Shown: positions 1-64,000 of the stretch, in pieces
How the letters are laid out: each line of letters starts with the position of its first letter
Numbering within the stretch: position 1 is the stretch's first letter
Translations under genes and position numbers: made by a program
The notes under the pieces: generated by a model
Seen by the model: the letters and a program-made list of their open reading frames with translations, nothing else
What the model was told of the DNA's origin: nothing
Database searches by the model: none
Sequence record: LR756501.1
DNA: 64,000 nucleotides
Direction: 5' to 3' (one strand)

Positions 1-551
1 TTCATTTGCTGTTTAATACCGTAAGGATTAGCTAATCTCAATATAACATATGGAATTCCAAAATTCCTGTGATATATTTCTAAATATCTTTCAGACGTTA
101 ATTTATGCGTTCCATATATAGATGTTGGGACTGTAGCGTATTCCTCATTAACCATAACATCAACCTTACCGTAAACTAATCTTGAACTAGTGAAGAAAAC
201 AAGAATATTAGGGTTTATTTTCTTAATACTTTCAAGTATGTTTAATGTGGAAACAGAATTAACGTCAGCGTCTTCATATACCATATTCAAACTATCAATA
301 TAACTAACTTGAGCAGCAAAATGAAAAACAACATCTATATCTTTAATTAGTTCATTCAATAATTCCTTATTTCTAACGTCTCCTTTAACAACTTTAATAT
401 TATCTTTATTAGCGTCGTGTAAATTAAATTCGTTACCCCCGTAAAGAGGATTCAAATTATCTATTATAGTAACTTTATTATCTGTGTTAGAAAGAATTGT
501 AGCTAGGTTTGAACCTATAAAACCTAAACCTCCTGTTATTAATACTCTCAT
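1..551 (-). CDS. NAD-dependent epimerase/dehydratase (SDR), partial, runs off window edge
   Basis: Manual translation MRVLITGGLGFIGSNLA (GxxGxxG), TSSRLVYG, YGTHK (YxxxK); absent from ORF track because it is open-ended. Confidence 0.9.
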   Translation of the reverse strand, partial: MRVLITGGLGFIGSNLATILSNTDNKVTIIDNLNPLYGGNEFNLHDANKDNIKVVKGDVRNKELLNELIKDIDVVFHFAAQVSYIDSLNMVYEDADVNSVSTLNILESIKKINPNILVFFTSSRLVYGKVDVMVNEEYATVPTSIYGTHKLTSERYLEIYHRNFGIPYVILRLANPYGIKQQM

Positions 552-565
552 TAAATTTCATTTTT

Positions 566-1246
566 TTATCCTGGTATATTATGTTGAATAAAAGGTAATA
601 TCGAAAAAATAGATACCGTCTTAATATCATATTTTAATTTCAAATTAGTTAAAACAGATTGATCTGCCCTGTTATCACCACAATATTCTACGTGATTTTC
701 GTTAATATTATTCTTGGTTAAAATATTTTCGTTTCTACAAAACATTAACCATTCCTCAACAAATTTAATAGTTTCATCAGTTTTCTTAAATCCTATAGCA
801 CCAGCCTCTAATTGATTGGCTTCCCAGTATTTAGGTTCGTCACACCCCATAAAAACGAAACAATCTTTAGTTGTCCAAGTTTTATTTGAATGAGTAGATT
901 GAACTAAAAAGAAGCCGTTGTTTTCTTCTATAATACTTAACAGAAAACCTTTTATGTTATGATGTAATATATCACCAACGTCCATATAAAAAAGAACGTC
1001 ACCGTATTCCATTTCCATTAATTTCTTGTGAATATAAAAAGGTTTCCAAAGACACCAACCAGCGTACCTTGTTTGGTCTAATATTCCCCTATTTTCTTCG
1101 TAAAATGGTTCTTTAATAAGAGTATCTCTATTATAAACAGTAACACTATCAAAAAATTTAACAGCACTATTTTTCGTTCTATTAGCTTCTCTTAAATATC
1201 TACTATCACCTTTATCATCGTAGTATGTTATAAAATTTGTAGTCAT
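566..1246 (-). CDS. putative nucleotide-diphospho-sugar transferase-like protein
   Basis: WCLWKP, YMDVGD and DQSVLT motifs resembling GT-A-like proteins; glycan-island context. Confidence 0.5.
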   Translation of the reverse strand: MTTNFITYYDDKGDSRYLREANRTKNSAVKFFDSVTVYNRDTLIKEPFYEENRGILDQTRYAGWCLWKPFYIHKKLMEMEYGDVLFYMDVGDILHHNIKGFLLSIIEENNGFFLVQSTHSNKTWTTKDCFVFMGCDEPKYWEANQLEAGAIGFKKTDETIKFVEEWLMFCRNENILTKNNINENHVEYCGDNRADQSVLTNLKLKYDIKTVSIFSILPFIQHNIPG

Positions 1247-1494
1247 TTCTTACCGTAGCTTTTTGTATCACCCTGTTTATAATTTTTGAATGATATTTTA
1301 CCTTTAGAAGCTTCAATCAACATTTCGTCTAACTCTTGTATTAAATCTGTTCTTTGCTGATTTAAGATATTTGTTTTTCTAGTGGCGTCAGCTATCTCAG
1401 CGTCATCTTTAGAGTCTCTTTTAATATCTTCGTATTTCCATATTTTGAGATTTACTATTGTGAGTTTGTCCACTAAATTTCCAAATGTTTCCAT
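1243..1494 (-). CDS. hypothetical coiled-coil protein (DUF4254-like)
   Basis: LVDKLTIVNLKIWKYED...LNQQRTDLIQELD pattern. Confidence 0.5.
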   Translation of the reverse strand: METFGNLVDKLTIVNLKIWKYEDIKRDSKDDAEIADATRKTNILNQQRTDLIQELDEMLIEASKGKISFKNYKQGDTKSYGKK

Positions 1495-1498
1495 CCAA

Positions 1499-2116
1499 TT
1501 AATCTTGTTTTTTAATATAAAAATCGTTCACAGCTAACCTCTGATCTTTAATGTAACCAAAACTGTTCATATAATCCTCTATATTCTTATCTTCATAATT
1601 GTTCTCAATTATAAATAATTTAGGTTGCCATTTATTAATATCAAACCCTTTTAAAACATCCAACTCTGTCCCCTCAGTATCTATACTTACAAAATCAATT
1701 GAATCATATTCATAATGATTTTCGATACAATAATCAAGAGTTCTTATATCACACGTAATAGGTATTATTTTTATATCAAATTGTGAATGCTCTTTTATTA
1801 ACCTATCATCAATCTTCAAACTACTAATGGCGTCTTCTATCTGATTATTTAAAACAACTATATTAAATGTGGCAAAATCCTCGTTATAATTAGATACAGC
1901 TAAATTTAAAGCGTTCTTTCTATTATTCTTTAAATTATTATAAAATTTAGGATTTGGCTCAACACACATGCAATACCAACCTTCCTGTTCAAAGTGTAAA
2001 GTATTATTGATAGATATACCATCAGTAGCTCCAACATCTATACAACCACCTATAAATCCATCTGGGAAGTATTTCTCTATAACCTTGTCCTCACCGTGCT
2101 GTCCGTAATAATTCAT
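1499..2116 (-). CDS. FkbM family SAM methyltransferase
   Basis: YYGQHGED, IDVGATDG, VEPNP, SIDTEGTELDVLKG. Confidence 0.9.
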   Translation of the reverse strand: MNYYGQHGEDKVIEKYFPDGFIGGCIDVGATDGISINNTLHFEQEGWYCMCVEPNPKFYNNLKNNRKNALNLAVSNYNEDFATFNIVVLNNQIEDAISSLKIDDRLIKEHSQFDIKIIPITCDIRTLDYCIENHYEYDSIDFVSIDTEGTELDVLKGFDINKWQPKLFIIENNYEDKNIEDYMNSFGYIKDQRLAVNDFYIKKQD

Positions 2117-2132
2117 TCTATATATTTATTTT

Positions 2133-2900
2133 TTAACTGGCGTAACAATATGTACAACAATGCCTACAAGTTTTAAATGTTCCTATATCAGCACTAGCAA
2201 TACAACCACACACTGGTCTCTGAGCCTTGTCCTTCTTCCTTGTTATCCATTTATTAGGACCACAAATCTGCTCAATTAACACTGGATCAATACATTTATT
2301 ATGTTCAATCCCATCTAAATCAATTACTTCAGCACAAGTTGCTAGTGTTAGTCCCCACACTTTATTAAGCTCTATAAGTTTTTGAGCTATAGATATTTTA
2401 GTTTGGTCGTCTATTTCTTGAAAATATTTAGCTAACTTTTTATATGGGTCTATATAACTAAAGACTAATTTATTAGTATATTGATATATTTGATCACCAA
2501 TATTTTTGATTCTTTTTATAATTTCTTCTTCACTTATATCGTCGTTAACTATAATAGGGTCGAATCTCCATATGACTTTTTCTTGTCCTATATCATTTGA
2601 TAAGTCTTTAAAAGTTTGTATTCTTTCTTCAAGTGACGGCACGTTAAGTTCGTACTCGGGATAATCGTTTAAAGTATATTGAAAATAATAATTAAAAGGT
2701 AGGTTCTTTATGTGTTTCATAAAGGGTCTTGGATTTTTAGTCCAGAAAACAGCGAAGTAAGTCTTATCAAAAGATACTTCGTAGCTCTGGTAAAAATTAG
2801 AAAGATCAATTTTACCATCTTTTAATTTTTGCATGAACCATTCTCCTCTAAAGGCTGGTATATCTTCTCTTCTACTTACTGATATTATGTTTGGTTCCAT
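2133..2900 (-). CDS. DUF1848 family protein (radical-SAM-like)
   Basis: IISVSRREDIPAF, VFWTKNP, WRFDPI, C-terminal CGC...DIG..TCRHCCTYCYA. Confidence 0.8.
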   Translation of the reverse strand: MEPNIISVSRREDIPAFRGEWFMQKLKDGKIDLSNFYQSYEVSFDKTYFAVFWTKNPRPFMKHIKNLPFNYYFQYTLNDYPEYELNVPSLEERIQTFKDLSNDIGQEKVIWRFDPIIVNDDISEEEIIKRIKNIGDQIYQYTNKLVFSYIDPYKKLAKYFQEIDDQTKISIAQKLIELNKVWGLTLATCAEVIDLDGIEHNKCIDPVLIEQICGPNKWITRKKDKAQRPVCGCIASADIGTFKTCRHCCTYCYAS

Positions 2901-3910
2901 TATATGTTTGTTATCCTGAATTTTCTTTTGTACATTTCTAAATCATCTATATAAACATTATATTTAAGTTTATCATTTTTATCGTAACATTTTATAGTAA
3001 ATTTATCTGATTTTATTTCTATTGGAAAAGATTTCCATTGCTCTTTATTTAAAGAAGTTTCGTATTTAGATACTTCTTTATTATCGTATTCTATATAAAT
3101 TGTCCATTTATTTTTCATATTATAATCCCAACAAAATAAGTGAGGCACTTCCCCTTTATAAAATATACCAACGTCTTCGTTATAAGCCGCGCTTTTAAGT
3201 CTTTTCGATAAATCTGATCTATCCTCACTAACAAAAGTGTGACCACAATGAGTAACGTGTTTAATTATTAAATTATCAGCGTTTCTACGAACCTGATAAT
3301 TCATATAAAGATCGTAATGGCAATATAAACCCAACATCTTTAAATCAAATAAAAACTCGTCCTTACTATTCATATTAATAAAGAAATTATCTAAAAACCA
3401 CCTAATATCCACGTACCAATAAAAACAACTAGCACAGAAAGTGTGTATTTCAAAATAACCCTTTTTATTTTCTGATTTTACTAATTCAGATATTTTCTTT
3501 AATTCAATTAATTCGTTCTCATATACGTCAAAGTCAGCAGTAAAATAATAAGAATGTGTATATCCTAATTCATTAGCCAACTTATAAACATTATAAACAG
3601 CCTTACAAAAAGTATATGAAATATCATCGACGACAAAAAGAAAAGGACTTACTTGCGTGTTTCCATCTATAAACCTTTTATCAGTATGCAACGATATTTT
3701 GTCGTGAAAAATATCGTCGAAATTAACTAATTGATCGTCACCATCGTATAGAAAATATTTAACTTTTTTCTGTACTTCTGTTGGTATAGGAGAATGACTA
3801 ACAAGTATTATATCCAATCCCATTTTAGAAATAGAATCTATGCATCGATTAAGTATATACTCGTCTGTATAATCTTGAACAAAATATTGTAGAATAACGC
3901 ATTCTTTCAT
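2900..3910 (-). CDS. hypothetical protein (glycan island)
   Basis: 336-aa ORF, co-oriented and overlapping neighbours. Confidence 0.55.
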   Translation of the reverse strand: MKECVILQYFVQDYTDEYILNRCIDSISKMGLDIILVSHSPIPTEVQKKVKYFLYDGDDQLVNFDDIFHDKISLHTDKRFIDGNTQVSPFLFVVDDISYTFCKAVYNVYKLANELGYTHSYYFTADFDVYENELIELKKISELVKSENKKGYFEIHTFCASCFYWYVDIRWFLDNFFINMNSKDEFLFDLKMLGLYCHYDLYMNYQVRRNADNLIIKHVTHCGHTFVSEDRSDLSKRLKSAAYNEDVGIFYKGEVPHLFCWDYNMKNKWTIYIEYDNKEVSKYETSLNKEQWKSFPIEIKSDKFTIKCYDKNDKLKYNVYIDDLEMYKRKFRITNI

Positions 3911-3925
3911 CGTCTATTTTAATTT

Positions 3926-4084
3926 TTATTCCCAGTAAAATCCAGGACAACCTTCCTCTTCTTTCATATAATTCCAATCATCGTCCCAATAATAATGTGC
4001 TTCATTACAATTAGGACAATCCCCAGAATCATATTCGTCCACTTCAAATATGTGATGGCATTTTGGACATTCTATTTTACTCAT
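3926..4084 (-). CDS. small zinc-ribbon protein (52 aa, not in ORF track)
   Basis: Manual translation MSKIECPKCHHIFEVDEYDSGDCPNCNEAHYYWDDDW...; two CxxC; ATGA overlap with upstream ORF stop. Confidence 0.65.
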   Translation of the reverse strand: MSKIECPKCHHIFEVDEYDSGDCPNCNEAHYYWDDDWNYMKEEEGCPGFYWE

Positions 4085-4269
4085 TTGTTATATTTAATTT
4101 CGTCTTCTTCACTAAAATACATAGCCACACCGTCTTTAAATATTCCTATAATCTGGTAATTTTCGTCTGTTATAAGTTCTTTTTTTACAGATGGTCCGTA
4201 ACCTACGATATCTCTATCTCCTATTTGTTCCAATAATCTTTTAACTATTGGTAATTGTTCATTTTCCAT
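4081..4269 (-). CDS. hypothetical protein
   Basis: 62-aa ORF coupled to neighbours. Confidence 0.5.
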   Translation of the reverse strand: MENEQLPIVKRLLEQIGDRDIVGYGPSVKKELITDENYQIIGIFKDGVAMYFSEEDEIKYNK

Positions 4270-5485
4270 AACTCACCACTTCAAATTTTGGGCAAGGAAC
4301 AATAAATTTTCCACCGCCTATCAAATAATCTTTTTCTCTTTCTTTAAACTCGTTAATGAAATGCCAAGGTAGAATAAGTAAATAATCAGGTTTAGCGTGT
4401 CTCATTTCTTCTTCCGAATAAATTGGTATATTAGTGCCACTTGTCTTTAATCCCCATTTATAAGTGCTTCTTTCAGCTATTCCATCTATTAAAGTTTCAT
4501 CTAAACCAAAATATTGTAGAGTAGTGTTACCTTTTGTACTTGCTCCGTAACCCCAAACAGTTTTACCGTTGGCTTTAGCTTCTTTAATGAAGCTAATAGT
4601 TTGTGTTTTCAACTCATTTATTCTATTAAAGAAATCTGACCAAGTTTCCTCACTATCTAATTTCAAAGTCTTCTCGTATTCTAATAAAGAGTCAACTCTA
4701 AAATTAGCAACGTCTCTATAAGGTTGTGTGTAAAAATTATTCTCTTGTCCTTTTTTCTTTATAAAGACTCTGAAACTACCACCATTAATATCATTTAAGG
4801 TACAATCAACTACACTAAAACCGTTACGTTCAAGTATCTTTTTAATATTAAAAAGTGAGTAATAATAGATATGTTCGTGACAAATATTATCAAAAGCTAA
4901 TTGTTTAATCATCAGTGGAGTATAACTCATTTGCATAACTAGTAAACCATCGTCGTCCAGAACTTTATAAACGTCTTGTAGAAAAGGATCTGGTTTATCT
5001 AAATCATAAAACATCGCTATAATAGATATAACTTTGGCTTTCATTTTACCAAATTTAGATTTACTATAACTATCGTAATTGAAATAATCTTGAACTATAC
5101 AGTCTGCTTTCTTTTCAGATTCTTCTTTATAAGAATCGTCACAAGGATCAACTCCTACTTTGATTATATTCTTTGGCATGAATTCAAACATCGTGCCGTC
5201 GTTACAAGCTATATCTAGCCAAATATCATTTTCTTTTAATTTATGAACCTTTAATATAGATTCTACTACATTTTTAAGTTCGTCACGCATTGTTTGATTG
5301 ATACCACTTCTGTACCAGTATTTACCGTACATTGCGTCCATTGGAGCTGGTTTTTCTAATCTAACAGCACCAGTTTCTTCTTCCAGCATTAATTTAAGTT
5401 CGTGAGGTTTAGTAAAAAATTTAAGACTATTTGAAGGAATAAAGTCTGATACGTTTAACTTACCAAGCGTAAAAAGTTCTTTCAT
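4259..5485 (-). CDS. NDP-hexose C-methyltransferase-like protein (Methyltransf_13/14 type)
   Basis: YWYRSGINQTM, LDIACNDGT, FDNICHEHIYYY, NGGS, GYGASTKGNT, YLLILPWHF. Confidence 0.85.
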   Translation of the reverse strand: MKELFTLGKLNVSDFIPSNSLKFFTKPHELKLMLEEETGAVRLEKPAPMDAMYGKYWYRSGINQTMRDELKNVVESILKVHKLKENDIWLDIACNDGTMFEFMPKNIIKVGVDPCDDSYKEESEKKADCIVQDYFNYDSYSKSKFGKMKAKVISIIAMFYDLDKPDPFLQDVYKVLDDDGLLVMQMSYTPLMIKQLAFDNICHEHIYYYSLFNIKKILERNGFSVVDCTLNDINGGSFRVFIKKKGQENNFYTQPYRDVANFRVDSLLEYEKTLKLDSEETWSDFFNRINELKTQTISFIKEAKANGKTVWGYGASTKGNTTLQYFGLDETLIDGIAERSTYKWGLKTSGTNIPIYSEEEMRHAKPDYLLILPWHFINEFKEREKDYLIGGGKFIVPCPKFEVVSYGK

Positions 5486-5532
5486 CGTTATATGATTGTT
5501 TTTTAGAATATACTAGAAAAAGAAAGGTTTGT

Positions 5533-6138
5533 TTAGGAATTGAATTTAAAATTTATCCTTTTACCACTATTTGTTCCAGTGTGTGGAAACGTTGCCACGT
5601 AGTTATATCTGATTACACAAGAAGGCCACACTATCGTTGATTTACCCATTCTTTGTTCTCTTGTTGTAGATACATTCCTATTATTATCTTCTATCACAAA
5701 AGTACAAGGTAAATCGTAACCATCTACAAATCTTACAGCTTCGTAAAAATGCCCTTCGTCCTCTGCTCCGTCACCCAAGAAACACCAAACTTTTTGATCT
5801 GAATTTTTCATCTTTAAACCGTAAGCTATACCTGCTGCTATACAAGGACCACCAGCTACAATAGAAGTAGATAAGAAATTTAACTCTTTGTCGAAAATAA
5901 ACATACTCTTACCCCTTTTAATATCTTCTTTTAATTTAACTGGATCACCACCAGAAAGTAAATAATGATAATGAGTTCTATGAGTTGATATTTTATAATC
6001 AGTCTCTTTGATGTTTTTAAATATATTTATTAATTCATCTTCGTTTCCACCGCATATATGTAAAAGATAAGGTACGTCGCCGTTCTCAAACATTTCTATG
6101 ACTTCATTTTCGAAATTAATTAGATCTTCTTTATTCAT
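5533..6138 (-). CDS. TPP-dependent enzyme, E1-alpha-like subunit
   Basis: LHICGGNE, STHRTHYH, GDGAEDEG...NN TPP motif; start moved to MNKEDL to avoid overlap. Confidence 0.85.
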   Translation of the reverse strand: MNKEDLINFENEVIEMFENGDVPYLLHICGGNEDELINIFKNIKETDYKISTHRTHYHYLLSGGDPVKLKEDIKRGKSMFIFDKELNFLSTSIVAGGPCIAAGIAYGLKMKNSDQKVWCFLGDGAEDEGHFYEAVRFVDGYDLPCTFVIEDNNRNVSTTREQRMGKSTIVWPSCVIRYNYVATFPHTGTNSGKRINFKFNS

Positions 6139-6151
6139 ATTTATATTTATT

Positions 6152-7204
6152 TTATACAAAATTATCACCGTAAACATTTATTAAATCCCTTATAATAATG
6201 TTTTTATTATCGTTCGAACATTGATGATTACAATGAACTACAGGATCAAATGTTTTAAAATATTCATTTATTTCTTTACTAAACCACATATCTTTAAAAG
6301 ACTGATTATTTATATTCCCTATTACACCGTCCTCCGAATAAGCTTTATTGTGGCAATTATAAACAATTCCGTCCGCACCAATTACAGGTATTATCTGCAT
6401 AACGTAACATTTATGATAAGATCTTTTAGTGGCATCTGGTGTTATTTTATAACTATCATATATCATATAACTATCTTCTTGTAAATCATTTCTTGCTCTA
6501 TCTATTGAGTTAAGCACCACGTCTTTAATATCTTTATGGTACTCCATAAAGTCAGGTGTCCACATAGGAGATAGTCTTATATTATCTATTCCAAGATTTT
6601 TAAAGAACTCACAGGCTTCGTATATAGTGTCGTGATTTATTTTTGTTATTATATAATTTAATGTTATCTCACATTCTTTCTTTTTATTTTTAACAAAGTC
6701 TTTTATATTTTCCACAATTTCAAAAAAGAATTTCTCTTTTATTCCTCTTGATTCACTAAACAATTTACTATTAAAATAATCAACTGATACTCTTACCCAT
6801 TTACTATCGTAAAATTCTTCAGCTATTTCACCTTTTAATAATTGTCCGTTTGTTATAATAGATAAATCAATTCCATTTTCTTTTGTCTTTCTTATTATAT
6901 CTAATATATTTGGGTGCATTAGTGGTTCACCACCACCCGAGTAAGTTATAGCCTTAACTCCCATATCTTTAAAATCGTCAAGGATTTCAAACATTTTATC
7001 CTTACTTAATATATCTTTCTTATCCATTGTTTCGTGCATATTAGAAAAATCACTATTATATACACAAAAGAAACATTTATGGCAACATCTATTTATAGGT
7101 TTTACTCTTACATATATAGGTGGTTTCACTATATCATCTTTCATTGAGAATAATTTCTCGGGAAACCAAACTATTTTCTTATCGTCGTATTTATTAGAAG
7201 TCAC
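6152..7204 (-). CDS. radical SAM/SPASM domain protein
   Basis: CCHKCFFC (CxxxCxxC), SGGGEP, C-terminal Cys-rich SPASM-like segment. Confidence 0.9.
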   Translation of the reverse strand: MTSNKYDDKKIVWFPEKLFSMKDDIVKPPIYVRVKPINRCCHKCFFCVYNSDFSNMHETMDKKDILSKDKMFEILDDFKDMGVKAITYSGGGEPLMHPNILDIIRKTKENGIDLSIITNGQLLKGEIAEEFYDSKWVRVSVDYFNSKLFSESRGIKEKFFFEIVENIKDFVKNKKKECEITLNYIITKINHDTIYEACEFFKNLGIDNIRLSPMWTPDFMEYHKDIKDVVLNSIDRARNDLQEDSYMIYDSYKITPDATKRSYHKCYVMQIIPVIGADGIVYNCHNKAYSEDGVIGNINNQSFKDMWFSKEINEYFKTFDPVVHCNHQCSNDNKNIIIRDLINVYGDNFV

Positions 7205-7220
7205 ATCGTATTATTATTTT

Positions 7221-7751
7221 TTAGAATTCAATATCATATAAATCTAACTCTTCTACTATCATAACACTATCGTTATAACTAGATGCCATTTTGTAACAAT
7301 CAATTAATTCACTTGCTGTTCTAGGTCTTAAAATAGGAAAAGATACTAATTCTTTCATAGCTTCTGTGAAGTCTTGTGTATGAGTAGGGCCAGTTAAAAA
7401 TGGTGATAATCTTCTACCTATACAAGTTCTTATTATAACTTTTGGTTTATATTGGTTTTCTGATATGATTTTAAATTTATCAAGGTGATTAACGATAGCG
7501 TCTAAAGCGTTTAGGATGAAATCGAATCTTTCCACGAATAAAACTGGTTTATATCCTTCTATGGATAAACCCACTGATAATCCAGCCATTAGATTTTCGG
7601 CTAAAGGAGTTTCTATAAGTTGTTCTGTATTTATTGTAGATAGTGTGCCACCAGCTTTACCACCGTATTTGATACCGTAACCAAGGAACAATGTTTTGTT
7701 GTCTTTGGCTAGTAATTCCATTGATTCTATAATTGCTTGTTTATATTTCAT
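7221..7751 (-). CDS. TPP-dependent enzyme, E1-beta/transketolase pyrimidine-binding subunit
   Basis: IETPLAENLMAGLSVGLSIEGYKPV, GPTHTQD. Confidence 0.85.
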   Translation of the reverse strand: MKYKQAIIESMELLAKDNKTLFLGYGIKYGGKAGGTLSTINTEQLIETPLAENLMAGLSVGLSIEGYKPVLFVERFDFILNALDAIVNHLDKFKIISENQYKPKVIIRTCIGRRLSPFLTGPTHTQDFTEAMKELVSFPILRPRTASELIDCYKMASSYNDSVMIVEELDLYDIEF

Positions 7752-8398
7752 AATATAATATATTCGTTTTTATTACTATAATGAGGTATTTCGTTACTTG
7801 GGTTCCATCTTGAGGATCTGTGAACGAAAACCTTTTTTCCTTTAATAACTGAGTCAATCATAAATAGAAAACTACTTTCTATACAATGTATCTCATCAGC
7901 TTTTTCTATTAACGTTAAATAATCAAATATGTTTTCTGTTAAACCAATTCTAGGTGAAACGGAATTAATTTTGTATTGACTCGGTATAGGAAATCTATTA
8001 TCATCGTGTATAAAATTATAATTACCAGTTATATTATATTCGTTATAAATTGTTTTTTCTTTTTCTATATCTCTTTCTATTTTAAATAGATCCCACCTAT
8101 TTTCAAACGGTAAACCAATTTCTTCGTAAAATCCTTTATCAAAAGTATTACCACCGTAAAATAGCTTATCAAATCCAATCTTTAAAACATTTTCTGTATA
8201 TTTCTCAGCGTCTTGATCGTAGCCCTCTATTAAATTAACGTTCTTTAAATCTCTGTACATGAAACTCACACTCTTGTAATTATGAGGTTTTACAAAATTA
8301 TGTACCACGTCATATTCATTAGCGTAATGTCTGACGATGCCATGGCAAATTAAATGGTCACCTAGTCCCATATGATGATAGATGTAAAGTTCTCTCAT
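7748..8398 (-). CDS. hypothetical protein, possible glycosyltransferase
   Basis: HHMGLGDHLIC N-terminus, IHCIESSF C-terminus, GT-B-like pattern. Confidence 0.45.
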   Translation of the reverse strand: MRELYIYHHMGLGDHLICHGIVRHYANEYDVVHNFVKPHNYKSVSFMYRDLKNVNLIEGYDQDAEKYTENVLKIGFDKLFYGGNTFDKGFYEEIGLPFENRWDLFKIERDIEKEKTIYNEYNITGNYNFIHDDNRFPIPSQYKINSVSPRIGLTENIFDYLTLIEKADEIHCIESSFLFMIDSVIKGKKVFVHRSSRWNPSNEIPHYSNKNEYIIL

Positions 8399-8952
8399 AG
8401 ATTATTATTGATTAATATACCTAAACCGTTAGAATTAGGATAATTATAAAATTCTAAATTATATTTATTAGATAAATCTTCACATACTTTATAAACTTCA
8501 GCGAAAGATATAGTGTCGTGAAATATAGTAACTCTGGAATGTTGAGTACACCACTCTCCACATTTATAAGTGTGATCGTAATTATGAACAATATCAACGT
8601 GTATTAAATCATAAATATCATTATTATCTTTTATAAAATCTTGATAATCAGATTCAATGAGTTGAATATTTTTATAATCCTTTAATAGATCTTTAGTTTT
8701 TTCGTAATGATTTTCTTTGAGGTAAGAGTTAACGTCACCAGTGAATGTATCAACACCCGTAACTGTTTCGAAGTAATTAGATATAGCTGACGTAGAGTAC
8801 CCCCACTCGACACCGAATTCTAGAGCTTTATTTTGTTTAATATTGAATCTATCAATAATATCTTTAAGTATAGTTGGTATGTCGCACCAGGCTGATGGCA
8901 TATCAGTCATTACTCTTGGATTTTCTCTTTTTGTAGGTATATAAGTTATCAT
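8395..8952 (-). CDS. class I SAM methyltransferase (Methyltransf_24-like)
   Basis: LEFGVEWGYS, DLIHVDIVHNY, IFHD. Confidence 0.8.
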   Translation of the reverse strand: MITYIPTKRENPRVMTDMPSAWCDIPTILKDIIDRFNIKQNKALEFGVEWGYSTSAISNYFETVTGVDTFTGDVNSYLKENHYEKTKDLLKDYKNIQLIESDYQDFIKDNNDIYDLIHVDIVHNYDHTYKCGEWCTQHSRVTIFHDTISFAEVYKVCEDLSNKYNLEFYNYPNSNGLGILINNNL

Positions 8953-8956
8953 ATTA

Positions 8957-10180
8957 TTAAATTATTTTTATTTCAGGTAAGAGGATAATATATTTTCCTT
9001 TATATCCGTATTCGTTTAATGATTTCATTATGTAATCAGCAAAATTATGTGCTAGTATGAGTATGTAGTCTATATCGTAGAATTTGACTATCGATCTATC
9101 TATTATTTTAATTCCCGTTCCTGGTATATATTTATTCTGTTTTAAAACTGTATCATCTATAACATATTGAATATCATTATAATCTAAATTTAAAGTATTT
9201 AAGAAAATGCAACCTTTGGCTGCGGCACCAAAACCAAATAGATTACCGTCAAGATTTTTCAGAACCTTTCTACATTTATCTAAATGTTCTTCAACTTTAA
9301 TATACCAATTCTTGTAGTAATCTACGTCATATTTCTTTTCCTTTTCTAAATATGGTTGAATGGTATGATCTGGTTCTCTTTTTGATTCTTTTTTAGCTAT
9401 TATCAATCTTAAAGAACCACCGTGTATAAAGTGTTCAGATATATTAATTATCTTCAATTTGTTATTTTCGAAGAATTGTTTAAGTGGTGTAACTAAATAA
9501 TAATAAATGTGTTCGTGATAAACTTGATCAAATTGATCAGTCTCCATAGTATATGCCCAGTAGGGAAACTCTAAACACCAAATGCCTTCGTCATCTAATA
9601 AATTTGTAATACCTTTTACGAAACTTTTTATATCGTACAGGTGTTGAAATACATTAGTAGATATTATTAATTTCGCTTTCTTATCAATATTCTTGTATGT
9701 ATTTTCGCCAAAATATTCAACTCTGGTGTTAATACCTTTATTCATAGATATAAGTGATATATTCTTAGCCGGGTCTATATTTATCTTTTCGCAAATAGGT
9801 AAATTCATTTCTTTACTTATTTCGTTGAATGCTAATAATAAAGTACCGTCGTTTCCACCAATATCTATACATAAATCGTCTTTTTTAATATTTATGAAAT
9901 CTTGTAGATATAAATACATTTTTTTACAATGAAAGAAATACGGTTTATTTGTACTTGATCTGAATGTGTAGTTCTCAAACATTTCATCTGGATCTATAAC
10001 AACATCAAGTACGCTAAGATTTGATTCTTCAAATAAAGAAACTGATAGTGGATATCTCTTGACGTCCAAAGATTGTTCAAATGTATCAGTTAAATTATTA
10101 ACCAACGGCATTTCTCCAAGGTCAAAATATTTTAACTTTTTCGTGGTATTAGTTATAGGGCATATATTATTATTTATCAT
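8957..10180 (-). CDS. NDP-hexose C-methyltransferase-like protein, second paralog
   Basis: DLGEMPLVN, IDIGGNDGTLL, FDQVYHEHIYYY, HGGS, FGAAAKG. Confidence 0.85.
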   Translation of the reverse strand: MINNNICPITNTTKKLKYFDLGEMPLVNNLTDTFEQSLDVKRYPLSVSLFEESNLSVLDVVIDPDEMFENYTFRSSTNKPYFFHCKKMYLYLQDFINIKKDDLCIDIGGNDGTLLLAFNEISKEMNLPICEKINIDPAKNISLISMNKGINTRVEYFGENTYKNIDKKAKLIISTNVFQHLYDIKSFVKGITNLLDDEGIWCLEFPYWAYTMETDQFDQVYHEHIYYYLVTPLKQFFENNKLKIINISEHFIHGGSLRLIIAKKESKREPDHTIQPYLEKEKKYDVDYYKNWYIKVEEHLDKCRKVLKNLDGNLFGFGAAAKGCIFLNTLNLDYNDIQYVIDDTVLKQNKYIPGTGIKIIDRSIVKFYDIDYILILAHNFADYIMKSLNEYGYKGKYIILLPEIKII

Positions 10181-11642
10181 AATTATAATATTCGTTTATA
10201 GTAATATTGTTTAAGTAATTTTCTGGTTCGGTATATACAACAAACCTATTATGCTCTTCTTCCTTAATTGGTAAAGGGTATAGACAAACAGCTTTATGTT
10301 TTATTCTTCCTATCCACATTTCAGCGTTCATTCTATCTACACCAAATGAAAAAGGATCTGGTAATTTTTTTAAAAAATCAGAACTAGCCCACCAGAAATT
10401 ACCAGAATAATGTTGAGGACTCCATTTATTGTTATAATTACAACCAGCCAAATCACTACCATTATTAAGATGTTCAACACATTTTAACCAGTGTTCAATT
10501 GTGAAATGTTCCATTATATTTCTCCAATTTTCAACGTTCTTATAAGAATAATTGCCTACATAAAGACCAAAAGCGAAATTCTCTACGTCAGCGTCGTTAA
10601 CCCTAGTACACCCTTTTGTATGAAAATAGAGGTAATTACCGTCGTGGTTTAAGGCGTGTTGATGAAGTTTTTGAAGAGTGAATAATTCAAAAGTGTTACT
10701 ATTATCGTAATATATTTCGGTAGCGTATTTACTTATGATTTCCATATTATCGTTATCTATTTTATAAGTACCGTTATAATTATCCATTATAGTAACATAT
10801 AATTCAGATATATCTAATAATCCACTATTCTTTAATTTTTTCAATTGATCACTTACTATATCATTTATTTTATCGTAAAGATATATATGATAAAATATGT
10901 ATTTCTTTTTTCTAAATTTTTCGTAAACAGATTTCATTTCATCTGGTTTTATATAATGAAATGATATAGGATTTTTAAGATGACCCACGTTATCTATTTC
11001 CAGTCCTCCGTACTTTATACCTTCTTGAATATTATATTCATCGTAAAAAGAAGGATTTTGCGAATACATACCTAAAACATTAGTAGCATCAACGTTAGTA
11101 TATTTTTTAACAATATAAGCTATAGCTATATCCGCCCAATCGTAAGAAACATTTGAAAAATAAGTAGTTGGATTAGTTATATTTCTCCAATGTGCATTAA
11201 ACTCATCTATCTTTGGATATATTTTTTTCATTAAAGAATTACTCATGAAAAAACTGGCACCACCTGAAAATATTACAGTTTCTATTTTATCTATTATTAT
11301 TTTATCACGAACTTGACTTATTATAACATCTTCATTTCTATCAAAATTTTTTAAAGCATCTAAAAGACTGTCTTTGAATATTATATGATCACAACCTATC
11401 ATACAGTACCAATCAAATTCTGGACTAGCTTCAAACATTCTTTTCATCCCCAACTGTTGTTTCATGAAAGCACTACTATAATCTTCCCCTATACCTTCCA
11501 GTCTTATTAGATTTTCGTCTTGTTTATCGCCACCGAAAAAGAAAACATTATCAAAGTCTTTTGTCCAAGTGTTCTTACAAGCCATAAAGCGTTGTTTGAG
11601 ATTTATAGAAGTCATTATACCTATCGCTATATTATCTTTCAT
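10170..11642 (-). CDS. two-domain putative glycosyltransferase (fringe/GT31-like N-domain plus YFHTKG domain)
   Basis: TW..DF, SGGASF, DIAIA, ISFHY in N-domain; YLYFHTKG and HYSGNFWWA in C-domain. Confidence 0.6.
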   Translation of the reverse strand: MKDNIAIGIMTSINLKQRFMACKNTWTKDFDNVFFFGGDKQDENLIRLEGIGEDYSSAFMKQQLGMKRMFEASPEFDWYCMIGCDHIIFKDSLLDALKNFDRNEDVIISQVRDKIIIDKIETVIFSGGASFFMSNSLMKKIYPKIDEFNAHWRNITNPTTYFSNVSYDWADIAIAYIVKKYTNVDATNVLGMYSQNPSFYDEYNIQEGIKYGGLEIDNVGHLKNPISFHYIKPDEMKSVYEKFRKKKYIFYHIYLYDKINDIVSDQLKKLKNSGLLDISELYVTIMDNYNGTYKIDNDNMEIISKYATEIYYDNSNTFELFTLQKLHQHALNHDGNYLYFHTKGCTRVNDADVENFAFGLYVGNYSYKNVENWRNIMEHFTIEHWLKCVEHLNNGSDLAGCNYNNKWSPQHYSGNFWWASSDFLKKLPDPFSFGVDRMNAEMWIGRIKHKAVCLYPLPIKEEEHNRFVVYTEPENYLNNITINEYYNYDK

Positions 11643-12319
11643 CTAACTTCCTTTCTATTCACCCACTCTTGGTATTGGTGGTACCTGTTTTCGTTTTCGT
11701 CGTATATTTCACCTACGAATTTATAATCTTCCATCGGTGTAGGAAAAGGTTTAGAATATGGATGTGTTATCCATACAGAATCATGAGCCAACATATCATC
11801 TTTATATTTCTCAAAAATAACATTCCCTAAAAAATCTAAATCACCAAATTTATTAAATAAATCTAATTTCTTGTTTACCAACCATTTATTAATTTCATTA
11901 GATATATTGAAATCTTCATTTATTTTCAGACCGAACATGCCGCCGTTAACTTTATGTTCGTGGTGTGGATGATCTCTTAATATATGAAATGACTTATCTG
12001 ATTCAATCCACTCGTCCACTGCTAGTTTTTCTCTCATTGATAATCTACTATCTACGTCTCTACTAATAAATCTTTCAACACCGTAATGTGGTGTAAACCT
12101 CCAAAACATGCCTGGCATTGTACTATTTTCCATATTTATTAATTCAGCGTTATTGAATCTTTCGTATTCTTTGATCATAAAGTCTGGTACAGTACTATTA
12201 TAATAAACGTAAACTATCCAACCAGGATAAATTTTATCTGATAATTCCAAATTTCTTAATAATCCTGTTGTGTATTTAGGATCGGATCCGTATATGCTAA
12301 AACTTATAACTTTTTTCAT
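11639..12319 (-). CDS. conserved glycan-cluster protein (GT-A-like)
   Basis: KKVISFSIYG, MFWRF, FISRDVDSRLS.RE, HILRDHPHH. Confidence 0.55.
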   Translation of the reverse strand: MKKVISFSIYGSDPKYTTGLLRNLELSDKIYPGWIVYVYYNSTVPDFMIKEYERFNNAELINMENSTMPGMFWRFTPHYGVERFISRDVDSRLSMREKLAVDEWIESDKSFHILRDHPHHEHKVNGGMFGLKINEDFNISNEINKWLVNKKLDLFNKFGDLDFLGNVIFEKYKDDMLAHDSVWITHPYSKPFPTPMEDYKFVGEIYDENENRYHQYQEWVNRKEVR

Positions 12320-12984
12320 AATTTCTCAATTGTATTTGGTATTATACCAGCACCGTATAATTCTCTATTTTTAAACCATATAGCTCTATCTCCACCGTAC
12401 TCTATACATCTCTTTTCTGTTCTCACTTCCATAACTTTTATATTATGAGCGTTAACCACTTTATAACCAAATATTAAACAACGTGTCGCCATATCGTGGT
12501 CACATTCGTAGTATTTGAATTGACTATCGTACATTCCAATCTTTCTAAATATTTCCTTTCTATAAATACCAAAATTCATACAGTCGTGAAAACATATCCA
12601 TTGATTTTCGTAAGATTTATCTGCGTATTCTTCTAGTGTACCTCTGTTCCAATCGAATATATAAACGTCGTTACCGTCATTAAGCATGTTAATAACGTCG
12701 TCCCATTCGTTTATTAAGAGCACGTCATCGTTCCATTGAACTATCCATTCGTGTTTTGCTGCCTTTATTCCAATATTCATAAAACTAGGATAGGTGGATC
12801 TCCCGCCAATTTCAATGAAATTTATTCTTTCGTTATTTAGACTCTTAACGTATTCAATTGTTCCGTCAGTTGAACCTCCGTCTAATAGTACTAATTCTAT
12901 TTTATCAGATCTATCTATTGTGTTCTTAATAACCTCTTTGAGTAGGTCAAGTCTATTTAGAGTGCCTGTGACTATACTTAACAT
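12316..12984 (-). CDS. glycosyltransferase family 2
   Basis: LVLLDGGSTDGT, NIGIK.AK, QWNDD, IGMYD..F.YYECD. Confidence 0.85.
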   Translation of the reverse strand: MLSIVTGTLNRLDLLKEVIKNTIDRSDKIELVLLDGGSTDGTIEYVKSLNNERINFIEIGGRSTYPSFMNIGIKAAKHEWIVQWNDDVLLINEWDDVINMLNDGNDVYIFDWNRGTLEEYADKSYENQWICFHDCMNFGIYRKEIFRKIGMYDSQFKYYECDHDMATRCLIFGYKVVNAHNIKVMEVRTEKRCIEYGGDRAIWFKNRELYGAGIIPNTIEKL

Positions 12985-12988
12985 AATT

Positions 12989-15900
12989 TTATTTTCTTTT
13001 TATTAACATGCCTTGATAGTTAAATTGTCTTCCGTATAGTGTAAAGCTATCTCTAAAGAATCTCAAGTTCATTTTATCTGAAGCGTCACTATCAAATATT
13101 AATCTATTATTATGGTATATTTGGAATGGTAGATTTCCTTTAACAAAGTCTTCACATATATCTTGATTACTCTTTACATAATCAATTTGTGGTCTTGATG
13201 TAGGGGACACAACAACTTGTGGTTTAGGTGTTTCTTTACTAATAATATTAGGTAAAGACATATCATTTTTAAAATGTTTATCAACCTCTGGATTAGTTTT
13301 ATTGATATTTTCTTCACTGGCGTCTGATATAGTATTCCAAGTTTTAATAAAAGTTGGCATAAAGATATAGCCTTTAAATTCTTTCAATATATCGTCGTGA
13401 AAATAATTATCTATTGGTTTTTCTTCATCTTTTGTTATCCCAATAATCTTTTCAAATAATTTATTCTTATTATTCAAAATCATAGCACAACACATATAAG
13501 CTTCACTCACTTTATAAATATAATTCCCAACAAATATTGGCATTTTACAACTACTAAAATGGGCACCTAAATACATTATATCCCAATCTTTCGGAACGTT
13601 CTCAGAATAATGTTCAAACCTTTTGTTAAAATCGTCACAAAATACTATATCGTCTTCAAATATAGCAATCTTATCGTAACCCATTCTCAAAGCGTCTTTT
13701 ACGACTCCAACGTGACTCCTCAGAGTGGCTATTTGAGAAGATTTGAGATCGTCTCCTAAATTTTTACCATCTACAGCGTTGAACCTTTTAAAAGATATAC
13801 TTATTTTATCAAATTCGTCGTTCATGTGATTTAATCTATCTTCTCTTCTTTTAAGATTTATAAGATAAACGTTATCAACGAATTTATTTAATTTGGATAA
13901 AGAACTAAACGTTGTTGTTTTTGGTGTTATTTTTTTCTCATTTCTTTCTACTACACCTTCAAAAATAACCTTTTTAGTTTTTGTTTCTTCTCTCAATTTT
14001 GAACTTTGTACAAATACGTAAGGTCTTCTAACTCTGTTACTTTCTTTATCTTCGTGTGATACACCGTATGTTCTAACATCTGAAAAATGATAGTGATAAA
14101 TTTTAACATCTTTAGATGGATTGGATATTTTATATCCAGCTTTTTGGAATTCGTGAGCAATTGCGTTATCACATCCTGGCATTCCCATTTTAAAATCGCC
14201 GTCTAATTTCCCCATATTACCTAAGAATATCCAGGCGTCTTGACTACATTCTATGTCGTAATGTTCTGTTTTAAATGGTTGTAAGTTTGTTATATTCCAT
14301 CTTGAAAGACAATATACGTCGTCGTGAGTTATATTATTTAAAATTAATTCTATATTTTCTTCATCTATATAACAATCTGAATTTAATAATATATTTAAAT
14401 CGTCTTGTTTCGTATTAAAATTAACAATATTGAATAAATCCCCAAAAGTGGGCTGTATATTAAATAAATTAACTTTTATCATTTTAGAATTAGATGATTT
14501 ATATTCATCCGAACATAGAAGATATATTCTATCTACTTTTTCATTGGAAATTAATTTATTTAAACAATATTCTATTTCTTTGCTTCTTTTTTCTGTCTGT
14601 GCTTGAAAATAATTAAAATAAACGTTCACCTTTAACTTCTTATTACTGTTTTTATTATCAGATGATACTATTTCATTTTCACTTTTTAAATAACTACCAT
14701 TAATCATTCTACCACCTTGAACGTTACCAACAAATAAGTTACCGTCTTTAAATTTATGAAAATAAATATCTTCGTTCTTTCTTTTTAAGAAAGCTAAATT
14801 CTTATTCCCAGACGATTCTAATATTATATTAAATAAATCTATTTTAGCTTTAACCCCAATTGACCAATTAGCGTGAAAAGCTTTAATGTTTTTAGGTATA
14901 TTGCTGAACAATTCACCGTCCCACACTTTCCCACCGTTAATCATACTAATATTAAATATATCGTTAGATAATAACTTGTATTTAATTAAATCATTATTTA
15001 ATCTCATAGCTGTTTGATCTTCAGGATATTCATCGTATTTCCTCATACATTCTTCTATAAAATGTAAAGACGAATTATTTGCTCTCATTATAAAAAATCC
15101 AGCGCAGAGATCATCTATATCTCTTTGAAAAGCGGCGTCGTAATCCCCCAGTTCGTATTTTAATTGTTCTATTGATTTGTCTAAGAATATAACGTCAGCG
15201 TCTGCGAAAACAAAACATTCTCCCCAGCATTCTTTTATTGTTTGAAGTATAAATTCTAATTTCTTGAACATGGAATCTTTCCAACCATTATCCATGAAAT
15301 TTCCACCACCAATTTGTTCGTATTTTTCTGGTATTAGATCGTATTCGTTTATAGTATCAACTGACGGTTTTAAATAATCTTTATATAAGATACCGTGCGA
15401 ATCTGAGTAAAATGTTAATAATCTTGGTTTTTCATTTTTCAATCTCAGAAATATTTTTTTACACATACCATCTAATGAGAAGTATTCGTCATAAATTTCT
15501 GATATTTTAGATCTCATATAATTTATTCTCTCTTGTGAAATATTATCAATAATATCTTTTAAATGCCCTAATTCGTCAGCGTGTACTAAAACACATATAT
15601 CAGCCCAATTTATCTCTTTAGTATAAGGAAGCCATAGGGTATCATACACGTAAACTGGTATAGATCCTAATTGCATAGATTCATATAAACGAAAACTAGT
15701 AGGACCGTCACCCCTTGGGCATAAGGTGAATACTGATCTTTCAGTTACGTCAATGAATTTTTTCTCTTTTTCGATAGATATTTCTGGTGACCACTTGAAC
15801 ATATCGTAGTAATAATTTTCGTCACCTTCTAATTTTTTCTGTAATTCTCTTCTTAGTAAATGTGTATCTGAACCAATAAAAGAACAAAATACGTCCCTTT

Positions 15901-16357
15901 TTCTATTGGTCTTAGGTTTTTTTATTTTTGAACATATAAGAGGTATAGGTATATAATTGTTACTTTTATGTTTTTGATATATTTTTCCACTACCACTAAA
16001 TACTAAAGTGTTTTTAGGTAATATTTCTTCAGGAGCTCTTTCGTGTTGGCAAATTGTAAAATATTTTAAATCTGGATCTAAACCATTCAGAAATACTTGC
16101 AACTCTTCGTCTCTCACTATATTATTATATATGTTTGTCCAGTATATAGGTAAATATATTCTATCAGACTCTAATTTATTTTTAATGAAATAATTAAAGA
16201 AATATTCCTCCATGTAATAACCCTCGTGGTATGGTGGATAAGTAGGATATTTTGGTACAGGTCTAAATCTTTCCGTAGATTTAATTATTTTTTTCTGGTA
16301 ATTATTCATTTCTAAATATTTATTTTTTATTTTTGTTAAGTATCCAGCTGCTCCCAT
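12989..16357 (-). CDS. multidomain glycosyltransferase (exostosin/GT47-like + nucleotide-diphospho-sugar transferase + unknown + GT25-like)
   Basis: SVFTLCPRGDGPTSFRLYESMQLGSIPV; FADADVIF...CAGFF...EDQ...FHANW; YLINLKRREDR...FNAVDG...IFEDD; true start may be 16309. Confidence 0.75.
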   Translation of the reverse strand: MGAAGYLTKIKNKYLEMNNYQKKIIKSTERFRPVPKYPTYPPYHEGYYMEEYFFNYFIKNKLESDRIYLPIYWTNIYNNIVRDEELQVFLNGLDPDLKYFTICQHERAPEEILPKNTLVFSGSGKIYQKHKSNNYIPIPLICSKIKKPKTNRKRDVFCSFIGSDTHLLRRELQKKLEGDENYYYDMFKWSPEISIEKEKKFIDVTERSVFTLCPRGDGPTSFRLYESMQLGSIPVYVYDTLWLPYTKEINWADICVLVHADELGHLKDIIDNISQERINYMRSKISEIYDEYFSLDGMCKKIFLRLKNEKPRLLTFYSDSHGILYKDYLKPSVDTINEYDLIPEKYEQIGGGNFMDNGWKDSMFKKLEFILQTIKECWGECFVFADADVIFLDKSIEQLKYELGDYDAAFQRDIDDLCAGFFIMRANNSSLHFIEECMRKYDEYPEDQTAMRLNNDLIKYKLLSNDIFNISMINGGKVWDGELFSNIPKNIKAFHANWSIGVKAKIDLFNIILESSGNKNLAFLKRKNEDIYFHKFKDGNLFVGNVQGGRMINGSYLKSENEIVSSDNKNSNKKLKVNVYFNYFQAQTEKRSKEIEYCLNKLISNEKVDRIYLLCSDEYKSSNSKMIKVNLFNIQPTFGDLFNIVNFNTKQDDLNILLNSDCYIDEENIELILNNITHDDVYCLSRWNITNLQPFKTEHYDIECSQDAWIFLGNMGKLDGDFKMGMPGCDNAIAHEFQKAGYKISNPSKDVKIYHYHFSDVRTYGVSHEDKESNRVRRPYVFVQSSKLREETKTKKVIFEGVVERNEKKITPKTTTFSSLSKLNKFVDNVYLINLKRREDRLNHMNDEFDKISISFKRFNAVDGKNLGDDLKSSQIATLRSHVGVVKDALRMGYDKIAIFEDDIVFCDDFNKRFEHYSENVPKDWDIMYLGAHFSSCKMPIFVGNYIYKVSEAYMCCAMILNNKNKLFEKIIGITKDEEKPIDNYFHDDILKEFKGYIFMPTFIKTWNTISDASEENINKTNPEVDKHFKNDMSLPNIISKETPKPQVVVSPTSRPQIDYVKSNQDICEDFVKGNLPFQIYHNNRLIFDSDASDKMNLRFFRDSFTLYGRQFNYQGMLIKRK

Positions 16358-16865
16358 TTCTAATTATATTTTCTTTACCGAAAAATTCGTCAACAGCTTT
16401 AATCACACCAGGAAAAGCTTCAATGTAATCGTGCCCTGCTATAATTCCGTTTTGTTTTAATTTTGGGTACCACCAAGTAATATCATTCTTAATGCCTTCA
16501 TATTCGTGGTCAGCGTCAATGAAAATAAAATCTAAAGAGGAGTCTTCGTAATTTTTAACTATCTCCTTTGAGAAACCTCTTATTGGATTGATAATGTGTT
16601 TAATAGGTTCTATATTCTTTAAATATTCTTCGTACACATTAACGCTTACGTTATCTAAATTCCAATTAAAATCCCATTTATCAATAGAATCAAATTTTAT
16701 TTGTTTGCCAGAATTTATAATCTCAACAGCCATGTATATAGTTGAGCAACCAAAAAAAGATCCTAATTCAACGAAATGTGAATTGCTAGGAAAATGATTT
16801 ACCATTTCTGTGTAAACGTTTTCAAAATTGAAAAACCCAAATATATTTTTATAATAATGTTCCAT
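16320..16865 (-). CDS. class I SAM methyltransferase (Methyltransf_24-like)
   Basis: VELGSFFGCS, FIFIDADHEY, GGII-like NGIIAGHDY. Confidence 0.85.
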   Translation of the reverse strand: MEHYYKNIFGFFNFENVYTEMVNHFPSNSHFVELGSFFGCSTIYMAVEIINSGKQIKFDSIDKWDFNWNLDNVSVNVYEEYLKNIEPIKHIINPIRGFSKEIVKNYEDSSLDFIFIDADHEYEGIKNDITWWYPKLKQNGIIAGHDYIEAFPGVIKAVDEFFGKENIIRNGSSWILNKNKK

Positions 16866-16873
16866 AATTGTTA

Positions 16874-17662
16874 TTATTTTTTAATTAATTCTTTTATTGT
16901 ATTACTCCATCTTGAAGTAAAAATAGGATTATTCACATGATATTGTTCTATAAGTTTTTTAGAGCTCGTGTGCTCAACTATTTTTTTTAGTTTATAATCA
17001 AATTTACTATGAATGAGATCTAAACCTAAGATAATATTTTTTAAATTATATTTAGTTTTACATATCAAAGAATATTCCATTTCTTCATATGATCCTATAT
17101 TGTATATCTCATCAAAATATCCCACTAAATCTATTAATTTTCTATGGAAAATAATTGGTCCGATATTTAATATATTTCTTTCGAAGAATTCCCCAGATGA
17201 TATTATTTTACCTCCAATTGGATTAATAGATGAACCTCCTGAAAATTTAGAACTGATCATATCTATATAATTATTACCATTTTCAATTCCATTAAATCCA
17301 TCACGACAACCAATCAATCCTAATTCTTCTTTATATACGTCATGAATTTTAATAATGTTATCTAAAAAATTAACATCTTTTAACACCATATCGTCTTGAA
17401 ATATTATTAAATAGTCAGTATCAAATTCTTTCATTAATATATTATTGGTCCTTAATTGAAATAAATTATCTGTGTGAATTTTCCTGATATTACCCTTTAA
17501 ATTAATAGACAATTGATCAAATATTTCTTCTGAATTATCTGTACATCCATCAAATATAAAAATATAATTTGTTGGTATTTTTATATTTTCAATTAATCCA
17601 TTAATGATCTCGTCTATCATATGAGATTTGTTGTGTATTGGATAACCTATTGTAAATTTCAT
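16874..17662 (-). CDS. glycosyltransferase family 2
   Basis: IFDGCTDNS, IIFQDD, VGYFDE. Confidence 0.8.
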   Translation of the reverse strand: MKFTIGYPIHNKSHMIDEIINGLIENIKIPTNYIFIFDGCTDNSEEIFDQLSINLKGNIRKIHTDNLFQLRTNNILMKEFDTDYLIIFQDDMVLKDVNFLDNIIKIHDVYKEELGLIGCRDGFNGIENGNNYIDMISSKFSGGSSINPIGGKIISSGEFFERNILNIGPIIFHRKLIDLVGYFDEIYNIGSYEEMEYSLICKTKYNLKNIILGLDLIHSKFDYKLKKIVEHTSSKKLIEQYHVNNPIFTSRWSNTIKELIKK

Positions 17663-17672
17663 GTTTCAAATG

Positions 17673-18251
17673 TTATTTTTTTATAAAAAAAGCATTGTAA
17701 TAAGAGTACACATTCAAATCTAGATTGTTATTATTACAATATTCATCTACACATAGTTTAACCCCAGGAAAACTGGGATGATCGTAATCGTGAAAACAAA
17801 TTAAACCACCTGTTTTCACTTTAGGAAACCAAATATCTATCTCCTCTTTTAATTGCCCGTATTCGTGTGTATTAACTGGTGTAGAAGAATCTATATAAAT
17901 ACAATCAAAAAAATTATCATCAAATTCTTTATATACTACTAAACTAGAACCTAGTATAAAGTTAAACCTTTTACCAAATTCTTTTTCTAACTGTGCAAAT
18001 CTATCTGGACTTTGAACATAAATATCTAAACTGTAAACAGTAGAATTATCAAATTCATTTAATATTAAATCAGATAATCCTCCTAATCCACATCCGATTT
18101 CAATAAAATTAAAATCTTTACTTTTATCTATATACTTATCTATAATCGTACACACAGGCAAACCAGATGATGTATGATTCCAATATTTATAGATATAATC
18201 TTTTACGGTTGATTTTTTAAAAGTGTAATCGTCATTATGTTTAATTATCAT
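17673..18251 (-). CDS. class I SAM methyltransferase (Methyltransf_24-like)
   Basis: IEIGCGLGG, CIYID, GGLICFHDY. Confidence 0.85.
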   Translation of the reverse strand: MIIKHNDDYTFKKSTVKDYIYKYWNHTSSGLPVCTIIDKYIDKSKDFNFIEIGCGLGGLSDLILNEFDNSTVYSLDIYVQSPDRFAQLEKEFGKRFNFILGSSLVVYKEFDDNFFDCIYIDSSTPVNTHEYGQLKEEIDIWFPKVKTGGLICFHDYDHPSFPGVKLCVDEYCNNNNLDLNVYSYYNAFFIKK

Positions 18252-18262
18252 GGTGTTTGTTT

Positions 18263-19654
18263 TTATTTTTTGTAGAAAACGTAAAATTGATGATCAGATT
18301 TATCTTCACCCGATGAAAATATTACGTTGTTTTTCTGGCAACATATTATATTATCTAGTAAATACTTCAATTTTTCTTCACCCACTAGTGATACAATTCT
18401 ATTATCTATATTCTTAATGTAATCTTTCTTGTAACCTATTTTCAAAAAACAATTGAAATATTCGTACCACATATCTTCTATTATATATATACCTCCACTA
18501 TTCAAATGTGGAAACACATTAAATAAACTAACTATCTGATCATCCAATAAATGACTACCATCGTCTATAACAAAATCAAAACTGACTGGGTTTGAAATGA
18601 AAAAATTCTCTATCTGATCCTGTTTACCTTGATCGACTATGAATATTTCAATTTTATCATCGTTCATATGTCTTAAATCTAAAATGTCCCATCCGTAGAT
18701 TTTAGAATTTTCAAAATATTCTTTCCACATTTTTAATGACTCCCCGTTAAATACACCTATTTCAAGCATATTCATATTTTTAATATTTTTCATATCCCTC
18801 AATATCATATCGTAAAACGGAACGTAATTATGACCGTACGGATGTTTAAATGACTTATCTGTTTGATATTTACTAGCAACGTTCTCTAATTCTTTCATCT
18901 CTTTTTCTTTATTTTTTAATAGATTATTATATTTACAATAAATATATATTGGAGCGTCAATAATCATAGATTTATTCAAATTAAACAGCACGTCCATACA
19001 AAATTCGTAATCTTCAGCCCCTTTATAACTTACATCATCCCAATTTGGTGAATAAGATAATTCTTTTCTATCTTTCCACGAAATTGTATCTAAAACCTCT
19101 CTCTTTACAGCTAAAGGTCCACAAATAGCGTTAAATTTTGTAAATTCACTACCGTAAGAATTAGTTTGACCCAAACAATCCATTATATTATTATTTGGAA
19201 AATATTTTTTATAAATGGTATCTGAATGTATTATATTTATTTTATCTAATTCAATCTCTTTAAAATCAATTATAATATCATTAAAAGACATAACCCCAGA
19301 ATGATTCAAATGTGAAATATCGTAATTTTCGAAAAAATATTTAATTATCTCTACTCTTCTAGGGTGAGGAACGTCATCAGAATCTTGATATATGATTATA
19401 TCACCTTTGCAATAGTTCTTAGCCAATTGTCTGTTAGGACCAGGATTTAAAGATTCATTCTTTATAATGATAACATCATATTCTTTTTCTATATTATTTA
19501 TAATATCTATTGTTTCTTTATCACACGATTTATAATCTGATATAGAAATAATAATTTCATCTGGTTGTACTCTTCCAATTCTTGTATATCTCAATATTCT
19601 GGTCAAATACTTAATATGAAAAGGTGTAGTGGGTATAAATATCGACGTCGTCAT
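18263..19654 (-). CDS. GT2-like glycosyltransferase fused to SAM methyltransferase
   Basis: N-domain IIYQDSDD.PHP.R; C-domain TDK..HPYGH, LEIGVFNGES, VIDDGSH, GGIYIIED. Confidence 0.75.
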   Translation of the reverse strand: MTTSIFIPTTPFHIKYLTRILRYTRIGRVQPDEIIISISDYKSCDKETIDIINNIEKEYDVIIIKNESLNPGPNRQLAKNYCKGDIIIYQDSDDVPHPRRVEIIKYFFENYDISHLNHSGVMSFNDIIIDFKEIELDKINIIHSDTIYKKYFPNNNIMDCLGQTNSYGSEFTKFNAICGPLAVKREVLDTISWKDRKELSYSPNWDDVSYKGAEDYEFCMDVLFNLNKSMIIDAPIYIYCKYNNLLKNKEKEMKELENVASKYQTDKSFKHPYGHNYVPFYDMILRDMKNIKNMNMLEIGVFNGESLKMWKEYFENSKIYGWDILDLRHMNDDKIEIFIVDQGKQDQIENFFISNPVSFDFVIDDGSHLLDDQIVSLFNVFPHLNSGGIYIIEDMWYEYFNCFLKIGYKKDYIKNIDNRIVSLVGEEKLKYLLDNIICCQKNNVIFSSGEDKSDHQFYVFYKK

Positions 19655-20469
19655 AAATTACTTAAATATTTTTCGTACATGTAATCCTCAGCAATCATAT
19701 AATTTTTAGCAACTTCGAAATTCTTCCTAGCGTACTCTAATTTTAAATTATACAACTCAGGACTTATTCCGTTCACTATATTTTTCAATTCGTTCACATT
19801 ATTAAATACCAACATTCCCCTTTCGTCAAAATAATTTCCAATAGACGGACAACCCCAATAAATAGGAATTGTCCCTGTTGCAAAACAATCAATCAACTTC
19901 TCTGTGAAATAATAATCCTTCTTTGTGTTCTCAACCACAATAGAAAACATATAATCCTTTAAACCATCTAACTTTTCAGGTAAATCATTAAACCCTCTGC
20001 CGTAAAGATCACATTTTATTTGCCCATTTCTAATTTCGTTCACGATATTATTACGTAGAGCGTGTCCATCTGTCCAATTCTTGTTAGAAGCTATGATAGA
20101 TATTAATTTAGTTTTAGGATAAATATATTGCTCTTCTGGTCTTATCCAACAACCACCTGTGGGTAGAAATTTGAATTTACTATCCATTTCTAATAAATCT
20201 CTATTGTTAGTGAATATTATATCAAATGCTTTATAGTTAGTTTTTATCCACTCGTGCTGGTAAGCACTAACTGCTGGGGATTCGAGTAACCAAGCTATTT
20301 TTGTTTTAACTCTATTGTTAACTCTTGGTAAAGAACCATCTGTATATATGGCTATATCTTCGTTTCCAACTATAAGATTTCTGTTCCATTTAATATATTT
20401 AGATTGCTGAATAGCAGTGCTATAATCACCGTGAGCGAATAATATATCGTCTATTTTTATTGGTACCAT
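19651..20469 (-). CDS. GT10 (fucosyltransferase-like) glycosyltransferase
   Basis: YMFSIVVEN...YFTEKLIDCFATGTIPIYWG. Confidence 0.8.
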   Translation of the reverse strand: MVPIKIDDILFAHGDYSTAIQQSKYIKWNRNLIVGNEDIAIYTDGSLPRVNNRVKTKIAWLLESPAVSAYQHEWIKTNYKAFDIIFTNNRDLLEMDSKFKFLPTGGCWIRPEEQYIYPKTKLISIIASNKNWTDGHALRNNIVNEIRNGQIKCDLYGRGFNDLPEKLDGLKDYMFSIVVENTKKDYYFTEKLIDCFATGTIPIYWGCPSIGNYFDERGMLVFNNVNELKNIVNGISPELYNLKLEYARKNFEVAKNYMIAEDYMYEKYLSNL

Positions 20470-20567
20470 AAATTCTTTTGATTTTATTTATATATAACAT
20501 TGAACTAGGTCGTTGTTTAAAATTGGGAACAAAAAATTAATATATACAGAAAAATATACAGCACATT

Positions 20568-21359
20568 ATGGTAAAAAATTTTGATAAATTCGTAAGAGAG
20601 GCGTTAGATAATCCTCAAGTTATAGCCAAACCTAAAGTAAAAGGTGGCCCTGATCCACGTAGATTCAATAGTATTATTGATTACACTTATCTTCGTGAAG
20701 ACGCTAACATAGATAAGATTGAAGAGATATGCCAACAGGCTAAAGAGAACGGATTTTATAGTGTTTGTATAAGACCTGATTTCGTATCATACGCTGTTAA
20801 TTTCTTAGAAGGAACAAATGTTAAAGTGTGTACTGTTATTTCTTTCCATAAAGGCGAAGACAAAACACAAGAAAAAGTTGTAGAAACACAAAAAGCTATA
20901 TCTAATGGTGCTGACGAGATTGATATGGTTATGAATTGGAAACTTTTACAGAAATGGTCAAAAGAATCAGACGACGAAAAGAAGAAAGACATGGAACAAA
21001 AGTTATTTGACGATATAAGAAAAGTAGCTGATGTATGCCACGGATCGGATAGTGTTGTATTAAAAGTTATTATTGAGTCTGGCGAATTGACTTTGGATCA
21101 AGTGAAAAAGGCTTGTGAACTTTGTACCAAGGCTGGTGTAGATTTTGTTAAGACTTCAACTGGTTACGCTACAAAAGGAGCTGAAATAGATAAAGTTAGA
21201 TTTATGAGAAGTATATTACCAGACCATATTAAAATTAAAGCCAGTGGTGGTGTAAGAACTTTACAAGATATAGAAGCCTATGTTAACGCTGGTGCCGATA
21301 GAGTAGGAACTTCCTCAAATCCAGCTATTATAGCAGTGGGACAACAAGGAGGTTACTGA
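20568..21359 (+). CDS. deoC: deoxyribose-phosphate aldolase with N-terminal extension
   Basis: IDYTYL, GADEIDMVMN, LKVIIESGEL, DFVKTSTG, IKASGGVR, RVGTSS. Confidence 0.95.
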   Translation: MVKNFDKFVREALDNPQVIAKPKVKGGPDPRRFNSIIDYTYLREDANIDKIEEICQQAKENGFYSVCIRPDFVSYAVNFLEGTNVKVCTVISFHKGEDKTQEKVVETQKAISNGADEIDMVMNWKLLQKWSKESDDEKKKDMEQKLFDDIRKVADVCHGSDSVVLKVIIESGELTLDQVKKACELCTKAGVDFVKTSTGYATKGAEIDKVRFMRSILPDHIKIKASGGVRTLQDIEAYVNAGADRVGTSSNPAIIAVGQQGGY

Positions 21360-21655
21360 TGATAAAGAAATTCCACACATATATAAAAGAAAACGTAGAT
21401 GACTTAGATCCATACGGTGAAGAGGATTGGAACGATCCTTCAGTACAAGATTTTGAAATAGGAGATAAAGTAGAATGTATAGATAGTCAAGGCACATATT
21501 TAGAACAAAATAAAGTTTATACTGTGAAATGGGTAGTTCAAAAAAGAGTACTGGTTGGCGGATATTTATATTTAGAAGACGAACCAATTGTAAATCTTGA
21601 TGGGCGTGTGATTTCAGAAATAGCGTATAAAATGAGAAGATTTAAAAAGACATGA
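21359..21655 (+). CDS. hypothetical protein (DPYGEEDW motif plus SH3/KOW-like domain)
   Basis: DLDPYGEEDWND, FEIGDKVECID. Confidence 0.6.
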   Translation: MIKKFHTYIKENVDDLDPYGEEDWNDPSVQDFEIGDKVECIDSQGTYLEQNKVYTVKWVVQKRVLVGGYLYLEDEPIVNLDGRVISEIAYKMRRFKKT

Positions 21656-21882
21656 TAAAAAGTTTTAACGAACATATAGGTTATCTCGAAGACGAGTACG
21701 ATCCCGAGGAAATTATGGAACTAGTAGGACTACCTAGTGGATTGTATTTTCAAATAAAAAGAAGAGAACACTCTAAGGTTCAACAACTTGTGAATTGGAG
21801 TGAAAGATTAAATTCTTATGTTTACAGGGATAAGGATTACACTAAAATATTATACCTATTAGATTTACCTTCAAAGGAATAA
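21652..21882 (+). CDS. hypothetical protein
   Basis: 76-aa ORF coupled to upstream gene. Confidence 0.55.
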   Translation: MIKSFNEHIGYLEDEYDPEEIMELVGLPSGLYFQIKRREHSKVQQLVNWSERLNSYVYRDKDYTKILYLLDLPSKE

Positions 21883-21936
21883 AAACGGATAAAAATATTT
21901 AATATATAGAGTATAAGTAATAAAAAATTATCAACA

Positions 21937-22758
21937 ATGACTAGAATAATTCAAACATTTACTGATTTTGGTAATAGAAAGTGGAAGGAAAGACTGCCAG
22001 GTGGCAAAGCCGCGGGTAAAGATCCAGATGAATTTGAAGAAGACGATCTTGCAATTGGTACTAAAGTCGAACGTGAACACTCTACAAATCCTGATATAGC
22101 TACAGAAATAGCTATGGACCACTTAGCTGAAGATCCAGAATATTACGATAAATTAGTAGCTTCTGGTATAGCAGATGAAGAAGACGCTGTAAATCTTTAT
22201 GATGAATTAAAGGGTATAAACAATAGAGAGAAAGCTAAAAAAGACATTGATACTTTTATGAATAGTGAAGATGACTATGATGAAGTTGATGACGATGAAG
22301 ACTACGAAGAGGACGAATTAGGAACAGACAAAGTTGATTACGATGAGGATGAGGACGAATTAATCTTCGACGAAGAAGAGCCAAAAAACAAAAGAGAAAT
22401 CATGGAAAAGAGTGTATTAAAAAACTATAAGTCTTTTTTAAAAGAAGCAGCTGAAGAACCAGTAGAACAACCAGTTGAACAACCAGTTGAACAACCTGTG
22501 GCAGATCCTGGTCCAGAAAGAAAATATTCGAAAGAAAATAAATATAAATTTCAGATTCCCTACGAAAAGAAAATAGCTGATAAACTTAATGAATATAACT
22601 TCATAGTTTACGTGCCCGAGGGAGAAAAGGGAGTTGAATCTCCTAAATTTATTATCATTGATATTCTCAATTTGAATTATTCTCTTATTGGTGAGGAAAA
22701 CCCAGATGTAAGACCTATCGATCCATCAAGATTGAAGAATATTCTTGAAAACTTATGA
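21937..22758 (+). CDS. acidic protein with DUF5661-like N-domain
   Basis: LPGGKAAG...GTKVEREH...EIAMDHLAEDPEYYDKL; D/E-rich linker; EQPV tandem repeats. Confidence 0.65.
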   Translation: MTRIIQTFTDFGNRKWKERLPGGKAAGKDPDEFEEDDLAIGTKVEREHSTNPDIATEIAMDHLAEDPEYYDKLVASGIADEEDAVNLYDELKGINNREKAKKDIDTFMNSEDDYDEVDDDEDYEEDELGTDKVDYDEDEDELIFDEEEPKNKREIMEKSVLKNYKSFLKEAAEEPVEQPVEQPVEQPVADPGPERKYSKENKYKFQIPYEKKIADKLNEYNFIVYVPEGEKGVESPKFIIIDILNLNYSLIGEENPDVRPIDPSRLKNILENL

Positions 22759-22799
22759 TGCTCTGTGAAGCCTCTTCATCGAACGTAACAGAGTGAAAG

Positions 22800-22832
22800 A
22801 AAAAACCCAGTCCCGAAAGGACTGGGTTTTTT
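22800..22832 (+). terminator. intrinsic terminator
   Basis: AAAAAACCCAGTCC-CGAAA-GGACTGGGTTTTTT. Confidence 0.85.
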
Positions 22833-22854
22833 AATATATAAAATAAAAACTTTC

Positions 22855-23619
22855 ATGGTAAACGAAAACGCTACTTTAATCTTATCAAAAGAATATCAAG
22901 ATAAGATGACTGATATACTAAATAGATATTTTTACGGTAAAATTGGTATAGAAATAGGTGGACCAAGTATGAGATATTTTAGTAATCCAAAAATGCACAT
23001 ATACGGCGATCAACTATGGCATATACCAGATGGAAAATCTGTGGCAAGATTAGATGGTGTAAATTTTGCTTCTTCAACAGTTTGGACAGGTAAAATAGAT
23101 ACTGAAAAAGGTTTTGTCGTAGAAGGTAAAAGATTAGGAAATCAATACATACTTGACGCTACTGACCTTTCATCTATAAAGGAAAAATATGATTTTGTAT
23201 TGTCTTGTAACAATATAGAACATATAGCAAATCCACTTAAAGCTGTAGAACAATGGTTATCAATTTTAAATGAAGGCGGAGCACTTGTAGTCATTGCACC
23301 TAATAAAGAATCTAATTTCGATCACAAAAGGGAAATTGTAAAATTCGAACATCTGATGGATGATTTTAAAAATGATATAAAAGAAGACGACCTATCACAT
23401 TTGGATGAAATATTAACTTTACACGACATGCAATTACACCCAGTTGAAAATTTTAGAGAAAGAAGTTTAAATAATTTCGAAAACAGGTGTCTTCATCAAC
23501 ACTGTTTCGATTTAAACATTTTAAAAAAAATATATGAAATGTTTGATCTAACAGTTATTTTCACTGCTGATATAGGATTAGATTTTATTATTATAGGCGT
23601 AAAAAAACCCACTCATTGA
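22855..23619 (+). CDS. class I SAM methyltransferase
   Basis: GIEIGGPS, YDFVLSCNNIEHIANPLKA, GGALVVIAP. Confidence 0.8.
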   Translation: MVNENATLILSKEYQDKMTDILNRYFYGKIGIEIGGPSMRYFSNPKMHIYGDQLWHIPDGKSVARLDGVNFASSTVWTGKIDTEKGFVVEGKRLGNQYILDATDLSSIKEKYDFVLSCNNIEHIANPLKAVEQWLSILNEGGALVVIAPNKESNFDHKREIVKFEHLMDDFKNDIKEDDLSHLDEILTLHDMQLHPVENFRERSLNNFENRCLHQHCFDLNILKKIYEMFDLTVIFTADIGLDFIIIGVKKPTH

Positions 23620-23630
23620 GTGGGTTTTTT
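23601..23630. terminator. bidirectional intrinsic terminator between convergent genes
   Basis: AAAAAAACCCACTCA-T-TGAGTGGGTTTTTT. Confidence 0.85.
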
Positions 23631-23686
23631 ATTTGATCAGGGAAACGTGGGATATTCTTCACCTAGGCTCGCGAGACCGTTCACCT

Positions 23687-23735
23687 TTTCAGGCTACACG
23701 TATTTGATCATTATATAGTAACTGCTGTGTATCTC
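23687..23735 (-). ncRNA. ACAGCA-stem element overlapping the DUF2828 stop codon
   Basis: AGATAC-ACAGCAG...GTGTAGCCTGAAA; TACAC/GTGTA pairing; degenerate member of the family. Confidence 0.5.
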
Positions 23736-25171
23736 TCACCGTCAATGACTTTCATCATCAATTCGTAAGGAGTTTCTTTCTTAGGTTCGACCTTTACTTC
23801 ATCTTGAATTTCTTCTCCCTGAAGAATAGCCTTCAAACCACTTGGGCTGAAACCCGATACAAGACCAACATTTTCGTCAAATGCTGATGCTGTTACTTTG
23901 TCCTCTGCTGCTCTAAGGTTCCAGAAGATGATTCTTGGAATCTTATATCCAGCTGCAGCGTAATGAGCTTTCATCATTTCGTAGGCGTTTGCGTTGTAGC
24001 AAGCTTTCGAAGGATCAAACTGCATATCTGATAAGATCAAGATTACTGTTGGCATTTCTGCTTCAGAAATTTTGTTCTCAATTGCTTTGTTAAGCAATAG
24101 TTCAAACGCTGCTTCAAGGTTTGTAGTCCCCTTCCATTCTACTCCTCTGATAGCACGAATCCTTTCGGCGATGCTACCTTGTAAGTACATCATCTTTGGA
24201 TGAGTATGGAAAGTCATGAAAGCGTCCTTGAAAATGCTTTCGTTTCTTTCAGAAATATAAAGACCAAGTGACCAACCCGCTCTCGCTGGTAATCCGCCAT
24301 AGAATTCCATAGAACCCGATGTATCAACCATTGGAAGCAACCTTTCGGTTGATCCTTCCATGTAGTTTGGCAACGAGTACCATTGTGCTTCAATAGCTAA
24401 ATTATCAAATTCTGTCCTAGCTCTTAGGAAAGCGTCGTAAAGTTGGTATGGGTAGATAGCGCTTGCGCACATCTTAGCAACACCACTCTTTACATTTGCG
24501 ATGTATTCTGCGAACCTCCCAGAATCTTTCTTGTAGAAAGCTTTTCTGTACTTGTTCATAGCTACAGAAGGAACGTGTTCGTAGTTAATGCCTTCAAATT
24601 GCTTTGCGCACATTAACTGCTCAACAGTCTGTGATAGCGATACTATCATCTTTCTGTAATCCTTTGGTGTTAAACCAAGAGCCTTACGAACGGTGTTCGC
24701 AACACTTCCCTTTCTTGGCAACCATTTTCCAAGCAGACCGTCTTTACTCTCTAAACCTTGTGCAATCAAAGGCATGTAAATGTCTTTGTTGAGGTGGAAC
24801 AAGTCGTCCCATCTTCCGTATTCTGGAATAAGGTTGATATTCTTTTTCAAATATCCGAGGTAATACTTTTCAAGATAGCTTAAACATACCCTGAAGAACT
24901 TACGTTCTCCAGCTCCACCACGTACGTCTCTCGTCCAGAACATAAGTTTAAGAGCGGTCAAAGGGTCTTCAGCCAAAGCTTTTTGGAACAATCCTTCAAT
25001 TTGGGCGTCTGTCCAATGACGGGCAGCACCTGCCATGAAATACATATCAACGCAAGCGTTTAAGCTGGTTGTGTTGGTTGGCATACCTTTCTCTGTGAAG
25101 GTATCATTTTGTCTTGCGCCATTTACTAATCTTGATGGTGATCCTGCTGGTTTTGTGATTCTGTTTGCCAT
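23711..25171 (-). CDS. DUF2828 family protein (TROVE/Ro60-like helical domain plus vWA)
   Basis: RDVRGGAGERK, EYGRWDDL, GKWLPR, VPSVAM, MIDAS VDTSGSM, LSDMQFD, IIFWNLR, VSGFSP. Confidence 0.9.
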   Translation of the reverse strand: MANRITKPAGSPSRLVNGARQNDTFTEKGMPTNTTSLNACVDMYFMAGAARHWTDAQIEGLFQKALAEDPLTALKLMFWTRDVRGGAGERKFFRVCLSYLEKYYLGYLKKNINLIPEYGRWDDLFHLNKDIYMPLIAQGLESKDGLLGKWLPRKGSVANTVRKALGLTPKDYRKMIVSLSQTVEQLMCAKQFEGINYEHVPSVAMNKYRKAFYKKDSGRFAEYIANVKSGVAKMCASAIYPYQLYDAFLRARTEFDNLAIEAQWYSLPNYMEGSTERLLPMVDTSGSMEFYGGLPARAGWSLGLYISERNESIFKDAFMTFHTHPKMMYLQGSIAERIRAIRGVEWKGTTNLEAAFELLLNKAIENKISEAEMPTVILILSDMQFDPSKACYNANAYEMMKAHYAAAGYKIPRIIFWNLRAAEDKVTASAFDENVGLVSGFSPSGLKAILQGEEIQDEVKVEPKKETPYELMMKVIDGERYTAVTI

Positions 25172-25188
25172 AATTTTTCGTTTTGTTT

Positions 25189-25225
25189 TTGCAGAAAACT
25201 CTGTTAAGTTTGCTGTTCGTTTTCT
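25189..25225 (-). ncRNA. ACAGCAA-stem element in the DUF2828 5' UTR
   Basis: AGAAAAC-GAACAGCAA-ACTTAACAGA-GTTTTCT-GCAAA; perfect 7-bp stem. Confidence 0.7.
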
Positions 25226-25386
25226 TCTAATTCTATTTCTTCATCTACCCAAAAGTATTTATCTCTGGGACAATAACCCTTTGATTTATACTTGGTTTCT
25301 ACTTCACTTTGGGCTTTTCTTTTACTATTTCTACCCTCCTGATAAACCTTATCTTTGTGGGTATATTTCCTATGAGTCTTAGCCAT
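25204..25386 (-). CDS. small basic hypothetical protein
   Basis: 60-aa K/R-rich ORF between rtcB and DUF2828. Confidence 0.6.
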   Translation of the reverse strand: MAKTHRKYTHKDKVYQEGRNSKRKAQSEVETKYKSKGYCPRDKYFWVDEEIELEENEQQT

Positions 25387-25387
25387 T

Positions 25388-26428
25388 TTAAATTTCTGTA
25401 AATTTAACTGTTACAATAGGTTTAGTTTGAGTTACTTTTTTAAGAAATGGTTGATCTTTTAAAAGAGTGTCTGTGCTTTTGTAAGCGAAGTCGAACTCTT
25501 GTAAGTAACCATTTGGGAATTTTCCATCTCTTCCCAACATTTCTACGAAATTTTGCTCATATATTTTCTTTTCTTTTTTCTTTAATGAGTGCCAGTGTTT
25601 CAGAGTATCAGTTCTGCTGAGTTTTCTCCCAGCTCCGTGTGCACACGACCAAAGGTTTTCACTCATATCAACCATCGGTTTTGGTGCCACTATTAAAGTT
25701 CCTCTAGTCATTGATAACGGAATAGCGACTTGAGTTCCATCTAATACTGTTGCTCCTTTTCTGTGAATAGCTTTCTTACCATCTACTGTGAAAACATTGT
25801 GAATTGAATCATTCACTTCGTAATTCACTTTATTGATATAACCATTGTGAATAAGGAATTCAAAAGTTTTTGTTACAAATTGTAATCTTCTTGATGTTCC
25901 AGAATTAACAACCTTTGAATATTTTTCATTTAATTCATCAGTCCACATTTCAATAGGTAAACTGTTTCCTTTTACTCCTTCATCAAAGTTGAAATCATCT
26001 ATCAATTTTAAGAAATATTGATACATATAAATTCCAAGATTTCTTGTCCCTGTGTGGCAGATAATATAAGTATAATCATCGTCACCGTCTTCAATTGAGA
26101 GGAAGTGATTTCCTCCACCAAGTCCTTCATCTGTGAATGTTTGACTTACTTTGTTAAATGCGTTATAGTGTTCAAATTTATTAAAAGGTTTTCTCCAAGC
26201 TTTTGAAGGGAATCTTAAAAACATAACACCACATCCAACGTCTTTACCTGTAACAAGAGGGAAGAATTTATCGGTTGAGGAAAATGTAACTCCAACAGGA
26301 ATAGCTCTCTCTGAACAGTAGTGAATATCAGGGAAAACGCAGATTTCGTCCATCTCATTTTCTGTTGCCAGTATGAGGTCGGTTGCGTTTTTTTCTATTT
26401 CGTCTTTATTACAAAAATACTTAATCAT
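25388..26428 (-). CDS. rtcB: RtcB family RNA 3'-phosphate/5'-OH ligase (compact)
   Basis: PDIH, GKDVGCG, GGGNHF, HTGTR, HN, HRKGAT, HGAGR. Confidence 0.9.
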   Translation of the reverse strand: MIKYFCNKDEIEKNATDLILATENEMDEICVFPDIHYCSERAIPVGVTFSSTDKFFPLVTGKDVGCGVMFLRFPSKAWRKPFNKFEHYNAFNKVSQTFTDEGLGGGNHFLSIEDGDDDYTYIICHTGTRNLGIYMYQYFLKLIDDFNFDEGVKGNSLPIEMWTDELNEKYSKVVNSGTSRRLQFVTKTFEFLIHNGYINKVNYEVNDSIHNVFTVDGKKAIHRKGATVLDGTQVAIPLSMTRGTLIVAPKPMVDMSENLWSCAHGAGRKLSRTDTLKHWHSLKKKEKKIYEQNFVEMLGRDGKFPNGYLQEFDFAYKSTDTLLKDQPFLKKVTQTKPIVTVKFTEI

Positions 26429-26438
26429 AGTACCCTCC

Positions 26439-26555
26439 TTACCCTTGTCTCTGTTTGAACTTAGGGTTCTTTTTACATATTACATACATAACACCGTGAC
26501 GTTTCACGATCTTACAATCTTCACTTCTTTTCTTAATTGATGCTCTTACTTTCAT
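26439..26555 (-). CDS. rpmJ: 50S ribosomal protein bL36
   Basis: [38 protein letters not shown] (38 aa); AGGAGGT SD just upstream of ATG 26555. Confidence 0.95.
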
Positions 26556-26566
26556 TTTATACCTCC

Positions 26567-26662
26567 TTAGAAAAATTTTGCGCCGTTTAATATTAAAATA
26601 ACTGTTATCACAATTACTATAATAACACCAACGCTCCACTGTCCTTTTTCTTTTTCGTTCAT
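26567..26662 (-). CDS. small single-pass membrane peptide (31 aa, not in ORF track)
   Basis: Manual translation [31 protein letters not shown]. Confidence 0.55.
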
Positions 26663-26664
26663 TT

Positions 26665-26856
26665 TTATTCTTTATCAAATGGTTTATACTCTTCCCATCC
26701 CATTAATTCGTGATGTTGTCTCATACAATCTTCCCAATCAATCCCCTCAATGGTTCTTATAATTTTAGCATCATCACCAACCCAAATTTTTGTGTTAGGA
26801 TCATTTTCTGTAACAACTGATACAGAAACTTTATCTTGCCAAACTTCTACTTTCAT
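26665..26856 (-). CDS. hypothetical protein
   Basis: 63-aa ORF in operon. Confidence 0.6.
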
Positions 26857-27149
26857 TCGTCTAAAATTTTAATAACTTTACCATATATTGCTTTGGTCCA
26901 TCCATTGATGCCACCGCGATTATTACCAATCAAAACTCCTCTTTTAGGATTGGTTGCTTTTACTAAGTGTGTGTAATAGTTACCTCTGACTTTACAGAAA
27001 ACTATATCACCATCTTTTACCTTAGTCCAGTCTGTCGGTTCTAATACGACAGGTTGCTTAGACTTTAGAATTGGTAACATCGAGTTACCTGCTTCCTTAG
27101 ATGTGATGGTTTCACCACTTAGTAATTTTTCAACCTTCCAATTTAACAT
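26853..27149 (-). CDS. S24/S26 peptidase-like small protein
   Basis: GNSMLPILKS, GDIVFCK, HLVK. Confidence 0.55.
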   Translation of the reverse strand: MLNWKVEKLLSGETITSKEAGNSMLPILKSKQPVVLEPTDWTKVKDGDIVFCKVRGNYYTHLVKATNPKRGVLIGNNRGGINGWTKAIYGKVIKILDE

Positions 27150-27247
27150 AATTTTAATCTCCTCTAAAACTTACAGTTTAAAAGATGTACAGGAATAACA
27201 ACATACGGAGATTTCGTGCCTGAAACGGCATTCATTAAAGAAAAAAA

Positions 27248-27302
27248 TCTCGGATTACGTTTGTTGCTGTTGCCTATAGCTTTTTATTGCTGTAAGTAAT
27301 CC
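27248..27302 (-). ncRNA. ACAGCAA-stem element with two motif copies
   Basis: GGATTAC-TTACAGCAA...CAACAGCAA...GTAATCC-GAGA; perfect 7-bp stem. Confidence 0.7.
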
Positions 27303-27313
27303 ATAAAAACTTT

Positions 27314-27349
27314 TCCAGGATACAGACCGTTTTTTCGAAAACGGTATCT
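27314..27349 (-). ncRNA. variant stem element lacking ACAGCAA
   Basis: AGATAC-CGTTTTCGAAAAAACG-GTCT-GTATCC-TGGAAA. Confidence 0.4.
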
Positions 27350-27384
27350 TAAAAATATTCACATTTTTTGTCTTTTGTGGAAAC

Positions 27385-27467
27385 CTAGGTGAACCTTAAA
27401 ACCACTTCGTAAGTATAGCCGGAGCTATTCTTTTTTCATATTTCTATGATTTGCTGTATGTAACCTT
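27385..27467 (-). ncRNA. ACAGCAA-stem element
   Basis: AGGTTAC-ATACAGCAA...GTTCACCT; imperfect stem. Confidence 0.55.
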
Positions 27468-27545
27468 CAAGTTTAATATTGTAGTATATAAATTATCTAT
27501 TAGTATTACGTATATATTTAGTCAAAAATGTCATTTTTTTCCATT

Positions 27546-27755
27546 TTAGTTGAAAGTCTTGAACAACTGACCACTTCTGTTGACTAAAACCACTTTACCA
27601 TTACTTAACTGAATCTGAACGGTTCCGTCGTCACCCATAAAATCAGCCCTAGTGGCGTCACCTTTGGTGTAGTAAGTAAAGGCTTTCTGCCCACTCATGT
27701 TGTAAAGGAAAACATTTCCTTCAACTAATCTAACGATTCCTACTGGATTTGCCAT
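27546..27755 (-). CDS. hypothetical protein
   Basis: 69-aa ORF. Confidence 0.55.
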   Translation of the reverse strand: MANPVGIVRLVEGNVFLYNMSGQKAFTYYTKGDATRADFMGDDGTVQIQLSNGKVVLVNRSGQLFKTFN

Positions 27756-27922
27756 TTTGTGTAAAGTTTAATAGATTTATATTAATCGATTTATAAAAAG
27801 TTTAAAAAATTATAAATAAAGCTACGATTATTCCTATTACTACGAATGATATAATTGTGGACTTCACAGAAGAAAACATTACATCACCAAGATTTTCTAT
27901 GATATGTGATATTATTTCCATA

Positions 27923-28180
27923 TTACCAAACGTTTTCAATATTTTTCCAAAAATCTTCAAATGATTCTTTTCCGTAAGTCCATTTGAAACCGTCTTTATG
28001 TCCTAAAAATGTTCCACCTGTGAAATCTCTGAATTTGGCAGACACATTATAAAAACAACCATTTATAACACGATCTCCAATTCTAATAAATATCTGAGTA
28101 ACCCCACCATCTGTGAATTCAACATAATAACCCATCTGTTTGAAAAAATCACCGACTACAATTCTTTTTTCTTTCCGCAT
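27923..28180 (-). CDS. hypothetical protein
   Basis: 85-aa ORF downstream of a TATCTTTG promoter. Confidence 0.55.
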   Translation of the reverse strand: MRKEKRIVVGDFFKQMGYYVEFTDGGVTQIFIRIGDRVINGCFYNVSAKFRDFTGGTFLGHKDGFKWTYGKESFEDFWKNIENVW

Positions 28181-28206
28181 GGTTTTTCATTTTTTAGTTT
28201 ACTATA

Positions 28207-28214
28207 CAAAGATA
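28207..28214 (-). promoter_or_regulatory. Bacteroidota sigma70-type -7 element TAnnTTTG (also 33189-33196, 35136-35143, 45912-45919, 50611-50618, 56933-56940)
   Basis: TATCTTTG/TATATTTG/TAAATTTG in intergenic DNA upstream of minus-strand genes. Confidence 0.65.
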
Positions 28215-28283
28215 CGACAAAATTCGTTAATAACAAAACTTATCTCATTAATTTTTCTATAATGAAAGTAAAAATAATTTTAA

Positions 28284-29486
<1,203 letters not shown>

Positions 29487-29725
29487 GAAAGCCATAACTC
29501 TTTTATGGTCCCAGCCGCGAATAAGTTTATAACAATATTCTTTAGATAAACCTTGTCTTAAACGAAAACGGTAAGCGTAGTATTTTAAAGGATTAAAGAA
29601 GATCCAACTTGTGATTTCCAGATTTGTTTTCATGTTTCTCATTTTTATGTGAATGTATTTGATGAAAATGCACAAATAAAAATATTGATGTGCAAAAGAT
29701 TAATATTAATAAAGTTTCTATCATA

Positions 29726-31078
29726 TTAGTAAATTAAATTATTGTTTCTATATCCACTAGATGTATTTAACCACCAGTCTTGATATTGTGTTCCGCTTGA
29801 TGTTACCCAATCTCTGAAATGTAAATAAGCATTTGATATATCTGCATTTTCAACTGGATAATTGAATGTGCCATAAATATCTAATCCCCAAGGTAAATTT
29901 GTCGCTGATTTATAATATTTTACACCTATTTGGGTATCGTCGTCTCCAGTTCTAAAAAATGAAGGATCAACTAGTTCTGTTGGTGTATAGTTAGGTAAAT
30001 GAACTTCGTGTCCTCTTACTCCACTTACTACGATAAATGGGTTCCAATTTTGAATACTCAACTCTTGTAAAGTAACAGTATTGACGTCAGAAAATTTAAT
30101 ATGAACGTTAAAAGTCTTCCAAGGACAACTTGGACCGCCTTTTATAGTATTCCACTCAGCCATAAACTTATGACTATCATCAAAGAGTATAAATGTCGCT
30201 TTTGTTGGATTTCCCGATTCAGTGCCATTTGAGTTAATACTATAACCAGTTTGATCTCCAACACCAGTTACACTAACAATTGAAGAAGGTGTTGTTGTTA
30301 ATTGAAAACCAAATCCGTTATGCATTCCAGCACCATTTGCCCTTACAACAAAAGTAGCATATATATCTTTCACTTTATGAGATTGTGTATAAGAAACAAT
30401 TTTAAATTTATATCCCATTACTAAATCATTCATATCGTAATCTCCGTAATTGGGCCAAAGGTCTTCAAATGCTAATGTTGAGGTATCAGAAGCTGGGTAA
30501 TAATTTATAGTAGTATCTGGCGGTGTTGGTGGAACGTAAACATTACAATTATTAGAAGGATCAGAAACATTAACTCCTGGAATTATGATGTTGTCTAACT
30601 GTCCTCTTGAATTACCAGCACCATTACTAGTCCATTGCCATTTCACTTTATGAATACCCGTTGTGATATTAACAAAACTTGTATGTGTTGGAGTGCTATT
30701 AGTATAAACACCTGTCCATAAAAGAGTTTGTACAGAACTTTGATTTACTATATAAACCTTCAATGTTCTTTGTCCATCAAATGATGGTACAGCGTGATCA
30801 AAAACTATATTACCTGCTGATAAATTTGTCCAAGGACTTTCTAAAACACAACTCGTTGTGGCTCCAAGATTATCTGTTTCCATTACAAAAGTACCGTTAA
30901 ATCCTTGATTTGCATTTGCCGTTACTTTAGTGCCAAAATATGTACTATTTGGACCTATACCCCAGCAGTGATTATAATAGTATAACCAATTACCGTCTTC
31001 AAAATTGTTTGTTACTGATTGGCCGAAACCAAATAAACTTACTAAACTTAATAAGGTTATTAATAATATCTTTTTCAT
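29726..31078 (-). CDS. exported LruC domain (DUF4842-like) protein
   Basis: Signal peptide; TLAFEDLWPNYGDYDMNDLV, HNGFG, GHEVHL, LPWGL. Confidence 0.85.
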   Translation of the reverse strand: MKKILLITLLSLVSLFGFGQSVTNNFEDGNWLYYYNHCWGIGPNSTYFGTKVTANANQGFNGTFVMETDNLGATTSCVLESPWTNLSAGNIVFDHAVPSFDGQRTLKVYIVNQSSVQTLLWTGVYTNSTPTHTSFVNITTGIHKVKWQWTSNGAGNSRGQLDNIIIPGVNVSDPSNNCNVYVPPTPPDTTINYYPASDTSTLAFEDLWPNYGDYDMNDLVMGYKFKIVSYTQSHKVKDIYATFVVRANGAGMHNGFGFQLTTTPSSIVSVTGVGDQTGYSINSNGTESGNPTKATFILFDDSHKFMAEWNTIKGGPSCPWKTFNVHIKFSDVNTVTLQELSIQNWNPFIVVSGVRGHEVHLPNYTPTELVDPSFFRTGDDDTQIGVKYYKSATNLPWGLDIYGTFNYPVENADISNAYLHFRDWVTSSGTQYQDWWLNTSSGYRNNNLIY

Positions 31079-31092
31079 GTTTTTATTTTTAT

Positions 31093-31470
31093 TTATTGTA
31101 TAATATAATCAAATGTTATTGTATTTGAAAGTAAATCAATTGATTGGATTTTACTACCGTAAACCAAAGTGACTTTGGTTTCTGTTGAAGGAACTGCAAA
31201 TTTTAAAGTGTAATCATTAGCCATAAATAATAAATCTTTGTAATATGTTGTATCACCAACAGATGATTTAACATAAAGAGTATTAATTATAGAAGGATTA
31301 ATGTCTTTCATTCCAACTATATTTAACGTAATTTCTTTTGACGTTTTCCAATCAAAAGTAGGACTAGCAACCAATTCCTTTGTAGTATTTGTATCTGGCT
31401 CAACAGTTTCAAATTTTCTACAAGAAGAAAACGATACTAACAATAAAATAATAAATAATAGTTTTTTCAT
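31093..31470 (-). CDS. lipoprotein
   Basis: MKKLLFIILLLVSFSSC lipobox; FDWKT motif. Confidence 0.75.
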   Translation of the reverse strand: MKKLLFIILLLVSFSSCRKFETVEPDTNTTKELVASPTFDWKTSKEITLNIVGMKDINPSIINTLYVKSSVGDTTYYKDLLFMANDYTLKFAVPSTETKVTLVYGSKIQSIDLLSNTITFDYIIQ

Positions 31471-31531
31471 TTCAACGTGTTTTAGTTTCTATTATATATT
31501 AATAGAATAACACGGAGTTTAGGGGCAAAAC

Positions 31532-31569
31532 AAAAACCTGGAATGTAACTATCTACATTCCAGGTTTTT
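31532..31569. terminator. intrinsic terminator
   Basis: AAAAACCTGGAATGTA-ACTATC-TACATTCCAGGTTTTT, 16-bp stem. Confidence 0.85.
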
Positions 31570-31622
31570 ATGTAAAGATTAATAAGTAAGTGCCACTACT
31601 AAGTTAGTAAGTGTGTCCTTTT

Positions 31623-32297
31623 TTAGAGTTTTAGTTTTTCTGATACCAGTATGAGTTTTTCAATATCTTGTTCACATTTAGCGATAATAGACTTCTTGTC
31701 TCCTTTGCCCCAGAAATATTCGTGAACATCAGTGCCTTCCATAATTTTTTTAGATATAGGAATATCTAATTCGTACAATACTTCGTCGAGGGATGAAGAT
31801 GTTTTACCTATACCTTTCCATATTTCTGATATATCAGTTATACTTATTTCCCACGGCTTAACGTTAACAAAATTAAGACAAAGAGGTACGTCAATTTCGT
31901 ATTTGTACATCTTTTTAATTATCCAAGGTAGATCAAACATTTTGATATTAAACCCACAAGGAACTCTTCTTGACTGACCAGCTCTATTAAAGACTTTGGC
32001 TATTCTTCTCATCATGACTTCTTCATCGTCTTCAACGATAGTCATTATTTTCTTGGCTTCGTCGTTGAACATTCCGAAAGACATACATATAATTTTACCA
32101 AATTCAGGTAATAGAGGAGCTTTGTCTATATAAAGTTCATCTATTGGTTTGTTCCAATCTGCGTCAAATCTTTTCATTGACTCACATTTCTTAATGAACA
32201 AATCATAACCTCTTTCATCATCTAATTTGAGATCAAATACAGATTGAGATTTAGAGGTTGTTTCTATATCAAAGAAAAAAAAGTTTTTATAACTCAT
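31623..32297 (-). CDS. PolB-related 3'-5' exonuclease (DnaQ-like)
   Basis: FFDIET, PEFGKIICMSFG, GFNIKMFDLP, CEQD. Confidence 0.85.
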   Translation of the reverse strand: MSYKNFFFFDIETTSKSQSVFDLKLDDERGYDLFIKKCESMKRFDADWNKPIDELYIDKAPLLPEFGKIICMSFGMFNDEAKKIMTIVEDDEEVMMRRIAKVFNRAGQSRRVPCGFNIKMFDLPWIIKKMYKYEIDVPLCLNFVNVKPWEISITDISEIWKGIGKTSSSLDEVLYELDIPISKKIMEGTDVHEYFWGKGDKKSIIAKCEQDIEKLILVSEKLKL

Positions 32298-32484
32298 ACG
32301 CTAGTTCCCAGTATTTATCTTCCACCATATCAATATAACATTCTTTACCTGTATCTACGAGAACATCACCATCCCCAAAGATATAGTCGTCAACAAACAT
32401 ATGATAAGGTAGATATTCTAAATTTCCTATCAAATTTTTACCAACGATTCTTACGTTACTTACGTCTATTCTTAACATTTCCAT
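32287..32484 (-). CDS. hypothetical protein
   Basis: 65-aa ORF. Confidence 0.5.
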   Translation of the reverse strand: MEMLRIDVSNVRIVGKNLIGNLEYLPYHMFVDDYIFGDGDVLVDTGKECYIDMVEDKYWELAYEL

Positions 32485-32487
32485 TAA

Positions 32488-33168
32488 TTAAAAATAAATT
32501 AATCTTGTTTGTTTATTTTTTATTATTTCTGTATATTCTTTCAAGGATAAAACACTGCAAGTTTTTTTAAACTTCATCATAATATCACTTACTAAATGCA
32601 CTATACTTCTAGCGAAAGGAGATTCTTCGTACCTATCCATAACGATTATGAAAGAATCTTTGCTATAATCGTAACAAATATCTGCGTTCTTAGAGTATTT
32701 GACTCTTATATCTCTTAATTTATCTTTGATATACTTACCAATCTTTTTAATACTTGGATTTATATTTGAATTTCTAAGATCAATAACCGCTATATTTTTC
32801 TTCTTATTCAGATATTCTTTAATCTTTTTTTGTACTTCCTGTTTATTAATAGGTGATTTTTCCCAACTCTTCTTTTTTAAATCATAAATCTCACCGTACC
32901 TGATCTCCTTTACAGCAATATCTCTACACTTATCCATGTGTTGTAGATATCTCAGAGTAATTATTAAATCCTCTTCATTTAAATTTTGGAGTTTCATGTT
33001 GAAAATACAAGAGCTGCGGGATATAATAGCTCTACCATCATTACTAATTTTACCCAATTTTCCTAAAGATGTATTAATCTTAAATTTGGCATTTTTCATC
33101 TTTACTGCAAGCTCCATAATAGCGTCAGTAATAGATTCTTTCTCAATGTGGTCAAAATTATACTTCAT
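32488..33168 (-). CDS. hypothetical protein
   Basis: 226-aa ORF downstream of a TATATTTG promoter. Confidence 0.55.
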   Translation of the reverse strand: MKYNFDHIEKESITDAIMELAVKMKNAKFKINTSLGKLGKISNDGRAIISRSSCIFNMKLQNLNEEDLIITLRYLQHMDKCRDIAVKEIRYGEIYDLKKKSWEKSPINKQEVQKKIKEYLNKKKNIAVIDLRNSNINPSIKKIGKYIKDKLRDIRVKYSKNADICYDYSKDSFIIVMDRYEESPFARSIVHLVSDIMMKFKKTCSVLSLKEYTEIIKNKQTRLIYF

Positions 33169-33220
33169 TTGGGCATTTTGTTGGTAAGCAAATATACCAC
33201 AAATTTTTATATAAATAAAA

Positions 33221-33592
33221 TTATTTTAAATATTTATTTAGAACATCCATAACCACTTCTCTATCAAATGGTTTACATAGAACGTCGTCAAATTGAAATT
33301 CTTTGGTCATGTCTATGTTTTCACATAACATTTTTTCACCTGTTTCTAATATGATAGGCATATTAGGTTTTATTCCTCTAATTTCGTTGGTAATGAGAAT
33401 ACCATTTTTATAAGGGAGTTTATAATCAACTAAAGCTATATCTATATTTTTAGTCTTAACTATATCAATGGCGTCTTCACCCGTTTTACTAACATAGATT
33501 TTCACCTTGGAACTTTTAAGAATTCCCTTGATTAATTTTATTATATCATCATCATCTTCAACCAGTAACAATACAACTTTCTTTTTTAACAT
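33221..33592 (-). CDS. single-domain response regulator (receiver)
   Basis: LLVEDD, LVDYKLP..NG, ILETG, LCKPF. Confidence 0.9.
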   Translation of the reverse strand: MLKKKVVLLLVEDDDDIIKLIKGILKSSKVKIYVSKTGEDAIDIVKTKNIDIALVDYKLPYKNGILITNEIRGIKPNMPIILETGEKMLCENIDMTKEFQFDDVLCKPFDREVVMDVLNKYLK

Positions 33593-33643
33593 ATACCTTT
33601 AGTTTTTTCTGGTATATATTAAAAAAGAAAATGTTAATTTTTA

Positions 33644-34195
33644 TTAGATATGAGCTGCTCCAAGATAACCGAAAACTCCAAAGACTTTTAATAGCCATAT
33701 TATTACGACTACTACTGCTACTATATTTACGATTTTTTTGATTTTGCCATCCATTGGGATGTAAGTGTTAACAAGCCATAATAGAAGACCTACTACGACC
33801 AATACGATGATAATTGTTAATATCGACATAATGTTTATCTTATATATCAATATAAGATAAACATTATGTCGATATTTTTTCACATATTTCAAATTCACAC
33901 CGTTACCAATTTTACCCCAATGTCTGATAGGTTCCTTAATCTTCACAAATCCTTTACTTAAAAGGTAGGGAAGAATTTTCTTATTTATCAAAGCAATATA
34001 AACAATTTCACCTGATTTAACTTCATCTTCCAAGAATTTTTCAAATAGAGTTTTAAAAATTCCTTTTCCTCTATGTGCTGAATCAGTATGACTGCCCATA
34101 AGTACGTGAACTCCATCATCATACATACGATACATCACGTAACCACGTCCATGAGGGTCAGTCATTTTGTCGTCAAAATAATTTACGTCTTCCAT
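33644..34195 (-). CDS. apparent fusion: GNAT-like protein plus small two-TM membrane protein (own ATG at 33829)
   Basis: HTDSAHRGKGIFKTL acetyl-CoA motif; C-terminal MSILTIIIVLVVVGLLLWLVNTYIPMDGKIKKI resembling Thivi_2564-type proteins; junction is a 27-bp palindrome. Confidence 0.6.
   Translation of the reverse strand: MEDVNYFDDKMTDPHGRGYVMYRMYDDGVHVLMGSHTDSAHRGKGIFKTLFEKFLEDEVKSGEIVYIALINKKILPYLLSKGFVKIKEPIRHWGKIGNGVNLKYVKKYRHNVYLILIYKINIMSILTIIIVLVVVGLLLWLVNTYIPMDGKIKKIVNIVAVVVVIIWLLKVFGVFGYLGAAHI
33819..33876. repeat. perfect 27-bp inverted repeat with 4-nt loop
   Basis: AATATCGACATAATGTTTATCTTATAT-atca-ATATAAGATAAACATTATGTCGATATT. Confidence 0.95.
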
Positions 34196-34201
34196 TTTAT
34201 T

Positions 34202-35119
34202 TTACATTAGTGTACTTTTATTTGGGTCCTGAATATCAATGGTTATAACTTTAACTTCAGGCAACTCCTTGAAAATATCAATTTTAATTTGTTCAAAATG
34301 ATCTTCTATATCATATCCAGTGGCGTCATCGTCTATATCTACTGATATAACAACTAGATATTTATTATTACCAATAGCCATAGTTTTAACAGCGTTAATA
34401 TGTTCAACTATATCGTATTCGTGAATGATACCCTTAATCTTAGCTCTTGATTCTCTTGGCATACTTTCACCTACAATAAGTTTTCTAATTTCGTTGGCTA
34501 GAGTGTGAGAAATAGATAATAACAATAATCCAACACAAATTGAACCAAAAGCGTCAAAAATTGGATTAAATAAAGATAATACAGTTGTAATAACAACAAC
34601 TATAAGACCAGCTAGAGCAGCAAAGTCTTCCAGAAGAACAACAATTAGATTAGTATCTGTTGAATTTCTAATACCGTGAAAGAAGTTTTCCTTTGAATTC
34701 TTTTTAAATTCTTTATAAGCTACAGAAAAAGATTTAGCTTCAATTCCTATTGATACCAATAATATTACAAATATCAAATATATATTATGTATTGGTTCAG
34801 GATTGTAAATCTTATGAATACCCTCATATATAGAGAAAATACCACCACCAACAAATAAAAGCCCAGCAACCAATAAAGCCCAATAAAAAGATTCCCTTTC
34901 GTGACCAAAAGGATGTGCTTCAGTTGGTTCTTTCTGAGATCTTTTATTACCAATTAAAAGAAATACCTGATTAAGAGTATCTGCTGCAGAATGTATAGAT
35001 TCAGCCATCATAGCAGCACTACTTGTTAACATCGCAGCAGTGAATTTTATCATAGCTATAAGAGCGTTACCACCTAAAGCGTAGAACACTGCCACCATTG
35101 AACCATTATTATTCGACAT
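34202..35119 (-). CDS. cation diffusion facilitator transporter
   Basis: AESIHSAADTLNQ, HPFGH, EDFAAL, FDAFGS; six TM segments. Confidence 0.92.
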   Translation of the reverse strand: MSNNNGSMVAVFYALGGNALIAMIKFTAAMLTSSAAMMAESIHSAADTLNQVFLLIGNKRSQKEPTEAHPFGHERESFYWALLVAGLLFVGGGIFSIYEGIHKIYNPEPIHNIYLIFVILLVSIGIEAKSFSVAYKEFKKNSKENFFHGIRNSTDTNLIVVLLEDFAALAGLIVVVITTVLSLFNPIFDAFGSICVGLLLLSISHTLANEIRKLIVGESMPRESRAKIKGIIHEYDIVEHINAVKTMAIGNNKYLVVISVDIDDDATGYDIEDHFEQIKIDIFKELPEVKVITIDIQDPNKSTLM

Positions 35120-35179
35120 TTTTCTATATTTTTTACAAATATAGTAATAATTTTTAAATGTAAAAAAATAAATTAAATA

Positions 35180-35449
35180 TTATTCATTCCAAATCTCTTC
35201 ACCATATGGATCTGATGGTGAAAAAACACGAACAGCTTCTTCGAAAGGATTATTCATTATTCCTCTACGAATCTCTTGATAAGGCGGCACTAGACTTGAA
35301 TAATCATAATCTAGACTTACAAATCCAGGATTAGGTTTTTGATCAAGAATCTTTCTACACCTATCACAAGCCAATGTTACGACAGGATCATGCGGATACC
35401 AGTCTTTTATAACATTTTTATGACCAAATATTGAACAAAGTAAATTCAT
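35180..35449 (-). CDS. hypothetical protein with C-terminal DPYGEEIW motif
   Basis: CSIFGH...CDRC; SDPYGEEIWNE. Confidence 0.6.
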   Translation of the reverse strand: MNLLCSIFGHKNVIKDWYPHDPVVTLACDRCRKILDQKPNPGFVSLDYDYSSLVPPYQEIRRGIMNNPFEEAVRVFSPSDPYGEEIWNE

Positions 35450-35450
35450 A

Positions 35451-37685
35451 TTATTTGTTTATAAATAATAACTGCCCGTCCTTTACATCTACAAAAATTG
35501 CGTTATCTTTCATAACCTTATCTTCTAACATTAGTCCAGAAAGCACATTGATAACCTTCTCCTGAATTACCCTTTTAACAGGTCTCGCCCCAAACTGAGG
35601 ATCATATCCCCACTCAGCAATCTGTTTCAAAGCTTCCTCAGAAGCATTCATATCTATACCATTCTTCTTTAACATCTTCATTATACCATTAAACTGCATC
35701 TTAACAATATCCAAGATTTCACTCTTAGTGAGTGGTTGAAAAACAATAGTCTCATCAATTCTATTAAGAAGTTCAGGCCTAATTGTTCTCCTTAACATCG
35801 CAATAACTTCTTCTTTCGTTTTCTTTATAACATCGTTCCTTGTTTCATCAGTCATTCCTTGCATGTTAGACTGAATAATATTTGAACCAAGATTAGAAGT
35901 CATTACTATAATAGTATTCTTAAAATCAACAAGATAACCTTTATTGTCTGTTAATCTACCATCATCTAATACCTGTAAAAGTGTATTAAAGACATCAGGA
36001 TGGGACTTCTCTATTTCATCAAGGAGAACTACACTATAAGGTTTTCTCTTCACTGCTTCAGTAAGTTGTCCACCTTCTTCATATCCAACGTAACCTGGAG
36101 CAGACCCAATAAGTTTACTAGCCGAACTCTTATCTTGATATTCAGACATATCAATTCTAACCATAGAATTTTCGTCGTTGAAAAGGAATTCAGCCAAAGC
36201 CTTAGCCAATTCCGTCTTTCCGACACCTGTGGTGCCAAGGAATATAAATGAACCGATAGGTTTCTTTGGATCTTGAAGTCCAGTTCTACTTCTACGAATA
36301 GCATCTGAAACTGCTTTAATAGCTTCATTCTGTCCAATAACCCTCTTGTGTAATTCTTTTTCAAGGTTTACAAGTCTTTCTTTTTCACTACCTTTTAATT
36401 TATTAACAGGAATTTGACTTACATCAGATACAACAATAGCAATTTGATCAGCGTCAACTACTTTTTCTTTTGCTTCAGCATCCAATTTTAATTTAGAAGA
36501 CGCTTCATCGAGAATATCAATAGCTTTATCAGGTAAAAACCTATTAGAAATATAACGTTTAGAAAGTTCAACTGCAGCAACCACAGCTTCATCTTTAATA
36601 GTTACTTTATGGAAAGTTTCATACTTGCCTTTCAGACCCATCAATATGGCAATGGCTTCATCAACTGTTGGTTCTTCGATGGTAACAGTTTGGAATCTAC
36701 GTTCGAATGATTTATCCTGCTCGAAATATTTATGGTATTCTTTGGTAGTGGTAGCACCAATAACTAACAACTCACCTCTTGATAAAAGAGGTTTAAGAAT
36801 ATCAGCACCATCCATCGAACCTTCACCACCATTAGTGCCAATGAGGCTATGAATCTCATCAATAAAAAGAATAATCTCACCGTTGGAAGCAATAATTTCG
36901 TTAAAAACGCCTTTAAGTCTTTCTTCGAATTCCCCTTTATATTTAGCACCAGATACAATATTTGTGAGGTCAAGTGAATAGATTTGTTTAGTTTTCAGAC
37001 TATCTGGAACGTCACCACTAACAATTTTATGTGCTATACCAAGAGCCACAGCAGTTTTACCAACTCCAGATTCACCTATGATAAGTGGATTGTTTTTGGT
37101 TCTCCTCGAAAGAATTTGGAGAATCCTTTTAATTTCATCGTCTCTTCCAATAACAGGATCGAGTTTACCAGCCTTTACTAATTCGTTAAGATTCCTTGTA
37201 TATTTATTGGCGGCGTTGATTGCTATATCAGCATCGGGTGAAGTGATTTTAGCGCCTTTTCTAAGATCTTCAAGTCCAGATTTAATCCCTTCAATTGTAA
37301 TCCCTTCTTTCACAAACTCTTTAGCTAAAACATCTGTTCCACCAAGAATACCCATAAGAATATGCTCAACCGATACAAACTCGTCGCCGTATTCAAGAGA
37401 ATAGGTAATAGCTCTATCTAAAGCCTGATTAGAATAAGGGGACAGGTGTTCTCTACTGATGAGATCTCTAGGATAATATTTTATAATATTATCAACTATT
37501 TTCATAAGGAGATCAACATCAACATTCATTTTCTTGAGAATGTATGGAGCAACATTATCGTCAACTAACATAATCCCTTTAAGGATATGTGAAGTTTCGA
37601 TAGATTTGTGTCCTTTAACCTGGGCAATCTCTCTAGCCTTTTGGATCGCGGTTTTTGCTTTAACTGTGAACTTTGTAAAATCCAT
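35451..37685 (-). CDS. clpB: ClpB-type Hsp100 chaperone lacking the M-domain
   Basis: Two Clp N repeats, LDPVIGRD, GESGVGKT, FLPDKAID, GTTGVGKTELAKALAEFLF, RIDMSEY, GARPVKR. Confidence 0.9.
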   Translation of the reverse strand: MDFTKFTVKAKTAIQKAREIAQVKGHKSIETSHILKGIMLVDDNVAPYILKKMNVDVDLLMKIVDNIIKYYPRDLISREHLSPYSNQALDRAITYSLEYGDEFVSVEHILMGILGGTDVLAKEFVKEGITIEGIKSGLEDLRKGAKITSPDADIAINAANKYTRNLNELVKAGKLDPVIGRDDEIKRILQILSRRTKNNPLIIGESGVGKTAVALGIAHKIVSGDVPDSLKTKQIYSLDLTNIVSGAKYKGEFEERLKGVFNEIIASNGEIILFIDEIHSLIGTNGGEGSMDGADILKPLLSRGELLVIGATTTKEYHKYFEQDKSFERRFQTVTIEEPTVDEAIAILMGLKGKYETFHKVTIKDEAVVAAVELSKRYISNRFLPDKAIDILDEASSKLKLDAEAKEKVVDADQIAIVVSDVSQIPVNKLKGSEKERLVNLEKELHKRVIGQNEAIKAVSDAIRRSRTGLQDPKKPIGSFIFLGTTGVGKTELAKALAEFLFNDENSMVRIDMSEYQDKSSASKLIGSAPGYVGYEEGGQLTEAVKRKPYSVVLLDEIEKSHPDVFNTLLQVLDDGRLTDNKGYLVDFKNTIIVMTSNLGSNIIQSNMQGMTDETRNDVIKKTKEEVIAMLRRTIRPELLNRIDETIVFQPLTKSEILDIVKMQFNGIMKMLKKNGIDMNASEEALKQIAEWGYDPQFGARPVKRVIQEKVINVLSGLMLEDKVMKDNAIFVDVKDGQLLFINK

Positions 37686-38527
37686 TATTTTTCTTTTAAA
37701 GTATCGTAATTACTATTACCAATTTTTGTCCAATTAAAATTCCTATTAAACTTGTCTTCTAGTGCCATCAATAACCTTGGAATATTTGCTTTATATAATC
37801 CAGCACAGTTTATACAACCACACTCAATTATCTTCCACTTATCATCAGTTAAACAAATATCCATTACAAAAGCGTCAGCCAACTGAAATACCTTTATCAT
37901 TTCGTTACAATAATCTATAGCCCCTTGATCAACAATATCACTATATCTTACAAAATAACCTTCTTTATAAAGAGAAGCTGTAGCTATCTTACCGTCAACG
38001 ATATAGAATCTAAATTCCTTTTGTATATTTTTGAGTCTACTAACTTGAATAAGTGTATCTTCACTAACTATGTTAGTTATTCCATTATCCTTATCACCTT
38101 TGGCGTTACGCAAGAGACGATCTCTTTCTTTTTCCCATTCCTGCATGGTATAAGGTCTTCCATTAAAAATCTTAGTGTCCAATACAGGCCTAACAAAGAA
38201 ATCACCGTTCCATTTAAAACTTTCGGATATTCTGTATATTCTTGAGTCATAATTCAATAAGTTTTCTTTGTAATATTCTTTATAAACATTAAAATCGTGA
38301 TTAGGCGTCATAAGAATTCCAGGGTACCAACCGTACTTTGGAGCAAGTCTTGCCATCTTAAGCGCACCAAAACAAAATACATTTTTTTCTTTTGTCTCAA
38401 ATTCAAAATCATCCACAAATGGAATAAGTTTAACAATCTCGTAATTAAGATCGAATCTTTCCAAGGCGTGAATAAGATCGTCCCACTCGTCTTCTCTGTA
38501 TAATCTTTCTTGTACTATGTAATACAT
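37685..38527 (-). CDS. ATP-grasp domain protein (DUF4343/R2K-like)
   Basis: FFVRP..DTK.F.G, KEFRFYIVDG, FVMDIC, IIECGCINCAGLY. Confidence 0.8.
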   Translation of the reverse strand: MYYIVQERLYREDEWDDLIHALERFDLNYEIVKLIPFVDDFEFETKEKNVFCFGALKMARLAPKYGWYPGILMTPNHDFNVYKEYYKENLLNYDSRIYRISESFKWNGDFFVRPVLDTKIFNGRPYTMQEWEKERDRLLRNAKGDKDNGITNIVSEDTLIQVSRLKNIQKEFRFYIVDGKIATASLYKEGYFVRYSDIVDQGAIDYCNEMIKVFQLADAFVMDICLTDDKWKIIECGCINCAGLYKANIPRLLMALEDKFNRNFNWTKIGNSNYDTLKEK

Positions 38528-38850
38528 AATTTTATTTTTCCCACTATATTTTTATTAAAGGAATCTAATTGATCCGCTCTAATCCAAAATTCATTATCAT
38601 CTTTACCACCAACGTTGTGAGGATCAATGTGATGAATAACTAAATACATATTATCAATTTCAAACTCTACTATAAAACCTTCTCCGTAAGCATTTACATT
38701 CCATTCGTTTATCTTTTTGGCGTAAGAAAGACTGAGAACAGGATAAAAGATTGGTTGATCTGGTAAACGTGGCGGAAATTGGGTCCAATCACTTGATATG
38801 ATAAGATCCAATTCTGCTTTATTTACTGGTCTATAAAGAGTTGTGTTCAT
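38515..38850 (-). CDS. conserved hypothetical protein (TTLYRPV...FPPRLPDQPIFYPV family)
   Basis: Recognisable family motif; function unknown. Confidence 0.7.
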   Translation of the reverse strand: MNTTLYRPVNKAELDLIISSDWTQFPPRLPDQPIFYPVLSLSYAKKINEWNVNAYGEGFIVEFEIDNMYLVIHHIDPHNVGGKDDNEFWIRADQLDSFNKNIVGKIKLCIT

Positions 38851-39188
38851 TCTTGATTTATACCATATTTATTCTGTTCTCTAATAGCTATTTTACATTT
38901 TCGTCTCAAGGAAGCTGAACCACCAAATATATCACTTAAAAGAAAATACATATATGGTAATCTTTTTTCTACTTGCTTTATATAAATATTAACTTTACGG
39001 AAATCATCGAGTTCTGGACATTGTTTTCTAACATATCCTGGTATCACTTCATATTTTCCAAATTCATTTAATTTGTAACCACTAGTCTGTGACCACATTA
39101 CAACGTCATTACATAAAACTTCTTGTTTTATTCTGAGTTTTCTATGTAGTTTTATATCATCAATAATTTTCATGTTGTTCATCTTCAA
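38847..39188 (-). CDS. hypothetical protein
   Basis: 113-aa ORF. Confidence 0.5.
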   Translation of the reverse strand: MKMNNMKIIDDIKLHRKLRIKQEVLCNDVVMWSQTSGYKLNEFGKYEVIPGYVRKQCPELDDFRKVNIYIKQVEKRLPYMYFLLSDIFGGSASLRRKCKIAIREQNKYGINQE

Positions 39189-39335
39189 TAGAAATAGATA
39201 TAGTATAATATTTTATATCATTTGGAGAACCGAAATTCACACATCCTCCTACATTGGTTTCACCCAGTACAACCTTCTTATCGTCGGGTAAATCCTTTAT
39301 GAGATCTTTAATCTCTTTTATTGTTGAAACTCTAT

Positions 39336-39899
39336 TCATACGTTCTCAATTAATAATCTTCTTTGAATAATCAAATCTGCCAATTCCCTTACAAAATCAA
39401 GATTGGAAATAGAAAGAGCCATCGGAATAATATACTGTTCAGTCTGATCAAGATATTGTGCTATCTTACCAGATGTATGTGTATCTAAGTGCATATCAGT
39501 AAGATTACTGATTCTATCAGCACATTTCAAAATTTTAGCCCTCTCTGAACCAGTTTCTAAAATTCTTTTAAGATAGTCAGCCTTAGGCTCTTCTTTACTT
39601 TTAGATACTTCTTTCACCAAATCGATAACTGCCTGACCGTCACCATCTAAATTACGAATAGCATCCATTTGCTCCAATCCCCAATCTTCAAAGAGGTCGT
39701 GAAGTAAAGACGCTTTAAGTAAAACAGAATCATCGAAGTACTTGTAGTCTAACAAGATACCTAATGTTGCGAATTGGTGTCTGAATTGATTTCCACCACA
39801 TTTACGCTTCACGCCAATAAGGGTTGTTGCCTTAATGATGTAAGGAGCTAATACGAATTTGTCGAAAAATTGGTCCATATCTTTTGGATTTAAACTCAA
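39336..39899 (-). CDS. stand-alone HD-domain hydrolase, SpoT/Mesh1 (p)ppGpp hydrolase-like
   Basis: R..G.QFRH, ASLLHDLFED, LVKEVSK, KCADRISNL. Confidence 0.8.
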   Translation of the reverse strand: MSLNPKDMDQFFDKFVLAPYIIKATTLIGVKRKCGGNQFRHQFATLGILLDYKYFDDSVLLKASLLHDLFEDWGLEQMDAIRNLDGDGQAVIDLVKEVSKSKEEPKADYLKRILETGSERAKILKCADRISNLTDMHLDTHTSGKIAQYLDQTEQYIIPMALSISNLDFVRELADLIIQRRLLIENV

Positions 39900-39927
39900 A
39901 GGTAAGAAAAATTCTTCAAATAAAAAA

Positions 39928-40287
39928 TTATAAATTTAAAATATAATTGAAATAAAGCCTATCGTAATGACCGTTTTCTTTATTCTTAATTATTCTTTTT
40001 CTTACGGTATTTTCGAAATCTTTAAGGAGAGGTTCTGGTATCTTTATATTCTTTCTTTCGAAATCTTCTAATATGTCTTTCATCCTGAACTCACCATCTC
40101 CTATACCTTCACTCCACATTTTTACGTGGAGTCCCCAGCTTTTCTTTCCTATTATAACTCCTTTGAATATATTTGGTTGATTGGTAATTGTATCTTTTTT
40201 ACCGTTTTCAAAGTCTTTAAAACATTCTTTCGAACTTTTCCCTTTTGGATCACTGTGAACAATAACATCACACCCACAGAAATCCAA
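39928..40287 (-). CDS. hypothetical protein
   Basis: 119-aa ORF. Confidence 0.5.
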   Translation of the reverse strand: MDFCGCDVIVHSDPKGKSSKECFKDFENGKKDTITNQPNIFKGVIIGKKSWGLHVKMWSEGIGDGEFRMKDILEDFERKNIKIPEPLLKDFENTVRKRIIKNKENGHYDRLYFNYILNL

Positions 40288-40379
40288 TAACTTGGATCTG
40301 TAGGATTTTAAAAAGAATTCAAATACTTCATTGAATCCTTTTGAATATTTTGTGCTTTTGGCATATAATTACCCTTTCT

Positions 40380-40703
40380 TTATTTTTTTAAATTATCATT
40401 CGGATCTTCTTCACCGTCCCAAATCAAATTATCTGATGAAATAGGACCATACATACTCTCACATTTTATACCAACATAACCCATCCATTTGAGATTTAGT
40501 ATTTTAGTCATTCCTTCCTTTTGTAAGTAAATGACTCCTCTATCAACATCTTTAAATGTAAGTGGTTCTCTATCAATATAATCTATTGTAGTTTTTGTAT
40601 CATCTTCGTCAATATAAGATGTAATATCAGCAGATGAAGGAATACCAAGTATAGTCCTTGTTATTCTATTATTCTTCAGGTCTTTGAATAGTACCGTTTT
40701 CAT
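40380..40703 (-). CDS. hypothetical protein
   Basis: 107-aa ORF. Confidence 0.5.
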   Translation of the reverse strand: MKTVLFKDLKNNRITRTILGIPSSADITSYIDEDDTKTTIDYIDREPLTFKDVDRGVIYLQKEGMTKILNLKWMGYVGIKCESMYGPISSDNLIWDGEEDPNDNLKK

Positions 40704-40837
40704 TTTGTTTCTGTTTCAAATATTTTTTAACTTTCTTTCTAAATGACGCACTTGGCCAACCGTTTACATCAGCGTGGTTTTTAAATCTTTTCACCATTTC
40801 GAATAACAGTTCACTATCAATATCTTCCTGTTTCATT

Positions 40838-41398
40838 TTACTTATTTTTAGTTAACTTAATTAATTCACTCATAAATGGCATTTTTTTCAATTTATCTCT
40901 ATATTTTCTTATTTGAAAATGATGCCAAACACCTATCGATAAAGCCCATCTATATTCTGAATCTTCAAAATATTTTGTTAGATTGCCACTTGTCTTTAAT
41001 TTATCGTTAAACTCGTTGATGATAATTCCACCTTTTTCGTAATTATCGACTAGTGTTACCCAATCTTTTACTTGTCTTCCTGTTACTGGACTTATGACGT
41101 AATTGAATTCTTCGACTGTTTCTAAATCTTCTTCTACTATTGTTTTATCGTAGAAAGGAAGAGCTGCACCGTGTAAATATTCAGAGTAAGATTTAATTCT
41201 CTTATCTGTAATGGTTTCGTCTTTTTGAACTTCGATAATGAAAGCAAAGAGTTCTTTAAAGGGAATCTCTTCACTCTCATCGTCGAATCTTTTATCTAGA
41301 ATAGATGCGTAATTTTCAAGTTTTAAGATTAAATCAGCTTCATATTCTGTGCTACCTTGTGATATAAGGTATTCTCTTTTGTTTGTGTTGTAATTCAT
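40838..41398 (-). CDS. hypothetical protein
   Basis: 186-aa ORF. Confidence 0.55.
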   Translation of the reverse strand: MNYNTNKREYLISQGSTEYEADLILKLENYASILDKRFDDESEEIPFKELFAFIIEVQKDETITDKRIKSYSEYLHGAALPFYDKTIVEEDLETVEEFNYVISPVTGRQVKDWVTLVDNYEKGGIIINEFNDKLKTSGNLTKYFEDSEYRWALSIGVWHHFQIRKYRDKLKKMPFMSELIKLTKNK

Positions 41399-41404
41399 CT
41401 TGTT

Positions 41405-42085
41405 TTAATTTAAAAGTTCTAACTTACCTTTTTGTATATCTTTCCATCTACAAGATTTTCCTGTAATATGGTCAGTTATTATATCATCTTTTATACGATA
41501 AGTTCGTCTTTTATTTCCTCTTCCAAATGTTCCAACTTGATCGTTTCTTCTATCTTCAACTTTATTATAGTGTTTTTCTTCTTCTATTTTTTTAAGTTTT
41601 TCAGATAGCCTTTTATAAGCAAGTTCCTCATTTTTAGCTTGGTACCTTGTCTCTTCACATCTTACCATTATACCTGTTGGTTTATGAGTAAGTACGACAC
41701 ATGAGTGGATTCTATTTACATTTTGTCCACCTTTGCCTCTACTACATGTATAGGTTTTTGATATTTCGTCAAGATTTAAGTTGAAATTTACTTTGTCTTC
41801 TGGGTTCATTATCGCCACTTTGACGATACTTGTTTGAGTTCTACCGTTTCTCTCTGTTGGGGGTACTCTTATGAAGCAGTGTGATCCACTTTCGTTTGCG
41901 TAAAATTTGTTTACGCTATCACCTTCTATTCATATCGAAGCAAAACCGTCTTTGACTTCAACTACTCTTCAATTGAAATTTTGGTTTTTTGCTGATCTGA
42001 TATAAATATCCATAAGATCTACCACTAATAGTTTTGAATCATTACCTCCCTCGGAAGCCATGATTTCGATTTGAATCTTTTTCAT
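41405..42085 (-). CDS. RF1-like peptide chain release factor (domain-1-less) with two in-frame UGA codons (41969-41971, 41930-41932)
   Basis: Single frame MKKIQIEIMASEGGNDSK...NFN*RVVEVKDGFASI*IEGD...ESGSHCFIRVPPTERNGRTQTS...SRGKGGQNVN...RTY; ORF track shows only the last 137 aa. Confidence 0.85.
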
Positions 42086-42110
42086 TTTATTTATTTTTAT
42101 TTTTTATTAA

Positions 42111-42329
42111 TTAATTACAGGCGTTCCAGCCATTTCTATCTAATTTCTTTAACATTTTATAAGTGTTATCATCCACTATATCTAATTCGCTGTAAGTTGT
42201 TTTACTACTAATTACAACAAATCCTTTCTTCTTCTTTGCTCCTGAATGTTCCACACAAGTCTCAGCGTTTGGTAACGCCTTAATTCTGCCTTCTGGAATT
42301 TCTTCACCGCAAACTTTACAATACTTCAT
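42111..42329 (-). CDS. TraR/DksA C4-type zinc finger protein
   Basis: YCKVCGEEIPEGRIKALPNAETCVEH. Confidence 0.8.
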   Translation of the reverse strand: MKYCKVCGEEIPEGRIKALPNAETCVEHSGAKKKKGFVVISSKTTYSELDIVDDNTYKMLKKLDRNGWNACN

Positions 42330-42351
42330 TAATTCAATTATTTATTTTTTG

Positions 42352-42424
42352 AGCCGGTGAGAGGACTTGAACCTCCAACATCTACTTTACGAAAGTAACG
42401 TTCTCCCAATTGAACTACACCGGC
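42352..42424 (-). tRNA. tRNA-Thr(CGT), isolated from the array
   Basis: Full cloverleaf: GCCGGTG/CACCGGC, loop TT-CGT-AA, TTCAAGT. Confidence 0.93.
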
Positions 42425-42431
42425 TTAATTC

Positions 42432-42770
42432 TTAGAAATCAATATTAAGATAATCACCGAACCATCTACTCTTCTTAACCACTTTTATAATTGGTTTCTC
42501 CATCCATTGTTTTCTGTTTTTAGAAACCAATTTCCAGCTTGGGTGACGAACTTTTTTTGGAGATGGTGTCCAAATAGTCAAATTTGGACTTGGTGAATAT
42601 CTCCAGAATTTTAAAGTCCCGTAGGATTTTCTTTCGTCATTTTCTCCTCTGTGATAACCACAACGTGAACAGTGAATCTCACCTTTTTGTTCGAGATAAA
42701 TCTTTCTTGAACGGTTATAGACATATCTGTTATCAGTAATGTCCATTTCTACTTTACATTTGTAACTCAT
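42432..42770 (-). CDS. hypothetical protein
   Basis: 112-aa ORF, CSRCGYHRGEN...PSWKLVSK.RKQW. Confidence 0.6.
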   Translation of the reverse strand: MSYKCKVEMDITDNRYVYNRSRKIYLEQKGEIHCSRCGYHRGENDERKSYGTLKFWRYSPSPNLTIWTPSPKKVRHPSWKLVSKNRKQWMEKPIIKVVKKSRWFGDYLNIDF

Positions 42771-42854
42771 AGGTTTTTCGATTAGTTTTTAATACTTACC
42801 GAAAAACCTCTCCTTTCTTATTCATAACTGTATATATTTTATTTTAAAGTTATA

Positions 42855-43760
42855 TTACATCCATTTCTTAAATTTGAAATACGAAAACATTCCAATTATC
42901 ATAGCTAACATTAAACCACCTAGATACATATAAAATTGATCGTGATCCTGAAAAGGTATTTTAATATTCATACCGTAAAGATTAGCTAAGAACGATATAG
43001 GTAACAAAATTGAAGATACTAAAGCTAAAATCTTCATCACTTCATTCGTCTTATTCACCTGCAAAGAGTCAAATGTTGTGCTGTAACCTTTAATAAGTTC
43101 ACCAGCGTCTTCAACAGTGTCCCATATATTCTGGTAATAGTCATGTATATTACCCCAATAATTTCCCATATCTTCAGCAAATCCTCTAATCGCCCCATTA
43201 GTTAGTTTACTAAAAATAGCCAACTGTGGTTTGAACATTGTATTCATCACAATAACATTTTTTCTAGTAATACTAATATGTTCAATTATCTTTTCAGCTC
43301 TTTTACCAAAGATAGATTTACCACATTTATCAACCTCTTCGTCAATCCTATCAACTAATTGCTGAGTAGCCTTCATAACTTTATCAAGTAAAGTATAGAG
43401 AAGCATATCAGAACTTGTTACTACCATTCTTTTATCAGGTGTTAAGGATTTTTCCTTATCAAATTCTTGAGTAAACAACCAATGTGTTTTACCAATAGTT
43501 ACAAGAAAATTGTTACCCCAAAATATTTTTACCTCTTTAATATCTACTACTGTTCCAGATTTATCTATATACGGAAAATGTAAATTTAAGAAGTAGTAAC
43601 CGTCATATGTATCAACCTTCGGATGAAGACTATTTGTTTTACAGTCTTCCATAGCAAGAGGGTGAAAATTATAAGCGTCTTTTATTTCTGTAAATTCTGC
43701 GTTAGTTGGTTTAACAAGATGTTCCCACGTAACACCGCCATAGTTTATTCTTCCAATCAT
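42855..43760 (-). CDS. corA: CorA family Mg2+/Co2+ transporter
   Basis: FHPLAMED, PKVD.Y, NEVMKIL, LYGMN, two C-terminal TM helices. Confidence 0.92.
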   Translation of the reverse strand: MIGRINYGGVTWEHLVKPTNAEFTEIKDAYNFHPLAMEDCKTNSLHPKVDTYDGYYFLNLHFPYIDKSGTVVDIKEVKIFWGNNFLVTIGKTHWLFTQEFDKEKSLTPDKRMVVTSSDMLLYTLLDKVMKATQQLVDRIDEEVDKCGKSIFGKRAEKIIEHISITRKNVIVMNTMFKPQLAIFSKLTNGAIRGFAEDMGNYWGNIHDYYQNIWDTVEDAGELIKGYSTTFDSLQVNKTNEVMKILALVSSILLPISFLANLYGMNIKIPFQDHDQFYMYLGGLMLAMIIGMFSYFKFKKWM

Positions 43761-43769
43761 ATCTTTTTA

Positions 43770-44306
43770 TTAATGTTTAAGTGGTCTATGATAATTTGGT
43801 GCTGGCGATGGATGATCTTTTTTTATTATTCTATTAACTCCCTCTATAATAAATAAAGTGTTTTTAAATCTATCGTTTCCTGATTCACCGAATGCTGCTA
43901 ATGTAGAATACCATTTATGATTTAATTCATTCGAATATTTAACTAAACATACAATAGTATCGTCTTTTCTAGCTGATGGACACATAGATGAAGCTAATAA
44001 ATAGTCTGGTTCAGGAGTTGGAAAAGATGTGCTTTTAGCTCTTAAATAAAATACAGTTTCTTCACCGTGTCTGCCCTCCAATTTATAGACTTCATTTGTA
44101 ACTAACATCTTCACGTTAATTTCTCTAATGTTTTCATATTTCATCTTATCATGAAAAGCACAAGTGGTCATCATTGTAGAAAACATCAAAAACATGAAAC
44201 TTAACATTATCACAGGAAAGAAATCTCTTCTCTTTTTGGGCACCACAGGAGGAGCGTCGTTCCAATCCTCTTCCCCGTAGGGATCTATAACTTTTTTATT
44301 ATCCAT
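43770..44306 (-). CDS. membrane-anchored hypothetical protein with N-terminal DPYGEEDW motif
   Basis: IDPYGEEDWND then hydrophobic segment. Confidence 0.6.
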   Translation of the reverse strand: MDNKKVIDPYGEEDWNDAPPVVPKKRRDFFPVIMLSFMFLMFSTMMTTCAFHDKMKYENIREINVKMLVTNEVYKLEGRHGEETVFYLRAKSTSFPTPEPDYLLASSMCPSARKDDTIVCLVKYSNELNHKWYSTLAAFGESGNDRFKNTLFIIEGVNRIIKKDHPSPAPNYHRPLKH

Positions 44307-44529
44307 ATATGCTATATCCTTGAATAATATAAACTTTTACTGGTAAAGGGTTTACTTTTTTAGTATTAAACCATCTATTACGACCATTGACCCTATCAAT
44401 CAATAATTGTTTAGTTAAATAAACACCCTTGTAAAATTCAAAAGCTTGTTGTTCAGTTTCAAATTCTGGAACCACATCAACATATTTACTAAGACCTAGA
44501 TATACGTTCTTTATTTTCATTATACTCAA
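44299..44529 (-). CDS. hypothetical protein
   Basis: 76-aa ORF. Confidence 0.5.
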   Translation of the reverse strand: MSIMKIKNVYLGLSKYVDVVPEFETEQQAFEFYKGVYLTKQLLIDRVNGRNRWFNTKKVNPLPVKVYIIQGYSIYG

Positions 44530-44683
44530 TAAACTGCTGTTCCCTAATCTTATATTGAAGTCCTTTCATTTCACTAAGAACTTCTTCCAAATAGTCGAAA
44601 TCCATCGCGTAATGATCACCGATGAATTTCATTTGGAATATCACTTCCTTGCATAAAGCCTCATACCTGTCAAATATATCCAT
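44489..44683 (-). CDS. hypothetical protein
   Basis: 64-aa ORF. Confidence 0.45.
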   Translation of the reverse strand: MDIFDRYEALCKEVIFQMKFIGDHYAMDFDYLEEVLSEMKGLQYKIREQQFIEYNENKERISRS

Positions 44684-45497
44684 AATTTATGTAATTTAGA
44701 AATTTTTGTATTTCTTTTTCTAAATATTCTTTATTCACTTCATTTATTGGATTCTTCCATTTTATCCTATAAACCTTTATTCCAACATCTTCTAACAATT
44801 TATCCCTCACTATGTCCTTTTCTTTTCTATCTTTGTAAGAGTGTTGTTTACCATCAATTTCCAAATCAATTTTCTTATCCTCGAAATAAAAGTCTAAAAA
44901 ATAATTACTTATATCATTTAATCCCAAATCCCTTTTACTTATTACAAAGTTTTGTTTGTATTCCAATTTGTTATTTTTCAATACTTCAATGAAAAACTTT
45001 TCTGGGTATGATATTATATTCCTACTTGTCCAACCTTTATGTGTTCCGTTTCTGACTTTTTCTTTAACATTCAAACTTAGATTTTTTTTCATTCCTAATT
45101 TTGAACAAATATCACTACAATATTCTTGTTGTGATAATTTTCCATTTTCAATTCTTGTAACTATAAAAACATCGCCACACTCTTTACAATTTCTTTTATA
45201 TTCTTTAAGTGCTTTTTTGCCTCCTCTATCTATTCTTTTTAAACTTAAACTTGTTTTTGATTTTTGTTCATCAGTGATTATTCTATTTTTATTATTATAA
45301 GAAGCCGAACAAGAACTAGAACAAAATTTATTTTTTCTTTTATCGTAAGGCAATGAATTATTACAATTCAAACATAAATTGGGGTTATTATTATATTTTT
45401 CAACCCTTTTGTTTTTAATTTCTTGTATTTTTCTATTACCCAATACAGAAGCTTTTTTAGCATTTTCTATATGATATTCAGATCCAATATAATTCAT
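44670..45497 (-). CDS. freestanding endonuclease, DUF559/Vsr-like PD-(D/E)XK with Cys-rich zinc modules (putative homing endonuclease)
   Basis: CLNC...FCSSSC, CKEC...YCSDIC; SYPEK, YFLDF, IDLEIDGKQH, RD..L...G.KV.RI.W. Confidence 0.8.
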   Translation of the reverse strand: MNYIGSEYHIENAKKASVLGNRKIQEIKNKRVEKYNNNPNLCLNCNNSLPYDKRKNKFCSSSCSASYNNKNRIITDEQKSKTSLSLKRIDRGGKKALKEYKRNCKECGDVFIVTRIENGKLSQQEYCSDICSKLGMKKNLSLNVKEKVRNGTHKGWTSRNIISYPEKFFIEVLKNNKLEYKQNFVISKRDLGLNDISNYFLDFYFEDKKIDLEIDGKQHSYKDRKEKDIVRDKLLEDVGIKVYRIKWKNPINEVNKEYLEKEIQKFLNYINYGYI

Positions 45498-45565
45498 ATA
45501 AACTTTTATATTTATATATAAACATAAAAAAGTCAGTTTTTTCTGTTTTGAACCTAAATCCTTGT

Positions 45566-45634
45566 AGCAGATGTCGGACTTGAACCGCTACCCTTGCTCC
45601 CAAAGCAAGTATGTTACCATTACACCACATCCGC
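45566..45634 (-). tRNA. tRNA-Pro(TGG), T-arm one base short
   Basis: GCGGATG/CATCTGC, CTTGC-TT-TGG-GA-GCAAG. Confidence 0.7.
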
Positions 45635-45642
45635 TGTTTTTG

Positions 45643-45715
45643 TGACCCCAGTTGGATTCAAACCAACGACTTTCACTTTAGAAGAGTGACACTCTATTCG
45701 CTGAGTTATGAGGCC
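45643..45715 (-). tRNA. tRNA-Arg(TCT)
   Basis: Full cloverleaf, TCACT-CT-TCT-AA-AGTGA. Confidence 0.92.
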
Positions 45716-45801
45716 GTTATTATTCTATAAATATATATAAATTAAGCGTTACACTATTTCGACAATCATTTGGCTTTTACCCACACACCCCTTTTTGAGT
45801 A

Positions 45802-45868
45802 GGGCGGAGAAAGATTCGGACTTTCATTTCCTTGCTAGTGAGGCAGGCTGGGTTTCCATTATCCAACT
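45802..45868 (-). pseudogene. degenerate tRNA-Val(CAC)-like remnant
   Basis: D, anticodon (CT-CAC-TA) and T arms recognisable; acceptor strands do not pair. Confidence 0.3.
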
Positions 45869-45965
45869 TGATTTAGCGTCATTTCCTTTCTTTAATTTTA
45901 GTTTCTTATTACAAATATACGACAAAGTTTTAATATAAAAAAATCAATTTTGATTTATTATTTTG

Positions 45966-46042
45966 TGACCCAGAGGGGATTCGAACCCATATTTTCATCC
46001 GTTATGCACGTGGAGTTTAGAAGACTCTGCCATTACAGGGCC
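45966..46042 (-). ncRNA. atypical tRNA-Arg(TCT)-like RNA: no D-arm, long variable insert
   Basis: GGCCCTG/CTGGGTC acceptor, GAGT-CT-TCT-AA-ACTC, about 22-nt insert, TTCGAAT T-loop. Confidence 0.6.
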
Positions 46043-46045
46043 ATA

Positions 46046-46115
46046 TACAGAATGCTTTTTTTCTACAAATTACAAGTTTGTTGCTTATTAAAGCTTTTGG
46101 TTGCTGTGAGCATTC
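46046..46115 (-). ncRNA. ACAGCAA-stem element
   Basis: GAATGC-TCACAGCAA...GCATTC-TGTA. Confidence 0.7.
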
Positions 46116-46117
46116 AT

Positions 46118-46202
46118 TGGAGCGGCTAGTGAGAATCGAACTCACATCCTCGGTTTGGAAGACCGACATAATCTGCTTTTGGCTCCATTATACGATAGCC
46201 GC
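46118..46202 (-). tRNA. tRNA-Gly(TCC) with about 12-nt D-loop insertion
   Basis: GCGGCTA/TAGCCGC-T-CCA, TCGGT-CT-TCC-AA-ACCGA. Confidence 0.8.
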
Positions 46203-46323
46203 GTAAGTTGGGCGTTCTCTTTTATCCTTCGTCTGTTGGAGCACTAAGTAAAATCCTAATGGCAACACGTTGATGGGAAGGGCGAGAACATTGATGGTTT
46301 CACCTATTATACCAACCACCCTG

Positions 46324-46422
46324 AGCGAAGAAAAGGATTCGAACCTTTGACTACCCACCAAATTCATCTGCACTTAAACAGTATGGCTGATCATGGCAAT
46401 TTTCCCACTAAACTACCTCCGC
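46324..46422 (-). ncRNA. tRNA-like RNA with 33-nt expanded anticodon loop
   Basis: Acceptor GCGGAGG/TCTTCGC, D and T arms normal, TGCCA/TGGTG enclosing 33 nt. Confidence 0.65.
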
Positions 46423-46430
46423 AATATTTG

Positions 46431-46502
46431 AGCGAATAGTGGGACTCAAACCCACGACCCTTTGCTTGGGAAGCAAATATTCTATCACTGAACTATACTC
46501 GC
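46431..46502 (-). tRNA. tRNA-Gly(CCC)
   Basis: Full cloverleaf, TTTGC-TT-CCC-AA-GCAAA, U73. Confidence 0.92.
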
Positions 46503-46506
46503 AATG

Positions 46507-46578
46507 AGCGAAAGAAGGGAATCGAACCCTCATATCCAGCTTGGAAGGCTGGAGTAATAGCCTTTATACTACTTTCGC
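46507..46578 (-). tRNA. tRNA-Gly(TCC)
   Basis: Full cloverleaf, CCAGC-CT-TCC-AA-GCTGG. Confidence 0.92.
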
Positions 46579-46582
46579 ATTG

Positions 46583-46654
46583 AGCAAGAGATGAGAATCG
46601 AACTCACATCCTCGGCTTGGCAAGCCGACGTACTAACCATTGTACTACTCCTGC
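46583..46654 (-). tRNA. tRNA-Gly(GCC)
   Basis: Full cloverleaf, TCGGC-TT-GCC-AA-GCCGA. Confidence 0.93.
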
Positions 46655-46658
46655 GTGT

Positions 46659-46717
46659 TACAGAATACTTTTTATTCACTTTTTGGAAGAAAGTTTTTTA
46701 TTTGCTGTAAGTATTCT
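46659..46717 (-). ncRNA. ACAGCAA-stem element
   Basis: AGAATAC-TTACAGCAA...GTATTCT-GTAA; perfect 7-bp stem. Confidence 0.7.
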
Positions 46718-46721
46718 TTGT

Positions 46722-46809
46722 TTTCAGATTACTATGTTGTGACGATTTGAACGCCTTAGAACAATTTTCAGTTGTTTTGTTTACCTTTTGGTTTTGCTGT
46801 GAGTAATCT
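46722..46809 (-). ncRNA. ACAGCAA-stem element
   Basis: AGATTAC-TCACAGCAA...GTAATCT-GAAAA; perfect 7-bp stem. Confidence 0.7.
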
Positions 46810-46813
46810 ATTT

Positions 46814-47002
46814 TTACCATTTTAAGTTTGCCGCCTTAAATCTTTTTTCGAAATCAGTAAAAGTGAACCAATTGTTACAATCTATACCGCCTTCTTTTTT
46901 CTTTTTAATATGAACACAAATCGAATTTGACGTCATATCCACGATGGTACATGTACTGCCATCTAAATCTGTAATTATCTGACCTATTCCATAATTTTCC
47001 AT
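46814..47002 (-). CDS. hypothetical protein within the tRNA array
   Basis: 62-aa ORF. Confidence 0.55.
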   Translation of the reverse strand: MENYGIGQIITDLDGSTCTIVDMTSNSICVHIKKKKEGGIDCNNWFTFTDFEKRFKAANLKW

Positions 47003-47021
47003 GACGTCTATTTTTTAATAT

Positions 47022-47237
47022 TTATTTTACTGGTTTATCTGGTAATGGCATCCAATGAGTGATTCCCATATTTGTCCAACCTTTTGTTGGTCCATCTAAA
47101 TTATCACCAAAATATATAGCCACCATAATACCTATTGTAGATGGACTATAAGCCAAAACGTGCTCACAAGTTTTCCAAGTTTTTCCTATTTGTGATTCTG
47201 GTAAAGCCTCTTCTATTGAAATCCATTTTGTTTCCAT
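47022..47237 (-). CDS. DUF551-like phage protein
   Basis: WISIEEALPE...ITHWMPLPDKP. Confidence 0.75.
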   Translation of the reverse strand: METKWISIEEALPESQIGKTWKTCEHVLAYSPSTIGIMVAIYFGDNLDGPTKGWTNMGITHWMPLPDKPVK

Positions 47238-47252
47238 GACTATTAATTTTAG

Positions 47253-47327
47253 TGGAGATGGCCGGGTTCGAACCGGCTACCTTTTGCCTGCCAGGCAAAC
47301 GCTCTCAACCTACTGAGCTACATCCCC
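47253..47327 (-). tRNA. tRNA-Ala(GGC)
   Basis: Full cloverleaf, G3:U70, A73. Confidence 0.93.
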
Positions 47328-47404
47328 ATAGTCCTGCGTGTTACCATTAATCACTACCGACCCCTGAGGGGCCAGGTGGGGATCGAACCCACATCTCAGG
47401 ATTT
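47328..47404 (-). ncRNA. circularly permuted tRNA (3' half before 5' half, break in anticodon loop)
   Basis: AAA-TCCTG-AGAT-GTGGG-TTCGATC-CCCAC-CTGGCCCC-TCA-GGGGTCGG-TA-GTG-ATTAATGGTAA-CAC-G-CAGGA-CTAT. Confidence 0.75.
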
Positions 47405-47479
47405 TGGTGGAAAGAATGAGATTCGAAATCATACCGCCCCAGCATCCACCGGGGTCTTCTAACATTAAACTACCTTCCC
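47405..47479 (-). ncRNA. tRNA-like RNA with non-canonical anticodon loop
   Basis: GGGAAGG/TCTTTCC-A-CCA, CCCCGG-TGGATG-CTGGGG arm. Confidence 0.55.
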
Positions 47480-48355
47480 ATATAAATTCTTCAACTCTAA
47501 TATATCGATGAACTTATTTACTGTTTCTTTATAATATTTACCATGTCTTTCATCGAAATCTTCGATTCTTTTTTCTAATTCTTCTAAGGTTATTGAACAA
47601 TCATCACATTTACTTTGATTATTCCTATTTACAATCAATTCACAATTTGCGGGATGAGCTAATAATAATGGGCTTATTAATCTTCGAAATCCCTCTCTTA
47701 CTGAAAACATGTGATCTCTACTAACACCATTTACATTATTTCCTCTGTTTTTTGCGCTATACCACCCATATTTTTCAACTAATTTAAAATCAAATTCATA
47801 ATCCTTTAATGAAAACTTAAATCCTGATAAATCATGATACATTTTATAATCTGACATATTTTTTAAATAATATTCTTTCTTACATTTTGCATTACAATAT
47901 GTTCTATTTCTAAATTTATATTCTAATATTTCATTACAATTTAAACATTTATTAGGGTTATCATAATATATTGATTTCTCTTTTAAATATAAGTCTTTTT
48001 TATCAAATAAGAAATTCTTATAGGCTGAATCAATTAAAGCATTTCTACCTTCATCAGTTAAATTGTATTTTGTTCCTTTTCTTTTTTTGTTATTAATAAT
48101 AGCTGAGCATTTATGACTACAAAAATTACCATTGTCTTGTATTTTATCGTATGGTATAATACTTTCACAATTTTTACAAATCTTTGGACTAGATAAATAT
48201 ATTACTTCATTCTCATATCTTTTTTGTTTGAATGTTTCTTTTACCTTATCATAATTTCTAATATATTTATTAACATAAATATTTCTACATTTCAATGAAC
48301 AATAAATATTTTTACCATTGGTTTCATTTTCACATTCAAGATTTTTACACTTCAT
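47465..48355 (-). CDS. HNH-like endonuclease with Cys-rich zinc modules (putative homing endonuclease)
   Basis: Three CxxC...(Y/F)CxxxC repeats; SRDHMFSV...HPANCELI...N..K. Confidence 0.75.
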   Translation of the reverse strand: MKCKNLECENETNGKNIYCSLKCRNIYVNKYIRNYDKVKETFKQKRYENEVIYLSSPKICKNCESIIPYDKIQDNGNFCSHKCSAIINNKKRKGTKYNLTDEGRNALIDSAYKNFLFDKKDLYLKEKSIYYDNPNKCLNCNEILEYKFRNRTYCNAKCKKEYYLKNMSDYKMYHDLSGFKFSLKDYEFDFKLVEKYGWYSAKNRGNNVNGVSRDHMFSVREGFRRLISPLLLAHPANCELIVNRNNQSKCDDCSITLEELEKRIEDFDERHGKYYKETVNKFIDILELKNLYGKVV

Positions 48356-48432
48356 TTTTATTTATTTATTTTCTATTATATATCAAATAAATAAAGTGGA
48401 GTTTTTCCATAATGAAACCTGTTTTAAAATAG

Positions 48433-48507
48433 TGGAGCGTGCGATATTCGAAATCGCCTGATATCAACATTGCAAGTGTTGTGACCACCCTAGCAGTCCC
48501 ACGCCCC
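48433..48507 (-). tRNA. tRNA-Ala(TGC)
   Basis: GGGGCGT/ACGCTCC, G3:U70, CAACA-CT-TGC-AA-TGTTG. Confidence 0.88.
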
Positions 48508-48513
48508 ATTGTG

Positions 48514-48588
48514 TGTTCCTCACAGGAATCGAACCTGCAACCTTCTCCACGTCAAGGAGATGCTCTGAGCCAATTGAGCTAAAGGAAC
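48514..48588 (-). tRNA. tRNA-Val(GAC)
   Basis: Full cloverleaf, TCTCC-TT-GAC-GT-GGAGA. Confidence 0.92.
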
Positions 48589-48594
48589 ATTTTG

Positions 48595-48679
48595 TAGGAC
48601 TACCCAGATTCGAACTGGGATTATACTTCGCGTCTCCACTTTGTAGGAGTGGGATGTTTAACCGTTACACCATAGTCCT
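48595..48679 (-). tRNA. tRNA-Val(TAC) with C33 and long variable region
   Basis: AGGACTA/TAGTCCT, CCACT-CC-TAC-AA-AGTGG, 16-nt variable region. Confidence 0.75.
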
Positions 48680-48742
48680 ATATTTGAATTTCTATATATC
48701 CTTCCTGTACGAGGCTTATGAAATTCTAACAGTTTCCCCTTG

Positions 48743-48815
48743 AGCCGAAGGTGGGTAACGATCCCACTACCTTGTCCTTACCAAGGACACGCTCTACCAT
48801 CTGAGCTACTACGGC
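48743..48815 (-). tRNA. tRNA-Thr(GGT)
   Basis: Full cloverleaf, TGTCC-TT-GGT-AA-GGACA. Confidence 0.9.
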
Positions 48816-48818
48816 ATT

Positions 48819-48906
48819 TGGAGCCTGGTGTAGGATTCAAACCTACGAGGGGCCGAAGCCCTCCTGATTACAAGTCAGGTCGAATCGATCACTATCGGAA
48901 CCAGGC
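48819..48906 (-). tRNA. tRNA-Thr(TGT) with long variable arm
   Basis: GCCTGGT/ACCAGGC-T-CCA, CCTGA-CT-TGT-AA-TCAGG, GGGC-TTCG-GCCC arm. Confidence 0.82.
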
Positions 48907-49029
48907 ATACGGTGGGACAACGTTTTATATTTTAAACTACCGGCTCGCAAATTGAGTTTTACTGATTATCTATTTTATCAGGCTCAACCTTTGAGCGGGG
49001 TGGGCGTTTCACCCACATCAAAGCCCCCG

Positions 49030-49101
49030 AGCCGATGGAGGGATTTGAACCCCCGACAGGTAGTTTACAAAACTACTACTCTACCCCTGAGTTACATCGG
49101 C
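49030..49101 (-). tRNA. tRNA-Thr(TGT)
   Basis: Full cloverleaf, GTAGT-TT-TGT-AA-ACTAC. Confidence 0.93.
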
Positions 49102-49198
49102 ATTTGGCAATAAAGTGTGAGACAATTTGAAGAACCTTGTTGTTTGAACATCTCACTACCTTTATTGCCGGTGGGTATTTTACGTTCAAAGAACTAAT

Positions 49199-49304
49199 TG
49201 GTGAATGAAACGGGGTTTACACCCGCACGTGGAGATTATCAAGTCATTTCTATATCCACGCCAGTCTTGCTTGCCTGGTGCGTCTTTTGTTTCCGCCACT
49301 CATT
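49199..49304 (-). ncRNA. Leu-type tRNA-like RNA with aberrant anticodon loop and very long variable arm
   Basis: GCG-GAAACAAAAGA-CGC D-arm, CCAG/CTGG with 10-nt loop, CGTGGA/TCCACG arm, encoded ACCA. Confidence 0.55.
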
Positions 49305-49306
49305 TG

Positions 49307-49417
49307 AGCCTGCAGTAGGACTTGAACCTACCTTTCTAATCCTTAAAAAACCTCACATCGTGCCTAGGACTTCAGAACCGGTTTAAGATTAGATTTGTCT
49401 GCCACTCGACCTCAGGC
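49307..49417 (-). ncRNA. tRNA-like RNA with greatly extended anticodon hairpin
   Basis: GCCTG/CAGGC acceptor, GTC/GAC D-arm, TCTAATC/GATTAGA enclosing about 45 nt, GTAGG-TTCAAGT-CCTAC. Confidence 0.65.
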
Positions 49418-49422
49418 ATTTG

Positions 49423-49524
49423 TGGACTTGATGAGAATTGAACTCACTTGGGATGCCTCCCTTTTCCTAACCCTGCTCGGACCCCACCGATCAATGCTTT
49501 CGACAACATTACACAAACAAGCCC
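49423..49524 (-). ncRNA. tRNA-like RNA with Ala identity (G3:U70, A73) and no canonical anticodon loop
   Basis: GGGCTTG/CAAGTCC-A, TCGG-TGGGGT-CCGA, GGGA-GGCA-TCCC, normal T-arm. Confidence 0.55.
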
Positions 49525-49533
49525 ATTTTATTG

Positions 49534-49605
49534 TGACCCCAACAGAAATCGAATCTGTATTGTATGTTTAGGAAACATATTTCCTATCCGTTGGAAGATG
49601 GGGCC
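49534..49605 (-). tRNA. tRNA-Arg(CCT)
   Basis: Full cloverleaf, TATGT-TT-CCT-AA-ACATA. Confidence 0.9.
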
Positions 49606-49609
49606 GTAT

Positions 49610-49704
49610 GATATGGCAAGAGACCTTTACTCTGCTTCCCTGGGCAAGCCTTTCGAGCTGCCCCGGGTGGGATTCGAACCCAAATTTAACGATATTGCCA
49701 TATC
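49610..49704 (-). ncRNA. YrlA/Y-RNA-like permuted tRNA mimic
   Basis: 10-bp closing stem GATATGGCAA/TTGCCATATC enclosing T-arm TGGG-TTCGAAT-CCCA, loop-closed acceptor-like stem, D-like hairpin. Confidence 0.65.
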
Positions 49705-49708
49705 TTTG

Positions 49709-49777
49709 TGGATCTTCGGGATTTGAACCCGCCCTTTTGTTTGCGAGACAAACGTGCCTCCCTTACACTTTAGACCC
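49709..49777 (-). tRNA. tRNA-Ala(CGC), slightly degenerate
   Basis: G3:U70, TTTGT-CT-CGC-AA-ACAAA. Confidence 0.75.
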
Positions 49778-49845
49778 ATATTTTATGAGTCCTTGGCATC
49801 CCTTCTTTTATCTCGAGAACTAAAGAAAGGCACTTCCGGACCCTG

Positions 49846-50010
49846 TGGAGTAAGTGGGATTCGAACCCACACCGCTGAAGACTAGTAACTCGCTTCCCTT
49901 GCTCATTCTTTTTTCACCACCTCAACATAAGGTCGCTATAGGTGCATCCGCAATTCGTCATTCAATCAGGTTATCGTTGCCTGTACAGACCGCCACTCTG
50001 TTGTTACCCC
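49846..50010 (-). ncRNA. 165-nt Ala-acceptor RNA, possible mini-tmRNA
   Basis: GGGGTAA/TTACTCC-A (G3:U70), T-arm GTGGG-TTCGAAT-CCCAC, about 130-nt insert containing GGC AAC GAT AAC CTG ATT GAA TGA. Confidence 0.5.
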
Positions 50011-50016
50011 AATTTG

Positions 50017-50103
50017 TCTAAGTGAGAGGACTCGAACCTCCAGAGTTATATTAACACTCGCTTCCAAGGCGAGATCGCTATCCAATTACGGGCTTACACC
50101 TAG
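50017..50103 (-). tRNA. tRNA-Pro(TGG) with long variable arm
   Basis: CTAGGTG/CACTTAG-A (C1-G72, A73), CTCGC-CT-TGG-AA-GCGAG, GTTA-ATA-TAAC arm. Confidence 0.82.
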
Positions 50104-50109
50104 ATATAG

Positions 50110-50183
50110 TGACCCTAGAAGGATTCAAACCTTCAGCCTCTTGATTCGTAGTCAAGTGCGCTATTCAGTTGCGCCATAGGGCC
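50110..50183 (-). tRNA. tRNA-Arg(ACG)
   Basis: Full cloverleaf, CTTGA-CT-ACG-AA-TCAAG. Confidence 0.93.
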
Positions 50184-50189
50184 AATTTG

Positions 50190-50262
50190 TGCCCCCGAAA
50201 GGATTTGAACCTTTATCGCAGATTCCGAAGATCTGAATTCTCTTCCGTTGAACTACGGAGGC
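50190..50262 (-). tRNA. tRNA-Arg(TCG)
   Basis: Full cloverleaf, CAGAT-CT-TCG-GA-ATCTG. Confidence 0.92.
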
Positions 50263-50279
50263 TATGGCTTTATTTCAAG

Positions 50280-50291
50280 ATGTCAAAGAAC
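50280..50291 (-). promoter_or_regulatory. rrn-type boxA antitermination site (second copy 49184-49194)
   Basis: GTTCTTTGACAT 18 nt before the first tRNA; GTTCTTTGAAC mid-array. Confidence 0.6.
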
Positions 50292-50324
50292 TAAAAATAT
50301 TTGAAAAGAACAAAAAACCCTTAT

Positions 50325-50359
50325 AAAACAAAACACCCAAAAACTTTCGCCTTTGGGTG
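50325..50359 (-). terminator. attenuator terminator of the tRNA operon leader
   Basis: CACCCAAA-GGCGAAAGTT-TTTGGGTG followed by TTTTGTTTT. Confidence 0.8.
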
Positions 50360-50407
50360 TGGGTGCCAGTCTAAATTTTCTGGCTTATGTTGAGGTATAA
50401 GGGGGCT

Positions 50408-50536
50408 TTATCCATTCATACCTTCAAACCCACACCCTGCTGGCACACATGTGCCGGTGCCTGTTCCCGTGCCGCGTCTAAACGCTACTGCGGGGGCTGG
50501 TGTAAATTTTACAGATATGTTTGAATTGAATAACAT
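50408..50536 (-). CDS. 42-aa attenuator leader peptide (not in ORF track)
   Basis: AGGAG SD; MLFNSNISVKFTPAPAVAFRRGTGTGTGTCVPAGCGFEGMNG; codons 34-37 (GGGTGTGGGT) are the exact complement of the terminator 5' side (ACCCACACCC). Confidence 0.8.
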   Translation of the reverse strand: MLFNSNISVKFTPAPAVAFRRGTGTGTGTCVPAGCGFEGMNG

Positions 50537-50665
50537 ATTAATTTTCTCCTTTTTGTTTAGTTATATATTCATGGAAAAAAGTCATTTTTTTCCATTTTTA
50601 ATTTGTATTACAAATTTACGCTAAAGTTTGCGATTAAAAAAATTATTTGATGATTATTTTTAAAA

Positions 50666-51076
50666 TTACCTTGTATATTTCATATCCCACTCCCCATCAT
50701 CCAACCAAAGAGTGATCAATTCTTCGTGTCCTGTAAAAGTTACTGATCCTCTTTTTGCATTAAGTTGATAACCACCTGGTTCGTAAATCGAAATAAGAAA
50801 TGCTACTTCTCCGTCCTTATATATTGTATAACCAAATTCGTACGCGTATTTCTGATCATCCTTTTTTATATAAGTATCACAGATGAAATATTCATTTCCA
50901 TTAAATTCAAATGTATCACCGTGTTTGAGATCTTTAGCTGCTTGATATGTGCCGTTATAATGATCATCATCAACTTCCATATTAACAAATACAACACCCT
51001 TGTCTTTAATTTCATCTAACGTGAAATTAACTTTACGATTTTCAGTCATTTCGCTAACCTTTAATATTTTTGCCAT
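50666..51076 (-). CDS. hypothetical protein
   Basis: 136-aa ORF. Confidence 0.55.
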   Translation of the reverse strand: MAKILKVSEMTENRKVNFTLDEIKDKGVVFVNMEVDDDHYNGTYQAAKDLKHGDTFEFNGNEYFICDTYIKKDDQKYAYEFGYTIYKDGEVAFLISIYEPGGYQLNAKRGSVTFTGHEELITLWLDDGEWDMKYTR

Positions 51077-51162
51077 ATTTTTATGTTTTTATGTTTATAT
51101 ATTACAAAAATAAACATAATTTTCGAAATAAAAAATTAATATATAAAGAAAAAACTATTTCA

Positions 51163-51981
51163 ATGAGAGTATTAAAATTCAACGAGTACGATAAAATAAA
51201 CGAAGAAGAAGGTTGGAAAACTAACATTCTTGTGGGTTTATTATCTGTGTTAGGTGTACAAGCCATGGGACACAACGTCAAAGACGATAGACATTTAACT
51301 GCACATACACACCTTGAAAATACAGCAAAAAGTTATATTAAACAAGGATGGAATCTTGATTCTACACAAGTAGAAACAATTTTTAGTAAAGTTAAAGTCG
51401 AAAAACCAGATACTATGATAATGGTAAAAAGACTAAAAATTGATAAAAATCAATATTTTGAATCAGGTAAATTCTCTCTCAATCAAATAGTTAAAGATAG
51501 CATCAGTAGTACTATGAATGAAATAGCTGATAGTACTGGTGTGATAACAAATATAGAAATAACATCATCAACAGATAAACAAGGTCTTTCTACAAACTTA
51601 CAAAAACTATTAAAAGACCTCGGATATACACCTGATAACCAAGGTCTTTCAAAAGCAAGAGCTGCTGGTATTAAAGGATATTTAAAGAGTTTAGGTGTAG
51701 ATGAGTCTTTGATAAGTACACAAGAAAAATTTGAGCAAGGTGATAATGAAATTGATCAATCTGCCAGATTTGTTAGTGTTGATATATATTATATGATAAC
51801 ATCTAAACCTTTACCACCAGAGGATATACCAACTACAACTACAAAAAAGACTTTTTACTTATCAAAAGACGTGAGTTATAAACACCAACATATTAGAGGT
51901 AAATTCAAAGAAACGAAGAAATTAGGACCTATTAAAAGTTTTAGTAATATTAAAGCTTATAAATGTTCGTCATTTAAGTAA
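51163..51981 (+). CDS. exported protein with OmpA-C-like domain
   Basis: Hydrophobic segment then FESGKFSL...STDKQ...NQGLSKARA..IK.YL...ARFV; start moved to MRVLKF. Confidence 0.55.
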   Translation: MRVLKFNEYDKINEEEGWKTNILVGLLSVLGVQAMGHNVKDDRHLTAHTHLENTAKSYIKQGWNLDSTQVETIFSKVKVEKPDTMIMVKRLKIDKNQYFESGKFSLNQIVKDSISSTMNEIADSTGVITNIEITSSTDKQGLSTNLQKLLKDLGYTPDNQGLSKARAAGIKGYLKSLGVDESLISTQEKFEQGDNEIDQSARFVSVDIYYMITSKPLPPEDIPTTTTKKTFYLSKDVSYKHQHIRGKFKETKKLGPIKSFSNIKAYKCSSFK

Positions 51982-52509
51982 CTTCTTTTCTACTAAACAG
52001 AAAGTGGAAATAACAATATGATCTTTAATAAGAGTACATCCCCCACCGTAATTTGACTCTGGTGATAATATAGCTTTGTTGTGTCCTTCCGAACTTTTCC
52101 AACAATCTAAGATGAATGTAGCCAATTTATCGTATTCTTCGTTTTTTAAAGTGTAAGTACTGAACATTAAAACTTCTAAAGTCCAATCCTTTTTGTTTCC
52201 ACCGTAATAAACATACCTATCGTCAGAATTTCTAAAGATAGAAGAATCTTCACCGTGTCCAATAGTTCCTTTGTTCTTTAAAGTTGACTCTGAATATAAA
52301 TCGTGATGTTTTGATTCTTTGTAGGCGATAGAATCCCATTTAAGTTCCTTTAAGTTTTTAGAAACTCTGTACTCGTTGATTTTAACAAATAAGATGGAAT
52401 CTAATTTAGATACAAATCTACTATCTCCGTTAAATAACATAGGAAATTTATCTACTCTTTGGGCAAGAGAAGACATTGAAATCAAAAGAAATAGGATTAA
52501 AAATCTCAT
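51970..52509 (-). CDS. exported CAP/SCP domain protein
   Basis: Signal peptide; INEYRVSKNLKEL, H, WKSSEGHNKAIL. Confidence 0.8.
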   Translation of the reverse strand: MRFLILFLLISMSSLAQRVDKFPMLFNGDSRFVSKLDSILFVKINEYRVSKNLKELKWDSIAYKESKHHDLYSESTLKNKGTIGHGEDSSIFRNSDDRYVYYGGNKKDWTLEVLMFSTYTLKNEEYDKLATFILDCWKSSEGHNKAILSPESNYGGGCTLIKDHIVISTFCLVEKKLLK

Positions 52510-52561
52510 GACTATTTTATATTACAAAACGAATATAATAATTTTTTCTGTAATAAAAAAA

Positions 52562-52900
52562 TTAAAATACCCAATGTTCTACTTTATGATCATGCTCGGC
52601 ACATTCACCGTCTTCACTACGTTTAGTCATGTCCAAACATATTTCACACCACGCTACTTTACCACTCTTCACATCTAATTCTAATTGAGTAGGTGGAAAG
52701 TATTTATCTCTCAGATCTTTATACAGTTCTGGTAAAGAGTCTTTGATTGATTCAGCGTAGACTCTTATGGCTTTTTTACTGGCACGAACATGATTAGGCT
52801 CACCCCATTCGTCCAATCTGAGTACAAAGTACTCAGATTGAGGATCGAGAGGTTCACCATTTGTCTTTTGTAAATTATATTTCTGGTATAATCCTGGCAT
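52562..52900 (-). CDS. hypothetical protein
   Basis: GLYQKY...YFVLRLD...A..A...YA motif seen in phage proteins. Confidence 0.6.
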   Translation of the reverse strand: MPGLYQKYNLQKTNGEPLDPQSEYFVLRLDEWGEPNHVRASKKAIRVYAESIKDSLPELYKDLRDKYFPPTQLELDVKSGKVAWCEICLDMTKRSEDGECAEHDHKVEHWVF

Positions 52901-52901
52901 C

Positions 52902-53255
52902 TTATTCAGATTTTAAAGTGAGTTTATAACCTTTGCCTTTTTTCTTGGCTGAGAATTTCTTTGATTTCTTAACTTTGAATTTCTTTGCTAATCCAGCGAT
53001 TGAGAGTATATCACCTTTACGTGGTTTAGATTTAGGACCAAAGAGAGCTTTGAAATCGTCTTTGTTAACTGCAATCTTCATTTCATTAAGTTCTTCAGCG
53101 ATAGAGATTTCATTCACAAGAACATTGATTTTGTATTCAGTTGGAGTAACAGAAACCTGATCAACGTGTTCGGATAATGTTTCAACTTTTTCAACTTCTA
53201 CTTCTTCTGGTTTAATCGTGTAAACCGCTTCTTTTATTGAGTACAACTTTTTCAT
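52902..53255 (-). CDS. hypothetical protein
   Basis: 117-aa ORF. Confidence 0.55.
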   Translation of the reverse strand: MKKLYSIKEAVYTIKPEEVEVEKVETLSEHVDQVSVTPTEYKINVLVNEISIAEELNEMKIAVNKDDFKALFGPKSKPRKGDILSIAGLAKKFKVKKSKKFSAKKKGKGYKLTLKSE

Positions 53256-53299
53256 AATTTTTTGTTTTAATGTTTATATTTATATTAAAATTTTAACAA

Positions 53300-53593
53300 T
53301 TAGTTTTCAACTATTCCACTTTTTTCGAAATCTTCACTAAATATCTCATATTCAGAGTTCATAGTTTCAACTATAATACTTTTCTTATGGGTCAACCCGT
53401 TTTTCATTTTACCAAATCTCATAGATTGGATTTTGGTTGTACCGAATATGGGTAATCCATTTTCGTCTAATACATTAAGATTTTTTCCTAAAGTTGGTGA
53501 TTTGAGTATATAACCATATATCATTCTATCCTTGTGCCAATATCCCTTATCAACGTGAACAGAATTATTTATTCTTACTGCTACTTTTTCCAT
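53300..53593 (-). CDS. hypothetical protein
   Basis: 97-aa ORF. Confidence 0.55.
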   Translation of the reverse strand: MEKVAVRINNSVHVDKGYWHKDRMIYGYILKSPTLGKNLNVLDENGLPIFGTTKIQSMRFGKMKNGLTHKKSIIVETMNSEYEIFSEDFEKSGIVEN

Positions 53594-53595
53594 TA

Positions 53596-53904
53596 TTAAC
53601 GATTTAACCTTATTAATTTATCTTCTTTCATGGCCTTACGTATCCAACGCATAAGAGTAACAGCCTTGTATTCTACTTGAATATAAGTATCTTTCCACTC
53701 GTTCACGTCAGTGCAATCAATTGGTAATTGATATAAAGCACCGTCAACATCTATATTGTAATAGATTATTCCGTTACATATATGACTAATTTTAGCAGTA
53801 CCTTTAACGATATCTACCAAAGAATGTTCTCCACTCTTTTCTTCTACTTTTTTACTAGATGAAAAATACGTTCCTCTTCTAGCTTCAGTTATTCCATCCG
53901 ACAT
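53596..53904 (-). CDS. hypothetical protein
   Basis: Start moved to MSDGIT because the upstream 'MGDFGPPFF' is the terminator sequence. Confidence 0.6.
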   Translation of the reverse strand: MSDGITEARRGTYFSSSKKVEEKSGEHSLVDIVKGTAKISHICNGIIYYNIDVDGALYQLPIDCTDVNEWKDTYIQVEYKAVTLMRWIRKAMKEDKLIRLNR

Positions 53905-53922
53905 ATATTTCGATTTTTTTAT

Positions 53923-53946
53923 AAAAAACGGGGGACCGAAGTCCCC
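53923..53946 (-). terminator. intrinsic terminator
   Basis: GGGGAC-TTCG-GTCCCC-CGTTTTTT. Confidence 0.85.
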
Positions 53947-53955
53947 CATTTCGAT

Positions 53956-54603
53956 TTACCTCTTATCAGCGTCTTTGTACTCTTGATTTAAATCAATTGA
54001 ATCAATCTCAGCCTTACTCTTAGACATTCTAAATTTAGTGGCGTAATTGCTAGCAGCCATATAAGCTGTGTTAACACCCCTCGCGTCAGCTTCCCAAGTT
54101 ACTGTGTTAAACTTATTAAGTCCAATCTTTCCACCTTCTTCCATAGCATCTTGATTAGCACCAAGATAGATGAAGTTCCAACCTTTCTTTTCGCGTTTGG
54201 AAATCATTTCAAAAACCTGAGCTCTGTTAAATTCAGTGCTTCTATTTTCTTTACCGTCAGTAACGATAACGAATAGAACTTTACCAGGTCTCATTTCTTC
54301 GGGAAGGGCTTTAATTTTAGCTTTTACTTCCTTAATGGTTAGACCCATGGCGTCGTAAAGACGAGTGTAAGTTTTTGGGATGTAGTTGTTTGCGTCGAGT
54401 AACGGAGTATCGTGAATTGATACATTTTCGTAAACTCTTTCAATTTTTGTGTTGAATTTCACAAGGGTGCAATTTGCTTCCCCTTCTACTTTTCTTTGTT
54501 CTCTTACAAATTCATTGCGAGCACCGATTGTGTCGCTTTTAATGTCGTTCATTGATCCTGATTCGTCCAATACTTCGACAATCCATGTTAGATTCTCATT
54601 CAT
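53956..54603 (-). CDS. stand-alone vWA domain protein
   Basis: VLDESGSM MIDAS, T.LYDAMG, VIVTDG.EN.S.EF, FIYLGANQDA. Confidence 0.88.
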   Translation of the reverse strand: MNENLTWIVEVLDESGSMNDIKSDTIGARNEFVREQRKVEGEANCTLVKFNTKIERVYENVSIHDTPLLDANNYIPKTYTRLYDAMGLTIKEVKAKIKALPEEMRPGKVLFVIVTDGKENRSTEFNRAQVFEMISKREKKGWNFIYLGANQDAMEEGGKIGLNKFNTVTWEADARGVNTAYMAASNYATKFRMSKSKAEIDSIDLNQEYKDADKR

Positions 54604-54740
54604 AGTTTCCTCCTTTTTTAATTTTTTATTTTTGTGTTACTAATTTCTTCATTGTTCTTCACAATTCTAAAGTGATAATCACTCGAAATTAATATCGACC
54701 AAAAGTAACCTTATATATTAATAACTTATTGGTCAAATGT

Positions 54741-55331
54741 TTAATTTTTATTTAAATACCTTTTTATTTTATATAATGTGGTTGGTGTTAATCCCACGTA
54801 ATTATCTGTTTGAAAAAAATGTTGTACTTGATCCAACAACATATCTGAGTCATCGTCTATAATTACATAGTTATCATATTTATTTACCTTAAGCCAATCT
54901 TCAATTTCCTCACCTCTTAAACGCTTCCTATCACCAGTAATACCAACAAAGACATCGTCTTCGAATCCTAATAAGGCGAAAGCTTTTTTCCACCATTCTT
55001 CGTTTTTATAACCAAAATGATGTTTCCAACAAGATGAAATACAAATCTTTGAATCTGTTTCCTTTACCAATTCAATAATCCATCCCCATCTAATTGGATC
55101 AGTTTCTTCTTTTAATCTGTTGAATTTATATTGAAATGTTTGACTTCTCTTAGGTGGTTTATAATTAGCCAATGAAACTGATTTATATTTAAATCCGTTA
55201 AAAACCCACTTCACTTTTGATTTAATCCACCAATAGTAAGTAGAGGGTTTAAGCCATCTTTTCTTATGTCTTTCCCTGTAAAATAACTCAGAGTTTAATA
55301 CTCCATCTATGTCTAGAAATATTACGTTCAT
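54741..55331 (-). CDS. HAD phosphatase, Swiss-Army-Knife RNA-repair-like family
   Basis: IFLDIDGVLN, ICISSCWK, RGEEI..WL, YVIIDDDSDML. Confidence 0.85.
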   Translation of the reverse strand: MNVIFLDIDGVLNSELFYRERHKKRWLKPSTYYWWIKSKVKWVFNGFKYKSVSLANYKPPKRSQTFQYKFNRLKEETDPIRWGWIIELVKETDSKICISSCWKHHFGYKNEEWWKKAFALLGFEDDVFVGITGDRKRLRGEEIEDWLKVNKYDNYVIIDDDSDMLLDQVQHFFQTDNYVGLTPTTLYKIKRYLNKN

Positions 55332-55334
55332 AAA

Positions 55335-56096
55335 TTAATTTTTAATCCAACTACTTGATAATGTTAAACATTGTTCTACTTTAAATAAATCAAACAGCTT
55401 GTCGTTCACTGACCTAACATGAGTTTCCATATCAATCCAAGTTTCAATATTACTTGTTTTAGCGTCAATAAGTTTTATCTGATCTTCTATATTATTTGGA
55501 GAAATTCCACCAGCGTATCCGCATTTGATTCCCTTCAAAGGATCTGGCCATTCATTTGGTAAAATACCAACTCCACCCGATGTATCAAATAAGGCAGAAC
55601 AATTAACACCAGCATCGTGTGCTAGCTGAACAATTCTGTTATTCACATCATCATATTGGAAAATGAATTCTTTTTCAGGATATTTTAAAAGTAAATCTAT
55701 CATTGCATTTACATTAAAATCGTGCGTCATTGCGTGAAAATTGATTTGAACTCTATCAAATATATTCCACACATCTTTCAAATCCTGCATTGCAATATCC
55801 TTACCTTGGGACAATTCTCTAACGTAGAATCCACATAAATGACAGGATAATTTTAAATCATATTCCCTTTTAACATCCGCCAACTCTTTTATCCAACTAA
55901 GTCTTGGATATCTAGGCACACCGAAATTCTTCCTTGATACAAGAATACCCCATTCAACAAATGGATATTTCATACTCAATGGTACTAATTGTTTCACATC
56001 TATGCTGTTATCAGCACCTGTAATTGTAACTACTTTTATCATAAATTCATATTTAAAAACATACCTGTAAAAAATGCTACTAACCACAAAGCCCAA
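55335..56096 (-). CDS. TIM-barrel protein (PRAI-like, phage type)
   Basis: VTITGAD, FVEWGIL, RVQINFH, LFDTSGGVG, GYAGGI.P.N, WIDMET.VR. Confidence 0.7.
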   Translation of the reverse strand: MGFVVSSIFYRYVFKYEFMIKVVTITGADNSIDVKQLVPLSMKYPFVEWGILVSRKNFGVPRYPRLSWIKELADVKREYDLKLSCHLCGFYVRELSQGKDIAMQDLKDVWNIFDRVQINFHAMTHDFNVNAMIDLLLKYPEKEFIFQYDDVNNRIVQLAHDAGVNCSALFDTSGGVGILPNEWPDPLKGIKCGYAGGISPNNIEDQIKLIDAKTSNIETWIDMETHVRSVNDKLFDLFKVEQCLTLSSSWIKN

Positions 56097-56401
56097 GCGT
56101 AAACTGAAAACTTTGTAAAATAAACTTCGTACTTAGGATATTTCTTAGCGAAGAGAGCCCACATCAAATGTAAAAACATTATAACTAATGCTCCATATCC
56201 TGTAATAGAATGAATACCAAATTCAAATCTGTGTTTGGCAACATAGAACATAATAGATGTTCCAATCAAATCACAAAGAAATCCACCAGCAAAAGTAAAA
56301 ACAATCCAATTTAAAAGATGTTTCTTTCCCAATTCTTTCCAGACAGCAATTGTATATAAATTGAGAGCCAAAAATATAAATACTAATCCTATTTTAATCA
56401 T
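56039..56401 (-). CDS. HsmA-like four-TM membrane protein
   Basis: LYTIAVW.E...GFLCDLIGT..M...HSITG..AL..M..H..WA. Confidence 0.65.
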   Translation of the reverse strand: MIKIGLVFIFLALNLYTIAVWKELGKKHLLNWIVFTFAGGFLCDLIGTSIMFYVAKHRFEFGIHSITGYGALVIMFLHLMWALFAKKYPKYEVYFTKFSVYAWALWLVAFFTGMFLNMNL

Positions 56402-56703
56402 TAGTTGTTCATTTTTTCAATCCACTTATTTAATTTTCTCTCTATCTCTTTCTTGAGATCTTCTTTAGTTATATTTAACTCAGATGCCATAGCTATATTA
56501 ACTAAAAAAACGTCTGCTAACTCTTCAATGACGTGTTCTTTCTTTAACTCTTTATATTTACAACCTTTGGCTCCTGTATAAGATAGGACTGCTTGTGATA
56601 GTTCACCTATTTCTTCTACATATTTAAGAGTCAATTCCTGTAAGGTTTTCCCGCCCTTTTTAGATATTTCAAAAATTTCGTCTATTAACTTATCTGTCTC
56701 CAT
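56401..56703 (-). CDS. MazG-like nucleotide pyrophosphohydrolase
   Basis: EEIGELSQAV...IEELADV. Confidence 0.85.
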   Translation of the reverse strand: METDKLIDEIFEISKKGGKTLQELTLKYVEEIGELSQAVLSYTGAKGCKYKELKKEHVIEELADVFLVNIAMASELNITKEDLKKEIERKLNKWIEKMNN

Positions 56704-56890
56704 CTTTTATCAGTTTTCCTTTTTTATACCATCTTGTTCTAATTTCGTCTTGATGATAATCCCAAACATAACAATAATCTGGCGGATCAATGGAGTCTTG
56801 TGGCACCAATTTATCGTGTCTTTTACACATATCAACTCCCCATTTGGTCTTTTTCCTGTGATTGCATAGATCACATCTGTACCTTGCCAT
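56690..56890 (-). CDS. small Cys-rich hypothetical protein
   Basis: CDLC...C...YC. Confidence 0.5.
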   Translation of the reverse strand: MARYRCDLCNHRKKTKWGVDMCKRHDKLVPQDSIDPPDYCYVWDYHQDEIRTRWYKKGKLIKDGDR

Positions 56891-56963
56891 CTTTAAAAAA
56901 TATCATTATAATTAAAACTATATTCCTTAATGCAAATATAAATATAAAAATCTAAATAAAAAA

Positions 56964-57779
56964 ATGGATACCAATAAAATTTATTACGGTGACGCAATGG
57001 ATTTATCTAAACTCTTACCAGATAATTTTGTCGATCTTACAGTTACATCTCCTCCTTACGCCGATATCAAAAATTACGGTAAGAAAATAAATACCCTATC
57101 ACCTAGACATTACAATGAATGGTTTATTCCATTAGCTGTAGAAATTGGTAGATCATTAAAAGACACGGGTTCATTTATACTAAATATCAACGATAAAGTT
57201 GTTAACGGATTTCGTGATCTCTATGTATTTGAATTAGTAACTAGAATCTGTAATGAAACTGATTTAAAACTTTACGATAGATATATATGGCACAAGAAAA
57301 ACGCAATGCCTGTTAGTGGAGACAGATTAAATGACTGGATGGAATACGTTTTCCACTTTACCAAAAATAGTAAAATTAAATCTAATATAGATAGAGTTCG
57401 TGAACCATACGCTGAAAGCACTATTAAAAGATATAAATCCCCAGTTGCCTTTAATAAGAAAGTAAACGATCACGGTATAACAAGTATTGGTGATAAGAAA
57501 ATGGTTATACAAAACCCACTCGGTAAGAAACCATCTACTGTTATGAGATTTAATAACGCTGGCGTACTTAAAGGTGGCACCGCTGGTAAACATCCTGCCC
57601 CATTTCACCCAGACCTTCCAGAGTTTTTCATTAAATGGTTAACAAACGAAGGCGACATAGTGCTTGACCCTTTCATGGGTAGTGGCACTGTTGCTGAAGT
57701 CTGTAAATCAATGGATAGAAAGTATATTGGATTTGAGCTTAATGAGAGTTACAAAGAACTCATAGATCAAAGAGTATAA
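56964..57779 (+). CDS. orphan N4-C/N6-A DNA methyltransferase (beta class)
   Basis: VTSPPY, HPAPF, VLDPFMGSGT, YIGFELN; no cognate restriction endonuclease adjacent. Confidence 0.93.
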   Translation: MDTNKIYYGDAMDLSKLLPDNFVDLTVTSPPYADIKNYGKKINTLSPRHYNEWFIPLAVEIGRSLKDTGSFILNINDKVVNGFRDLYVFELVTRICNETDLKLYDRYIWHKKNAMPVSGDRLNDWMEYVFHFTKNSKIKSNIDRVREPYAESTIKRYKSPVAFNKKVNDHGITSIGDKKMVIQNPLGKKPSTVMRFNNAGVLKGGTAGKHPAPFHPDLPEFFIKWLTNEGDIVLDPFMGSGTVAEVCKSMDRKYIGFELNESYKELIDQRV

Positions 57780-58021
57780 ATTTCTACGTTTTCAGATAAA
57801 CTTAAAATTATTTCTCTGCCTTCTTTTGTTTCTATATTTGTTTGATAATCAGTAAAATAAAACCCTATTGTTTTAATTTCTGTATCGAAATAGTCGTAAT
57901 GCCAATTTTTTTCGTTTATAATTAAATGTCCAAAGAATTTGTATTTCTTATCAAATTCAAATAGGTTCATGTAAGATTTGAAACCTTCTTGTTTAATATA
58001 ATCTAATGGTTTAAAAATCAT
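57767..58021 (-). CDS. hypothetical protein
   Basis: 84-aa ORF. Confidence 0.5.
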   Translation of the reverse strand: MIFKPLDYIKQEGFKSYMNLFEFDKKYKFFGHLIINEKNWHYDYFDTEIKTIGFYFTDYQTNIETKEGREIILSLSENVEIYTL

Positions 58022-58115
58022 TTATATTTATTTGTTCTAGTTGTTGCTACTGATTTTATTTCTGATTTTTCTCTTAATATCCAGGGAGTGTCTTGATTTA
58101 TCCACTTTGTAGTTA

Positions 58116-59642
58116 CTATATCATCCTTTTCCCCTTCCAAATCTTCTGAAAAAATTTCGTTTTTTTTTCAACCACTGGTTCGATGATTTCTTCTTCTATT
58201 ATATTAACAGGTTCTTCAATTGTTTGTTCCTCTGGTAGAGGTTCTTCAACGACTTGTTCCTCAATTGTTTCAGTTACAGGTCTTTTGATTATTATATCTT
58301 GTATATCGGGATCGTCTTCGAAAAAATCTAAATATTTTACTGCTTCAACTTCTTCGTTTTTTACGCATCTTAATTCACTTAGATTGGCGTAATCTGGATC
58401 AAGTTCTTTAATTCCAACTTCTTCGAATCTAATTACTACTCTACTTTTATCTAAATTGGATTTAACTATTATTCCTTTACCAAAAGAATTATGATATACT
58501 TTTAATCCATCAAATATATTGGATTTATCAAGGTCTATCTTTTTTTCTGAGTAACCATCCTGGCAATCCTCGAGAGAATATTCGTTTTTTTTTGTGTCCT
58601 GCTCTTCCTCAGTTTCTTCAATCTCTTCTACTTCACTGTCTTCTTCGTCCTCATATACTCTTAAAAAAGAAGGAGTTCGTCTTATTTGTTCAGGAACAGG
58701 TTTTACTTCAGGCTTCTCTTCAGGAACAACCTCTTCTTCGACAGGTTCTTCTTCTTTCTTTTTTCTAAAGAAAGGAAGCTTTGGTAATTTTATCCTTTCG
58801 TCTTTCAATGGTGTATCACTTTTATCCATCATAGTTAATTGGTTCACACCAATAAGTAATGAAATTGCCATTGGATCGAACACAAAGATGATTAAAAGAA
58901 CAAGTATGTTTACAACTTTGTTCATAGCCATACCAGTTAAATCTGATAAATATTTTAAAGGGCCAACTTCACTTGAAACATCTGATGCTTTATATTCTAC
59001 GATTTTTTGATCCCAAAAAGCTATAGAGTCGTTAACAACATTAGCTTGTTTCATCTTTTCTGTTATATCACCGTTAAGAATCTTAATTTGCTCGTCCGAA
59101 CCAGATATTTGATTTTCAGTTCTTCTAGCACTTGATACATATTTATCATTATATAACGTAGTTAAACGTTTTTCTTGTTGATCCCTAACACCAGATAATG
59201 TGTTTATACGTTTGTTACTACTTTCAATTGTTTGATTTATTCTACCTAACTGATTTACAAATAAAGTTCTTTTGTTTTCAGCAATTCTAATTTGTGAATC
59301 TCTTATTTCTATTTTATTAGCGGATTTCTGGTAAGCACTCGTTAAAAATCCATATATACCTATTGAAGTTAATAACATTATAAATACAACCCCAAAAACA
59401 TAATAAGCCCTAAAAGCCTTAGCAATAACAGTCCAATATCTGTACACATAAGACACGGCTACTAATTTAGAGAACTCAAGCACTGATGCAAGTATTACAA
59501 TACCTATACCAGCTCCATAGAAGAGCTTGGCTAGACCAAATATAGAAAAGTATGCTGCTGTACCAGCTAAAGATAATGAACTAATTGTGAGTAATATAAT
59601 GAAAAACCAATTTCTTTTCACTTCTTGATTATTTTTAGTCAT
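58116..59642 (-). CDS. membrane protein with three N-terminal TMs, coiled coil and acidic tail
   Basis: AAYFSIFGLAKLF, LEFSKLV, GIYGFLTSAYQ, EVGPLKYL, IFVFDPMA. Confidence 0.7.
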   Translation of the reverse strand: MTKNNQEVKRNWFFIILLTISSLSLAGTAAYFSIFGLAKLFYGAGIGIVILASVLEFSKLVAVSYVYRYWTVIAKAFRAYYVFGVVFIMLLTSIGIYGFLTSAYQKSANKIEIRDSQIRIAENKRTLFVNQLGRINQTIESSNKRINTLSGVRDQQEKRLTTLYNDKYVSSARRTENQISGSDEQIKILNGDITEKMKQANVVNDSIAFWDQKIVEYKASDVSSEVGPLKYLSDLTGMAMNKVVNILVLLIIFVFDPMAISLLIGVNQLTMMDKSDTPLKDERIKLPKLPFFRKKKEEEPVEEEVVPEEKPEVKPVPEQIRRTPSFLRVYEDEEDSEVEEIEETEEEQDTKKNEYSLEDCQDGYSEKKIDLDKSNIFDGLKVYHNSFGKGIIVKSNLDKSRVVIRFEEVGIKELDPDYANLSELRCVKNEEVEAVKYLDFFEDDPDIQDIIIKRPVTETIEEQVVEEPLPEEQTIEEPVNIIEEEIIEPVVEKKTKFFQKIWKGKRMI

Positions 59643-59685
59643 ATATATTAAAATTTAAATGCCGTTTTTGGGAAAATCACCGAAA

Positions 59686-60354
59686 CTACTGTTGTTCCTT
59701 CTTCTTCTTAATAATTTCATCCCTGATCTCAGAGGCCTTCTCGTATTCCTCTTCATCTATTGCGTCTCGAAGAAGATCATTTAACTCATTCAGACTGAAA
59801 CCGTTGAGCTTATTTTTATCAGCGATAACTTGTTTACCGTCTTTTATGTCGTAGTATTTCTGGACTATGGTATCTACTTTAGTAAGAACGTCGTCGTAAA
59901 TATAGATAGGGTACCCTAATCTTACCGATAAAGAGAGAGCATCAGCGGTTCGTAGTTCTACTTTTTCTTTCTTACTCTTTAAGTATGTGAGTAATATATC
60001 GTTTTTAAAATCTTCTATAAGAATTTCGTCAAACTTTACCTTATGGTCTATCATAACTTCTTTGAATACGTCGTAGACAAGAGGAACGATGGGAAGTATT
60101 TTTTCTACTTCAATGGCTATGGCTTGGGCTTCGAAATAGTTAATGACTACTGGAATTTTTCTACCTCCGCCTTCTTCGCCTAATACCACAACGTATAGAG
60201 TTTGGTCGCCACTTTTAGTATAGGATATGCCAAGTATATCTAGTTTCACTTTTTTAGTAGGAATTATCTTTTTCCTCCATATCCATTTTTTAAATGATAG
60301 TAAAATGTCTTTAATTCTGTCTGTTGTTCTCTCTGAAAAATTCTTTATAATCAT
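59686..60354 (-). CDS. bifunctional nuclease (DUF151) family protein with UVR domain
   Basis: VLGEE...IPVVI...EAQAIA, RTADAL.L..R, L..AI..EEYEKA..IRDEI. Confidence 0.88.
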   Translation of the reverse strand: MIIKNFSERTTDRIKDILLSFKKWIWRKKIIPTKKVKLDILGISYTKSGDQTLYVVVLGEEGGGRKIPVVINYFEAQAIAIEVEKILPIVPLVYDVFKEVMIDHKVKFDEILIEDFKNDILLTYLKSKKEKVELRTADALSLSVRLGYPIYIYDDVLTKVDTIVQKYYDIKDGKQVIADKNKLNGFSLNELNDLLRDAIDEEEYEKASEIRDEIIKKKKEQQ

Positions 60355-60429
60355 ATCAACGATTTTATATTTTAAAATAGTTTTTGTTTTTATTTTTTAA
60401 TATATATAAAAAACAAAAAGACCAAACCT

Positions 60430-63400
60430 TTGATGAAAAAGTTAAATGAATTATTTGATATTCCAAATCCTTTTAAAGATCCAAAGAAGAAAGAAATAGA
60501 AGGTCATATGAAAAAGCTTGGCATCAAAAGCTCTGATTATACCATTAATAAAGACTATACAGTAGATTTAAATGGAGACGTATCCATTTTAGTGAGGAAT
60601 GTTGAAGAATGTCCTGTTGTTTTTAACGTGGCACACGGTAATTTAATTTGGCATTACGCTGGTTTAAAGAGCATGAAAAATTTACCAAAAATTGTTAAAG
60701 GTAACTTCACTGTGGCAAATAATAAATTAACAACTCTTGAAGGGTCACAAACAACAATAGTTACTGGTACTTTTAATTGCAGTGGTAATAAATTGAAGAA
60801 TTTAAAAGGTAGTCCAATGAAATGTGGTGGTTTCATAGCCATGATGTGCGGACTAGAATCCTTAGAGGGGTCACCAGAAGAAGTGTACGGTGATTTTATA
60901 GTTGTTAATAATAAATTAACATCATTGGAAGGTAGTCCGAATAAGGTTGGTGGACAATACGATTGTAGTGATAATAAATTAGAAAATTTAACTGGTATAA
61001 CTCCACTATGTAAAAAAGTAAGATATGTTGGTAATACGATAGGTTCAATAAAACCAGTAGAAACTAAAAAAGAGAAAGATAAAGAAGATGCTCAATTACA
61101 TTTAGAATTAGACGACTGGAAAGAAGGCGATAAAATTCTATACGTTAAACAAGGTAGTAAATTCAATAACATGGTAGGTGTTATAAGAACAATAGACGAA
61201 CCAACTGCCACGGAAACAGAAAAAGTATATAATATATTCTTTAGTGTTATAGATAATAAAGAGTTAGAAAAAGACGGTGGTGTTCAAGGTAAAGCTAAAT
61301 ATTTGAGAAAATATATAGATAAATTTGAAGTTGATGATGAAGTAATTTATACAAATCAAAATAGTAAATACAAGGGATATAAAGGTAAAATAGAATCAGT
61401 AACTATACCAGAAGAGACAGATGGTGAAATACAATATAAAGTCCAATTCATGTACGATGAAAATCCTGGTATTATTGATATTGTGAGCGCTGGTAATAAA
61501 AATAAAACATTTGTTAATGTTGGAAAAATAAAAGGGGAGGATTTACAAAGAATTCTTAAAGACGAAACTAAAAAAGAAGAAAATAAAATAGTTAAGCATA
61601 TTGATAATAAATTTAAAGCAGGACAAAACGCTTATTTCATGGGTAGAAAAGTTACACTTTTAAAATTGACTAGTCCACAACATTGGTTAGTTAAAGATTT
61701 TGGAAGCACAACAGGTCAAAATGATTTTGGTGTACATTACGATCAACTTGTTCCTCTTGAAAAAGAAACCAAACCAGTAGAAAAATTTGGTTACGGTGAT
61801 AAAATTACATTTTTAGACCCAGGTGGCGAATACGACGAATGTAAAGGTAGAGTCACCTATGTTGGTAATAGAATTTCTAGTCACGGTTTTTCACAAATCA
61901 TTGATGTGGAAATAATTAATAAAAATGGAATAAAACAACCATTAATGAATGTGAGTCCAAACAAACTGGAAAGAGACGGTCCGCCTTCACGTCCCGCAAT
62001 TGATACAGCGTGGGAAAAACCTGATCCAAAGAAAACTGGTAAAGCTGATAAATTTAAAAAGGGGGATAAAATAATTTACGTTTCCAGAAAAGAAGACGAA
62101 AAAAATAAAGACCTACACCTTTGTAAAGGAGAAGTAACTTTTCTAAATCTAGCTACCAACTATTCACTAGAAAAGGAAACAACTTACGATGTTAAATTTC
62201 CTAAACAACCAGGTGTTCCAAACGAAAAATCTGTTTATTTTATTCCATCTAGAAACCTTCAAATAAACGATAATAAATACGTAGAAGGAGATAAAGTCAT
62301 ATACATAAACGACGACGACGCCGATCTAAGCGGTAAAGTTGGTATTGTTACAAAAATAGAAAAAGGTAAAAAAGGAAATACCCATACCATCACTTTCAAT
62401 AGTAACGGTACAATAGTTACTGTATCTGGTTGTATATCAGATGAAATGACGAAATTTATTAAACCAATAGGTACAGAAGTTGGTCTTAATGACGATATAA
62501 TTTATACTAAACCAGATAGTAAACACTTTGGATGTAAAGGGGTTGTTTTATCACTTAACTTAAATGATGAAAAACCTTTTGAGATTGAAATTAAATCCAA
62601 AGAGGGTAAAATGGTTAAGATAAAAACTAAAGATGAAAATTTAGAATTTTTAACACCAGCTAGAATATTTAAAAAAGGAGATAAAATTAGATATACAAAC
62701 CCAGATAGTACTAGCGACGGATTGATAGGTGAAATTAGTAGTGTTACTGAAGCTCCACAAATCGCTGGTGAAAAACAAAAACCACCAAGAAGTTATAATA
62801 TAGTTTTGAAAAATGATAAAGGTCACACTATTTATTTAACCACATTTGCTGATAATCTTATTCTACTTGAAGAAGCTTCCGATAGCGGCGAATTTAAATT
62901 CGGTCAGGCTGTTAAATATATTAATCCAGATAGTAAATACGAATGGGCTAAAACAGGTAGAGTTGGTGAATTTCAAGGTGATAGAATAAAAGACGGTAAA
63001 AAGGAATTGATTGTTAAATTTGACGATGATTTGGTTTCATTCTTGAAGTTATACGTAGATCCAGAATTTGTCTTCCCTACAAAGGAACCTATACCTAAAA
63101 AAGCGGTTACCACTTCAGCTTATACTTCACCAGCTTATTCATCTGGTTATACTGCACCAGCAAAGAAAAAGAAAAAGAAAGAAGTAGAACCACCAAGGAA
63201 ACCTGTACTAGTTTATAATAGAAGAAATGTAGCTAGAAAAGCCTATAAACCAAAAGATCCAAACGCGGTTGAACCAGAACCAGTAAAGAAAACTGTTGAT
63301 GAATTAGAAGTTGGTGATAATGTAATCGTTAAAGATTCAGTTACTAAGGAAATAATTGGTAAAGAAGGCAGAGTGCAGAAACTTCCATATAACAAATACG

Positions 63401-63474
63401 GTAGATACGAAATTTACGTCAATAGACAAACTTATTGGTTGGATAAAAATCAAATAGAAGTTGCCGACGAATGA
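60430..63474 (+). CDS. large repeat protein: LRR-like (LxSLEGSP) N-region plus about 10 KOW/SH3-like modules
   Basis: NKLTTLEGS/NKLKNLKGSP/NKLTSLEGSP; repeated FKKGDKIIY-type starts. Confidence 0.7.
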   Translation: MMKKLNELFDIPNPFKDPKKKEIEGHMKKLGIKSSDYTINKDYTVDLNGDVSILVRNVEECPVVFNVAHGNLIWHYAGLKSMKNLPKIVKGNFTVANNKLTTLEGSQTTIVTGTFNCSGNKLKNLKGSPMKCGGFIAMMCGLESLEGSPEEVYGDFIVVNNKLTSLEGSPNKVGGQYDCSDNKLENLTGITPLCKKVRYVGNTIGSIKPVETKKEKDKEDAQLHLELDDWKEGDKILYVKQGSKFNNMVGVIRTIDEPTATETEKVYNIFFSVIDNKELEKDGGVQGKAKYLRKYIDKFEVDDEVIYTNQNSKYKGYKGKIESVTIPEETDGEIQYKVQFMYDENPGIIDIVSAGNKNKTFVNVGKIKGEDLQRILKDETKKEENKIVKHIDNKFKAGQNAYFMGRKVTLLKLTSPQHWLVKDFGSTTGQNDFGVHYDQLVPLEKETKPVEKFGYGDKITFLDPGGEYDECKGRVTYVGNRISSHGFSQIIDVEIINKNGIKQPLMNVSPNKLERDGPPSRPAIDTAWEKPDPKKTGKADKFKKGDKIIYVSRKEDEKNKDLHLCKGEVTFLNLATNYSLEKETTYDVKFPKQPGVPNEKSVYFIPSRNLQINDNKYVEGDKVIYINDDDADLSGKVGIVTKIEKGKKGNTHTITFNSNGTIVTVSGCISDEMTKFIKPIGTEVGLNDDIIYTKPDSKHFGCKGVVLSLNLNDEKPFEIEIKSKEGKMVKIKTKDENLEFLTPARIFKKGDKIRYTNPDSTSDGLIGEISSVTEAPQIAGEKQKPPRSYNIVLKNDKGHTIYLTTFADNLILLEEASDSGEFKFGQAVKYINPDSKYEWAKTGRVGEFQGDRIKDGKKELIVKFDDDLVSFLKLYVDPEFVFPTKEPIPKKAVTTSAYTSPAYSSGYTAPAKKKKKKEVEPPRKPVLVYNRRNVARKAYKPKDPNAVEPEPVKKTVDELEVGDNVIVKDSVTKEIIGKEGRVQKLPYNKYGRYEIYVNRQTYWLDKNQIEVADE

Positions 63475-64000
63475 TAACTAATTATACTAATTATATTAAT
63501 GAGTTTAAATCTGAGGATATTAAACTAATTCTTGATGATCTTCAAGATTACTTTACTATTGGTTTTGAAATAGAATTAGAATTTAAAGGTAAAATAAAAG
63601 ATCTAAAATTCGTTCCAAAAAACGAATCACATATAATGTACCCTTCTATTAAAAATAGAAAAATTCTTAACGACTTTAAAATTTGTTTTCCAACCTTTTA
63701 CAATAAATATAAAGATAAAATTATTTTTCACGAAGATGAAACCCTATTATACGGAGTTGAAATAATCAATACACCTTTCACTAACCTAGAAGAAGCACTG
63801 AATTATATTTTAGATTTCTTCGAATCTTACGAAACACAAGATAGATGGGGATTTAATGATAGGACATCTATTCACGTTAACATTGGATCTAAAGGCAAGA
63901 AATGGAATCTCACTAAAGGTATCATTATGATTTCAGATCAATCTAAAGGTGGATTTGTTTACAAAGGGATTGAAGATAGACTTGTTAACTGGTGTGGTTC
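63471..64000 (+). CDS. putative amidoligase (Amidoligase_2-like), partial, runs off window edge
   Basis: Manual translation MITNYTNYINEFK...IGFEIELE...HEDETL..GVEI...RTSIHVNIG. Confidence 0.6.
   Translation, partial: MITNYTNYINEFKSEDIKLILDDLQDYFTIGFEIELEFKGKIKDLKFVPKNESHIMYPSIKNRKILNDFKICFPTFYNKYKDKIIFHEDETLLYGVEIINTPFTNLEEALNYILDFFESYETQDRWGFNDRTSIHVNIGSKGKKWNLTKGIIMISDQSKGGFVYKGIEDRLVNWCG

Follow-up and report, generated by a model that had tools for sequence, protein, structure and literature searches.

The window analysed here is a stretch of 64,000 nucleotides from the record LR756501.1, a 735-kb uncultured phage, and it holds a DUF2828 gene, an RtcB-type ligase gene and a tRNA array, with short minus-strand hairpins dispersed among them in which a closing stem is followed by ACAGCAA. 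The question is whether these hairpins are a family of RNAs and how they relate to the DUF2828 protein, for which a sequence-only reading had proposed them as Y-like ligands or operator sites. We found that the stem-ACAGCAA hairpins are a real, widespread, and previously unannotated family of small viral RNAs, and that they occur beside a Ro60-like (DUF2828) gene or within tRNA arrays in both phages and giant viruses.

Hairpin copies in the phage window

Five of the seven copies originally claimed were confirmed. In each, a perfect 7–9 bp stem closes the hairpin; its first arm is followed by 0–2 nt, ACAGCAA, and a variable interior, and a G trails the second, complementary arm. Elements 1–3 lie on the minus strand in a tRNA array segment (45564–47479, minus strand) with tRNA-Pro, tRNA-Arg, three tRNA-Gly, tRNA-Ala, and unusual tRNA-like genes. 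Element 1 (46725–46809; 40.4 bits with the R1 model, and weakly 20.3 bits with Rfam RF01414) had an 8-bp terminal stem followed by ACAGCAA, a G after the 3′ arm, and a cloverleaf-like interior composed of a D-like hairpin of 3 bp, an anticodon-like 7-nt loop on a 5-bp stem, and a T-loop-like loop on a 4-bp stem. It stands in tandem with element 2 (46661–46717; 54.4 bits; full-length RF01414 match of 37.1 bits, E = 2.9e-5), and the three tRNA-Gly genes are downstream of the pair. In element 2, ACAGCAA abuts a 9-bp terminal stem, the interior contains a 5-bp stem with a 7-nt loop, and tRNA-Gly(gcc) starts at 46654, 6 nt beyond the G that trails the 3′ arm. Element 3 (46048–46116; 51.8 bits; RF01414 25.7 bits) combined a 7-bp terminal stem and ACAGCAA with an interior made of a 4-bp hairpin and a 7-nt loop on a 5-bp stem, and was flanked by tRNA-like genes on both sides.

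The other two copies, also on the minus strand, accompany the DUF2828 gene string. Element 4 (27251–27302; 39.5 bits) contained a 7-bp stem, a second ACAGCAA within its interior, and then GAGA and a T-run. It is located ~100 nt upstream of a minus-strand string consisting of an S24-peptidase-like ORF (26853–27149), small ORFs, and a ribosomal protein L36 homologue (26439–26678), which together span 26439–27149, followed by the RtcB-type RNA ligase (346 aa, 25388–26428) and the DUF2828 + DUF7788 protein (486 aa, 23711–25171; PHROG 850, ‘RNA-binding protein’). Locus L069 carried an element-4-like copy 34 nt before DUF2828 with identical stem arms and GAGA/T-run tail. Element 5 (25192–25225; 26.2 bits, E = 0.002 in 29 kb) was a minimal copy whose 7-bp stem encloses a 19-nt loop. 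It stops 20 nt short of the DUF2828 start codon and is therefore in the 5′ leader; the last part of a 60-aa ORF, whose coding status is doubtful, overlaps it. At the same place in the relatives L072 and L073 there were orthologous 39-nt copies, 22–33 nt before DUF2828, with compensatory stem changes.

The best score after these five was 11.5 bits (22–51 kb of the window, filters off), and ACAGCAA itself occurred 12 times in the window versus 5.2 ± 2.1 in shuffles. The whole 735-kb genome had only seven credible model matches, and the two outside the window were both in tRNA arrays. Two proposed copies were rejected: 23687–23735 has ACAGCAG, lacks the complementary arm, and gave no model match, while 27385–27467 has the motif with mismatched arms and scored 10.4 bits, which is noise level. 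The proposed motif-less variants were likewise unsupported, as 27314–27349 is a plain hairpin and 48686–48726 had no model match. The supposed CTG tail came down to a conserved, unpaired G, with the C and T being the last two bases of the stem itself.

Family consensus, covariation, and genomic setting

A covariance model from 44 non-redundant viral copies defined a conserved handle, in which a 7-bp terminal helix has ACAGCAA abutting its 5′ arm and an unpaired G immediately beyond its 3′ arm. The second helix pair was G-C in 44/44 and 59/64 copies while the other pairs covaried freely, and the first letter of the heptamer varied in copies adjacent to DUF2828. The interior was variable, 15 to 120 nt long, giving RNAs of ~35 to 145 nt, mostly 50–70 nt. 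In a pattern scan of viral contigs that forced only three stem pairs, ~42 of the 54 matches proved to have all seven base pairs, with more than 20 distinct stem sequences. The stem covariation noticed at the outset was very strong in two separate copy sets: the 44 non-redundant copies had 65 doubly changed cells versus 13 when shuffled (score 0.52 vs 0.15), and 64 independent copies from DUF2828 loci had 117 versus 30 (0.62 vs 0.19; slid controls ≤0.13).

Co-occurrence with DUF2828 was evaluated in 80 viral loci (1.41 Mb) picked solely by DUF2828 homology (42–97% identity), and it bore out the association that had been proposed from one genome. These loci had 96 RNA-model matches, every one on the strand of the gene, and 52 were within 700 nt of it (35 of 42 upstream matches and 17 of 54 downstream). 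A match ≤700 nt from the gene was present in 36/80 loci, many of these without a tRNA, and matches were absent from 24/80. Cultured phages agreed, as matches recurred in seven of the eight checked (Aeromonas, Listeria, Staphylococcus, Campylobacter, Bacillus, and E. coli phages, and weakly in a Mycobacterium phage); none was found in Vibrio phage K571. The pairing also extended to four giant-virus-type loci, in which DUF2828 is only ~25% identical and elements and gene occupy opposite strands. Conversely, remote DUF2828 homologues were also present in loci picked by RNA pattern alone. A control of 746 kb of bacterial DNA carrying half the motif gave 16 matches, of which three phage-like tRNA arrays accounted for 11. 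The suggested tie to RtcB was seen in the closest relative and a Listeria phage only and is not a general partnership; occasional neighbours included RtcB, Rnl2, Band-7, and nucleotidyltransferase genes.

The tRNA array is the main second niche of the elements, which the sequence-only reading overlooked. Twenty-nine of 90 elements ended 4–7 nt before a tRNA, and for many tRNA-array elements a DUF2828 gene was not seen within the few kb available. Anticodon-arm-like hairpins were found in 24/56 interiors versus 2.6 ± 1.4 in shuffles; this mimicry affected ~40% of copies and approached a whole cloverleaf in a few.

A predicted Ro60-like partner and competing explanations

The DUF2828/DUF7788 protein is predicted to form a Ro60-like ring with a helical repeat domain and a vWA domain. 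The AlphaFold model had a pLDDT of 80 and a pTM of 0.81, and when it was compared with solved structures, Ro60/TROVE proteins filled the top ten PDB places, all over the full length, with E values down to 2.7e-8 and a TM of 0.6. At the sequence level, similarity to solved Ro60 proteins was not detected and there was no Pfam TROVE match. Ro60 genes flanked by genes for their partner RNAs have precedent, including a phage case (PMC4201824, PMC12135203). Gene linkage, the wider viral range, and the predicted fold therefore support the idea of Y-like ligands or operators, with binding putative: the elements are probably genes or processed segments for small structured RNAs that would be dedicated partners of the Ro60-like protein, as Y RNAs are for Ro60. 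We infer the protein-RNA binding from sequence, synteny, and predicted fold. No sequence feature of the site at which Y or YrlA RNAs bind Ro60 is present in the handle, and the elements gave no match to the Rfam Y RNA and YrlA-type families.

The strongest alternative, though an unlikely one, is that the hairpins are not free RNAs and instead act in cis as leader or operator hairpins of the DUF2828 mRNA and of tRNA precursors, affecting translation, stability, or processing. Several copies (element 5 and those in L069, L070, L072, L073, and L074) end 19–34 nt before a DUF2828 start codon, array copies end 4–7 nt before a tRNA, and the T-run after element 4 is attenuator- or terminator-like. 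However, the giant-virus elements are opposite in strand to DUF2828 and therefore cannot be its leader, many copies follow the gene or form tandem sets of 2–9, the tandem array of L066 includes no tRNA, and the similar Class I RNAs of Dictyostelium exist free and in abundance (PMC7919456). The two explanations are also compatible, since the minimal leader copy could well serve as an operator by mimicking the free RNA, and a copy immediately before the start codon could be purely cis-regulatory.

Slightly less probable still is a role as tRNA-array accessories unrelated to DUF2828, itself just a common neighbour of such arrays; the elements could then be reduced tRNAs, processing/spacer hairpins of tRNA precursors, or anticodon-arm decoys against host anticodon nucleases. 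This would suit the 5/7 copies of the LR756501.1 genome and most pattern-derived copies that lie in tRNA arrays on the tRNA strand, as well as the enrichment of anticodon-arm-like hairpins in interiors, some with T-loop-like and D-loop-like parts. Yet elements flank DUF2828 at many loci with no tRNA within 10 kb and also at the giant-virus loci, and they were not called as tRNAs by ARAGORN (mitochondrial mode included) or the Rfam tRNA model. Their interiors are too variable for tRNAs, and conservation is in the handle, not in the tRNA-like part. A DNA-level element (a dispersed MITE-like inverted repeat, recombination site, or hairpin promoter) is very improbable even though the arms are inverted repeats, the copies are dispersed, and some are at transcription-unit starts (e.g. 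L004 45447–45590, right behind a terminator), because the arms vary among copies yet remain complementary inside each, which fits selection on the folded strand and not a common transposon end, every copy is oriented like the tRNAs or, in phages, like the DUF2828 gene, interior length ranges from 15 to 120 nt, and sigma-70-type promoter and terminator scans were at shuffle level.

Related RNAs and a possible function

The viral elements strikingly resemble the enigmatic Dictyostelium Class I RNAs (Aspegren 2004, Avesson 2011, Kjellin 2021; PMC7919456), reported as restricted to Dictyostelia. Their family, RF01414, was the nearest in Rfam and the only non-tRNA family that matched elements repeatedly over the full length; in addition to the three window scores, L091 scored 33.3 bits and Aeromonas phage LAh_9 29.6 and 28.0 bits, all below the gathering score of 41.5. 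A match to a characterised Rfam family had been named as evidence against the sequence-only reading; the one found was full-length but sub-threshold, and the resemblance adds to the interest of the family and does not reduce it. Both groups have TTACAGCAA beside the 5′ arm, a helix that begins with an invariant G, an RNA end of ...CTG, a variable A/T-rich interior, and a size of ~42–65 nt, as in D. discoideum DdR-21 (GTTGAC-C-TTACAGCAA...GTCAAC-TG) and element 2 of the window ((A)GAATAC-TTACAGCAA...GTATTC-TG). In the viral elements, however, one base fewer separates the stem from the motif, there is usually one extra outer pair, and the C-rich stretch before the 3′ arm and the DUSE promoter are missing. 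They occur in viruses of bacteria and protists and not in dictyostelids, and their genes are clustered beside DUF2828 or tRNAs whereas Class I genes are dispersed. Class I RNAs are known to be bound by the RRM protein Rnp1A and have no known Ro-like partner.

Systems of Y or YrlA RNAs with Ro60 (Rsr), including phiRo60 with Yrl1 and Yrl2 in Thermus phage phiLo (PMC4201824, PMC12135203), share the arrangement of small RNA genes, often tandem, directly beside the gene of a ring-shaped HEAT-repeat + vWA protein. They also share a terminal stem from both ends with a variable module, tRNA mimicry, RtcB or other RNA-repair genes that sometimes adjoin, and phage-encoded cases. Here, by contrast, the protein is of another family (Pfam DUF2828 + DUF7788), the shorter RNAs have as their handle a 7-bp helix with single-stranded ACAGCAA in place of a bulged helix or CGAA-type motif, and the tRNA-like part is an anticodon arm where T and D arms are described for YrlA. 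T4 species 1 and 2 RNAs are small stable RNAs co-transcribed with the phage tRNA cluster. Like these and ROOL/GOLLD, the elements are non-tRNA structured RNAs in phage tRNA arrays, with release by tRNA-processing enzymes presumed, and the Listeria phage LMTA-148 cluster that carries elements also had a near-threshold ROOL match. Sequence and structure are nevertheless unlike those of either group, and ROOL/GOLLD are hundreds of nucleotides long with no reported DUF2828 link.

If the elements are partner RNAs of the Ro60-like protein, the handle would be the protein-binding site and the variable interior the effector module, which could offer a tRNA-like surface to tRNA enzymes or anticodon nucleases. 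Array copies would be freed by tRNA-processing enzymes, with the RNase P cut at the next tRNA setting the 3′ side, and through the minimal copy in its leader the DUF2828 mRNA may be sensed or regulated by the protein it encodes. The resulting RNP would act in RNA/tRNA surveillance or repair during infection.

Copies of the element in the window and their gene string

The window was scanned mechanically for ACAGCA preceded, at a distance of 0-3 nt, by an arm of 6 nt or more whose reverse complement lay up to 110 nt beyond the motif. Five clean hairpins of the stem-ACAGCAA type resulted, all on the minus strand (46809-46726, 46717-46662, 46115-46050, 27302-27252, and 25225-25193; elements 1 to 5). 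Their stems of 7-9 bp differed in sequence between copies and were complementary inside each, and a G directly followed the 3' arm in all five. The sequence-only reading had counted at least seven minus-strand copies; the five clean hairpins stood, while 23687-23735 and 27385-27467 lacked matching arms. Its two motif-less variants, 27314-27349 and 48686-48726, proved to be unrelated hairpins. With filters off, a covariance model built from 44 non-redundant viral copies (hereafter the model) scored elements 1 to 5 at 40.4, 54.4, 51.8, 39.5, and 26.2 bits, and the next-best score in 29 kb of the window was 11.5 bits.

The whole 735-kb record, scanned as 15 overlapping unjoined pieces, contained only two further members. 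One (record 186393-186451) sits between tRNA genes. The other (record 194847-194990) is 144 nt long, includes T-arm-like and D-arm-like parts, and lies just 3' of a terminator and 5 nt upstream of five tRNA-Leu genes. With so few copies in a 735-kb genome, and these clustered, the family is rare and does not represent a general promoter or terminator. Scans for sigma-70-type promoters and for terminators around the elements gave no excess over shuffles.

LR756501.1 (735,411 bp) is deposited as 'uncultured phage' with no annotation. The window corresponds to its positions 317061-381060, and the sequence is identical in LR756503.1. Transcription in the window runs mostly on the minus strand, with 16-18 tRNA genes. 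The gene string of interest contains an S24-peptidase-like ORF with small ORFs alongside, a ribosomal protein L36 homologue (26439-26678, minus strand; Pfam PF00444, E=1.3e-20, ORF residues 42-79 matched), an RtcB-type ligase (25388-26428), a 60-aa ORF, and the 486-aa DUF2828 + DUF7788 protein (23711-25171), a member of PHROG 850 ('RNA-binding protein'). The L36 homologue is carried within an S24-like/RtcB/DUF2828 string of a 735-kb phage. Just outside the operon lie an adenylosuccinate synthetase (28287-29486, plus strand, E=5e-137) and a DUF4842 protein (29726-31078, minus strand). A copy with G-A-G-A and a T-run tail occurs both in the window (27251-27302) and in a relative (L069 9906-9967). 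The latter is 34 nt upstream of DUF2828, and in the window the S24-like, L36, and RtcB genes intervene, as though they were later insertions in an older RNA-DUF2828 unit.

Three unusual minus-strand tRNA-like genes adjoin the elements (46324-46422, 46127-46192, and 45966-46042). They comprise a gene scoring 38.6 bits whose anticodon-arm region carries a 39-nt insert, a second at 30.7 bits in which the D region is enlarged, and a third that is sub-threshold (22.5 bits); ARAGORN called none of the three.

A covarying viral RNA family with two genomic niches

The viral stem-ACAGCAA elements are a real, covarying RNA family, found both in tRNA arrays and beside DUF2828 genes. An exact-pattern scan of IMG/VR in which only three stem pairs were forced gave 54 matches in 52 loci, about 42 of them with the complete 7-bp stem. 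These full-stem matches were almost always in tRNA arrays on the tRNA strand, and the roughly 12 matches without the full stem came from loci with few or no tRNAs. A relaxed scan of the IMG/VR loci recovered 82 distinct elements, whose stems came in more than 20 different sequences.

Stem covariation. In a non-redundant alignment of 44 copies, preselected for at least six perfect pairs and for ACAGCAA, eight of nine modelled pairs changed on both sides. Doubly changed cells numbered 65 vs 13 in shuffles, and the covariation score was 0.52 vs 0.15 shuffled, a value reached by 0/500 shuffles. Because of the preselection for perfect pairs, covariation was recounted on 64 other copies from DUF2828 loci, picked by model score alone and absent from model building. 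Pairs 1-7 were formed in nearly all cells of this set, with 117 doubly changed cells vs 30 in shuffles and a covariation score of 0.62 vs 0.19 shuffled (at most 0.13 with the partner slid). The claim first read from the window, that the stems covary, was borne out in both sets. The outer pair was A-U and the second pair G-C in 59/64 copies each, and the rest varied widely. The second pair was also G-C in 44/44 array-type copies; outside this G lies one additional pair, A-U or G-C. Only about half of the 64 copies formed pairs 8 and 9, which leaves a conserved helix of 7 bp. ACAGCAA was invariant in the 44 array-type copies, a set selected for it, and was mostly preceded by T-T or T-C. In DUF2828-adjacent copies the heptamer varied at its first letter.

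tRNA arrays. A same-strand tRNA began 4-7 nt past the conserved G in 29/90 distinct elements and within 12 nt in 35/90. Nineteen different tRNA species were found directly 3' of elements. Some contigs contained tandem copies, including a locus with four or five and no canonical tRNA (L066), whose array spans 217-643. An anticodon-arm-like hairpin, defined as a stem of at least 4 bp with a 7-nt loop of a pyrimidine, T, three letters, a purine, and any base, occurred in 24/56 non-redundant interiors, vs 2.6 ± 1.4 (maximum 7) in shuffles. Seven was the commonest interior loop length, and the middle letters of the anticodon-type loops were most often TTT or TGT. Window element 1 and a few others approach a cloverleaf with D-loop-like and T-loop-like parts.

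Two interiors (L066 489-586 and L022 3417-3506) have a T-arm-like hairpin preceding a D-arm-like hairpin, a permuted order that raised the idea of split or permuted tRNAs or introns; most copies are without these parts, and we rejected it. An 'armless tRNA' was likewise rejected, as ARAGORN in mitochondrial mode was inconsistent and called only an off-register piece of element 2. None of the elements was called as a tRNA by ARAGORN or the Rfam tRNA model. Known ribozymes, Y RNAs, and other Rfam families also fell below their gathering scores, with only tRNAs, tmRNAs, and similar RNAs passing.

Other tRNA-like genes accompany the elements. ARAGORN reported CUA-anticodon 'tRNA-Pyl' genes near elements in seven DUF2828 loci (L076, L081, L082, L124, L135, L144, and L146), amber-suppressor tRNAs that point to reassigned stop codons in these phages. 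tmRNA genes were also present in L022, L049, and L136. Weak matches to two-piece alpha-tmRNA (E 0.005-0.04) overlapped the 3' end of the DUF2828 genes in three related phage contigs (L091 2187-2343, L131 11261-11428, and L077 2664-2812), and these may mark another tRNA-like RNA or have arisen by chance.

The elements are directionally linked to a Ro60-like gene in phages and giant viruses

Viral DUF2828 loci. A homology search found 402 relatives of the DUF2828 protein, and 80 viral loci were taken solely by protein homology (42-97% identity). Across these 1.41 Mb the model made 96 matches at E <= 1, every one on the strand of the gene. Within 700 nt of DUF2828 were 35/42 upstream matches and 17/54 downstream matches, giving 36/80 loci with a nearby element, 31 of these at >=30 bits. 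tRNAs were present in only 44/80 loci and absent from many of those with gene-adjacent elements; far-downstream matches adjoined tRNA-Met genes. In a control of 746 kb of bacterial and archaeal DNA chosen for half the motif, there were 16 model matches, of which 11 came from three MAG contigs, all phage-like tRNA arrays.

Loci chosen by the RNA pattern alone led back to homologues of the same protein. Three tandem copies lie upstream of a DUF2828 homologue of 38% identity in L031, and elements adjoin a homologue of 24% identity in L048. Two further loci encode homologues of 26-27% identity (613 and 625 aa): L036, which also encodes a mimivirus-type poly(A) polymerase, and L044, labelled a giant-virus bin. 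Resemblance to the L044 protein was the sole criterion for choosing two more loci, and both again carry two or three elements immediately upstream of the gene. One of the two has a neighbouring gene for a eukaryote-type topoisomerase IB; the other has neighbours with SET, TTL, and DNMK domains. In the four giant-virus-type loci (L036, L044, L276, and L279) the elements stand in tandem (2-3 copies) in the upstream gap on the strand opposite to DUF2828, whereas in phages they share its strand. Microsatellite-like repeats lie beside the elements in L044.

Cultured phages. The DUF2828 protein was found by tblastn in 709 deposited phage genomes. All model matches in eight fetched cultured phages were on the strand of the gene. 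In Aeromonas phage LAh_9 the gene was directly preceded by eight or nine tandem copies, and copies also lay upstream in Campylobacter phage Los1 (two) and Bacillus phage FADO (one). Staphylococcus phage SEP9 had three directly downstream. E. coli Felixounavirus HY02 had three downstream among the phage's tRNAs, predicted at about 25512-26056 of NC_028872.1. In Listeria phage LMTA-148 two copies preceded the gene; tRNAs lay beyond them on the upstream side, and RtcB was 1.3-2.6 kb downstream. Mycobacterium phage Nicholas gave weak matches only, and Vibrio phage K571 gave no model match. The records of these eight phages contained no annotation of the elements.

Two of these genomes offered further observations. 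A match to the ROOL RNA in LMTA-148 (L269 2466-3017, NC_024787.1; 90 bits against a gathering score of 99.1) clusters with the tRNAs, the two elements, the DUF2828 gene, and RtcB. In LAh_9 (L272 3881-5377, MK838115.1), the annotated DUF2828 CDS begins 120 nt before homology does and overlaps two predicted elements; the true start codon probably lies downstream of the deposited one.

The co-occurrence with DUF2828 expected from the window was found in 36 of the 80 loci, seven of the eight cultured phages (one weakly), and four giant-virus loci, establishing a directional linkage of the elements to a Ro60-like gene. The tie to RtcB that had been proposed alongside it did not generalize, as tblastn found RtcB among the 80 DUF2828 loci in the closest relative only. 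Other neighbours included Rnl2 and Band-7 in an Aeromonas phage and a nucleotidyltransferase in L100, in addition to RtcB here and in the Listeria phage. This RNA-repair flavour is suggestive but not universal.

Comparison with Ro60, Y RNAs, and Class I RNAs

DUF2828 protein. An AlphaFold2 model from a 15-sequence alignment (pLDDT 80, pTM 0.81) predicted a helical-repeat domain and, C-terminal to it, an alpha/beta vWA domain. Each of the ten top-ranked PDB matches was a Ro60/TROVE protein, aligned over the full length (~500-550 columns; E 2.7e-8 to 3e-6, TM 0.37-0.61), including Xenopus Ro60, Deinococcus Rsr, and Thermus phage phiLo Ro60, and later matches covered the vWA domain only. The DUF2828 protein is thus predicted to form a ring of helical repeats with a C-terminal vWA domain, as in Ro60/TROVE. 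The closest predicted viral structures came from a jumbo Acinetobacter phage, a pithovirus, a marseillevirus, and mimivirids including CroV, and a Gordonia phage 'Ro-like RNA binding protein' also matched. At the sequence level, Pfam TROVE did not match the protein (DUF7788, DUF2828, and a weak VWA_2 only), and a profile search of PDB sequences returned nothing at E up to 10. DUF2828 proteins have already been termed 'mimiviral-like' in a preprint.

Y RNAs. Y RNA/YrlA genes lie beside the gene of a Ro60 orthologue. The elements lie beside a Ro60-like gene, but its protein is DUF2828/DUF7788, outside the TROVE family. Y RNA and YrlA Rfam families had no match to the elements at the gathering or E-value threshold, and the conserved letters differ from the Ro60-binding motif of Y RNA/YrlA (PMC4201824, PMC12135203).

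Class I RNAs. The sequence-only reading had counted a match to an already characterised Rfam family against its own proposal. The nearest was RF01414, the Dictyostelium Class I RNA, which recurred over its full length in E-value mode; its gathering score of 41.5 was not reached in the window, L066, L036, L022, L018, or L017. Window array copies scored 37.1 (46661-46716, E = 2.9e-5), 25.7, and 20.3 bits, a DUF2828-adjacent copy of an unrelated phage (L091) 33.3 bits, and LAh_9 29.6 and 28.0 bits. Since both this score and the Y RNA motif and models were missed, we place the elements as a variant of the Ro/Y kind.

Class I RNAs are abundant cytoplasmic RNAs of 42-65 nt with a 6-bp terminal stem held by compensatory changes, an 11-nt motif adjoining the 5' arm, an invariant 5' G, and a variable remainder (PMC7919456). 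They bind the RRM protein Rnp1A and three other proteins and have been held unique to Dictyostelia after searches of other eukaryotes and Myxococcus, not viruses (PMC7919456). The sequence is GTTGAC-C-TTACAGCAA...GTCAAC-TG in a D. discoideum example and (A)GAATAC-TTACAGCAA...GTATTC-TG in window element 2. When the two groups were aligned jointly, the first G and ACAGCAA were invariant in both, the array-type viral copies having been selected for ACAGCAA. Both have a terminal stem with compensatory changes (7 bp in viruses, 6 bp in Class I), and the invariant 5'-most G of Class I corresponds to the viral second pair G-C, with a G after the viral 3' arm. The viral linker is one base shorter, there is an extra outer pair, and the C-rich tract before the 3' arm is absent. 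Class I genes are dictyostelid with a DUSE promoter ~60 nt upstream, whereas the viral elements belong to phages and giant viruses. A sequence-only nhmmer profile of phage copies was compared with D. discoideum Class I RNAs (29 sequences); it gave only weak local matches on the motif, with E values of 0.003-0.014 that come from a tiny database, and the method is unsuited to a 7-letter motif plus a helix. Literature searches found no earlier account of the elements and no link of Class I RNAs or the element motif to phages or DUF2828, and the RNP1A papers name no DUF2828-type protein. An origin common to the viral elements and Class I RNAs is a possibility.

Proposed function. Ro60 genes are flanked by Y RNA genes, in a phage as well (PMC4201824, PMC12135203). 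By analogy, the stem/ACAGCAA handle of the element would bind the DUF2828 protein and the variable interior would serve as an effector module. Copies in tRNA arrays could be freed by tRNA processing, and the minimal copy, which lies 20 nt upstream of the start codon of DUF2828, may act as a mimic for autoregulation. That the viral elements and Class I RNAs form one ancient RNA family, with DUF2828/DUF7788 as its universal partner, we consider a tentative proposal, somewhat more likely to be wrong than right. If true, tailed phages and giant viruses would share with some eukaryotes a second, hitherto unrecognised Ro/Y-type ribonucleoprotein system. Class I RNAs, orphans for 20 years, would gain candidates both for a protein partner and for a role in RNA/tRNA surveillance, their standing as a dictyostelid invention tied to multicellularity would be overturned, and transfer of RNA-plus-protein genes between viruses and amoebae would be implied.

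Ro60-Y RNA particles are a classic RNA-surveillance system that is still poorly understood. Our finding points to a parallel system with another protein family and another RNA handle. At least 709 deposited phage genomes encode a member of the DUF2828 family, which occurs in giant viruses too, and its well-studied carriers in the Felixounavirus, Listeria P100-like, Staphylococcus, Campylobacter, and mycobacteriophage groups offer tractable laboratory systems. The elements offer an explanation for non-coding gaps beside 'RNA-binding protein' genes and within phage tRNA arrays, and they provide a concrete lead towards the function of the Dictyostelium Class I RNAs.

Follow-up and report, generated by a model that had tools for sequence, protein, structure and literature searches.

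The results of this study indicate that a very large phage encodes its own copy of the ribosomal protein bL36, a real and apparently previously unreported kind of virus-encoded ribosomal protein. The gene lies in the window, that is, the whole stretch of 64,000 nucleotides analysed here. The window comes from LR756501.1, an unannotated 735,411-bp record labelled 'uncultured phage', and the 12 kb around bL36 are 100% identical to this record and to its duplicate LR756503.1. The 735-kb genome has been described as manually curated, circular and a member of the Mahaphage clade, its host being predicted among the Bacteroidetes (Al-Shayeb et al. 2020, PMC7162821); the carrier of bL36 is the largest published phage genome of 2020. 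Our comparisons show that the gene came from a Bacteroidota bacterium long ago and that a small subclade of huge Mahaphage-type phages has kept it.

The first-pass annotation had placed a 38-residue bL36, concealed in a mis-started open reading frame (ORF), at positions 26439-26555. These coordinates proved correct, and the gene reads on the minus strand; the plus-strand translation of the same positions is meaningless. The protein matches the Pfam profile PF00444 (Ribosomal_L36) over residues 1-38 of 38 with 77 bits (cut-off 26.1, E 1.2e-21) and the NCBIfam profile TIGR01022 (rpmJ_bact) with 63 bits (cut-off 22.7). Compared with 98 homologs, it has the conserved termini MKVRAS... and ...KQRQG as well as the basic rRNA-binding core. 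The features at its start are as follows.

26439..26555, minus strand: bL36 (rpmJ-like) coding sequence, 38 amino acids and stop codon; PF00444, TIGR01022.
26561..26568, minus strand: Shine-Dalgarno (SD) sequence of bL36, AAGGAGGT, spaced 5 nt from the ATG; shares bases with the stop codon of the 31-amino-acid ORF.
26567..26662, minus strand: hydrophobic, membrane-type ORF of 31 amino acids in another frame, directly upstream of bL36; lineage-specific filler.
26439..26678, minus strand: mechanical ORF of 79 amino acids with a TTG start; conceals the bL36 start and is no real gene.

The concealment arises from the TTG at 26678, 41 codons above the true ATG at 26555, and the extension that it creates overlaps the separate 31-residue ORF. 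The 79-residue ORF was considered as a gene and rejected, since the Pfam match is confined to its last 38 residues and its upstream part is unconserved in the related contigs L007 and L001 described below. The 31-residue ORF is without a family match in the NCBIfam scan, and this flank is unrelated sequence in the same two contigs.

The surroundings of bL36 were compared with those in related assemblies.

26853..27149, minus strand: S24-peptidase-like ORF, 98 amino acids; weak PF00717 match, below the Pfam cut-off; conserved upstream anchor.
26434..26440, minus strand: SD sequence of rtcB, AAGGAGG; overlaps the bL36 stop codon (26439-26441); identical in L007.
25388..26428, minus strand: compact RtcB-family RNA ligase, 346 amino acids; PF01139, E 3.4e-25.
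25204..25386, minus strand: basic ORF, 60 amino acids, between rtcB and the Ro60-like gene; a near-identical ORF stands there in L007.
23711..25171, minus strand: Ro60/TROVE-like protein, 486 amino acids; PF11443 (DUF2828) and PF25043 (DUF7788); downstream anchor.
IMG/VR contig IMGVR_UViG_3300028283_000494 (L006/L007), 108 kb: identity to the window of 100% for bL36, 96.5% for rtcB and 94% for purA.
ERZ4201038 (L001) and SRR12676970 (L002): bL36 97% identical; rtcB absent, with three small ORFs in its place.

The S24-like ORF and the Ro60-like gene enclose bL36 in every one of these assemblies; the small ORFs next to it vary. Upstream of bL36, the contigs L001, L002, L006 and L007 each have a copy of the S24-like ORF with 87% identity, and the Ro60-like gene lies downstream of bL36 in L001, L002 and L007. 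In L001/L002 the Ro60-like protein is 73% and the DUF4842 protein 63% identical to that of the window. Within 8 kb of more distant relatives of the Ro60-like gene, among them those on contigs 248 and 482 kb long, bL36 is absent. The window itself has a GC content of 31%, dense coding on one strand and 16-18 tRNA genes, with purA and a Clp-type ATPase among its auxiliary genes. A PHROG search of 20 large ORFs (10 in the window and 10 around the bS21 gene of the phage) gave auxiliary functions, and neither a capsid nor a portal nor a terminase was among them; that the record is viral rests on its publication, from which the virion genes are taken, on the IMG/VR membership of its relatives and on gene content. 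The viral context expected by the first-pass annotation is thus borne out by the 100% match to LR756501.1, by synteny in independent assemblies and by the lack of cellular-operon neighbours. The cellular or chimeric contig that it had named as a possible refutation is ruled against by the same synteny and by the phage-like composition.

The most interesting lead at the locus is the SD sequence of bL36, a ribosome-binding signal to which the host group ordinarily pays no heed. The first-pass annotation had called it strong: the duplex of AAGGAGGT with the anti-SD, at a spacing of 5 nt, has a free energy of -12.5 kcal/mol, and no other start in the window pairs as strongly when ORFs of 25 codons or more on either strand are compared. 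The SD of rtcB (-11.6 kcal/mol) ranks fourth. Strong signals of this kind are scarce in the phage. Of the window's 64 minus-strand ORFs, 4 have an SD-like motif at the first start where random positions would give 2.4, and this paucity is consistent with a Bacteroidota host. Over the whole record, a duplex of -11 kcal/mol or stronger precedes between 14 (first start) and 21 (any early start) of about 980 genes of at least 60 amino acids; the window is free of N. Several of the strong genome-wide matches are false: they stem from DPYGEE[ND]W, a motif encoded in a family of paralogs. A further gene with a strong SD lies elsewhere in the genome.

Record positions 542927-543127, outside the window: phage bS21; PF01165, 52 bits; SD of -11.8 kcal/mol; Tyr54 kept.

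The genes for bL36, bS21 and the ligase all belong to the 1.4-2.1% of phage genes that have a strong SD. Two points had been missed by the first-pass annotation, namely that the SD of bL36 is anomalous for both the phage and the host phylum, and that bS21 is a second SD-led ribosomal protein.

The SD of bL36 is also a feature of the phage lineages rather than of the cellular gene. The leaders of L007 and L001 reach -11.9 and -7.3 kcal/mol, respectively, and the 5' flanks of the three phage leaders are unrelated to one another; the leaders of cellular Bacteroidota rpmJ were at 0 kcal/mol or above in 10 of 10 cases. In the survey of Jha et al. (PMC7797042), none of 293 Bacteroidetes genomes had a strong SD ahead of rpmJ; our duplex energies are on another scale than their free_scan threshold. 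In Flavobacteriia, a strong SD precedes rpsU in 60-77% of genomes and 0.2% of all genes, and some classes of Bacteroidota have SDs before other rpl genes for reasons that are unexplained (PMC7797042). The SD of bS21 may have been gained along with its gene, whereas that of bL36 cannot have been gained so. Jha et al. and McNutt et al. have proposed that ribosomes without bS21 have their anti-SD free and are better at translating SD-led mRNA (PMC7797042; PMC9976891); in F. johnsoniae, bS21-free ribosomes read SDs (PMC9976891; PMC7797042). A scan for sigma-70 promoters and terminators stayed at background level, the model being ill-suited to Bacteroidota promoters. The strong SDs on bL36, rtcB and bS21 in a genome otherwise poor in them suggest that translation of the three genes would probably be tied to ribosomes with a free anti-SD, as is the principle by which Flavobacteriia govern rpsU. 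It is conceivable, if on balance doubtful, that the phage has co-opted the anti-SD occlusion switch of the Bacteroidota, with a small set of SD-led genes, bL36, bS21 and the RtcB-family ligase among them, as a translational regulon. Just as tentatively, these genes might be translated efficiently only by 30S subunits with an exposed anti-SD, be they bS21-free, immature, damaged or remodelled by the phage. If this were true, the state of the ribosome pool itself would switch on factors for the completion and repair of ribosomes.

Another signal of this kind belongs to the RNA ligase gene. The first-pass annotation had put bL36 directly upstream of rtcB, and the distance is small indeed: the stop codon of bL36 overlaps the SD of rtcB, a gap of 10 nt separates it from the rtcB start, and the two genes are likely co-transcribed. 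The pairing is not obligatory, as rtcB is missing in L001/L002. The 346-residue ligase aligns with the phage's own second RtcB (512 amino acids; phrog_1075, E 1.5e-112; about 6 kb from bS21) with E 2e-19 and with every catalytic motif in register (PD.H, D[VI]GCG, GGGNHF, H[TS]G[TS]RN, HN and HGAGRK). From established RtcB biochemistry we take these motifs to be catalytic, and the ligase, compact as it is, appears catalytically intact by them. Its best NCBIfam models are PRK09588 (102 bits, cut-off 407) and TIGR03073 release_rtcB (82 bits, cut-off 272). Both belong to a subset of RtcB, the RtcB2/PrfH-associated type, of which the E. coli member reseals cleaved 16S rRNA in 30S subunits (PMC9304027). 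With scores below both cut-offs and no release-factor homolog beside the ligase, the locus does not qualify as an RtcB2-PrfH module.

The more constant neighbour of bL36 is the Ro60-like gene. An AlphaFold2 model of its product (pLDDT 69, pTM 0.61) has, at moderate confidence, a helical-repeat domain and a vWA domain. The top eight Foldseek matches of this model in the PDB were all Ro60, TROVE or Rsr proteins (E 3.5e-7 to 8.3e-6, TM 0.35-0.59), one of the eight being from a Thermus phage. The DUF2828/DUF7788 protein is therefore predicted, with moderate confidence, to have the Ro60 fold. Sequence searches of solved structures with the RtcB-like and Ro60-like proteins gave no match, and the fold search alone matched, for the Ro60-like protein. 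Rfam models, at their gathering thresholds, matched only tRNAs, all at 42-50 kb; near the locus they detected neither a Y RNA nor any other structured RNA. In its order of bL36, RtcB-like ligase, 60-residue basic ORF and Ro60-like gene, the locus reads as a neighbourhood of RNA and ribosome quality control. Across the lineages, the constant partner of bL36 is the Ro60-like gene and the ligase is optional.

We therefore considered what the phage bL36 might do in such a neighbourhood. Our preferred reading, which we regard as reasonably probable, is that it is a functional phage copy of the host-lineage bL36 that completes host 50S subunits, with its translation coupled to the SD and with zinc irrelevant to its role. 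During infection the phage protein would enter the host 50S subunit at the normal bL36 site and thereby keep the pool of ribosomes complete, with full activity, once the host's bL36 supply gives out. Three observations suggest such entry: the near-consensus sequence of the phage protein, the exchange of bL36 paralogs in E. coli and the short life of free bL36A. In E. coli, the paralogs are swapped on existing ribosomes and free bL36A is degraded (PMC9959377). The protein is non-essential, and its absence cuts in vitro translation by 30% (PMC9959377). Exchangeable ribosomal proteins are also those preferentially encoded by viruses (PMC6375957). bL36 is lodged in a pocket of rRNA and its exchange presumably requires a further factor (PMC9959377), so that simple competition with the host protein may be slow. 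Incorporation into host ribosomes is what we infer, for a host that is predicted to be a Bacteroidota bacterium, and a role in completing or maintaining the 50S subunit is plausible and fits the RtcB-family and Ro60-like neighbours.

The same neighbours could speak for a more specific role in counter-defence. The cluster would then rebuild ribosomes whose rRNA has been cut by an abortive-infection nuclease or by a competitor's ribotoxin, and we think this unlikely. Equally unlikely is the division of labour that goes with it, in which the ligase reseals the rRNA, the Ro60-like protein handles misfolded fragments and fresh bL36 re-locks the 23S region. Such a module would account for the clustering of bL36 with RtcB-like and Ro60-like genes, for the type of the ligase's best models, with its precedent in 16S rRNA repair (PMC9304027), and for a second, full-length RtcB close to the phage bS21. 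The ligase, however, scores far under the cut-offs of these models (102 against 407 bits and 82 against 272 bits) and has no PrfH gene beside it. Moreover, RtcB2 is known to act on substrates of the 30S subunit and bL36 is a 50S protein, and L001/L002 keep bL36 and the Ro60-like gene without any ligase.

A role outside the ribosome is very unlikely. The protein would, for instance, serve the adjacent RNA-repair proteins as RNA chaperone or regulator, or divert a host factor as a decoy, and its conserved linkage to the Ro60-like gene, and not to a translation gene, together with its unusual translational signal, would suit such a role. Neofunctionalised copies normally diverge, yet the phage bL36 is near the consensus at every position, including all the basic residues that face rRNA, as selection at the ribosomal site predicts.

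The copy that we take to complete host 50S subunits is of the Bacteroidota type. The resemblance to Bacteroidota bL36 that the first-pass annotation had remarked on is supported by structures, homologs and phylogeny. Among solved structures, two Bacteroidota chains match best, 9i5t and 7jil (F. johnsoniae). The best named of 603 database homologs, found with the DNA reference of bL36 lengthened by two in-frame codons, are all from Bacteroidota, and several are labelled 'type B'; the NCBIfam type B model NF002021 gives the phage protein 69 bits, its cut-off being 70. Flavobacteriales provide the closest named cellular proteins (Fluviicola 89.5%, Crocinitomix 86.8%, Dokdonia 86.8%), and identity to Flavobacteriales sequences is 84-89% overall. 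In a maximum-likelihood tree, the phage sequences fall inside the Bacteroidota-type clade with 98/95 support against the outgroups, the tree having 38 columns and the donor class inside Bacteroidota being below its resolution. With regard to that class, identity favours Flavobacteriales and the topology of the tree loosely favours Cys27-bearing Bacteroidales.

This affinity also accounts for the zinc ligands. Alignment with the bL36 chains of E. coli and T. thermophilus confirmed the earlier claim that two of the four are absent: Ser stands at Cys11 and Phe at His33/His32, and Cys14 and Cys27 are retained. The phage protein thus falls outside the zinc-ribbon (C+) form of bL36, which has Cys11, Cys14, Cys27 and His32/33. 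We compared it with 98 clean homologs of 38 residues, which are all of Bacteroidota type. Not one of them has the first Cys or the His, copies encoded in cellular ribosomal operons included; positions 11/14/27/33 read SCNF in 63 of the 98 and SCCF, the pattern of the phage, in 22. Met23 is the only rare residue of the phage protein in this set. The phage bL36 is, by its sequence, of the Bacteroidota type and zinc-independent, and Ser11 and Phe33 are the norm of that phylum. Since the ligands are missing in Bacteroidota-type homologs generally, their absence is inherited from the donor lineage and is not an adaptation of the phage. The first-pass suggestion that the protein might serve under zinc limitation does not survive this comparison. 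A phage that supplied zinc-free bL36 for ribosome building under such limitation would have a parallel in E. coli, where zinc-free paralogs serve zinc economy (PMC9976891), and two of the four canonical ligands are gone. We nevertheless hold it to be most improbable, as these two ligands are absent from all 98 homologs, 22 of which match the phage pattern exactly. Since the homologs in cellular operons are also without these ligands, the host's own bL36 would already be zinc-free and the phage copy would bring no gain. For the same reason the gene does not resemble a Zur-regulated zinc-sparing paralog, which is accompanied by a zinc-binding paralog in the same cell: all 98 homologs, operon-encoded copies included, speak against such a partner.

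The gene has been in the phage lineage for a long time. Between the window and L007, bL36 has three synonymous differences and no amino-acid change; between the window and L001 it has 14 synonymous steps and one replacement (His20 to Asn), with pS 0.68 and dN/dS of about 0.012. Flanking proteins are merely 63-87% identical between the window and L001/L002, and the sequence just 5' of the bL36 start is unrelated among the three lineages (window, L007 and L001). We read this as strong purifying selection, and the codon comparison points to an old, selected resident and not to a recent pick-up. The gene has a GC content of 33% (31% in the window), and at the nucleotide level it is 76-79% identical to the closest cellular genes. 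The cellular homologs P0004 (89% identical) and P0009 are encoded in secY-(map)-infA-rpmJ-rpsM-rpsK-rpsD-rpoA operons.

Virus-encoded bL36 is rare in the sequence collections. Among 50,697 GenBank phage records, a bL36-like match was found in 15, two of which are this genome. All five of the other matches that were inspected carry a whole cellular ribosomal operon (secY-infA-rpmJ-rpsM) and are contamination. In IMG/VR (2.9 million contigs), one intact bL36 was found outside a cellular context, namely that of the 108-kb relative, and such counts are a lower bound, as the patterns were degenerate DNA for bL36 that starts with MKVRAS[IV]KK or ends with PKxKQRQG only. Other IMG/VR matches were a frameshifted remnant of a Bacteroidota-type bL36 (L018), an N-terminally truncated L36-like tail adjoining terminase and portal genes (L023) and two genes with cellular flanks (L019 and L025). 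A contig of ERZ1426829 bears two L36 genes and might represent a third phage lineage. That the phage gene is itself contamination, an assembly chimera or a recent, neutral and functionless pick-up is scarcely credible: the five inspected 'phage' records do carry full cellular operons, and L019 and L025 do adjoin infA at a contig end, but the phage locus has no cellular operon neighbours, an identical syntenic position in independent assemblies, a dN/dS of about 0.012 with synonymous change near saturation, a phage-like composition and at most 79% nucleotide identity to the nearest cellular gene. Synteny and selection already refute this reading, barring an assembly error common to four independent datasets.

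The literature agrees with this rarity. Mizuno et al. (2019) applied 106 ribosomal profiles, PF00444 included, to isolates and 424,225 viral contigs and reported 14 ribosomal proteins; L36 occurs only in their list of profiles and in E. coli control data (PMC6375957). More than 99% of the viral contigs with ribosomal proteins had one (PMC6375957). Al-Shayeb et al. (2020) list S4, S1, S21 and L7/L12 in phages (PMC7162821). L36 was not found in the part of their supplement that was covered, which is a weak negative. Later papers on sets of phage ribosomal proteins leave bL36 unmentioned, and a full-text search for 'ribosomal protein L36' with phage terms gave no paper among its top results. The earlier statement that bL36 is rarely reported in viruses is therefore upheld, with none reported by Mizuno et al. 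and none in the list of Al-Shayeb et al.

Virus-encoded ribosomal proteins blur the line between virus and cell, and they reveal which parts of the ribosome are worth a virus's control. The known ones are mostly exposed and loosely bound, such as bS21 and bL12. bL36 is a buried, late-assembling protein of the 50S subunit that organises 23S rRNA near the factor-binding site. Its presence in a phage suggests that completion or re-completion of the large subunit limits the long infections of very large phages. The locus also offers a handle on the purpose of the rare SDs of Bacteroidota and on whether phages exploit the bS21-dependent occlusion of the anti-SD. Furthermore, it is a warning for pipelines that discard contigs with a 'ribosomal protein' as contamination (PMC13037316).

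Several known systems resemble parts of this locus. The rsr (Ro60)-Y RNA-rtcB operon likewise has an RtcB-family ligase near a Ro60-fold protein. It differs in its adjacent Y RNA, of which Rfam detected none at the phage locus, and there is no RtcA beside the phage ligase. The RtcB2-PrfH pair is of the same type as the best models of the phage ligase, which scores below their cut-offs and has no PrfH adjacent. Neither system has a ribosomal protein gene within the RNA-repair cluster. In E. coli, the product of a second bL36 gene replaces the resident one (bL36A/bL36B; RpmJ/YkgO), and the phage bL36 is of the zinc-free class like YkgO. Unlike this pair, it is expected to have no zinc-binding partner in its host, and it showed no link with regulation by zinc. 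The SD autoregulation of rpsU in Flavobacteriia is a case of a strong SD on a ribosomal-protein gene where such signals are scarce, and the phage bS21 and bL36 are alike in this. Cells, however, have the SD on rpsU or rpsR and never on rpmJ (0/293 Bacteroidetes genomes, PMC7797042), whereas the phage has it on bL36. As bL36 has no contact with the anti-SD, its SD could not provide direct autoregulation, only coupling to the state of the 30S subunit.

The closest counterpart of the protein itself is the cellular 'type B' bL36 of Bacteroidota (7JIL chain f; rpmJ of Fluviicola and Crocinitomix), which shares its 38 residues in length and Ser11, Cys14 and Phe33. The cellular gene is part of the secY-infA-rpmJ-rpsM operon and has no SD, whereas the phage copy lies between small phage ORFs and the RtcB gene, has a strong SD and encodes the otherwise almost unseen Met23. 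Among viral proteins, the nearest parallel is the bS21 of freshwater phages that infect Bacteroidota (Mizuno 2019; Chen 2022), which is likewise small, of the host lineage, selected and of the exchangeable type. While viral bS21 is a solvent-exposed protein of 30S initiation, bL36 is buried in the 50S subunit. In comparison with the viral ribosomal proteins surveyed so far, among which bL36 went undetected despite its profile, the two encoded by this phage, bL36 and bS21, make it unusual.

Besides bL36, the same phage encodes a second ribosomal protein, bS21, whose gene is found with that of a second RtcB on L064, a piece of LR756501.1 outside the window:
record 542927-543127 (L064:12267-12467), + strand: bS21, 66 aa (PF01165, 52 bits)
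record about 535458-536996 (L064:4798-6336), - strand: second RtcB, full-length, 512 aa (phrog_1075, E 1.5e-112)
The phage bS21 retains Tyr54 and its gene possesses a strong Shine-Dalgarno (SD) sequence, caaaggaggataaATG (-11.8 kcal/mol). As the 512-aa RtcB is located about 6 kb from the bS21 gene, an RtcB-family ligase is present near each of the phage ribosomal-protein genes.

Further bL36-like sequences were identified in two IMG/VR contigs, the first of which is phage-like:
L018:7175-7282 (IMGVR_UViG_3300025858_000656), + strand: Bacteroidota-type bL36 remnant
L023:3864-3959 (IMGVR_UViG_3300006131_000339), + strand: zinc-type L36-like tail, N-terminally truncated
The L018 remnant contains in-frame TGA codons where the MKVRAS start is expected; it is a second acquisition that has decayed, or else a gene that is recoded. 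The L023 tail overlaps the end of a 62-aa ORF, and terminase, portal and head-morphogenesis-like genes lie immediately upstream of both. A 3456-bp ENA contig, ERZ1426829, carries two L36 genes separated by 0.5 kb among small unannotated ORFs, one of them being P0003 (89% identical, with His20 and Cys27); neither infA nor rpsM is found on this contig, which may represent a third phage-type context. The database homologs P0001, P0005, P0006 and P0008 contain internal tandem duplications of 10-16 residues (for instance, a 14-residue stretch present twice), which may have arisen through misassembly or be genuine repeat variants. Five phage-labelled GenBank records (MT835508.1, MT836419.1, OR844994.1, OR846589.1 and CAKLQF020000004.1) encode complete cellular secY-infA-rpmJ-rpsM-rpsK-rpsD-rpoA operons, and represent cellular contamination or mislabelled bacterial contigs.

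In L007, the 108-kb IMG/VR relative, a third ORF, which is probably a mobile insertion and has no counterpart in the window, interrupts the Ro60-like gene and leaves it as two ORFs of 156 and 344 aa:
L007:7166-8026, + strand: 286-aa ORF with LAGLIDADG-like motifs
L007 also has, in its homing-endonuclease-like ORF, the motif DPYGEE[NDQ]W, which is common to a large paralog family with many sites across LR756501.1 (for example, record positions 43860, 48028, 145582, 499642, 500835, 502495, 552104, 552409 and 574913) and whose codons (ggagaggagg) resemble SD sequences. One copy, and a gene whose SD is among the four strongest in the window, are located as follows:
window 21359-21655, + strand: DPYGEE[NDQ]W paralog
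window 53956-54603, - strand: 215-aa vWA-domain protein (SD -11.8 kcal/mol)

The window further encodes:
2900-20469, - strand: long glycosyltransferase/methyltransferase/radical-SAM gene run
28287-29486, + strand: full-length adenylosuccinate synthetase, purA (PF00709, 457 bits)
35451-37685, - strand: Clp/AAA+ type ATPase, 744 aa (phrog_4871 'ATP-dependent protease', E 8.9e-250)
42351-50262, - strand: tRNA gene array (16 genes by ARAGORN, 18 by Rfam)
The isoacceptors of the array include three Gly, four Arg, four Thr, two Ala and two Val, and purA, on the strand opposite to bL36, is 94% conserved in the 108-kb relative. The gene run, which includes a 1122-aa multidomain protein and is syntenic with L001:14755-20117 of the ERZ4201038 relative, suggests a modification of surface or DNA glycans.

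What the first reader, a model, noticed from the sequence alone, without database searches (positions are those of the whole stretch)
41405..42085. RF1-like release factor gene carrying two in-frame UGA codons in an otherwise code-11 genome
Seen: one uninterrupted frame gives a 226-codon class I release factor (domain 1 absent, GGQ intact, RF1-type PxT motif 'RVPPT'), with TGA at codons 39 and 52 and no frameshift or decay. Other genes here use TGA as a real stop (e.g. deoC 21357-21359, ATGA overlaps at 7748, 8395, 19651) and encode Trp as TGG, so this is not genome-wide recoding. Established: prfB uses an internal UGA as an autoregulatory sensor, and UGA-recoded phages carry RF1. Inference: the protein is made only when UGA termination fails (RF2 depleted or inactivated, or a suppressor tRNA expressed late). 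This would be a double-stop AND gate controlling a ribosome-rescue or recoding factor.
Basis: partly seen in the sequence, partly recalled or inferred. Interest (0 to 1): 0.85.

Follow-up and report, generated by a model that had tools for sequence, protein, structure and literature searches.

The report
Stop-gated release factor gene in phage
A 735-kb phage carries a shortened RF1-type translation-termination factor gene interrupted by two in-frame UGA stops, and about nine in ten of its relatives in phages and bacteria carry a stop or a prfB-style +1 frameshift site at the same place, so this looks like a conserved, apparently undescribed control on a release-factor gene rather than damage.

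Summary
Window 42085..41405 encodes a 226-codon RF1-type factor that lacks domain 1. It has PPT and GGQ motifs, TGA at codons 39 and 52, and a TAA terminator.

The window is part of LR756501.1, a 735,411-bp uncultured huge phage. In the whole genome:
- 198 of 982 predicted ORFs end in TGA.
- No other gene has a coding-like in-frame TGA.
- Neither ARAGORN nor Infernal finds a tRNA with a UCA anticodon.

The stops are not decay. Of 85 phage homologues, 78 carry a recoding signal within the first ~55 codons at three hot spots:
- in-frame TGA, rarely TAG and never TAA;
- or a prfB-like +1 frameshift cassette, GGAGG-NNN-CTT-TGA-C or CTT-TAG-C.

Of 80 bacterial copies, 71 do the same. The region upstream of and between the stops has dN/dS of 0.07-0.29.

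Best reading: synthesis of the full-length factor depends on failure to terminate at UGA, so the gene senses termination capacity in the way prfB does, and two stops would sharpen the response. A late suppressor tRNA is not supported. What decodes UGA, and which codons the product reads, remain untested.

Papers I could search state that RF1 genes lack programmed recoding, and RefSeq splits one family member at its stop.

Verdict: new variant of a known kind, high interest.

The parts
41405..42085 (-). RF1-type class I release factor gene lacking domain 1: 226 sense or UGA codons plus TAA
   Evidence: Translation. Pfam RF-1 domain E 1e-26 and PCRF. NCBIfam RF1 E 9e-42. PDB RF1 E 6e-26.
41972..42085 (-). 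Segment 1, codons 1-38 (MKKIQIEIMASEGGNDSKLLV...), the start of RF domain 2
   Evidence: Matches RF1 profile positions 104-139. Under purifying selection in relatives.
41969..41971 (-). In-frame TGA, codon 39 (AAT TGA AGA, fourth base A); hot spot A
   Evidence: The same column is TGA in about 20 related loci. The closest relatives have Y, F or C there. It aligns with I39 of L086 and with a Leu of T. maritima RF1.
41933..41968 (-). Segment 2, codons 40-51 (RVVEVKDGFASI)
   Evidence: In frame with segments 1 and 3. Homologous to the uninterrupted relatives.
41930..41932 (-). In-frame TGA, codon 52 (ATA TGA ATA, fourth base A); hot spot C
   Evidence: TGA occupies this column in most of the AT-rich clade. 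Other members have TAG there or a CTT-TAG +1 site.
41408..41929 (-). Segment 3, codons 53-226: the rest of domain 2, domain 3 and domain 4
   Evidence: RF1 profile positions 161-332, E 9e-42.
41855..41863 (-). P75-P76-T77, the RF1-type PxT 'anticodon' tripeptide
   Evidence: Aligns with P184-V-T186 of T. thermophilus RF1. Nearly invariant in the family.
41723..41731 (-). G119-G120-Q121, the peptidyl-tRNA hydrolysis motif
   Evidence: Sequence GGT GGA CAA. Invariant in alignment A1.
41405..41407 (-). TAA, the true terminator of the gene
   Evidence: Most of the AT-rich clade also ends in TAA.
42086..42110 (-). 25-nt A+T-only spacer before the ATG, with no Shine-Dalgarno sequence
   Evidence: Read directly. 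This fits the Bacteroidetes host predicted for this phage group (PMC7162821).
42111..42329 (-). Upstream neighbour on the same strand: 72-aa DksA/TraR C4 zinc-finger protein
   Evidence: Pfam PF01258, E 7e-8. It also lies upstream of the gene in L021.
42351..42424 (-). tRNA-Thr(CGT), a recurrent upstream neighbour of the gene
   Evidence: A tRNA-Thr(CGT) also lies upstream in L021, L030, L033, L036 and L037.

Best explanation
The gene encodes a minimal RF1-type class I release factor (domains 2-4 only). Its full-length synthesis is gated by programmed recoding at two UGA codons early in the reading frame.

Proposed mechanism, all of it inferred:
- A ribosome reaching UGA-A at codon 39, and again at codon 52, is either terminated by host RF2, releasing a 38- or 51-residue peptide, or reads through, most likely by near-cognate tRNA-Trp or tRNA-Cys.
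- The yield of factor therefore rises steeply as UGA termination becomes inefficient. Two sites multiply the effect.
- The product would then take over UAA termination (75% of this phage's stops) and UAG termination, freeing RF2 and closing a negative feedback loop.
- This is the logic of prfB autoregulation, carried out here by readthrough rather than by a +1 frameshift.

Shown: the stops are real, specific to TGA, unique to this gene in the genome, and conserved across a family that otherwise uses prfB-type frameshift cassettes at the same place.

Not shown: readthrough itself, RF2 as the sensed quantity, and the codon specificity and role of the product.
For: 1. The two TGAs and the collinear RF1 homology are real.

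2. The genome uses the standard code. Of 982 ORFs covering 93% of 735 kb, stops are TAA 740, TGA 198 and TAG 44. A scan for coding-like upstream extensions through a stop returns only this gene for TGA. The other apparent in-frame TGAs were antisense artefacts.

3. No tRNA(UCA) was found, by ARAGORN (59 tRNAs) or by the Rfam tRNA model over the whole genome. There is no second RF homologue in the genome.

4. Family-wide conservation. Of 85 phage loci, 78 have a recoding signal in the first ~55 codons:
- 21 with two in-frame TGAs;
- 20 with one in-frame TGA;
- 20 with CTT-TGA +1 sites;
- 10 with CTT-TAG +1 sites;
- 7 mixed or in-frame TAG;
- 6 with none and 1 unclear.
Of 80 bacterial copies, 71 have a signal: 42 CTT-TGA, 19 CTT-TAG, 9 in-frame TGA and one shift of another kind.

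5. All 30 distinct phage frameshift sites have CTT before the stop. The GC-rich lineages read cGGAGGGGTCTTTGAc, which is the prfB cassette (prfB motif in PMC3711429 and PMC10798248).

6. Internal stops are never TAA in intact genes. The fourth base after in-frame TGA is C 22, A 26, G 1, T 0. Genuine TGA stops of this genome have A 87, T 72, C 22, G 17. +4U strengthens termination and +4C weakens it (PMC5289835).

7. dN/dS in the region upstream of and between the stops is 0.07-0.29 in 12 pairs. Synonymous divergence there is lower than in the rest of the gene in 10 of 11 usable pairs.

8. In related readthrough-type loci, flanking ORFs still end in TGA (40 of 201).

9. An uninterrupted family member folds with pLDDT 92 and best matches ribosome-bound RF1 (TM 0.84). 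Domain 1 is dispensable for codon recognition and peptide release (PMC1586002).
Against: - There is no direct evidence that the UGAs are read through, or by what.
- Near-cognate readthrough of two successive UGAs would give a very low yield unless RF2 is strongly limiting.
- Across the family, TGA and TAG sensors swap between close relatives. The family-wide signal may therefore be 'any weak stop' rather than RF2 specifically, or the product may read more than RF1's codons.
- The genome carries two tRNA(CUA) amber suppressors, and 11 related loci have one 1-2 kb from the gene. This link is not explained by the model.
- No conserved RNA structure surrounds the sites.
- tRNA finders can miss odd suppressors: only 35% of TGA-recoded phage genomes had a detectable one (bioRxiv 10.1101/2021.08.26.457843).
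Confidence: 0.6

Rival explanations
1. Direct autoregulation. The factor has drifted from RF1 specificity and itself recognises UGA, or all three stops. The in-frame UGAs (and the TAGs in relatives) would then be sensed by the product exactly as in prfB.
For: - TGA and TAG sensors interchange between sister lineages that share the same cassette.
- The decoding region differs from canonical RF1. The middle residue of PxT is Pro. The position of T. thermophilus H193 is Gln. The position of Q181 is Ile, Val or Leu in the window's subclade.
- From memory: Lak phages of the same broad clade encode RF2-type factors.
Against: - The Thr of PxT and the overall profile are RF1-like: RF1 143 bits against RF2 104 bits.
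- No SPF motif is present.
- Nothing here measures specificity.
Confidence: 0.15
2. Temporal code switch. A phage or co-infecting suppressor tRNA reads UGA as Trp late in infection and switches the gene on, as proposed for recoded phages.
For: - This is the published model for TGA-recoded phages that carry RF1.
- Suppressor tRNAs are often missed by detection tools.
- The phage has unusual tRNAs, including a tRNA-Trp(CCA) with a U11-A24 pair and a C31-C39 mismatch. From memory, A24 is the Hirsh UGA-suppressor change in E. coli tRNA-Trp. This is a lead only.
Against: - No tRNA(UCA) was found in 735 kb by two methods or near the gene in 52 relatives.
- No other gene has an in-frame TGA, and 198 genes rely on TGA to stop.
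- Orthologues with +1 frameshift cassettes need no suppressor.
- In Jade phages the RF1 gene is written in standard code.
Confidence: 0.1
3. Split products. The TGAs are true stops. The functional products would be a short N-terminal peptide and a separately initiated C-terminal GGQ protein, for example the 137-aa ORF from GTG at 41818, acting like ArfB.
For: - A 137-aa ORF with a GTG start exists at 41405-41818.
- RefSeq annotates a Variovorax family member as two genes.
- ArfB-like GGQ-only proteins exist.
Against: - The three segments are collinear with one RF1 domain 2/4 fold, which needs both ends.
- Six phage relatives encode the same protein without interruption.
- Frameshift-type orthologues have no start codon in the downstream frame near the site, yet have a CTT-T slippery codon with GGAGG at prfB spacing.
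- The ArfB score is far below its cut-off: 35.9 against 100.
Confidence: 0.08
4. Recent pseudogene or assembly error.
For: One relative (L042) does show downstream decay, with TAA at codons 140 and 149.
Against: - Only TGA occurs, at positions shared with dozens of homologues at 40-70% identity.
- dN/dS is well below 1.
- There are no frameshifts in the window copy.
- An independent assembly has both stops.
Confidence: 0.02

Closest known systems
prfB (RF2) autoregulatory +1 programmed frameshift
   Same: - A release-factor gene is interrupted early by an RF-specific stop, and failure to terminate there allows synthesis.
- Orthologues of the window gene carry the same cassette: SD-like GGAGG, a 3-nt spacer, then CTT TGA C (PMC3711429, PMC10798248).
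   Different: - The window gene needs no frameshift. It has two in-frame UGAs.
- The protein is RF1-type (PPT, not SPF) and lacks domain 1.
- The site lies in domain 2 (codons ~35-55), not at codon 26 of domain 1.
- TAG is used in about a quarter of the family's frameshift sites, whereas it was found in 0 of 8,164 prfB motifs (PMC12421855).
Canonical RF1 (PrfA)
   Same: - PxT and GGQ motifs.
- Best profile, sequence and fold matches.
   Different: - The ~100-residue domain 1 is absent.
- H193 is replaced by Gln, and Q181 by Ile, in the window copy.
- RF1 genes are reported to lack programmed recoding (PMC12421855; PMC1586002).
PrfH (RF-H) of the RtcB2-PrfH ribosome repair module
   Same: A class I RF homologue without domain 1 that has GGQ.
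   Different: - The PrfH profile scores 64.7 bits against a cut-off of 166.65.
- Fold match TM is 0.61, against 0.84 for RF1.
- No RtcB neighbour is present.
- PrfH lacks the RF1 decoding motif that is kept here.
Code-change module of TGA-recoded Jade phages (RF1 + TrpRS + tRNA-UCA; Borges et al.)
   Same: A phage-encoded RF1-type factor linked to UGA decoding.
   Different: - There the RF1 gene is written in standard code and the late genes carry in-frame TGA.
- Here only the RF gene carries TGA, the genome uses TGA as a stop, and no tRNA(UCA) or TrpRS module was found.
Readthrough-based autoregulation of plant eRF1, and UGA readthrough in phage Q-beta A1 protein
   Same: Leaky stop codons tune or sense termination (PMC5397192, title and abstract only; Q-beta from memory).
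   Different: - These are different proteins and kingdoms.
- In plants the stop is the normal terminator and is coupled to mRNA decay.
- In Q-beta the readthrough extends a coat protein rather than gating a factor.

Membership tests
Class I release factor, RF1 type (PrfA) | GGQ motif in domain 3 | tested here: met
   G119-G-Q121.
Class I release factor, RF1 type (PrfA) | PxT decoding tripeptide (SPF in RF2) | tested here: met
   P75-P-T77 aligns with P184-V-T186 of T. thermophilus RF1.
Class I release factor, RF1 type (PrfA) | N-terminal domain 1 (contacts RF3 and the L11 stalk) | tested here: not met
   The protein starts at RF1 profile position ~104 of 347. All 85 phage relatives also start there.
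Class I release factor, RF1 type (PrfA) | Curated NCBIfam equivalog score | tested here: not met
   143 bits against a cut-off of 400 for the longest piece. The shortfall is partly due to truncation and to searching the pieces separately.
Class I release factor, RF1 type (PrfA) | Domain 2/4 plus domain 3 fold | tested here: met
   Tested on an uninterrupted relative (L086), not on the window protein. pLDDT 92, TM 0.84 to ribosome-bound RF1.
Class I release factor, RF1 type (PrfA) | UAA/UAG-dependent peptide release | not testable with these tools
   Needs a biochemical assay.
prfB-type programmed +1 frameshift | CTT-TGA-C slippery/stop site with an upstream SD-like element and the downstream frame at +1 | tested here: not met
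   The window gene is in frame across both TGAs. The feature is met in 30 phage and 61 bacterial orthologues.
PrfH | TIGR03072 score and an RtcB partner gene | tested here: not met
   64.7 bits against 166.65. No RtcB among the 10 neighbouring genes.
ArfB | GGQ domain plus a C-terminal tail, ~140 aa, with no decoding domain | tested here: not met
   35.9 bits against 100. A decoding domain is present.
Stop-codon-recoded phage (code 4) module | Suppressor tRNA(UCA) | tested here: not met
   None found by ARAGORN or Infernal in 735 kb.
Stop-codon-recoded phage (code 4) module | Many genes, especially late ones, with in-frame TGA | tested here: not met
   Only the RF gene has one. 198 ORFs end in TGA.
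Programmed stop-codon readthrough | Leaky stop context and a conserved coding sequence on both sides | tested here: met
   Fourth base is A or C in 48 of 49 distinct TGA sites and never T. dN/dS is 0.07-0.29 upstream of and between the stops.
Programmed stop-codon readthrough | A demonstrated readthrough product | not testable with these tools
   Needs a reporter assay or proteomics.

The most novel reading that the evidence does not exclude
A widespread third family of bacterial-type class I release factors exists in huge phages, in Myxococcota and Betaproteobacteria, and on plasmids. It is RF1-like and lacks domain 1.

Its production is governed by release-factor-sensitive recoding, which evolution has implemented interchangeably as:
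- single or double in-frame UGA or UAG readthrough;
- SD-dependent or SD-independent CUU-UGA/UAG +1 frameshifting.

The window gene would be the double-UGA version: an ultrasensitive sensor of termination capacity that lets a giant phage top up termination during infection. As far as the literature I could search shows, this would be the first programmed recoding in an RF1-type gene, and the first natural case of a gene gated by two stops.
Probability: 0.55. Interest if true: 0.9.

Novelty: new variant of a known kind. Interest (0 to 1): 0.85.

Why it matters
- prfB has been the single textbook case of a release-factor gene that senses its own activity through recoding. Recent surveys state that RF1 genes do not do this, and that TAG never appears in the prfB motif (PMC12421855).
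- This family breaks both statements. It also shows readthrough and +1 frameshifting as interchangeable solutions at one site.
- It gives a tractable system for three questions: how termination capacity is sensed, what a domain-1-less RF does, and how huge phages manage host translation.
- The family is a natural source of stop-gated switches.
- It is an annotation problem too, because pipelines currently split or pseudogenise these genes.

Tried and rejected
- **Genome-wide code 4.** Rejected from ORF coverage, stop usage and TGG counts.
- **Other in-frame TGAs in the genome.** Ten candidates from a hexamer coding score all lay antisense to long genes.
- **ARAGORN's tRNA with a 'ttac' 8-nt anticodon loop as a possible suppressor.** The Infernal alignment shows tRNA-Lys(UUU) with a 17-nt insert after position 37. 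A 111-nt tRNA-like gene beside tRNA-Trp has the loop UUCAGCU, giving anticodon CAG.
- **ARAGORN at relaxed thresholds.** It returned 389 'genes', which is noise.
- **My own hairpin and T-arm scan for UCA loops.** It missed the known tRNA(CUA) genes and one of the two tRNA-Trp genes, so I discarded it.
- **A conserved RNA structure around the stops.** None was found: 0 predicted pairs in 29 sequences. The single-sequence fold had z = -1.8.
- **ORF-coverage test for TAG or TGA recoding in the short related loci.** It is uninformative for GC-rich loci and ambiguous for AT-rich ones.
- **My first alignment, made from memory, of codon 39 to the conserved Trp of RF1.** It was off by two residues and was corrected from tool alignments.
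- **Structure prediction of the window protein itself.** Not attempted, because the tools take no protein read through a stop. An uninterrupted relative was used instead.

Full report
**1. Observation**

The feature is on the minus strand. The reverse complement of 41405-42085 translates as one frame of 226 codons ending in TAA. TGA is at codon 39 (41969-41971) and at codon 52 (41930-41932).

Because the tools take no protein read through a stop, I searched the pieces separately:
- Residues 2-37 match positions 104-139 of the NCBIfam RF1 model.
- Residues 53-223 match positions 161-332 (E 9e-42).
- RF1 scores above RF2, PrfH and ArfB.

The pieces are collinear with one RF1, and the gap between them fits. 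Nothing corresponds to the first ~100 model positions, so domain 1 is absent. P75-P-T77 aligns with the PxT tripeptide P184-V-T186 of Thermus thermophilus RF1. G119-G-Q121 is the catalytic motif.

**2. Where the window comes from, and which code it uses**

The window is identical to part of LR756501.1 (and its twin LR756503.1), an uncultured phage of 735,411 bp. This is the largest genome in the 'huge phage' survey. That survey predicted Bacteroidetes hosts for the five genomes above 634 kb (PMC7162821).

In the window:
- 23 of 88 ORFs end in TGA, and TGG is used 261 times.
- ORF 20568-21359 is a DeoC-family aldolase ending in TGA.
- Every in-frame TGA other than those in the RF gene sits at an ORF's end or upstream of its start.

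I fetched the rest of the genome and stitched it together without conflicts. A simple gene model gives 982 ORFs covering 93% of the genome. Their stops are TAA 740, TGA 198 and TAG 44.

I then scanned for upstream extensions that look coding, pass through one kind of stop and are not explained by a neighbouring gene. For TGA this returns exactly one gene in 735 kb, the release factor. For TAG and TAA it returns none. A second scan with 30-codon flanks produced only antisense artefacts.

**3. No UGA suppressor**

ARAGORN finds 59 tRNAs, none with a UCA anticodon, and no tmRNA. The Rfam tRNA model, run over the whole genome, adds a few odd tRNA-like genes but none with a canonical UCA loop. The genome holds only one RF homologue, so the phage has no RF2 gene of its own. 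ARAGORN on 52 related loci also found no tRNA(UCA) beside the gene.

**4. The stops are a family trait**

Four other huge-phage genomes encode homologues at 37-56% identity. Three of them carry in-frame TGA: one at the window's codon 52, one at that column plus another, and one at the other column. All five genes end in TAA.

A scan of viral contigs added 80 loci. Across all 85 phage loci, every gene starts at domain 2. Of the 85, 78 have a recoding signal within the first ~55 codons, at three hot spots:

| Signal | Loci |
|---|---|
| Two in-frame TGAs | 21 |
| One in-frame TGA | 20 |
| In-frame TGA plus in-frame TAG | 3 |
| In-frame TAG only | 2 |
| +1 frameshift at CTT-TGA | 20 |
| +1 frameshift at CTT-TAG | 10 |
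| In-frame TGA plus CTT-TAG shift | 2 |
| Uninterrupted | 6 |
| Unclear | 1 |

Further properties of the sites:
- In the frameshift type, the N-terminal ~37-54 codons lie in the frame one base upstream and end in Leu(CTT) plus a stop.
- All 30 distinct phage frameshift sites have CTT before the stop.
- The GC-richer lineages read cGGAGGGGTCTTTGAc. That is the prfB cassette: an SD-like element, three bases, then CUU UGA C.
- The junction Leu|Asp matches the uninterrupted relative L096 residue for residue.
- No start codon lies in the downstream frame near the site, which argues against stop-restart coupling.

A scan of bacterial genomes found the same domain-1-less family, mainly in Myxococcota (including the complete genome of Minicystis rosea, and Nannocystis) and in Betaproteobacteria, and on Variovorax and Cupriavidus plasmids. 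Of these 80 loci, 42 have CTT-TGA sites, 19 have CTT-TAG sites, 9 have in-frame TGA, one needs a shift of another kind, 7 have no signal and 2 are unclear.

RefSeq annotates the Variovorax copy as a 56-aa hypothetical protein followed by a 'peptide chain release factor-like protein'. The gene has been split at its in-frame TGA.

**5. Selection and context**

- dN/dS in the 52 codons upstream of and between the stops is 0.07-0.29 in 12 pairs, so this stretch is translated in this frame.
- The window and L021 differ there by 2 synonymous changes and no replacements. The rest of the gene has diverged (pS 0.64).
- In 10 of 11 usable pairs, synonymous divergence is lower in this stretch than downstream. 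This suggests either nucleotide-level constraint or recombination. The pairs are not independent, so I treat it as suggestive only.
- Internal stops are never TAA in intact genes.
- The base after in-frame TGA is C 22, A 26, G 1, T 0. The genome's real TGA terminators have A 87, T 72, C 22, G 17. +4U strengthens termination and +4C weakens it, and UGA-C is part of the prfB sensor (PMC5289835).
- In the closest relatives, the column of codon 39 holds Tyr, Phe or Cys. In L086 it holds Ile, and in Thermotoga maritima RF1 it holds Leu. The column of codon 52 is variable (Ser, Lys, Glu, Phe). Insertion of Trp or Cys by a near-cognate tRNA would therefore be tolerated.
- No conserved RNA structure surrounds the sites.
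- In related readthrough-type loci, flanking ORFs of at least 100 aa end in TGA in 40 of 201 cases, so those phages also use TGA as a stop.

**6. Phylogeny**

On a tree of 72 distinct C-terminal sequences:
- The basal lineages are mostly uninterrupted; one basal pair (L095, L098) carries a single in-frame TGA.
- The GC-richer clades use CTT-TGA shifts, with occasional TAG.
- A well-supported AT-rich clade (42 rows, support 100/99), which includes the window, uses in-frame TGA, with CTT-TAG shifts interleaved.

One reading, which is inference, follows from the fact that Bacteroidia ribosomes ignore SD sequences and shift poorly on prfB (about 7%; PMC10798248). Phages of such hosts may have replaced the SD-driven shift with readthrough or with an SD-less CUU-UAG site. 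The 25-nt A+T-only leader of the window gene fits an SD-independent host.

**7. What the protein is**

An uninterrupted relative (L086, 226 aa) folds with pLDDT 92. Its best structural matches are ribosome-bound RF1 (TM 0.84). RF2 scores slightly lower and PrfH much lower (TM 0.61).

Published work holds that domain 1 is not needed for stop recognition or hydrolysis and mainly serves RF3-driven recycling (PMC1586002).

The decoding region is RF1-like, with three differences:
- The middle residue of PxT is Pro.
- The position of T. thermophilus H193 is Gln.
- The position of Q181 is Ile in the window, and Val or Leu in its subclade.

From memory of the RF1 and RF2 termination complexes, Q181 helps accept G at the third stop position, and RF2 has Val there. 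A UAA-only specificity is therefore a hypothesis worth testing, not a result.

**8. Mechanism**

The most economical account of all these facts is that early, weak, RF-specific stops gate synthesis of the factor. When termination at the stop is efficient, only a short peptide is made. When it is slow, the ribosome reads through (window type) or slips +1 (orthologues) and makes the factor.

For the window gene the sensed activity would be RF2, the only factor that reads UGA. If the product reads UAA/UAG, it relieves RF2 of the UAA load, which is 75% of the phage's stops, and that closes the loop indirectly. Two stops multiply the dependence.

Three things remain open:
- whether the loop is indirect or direct, that is, whether the product reads UGA;
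- what decodes UGA;
- when during infection this matters.

The swapping of TGA and TAG between close relatives, and the unexplained link to tRNA(CUA) genes, are the main loose ends. There are two such genes in this genome, and one lies 1-2 kb from the gene in 11 relatives.

**9. Known or new**

- The recoded-phage work describes RF1 in TGA-recoded Jade phages, but written in standard code, beside a TrpRS and a tRNA(UCA).
- The 2025 prfB survey states that programmed frameshifting is shown for prfB but not for prfA, and that TAG never occurs in the prfB motif.
- A reviewer comment in the PrfH paper says the same of the RF1 family.
- Five full-text searches found no description of this family or of its recoding.

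I therefore class it as a new variant of a known kind: prfB-like control, but in an RF1-type domain-1-less family, with readthrough (single or double) as an alternative to frameshifting. The library does not cover subscription journals, so I cannot fully exclude prior description.

**10. Verdict**

It is wrong or unsupported on the suppressor-tRNA branch, and untested on RF2 as the trigger. The real finding is larger than the window: a conserved recoding hot spot in a whole family of release-factor genes.

Noticed in passing
LR756501.1 record 690585-690738 (+), outside the window (locus L018 10886-11039): Two adjacent tRNA genes with a CUA anticodon (amber suppressors) lie far from the other tRNA clusters. 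Yet no coding-like in-frame TAG was found in the genome, and TAG ends only 44 of 982 ORFs.
   Followed up: partly
Loci L055, L063, L065, L066, L067, L070, L071, L074, L075, L087, L101, about 1-2 kb downstream of the RF gene: A tRNA(CUA) gene is a recurrent neighbour of the RF1-like gene in one AT-rich subclade. tRNA-Met genes lie upstream, and tmRNA genes occur in L066 and L069. The link between an amber suppressor and an RF1-type factor is unexplained.
   Followed up: partly
LR756501.1 record 204243-204333 (-) (L009 5043-5133): A 91-nt tRNA that ARAGORN calls 'ttac' with an 8-nt loop. Infernal aligns it as tRNA-Lys(UUU) with a 17-nt insert after position 37, the canonical intron site.
   Followed up: partly
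LR756501.1 record 204050-204160, 207096-207213 and 228902-229090 (-): Oversized tRNA-like genes of 111 and 118 nt flank the two tRNA-Trp genes. Two further tRNA-like genes have 6-nt anticodon loops.
   Followed up: partly
window 46127-46192, 46324-46422, 47408-47479, 49709-49777 (-): Four extra tRNA-model hits (31-39 bits) lie in the window's tRNA cluster and are not called by ARAGORN at default settings. One is 99 nt long.
   Followed up: partly
LR756501.1, locus L018 38460-38691 (-): A group I catalytic intron (Rfam RF00028, 96 bits).
   Followed up: no
window 39339-39899, 42114-42329, 42858-43760 (-): The RF gene sits among a SpoT-like HD_4 domain protein, a DksA/TraR zinc-finger protein and a CorA Mg2+ channel, next to a 16-tRNA cluster. 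The neighbourhood looks devoted to translation and stringent-response control.
   Followed up: partly
LR756501.1 record 204163-204235 (-) (L009 4963-5035): One of the two phage tRNA-Trp(CCA) genes has a U11-A24 pair and a C31-C39 mismatch. From memory, A24 is the change in the E. coli Hirsh UGA suppressor. This is a lead for what might read UGA and was not tested.
   Followed up: no
NZ_LR594667.1 (Variovorax plasmid), locus L180 3779-4483: RefSeq splits the family member at its in-frame TGA into a 56-aa 'hypothetical protein' and a 'peptide chain release factor-like protein'. A SecB gene follows.
   Followed up: yes
window 41930-42085 compared with L021 2345-2500: The first 52 codons differ by only 2 synonymous changes between the window and L021, while the rest of the gene is about 64% identical in protein. 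This is either a mosaic or strong nucleotide-level constraint. The same tendency, lower pS in the N-terminal part, appears in 10 of 11 pairs.
   Followed up: partly
locus L042 (IMGVR_UViG_3300035208_002042): This relative has both TGAs but also TAA at codons 140 and 149, so it looks like a genuinely decayed or mis-assembled copy.
   Followed up: no
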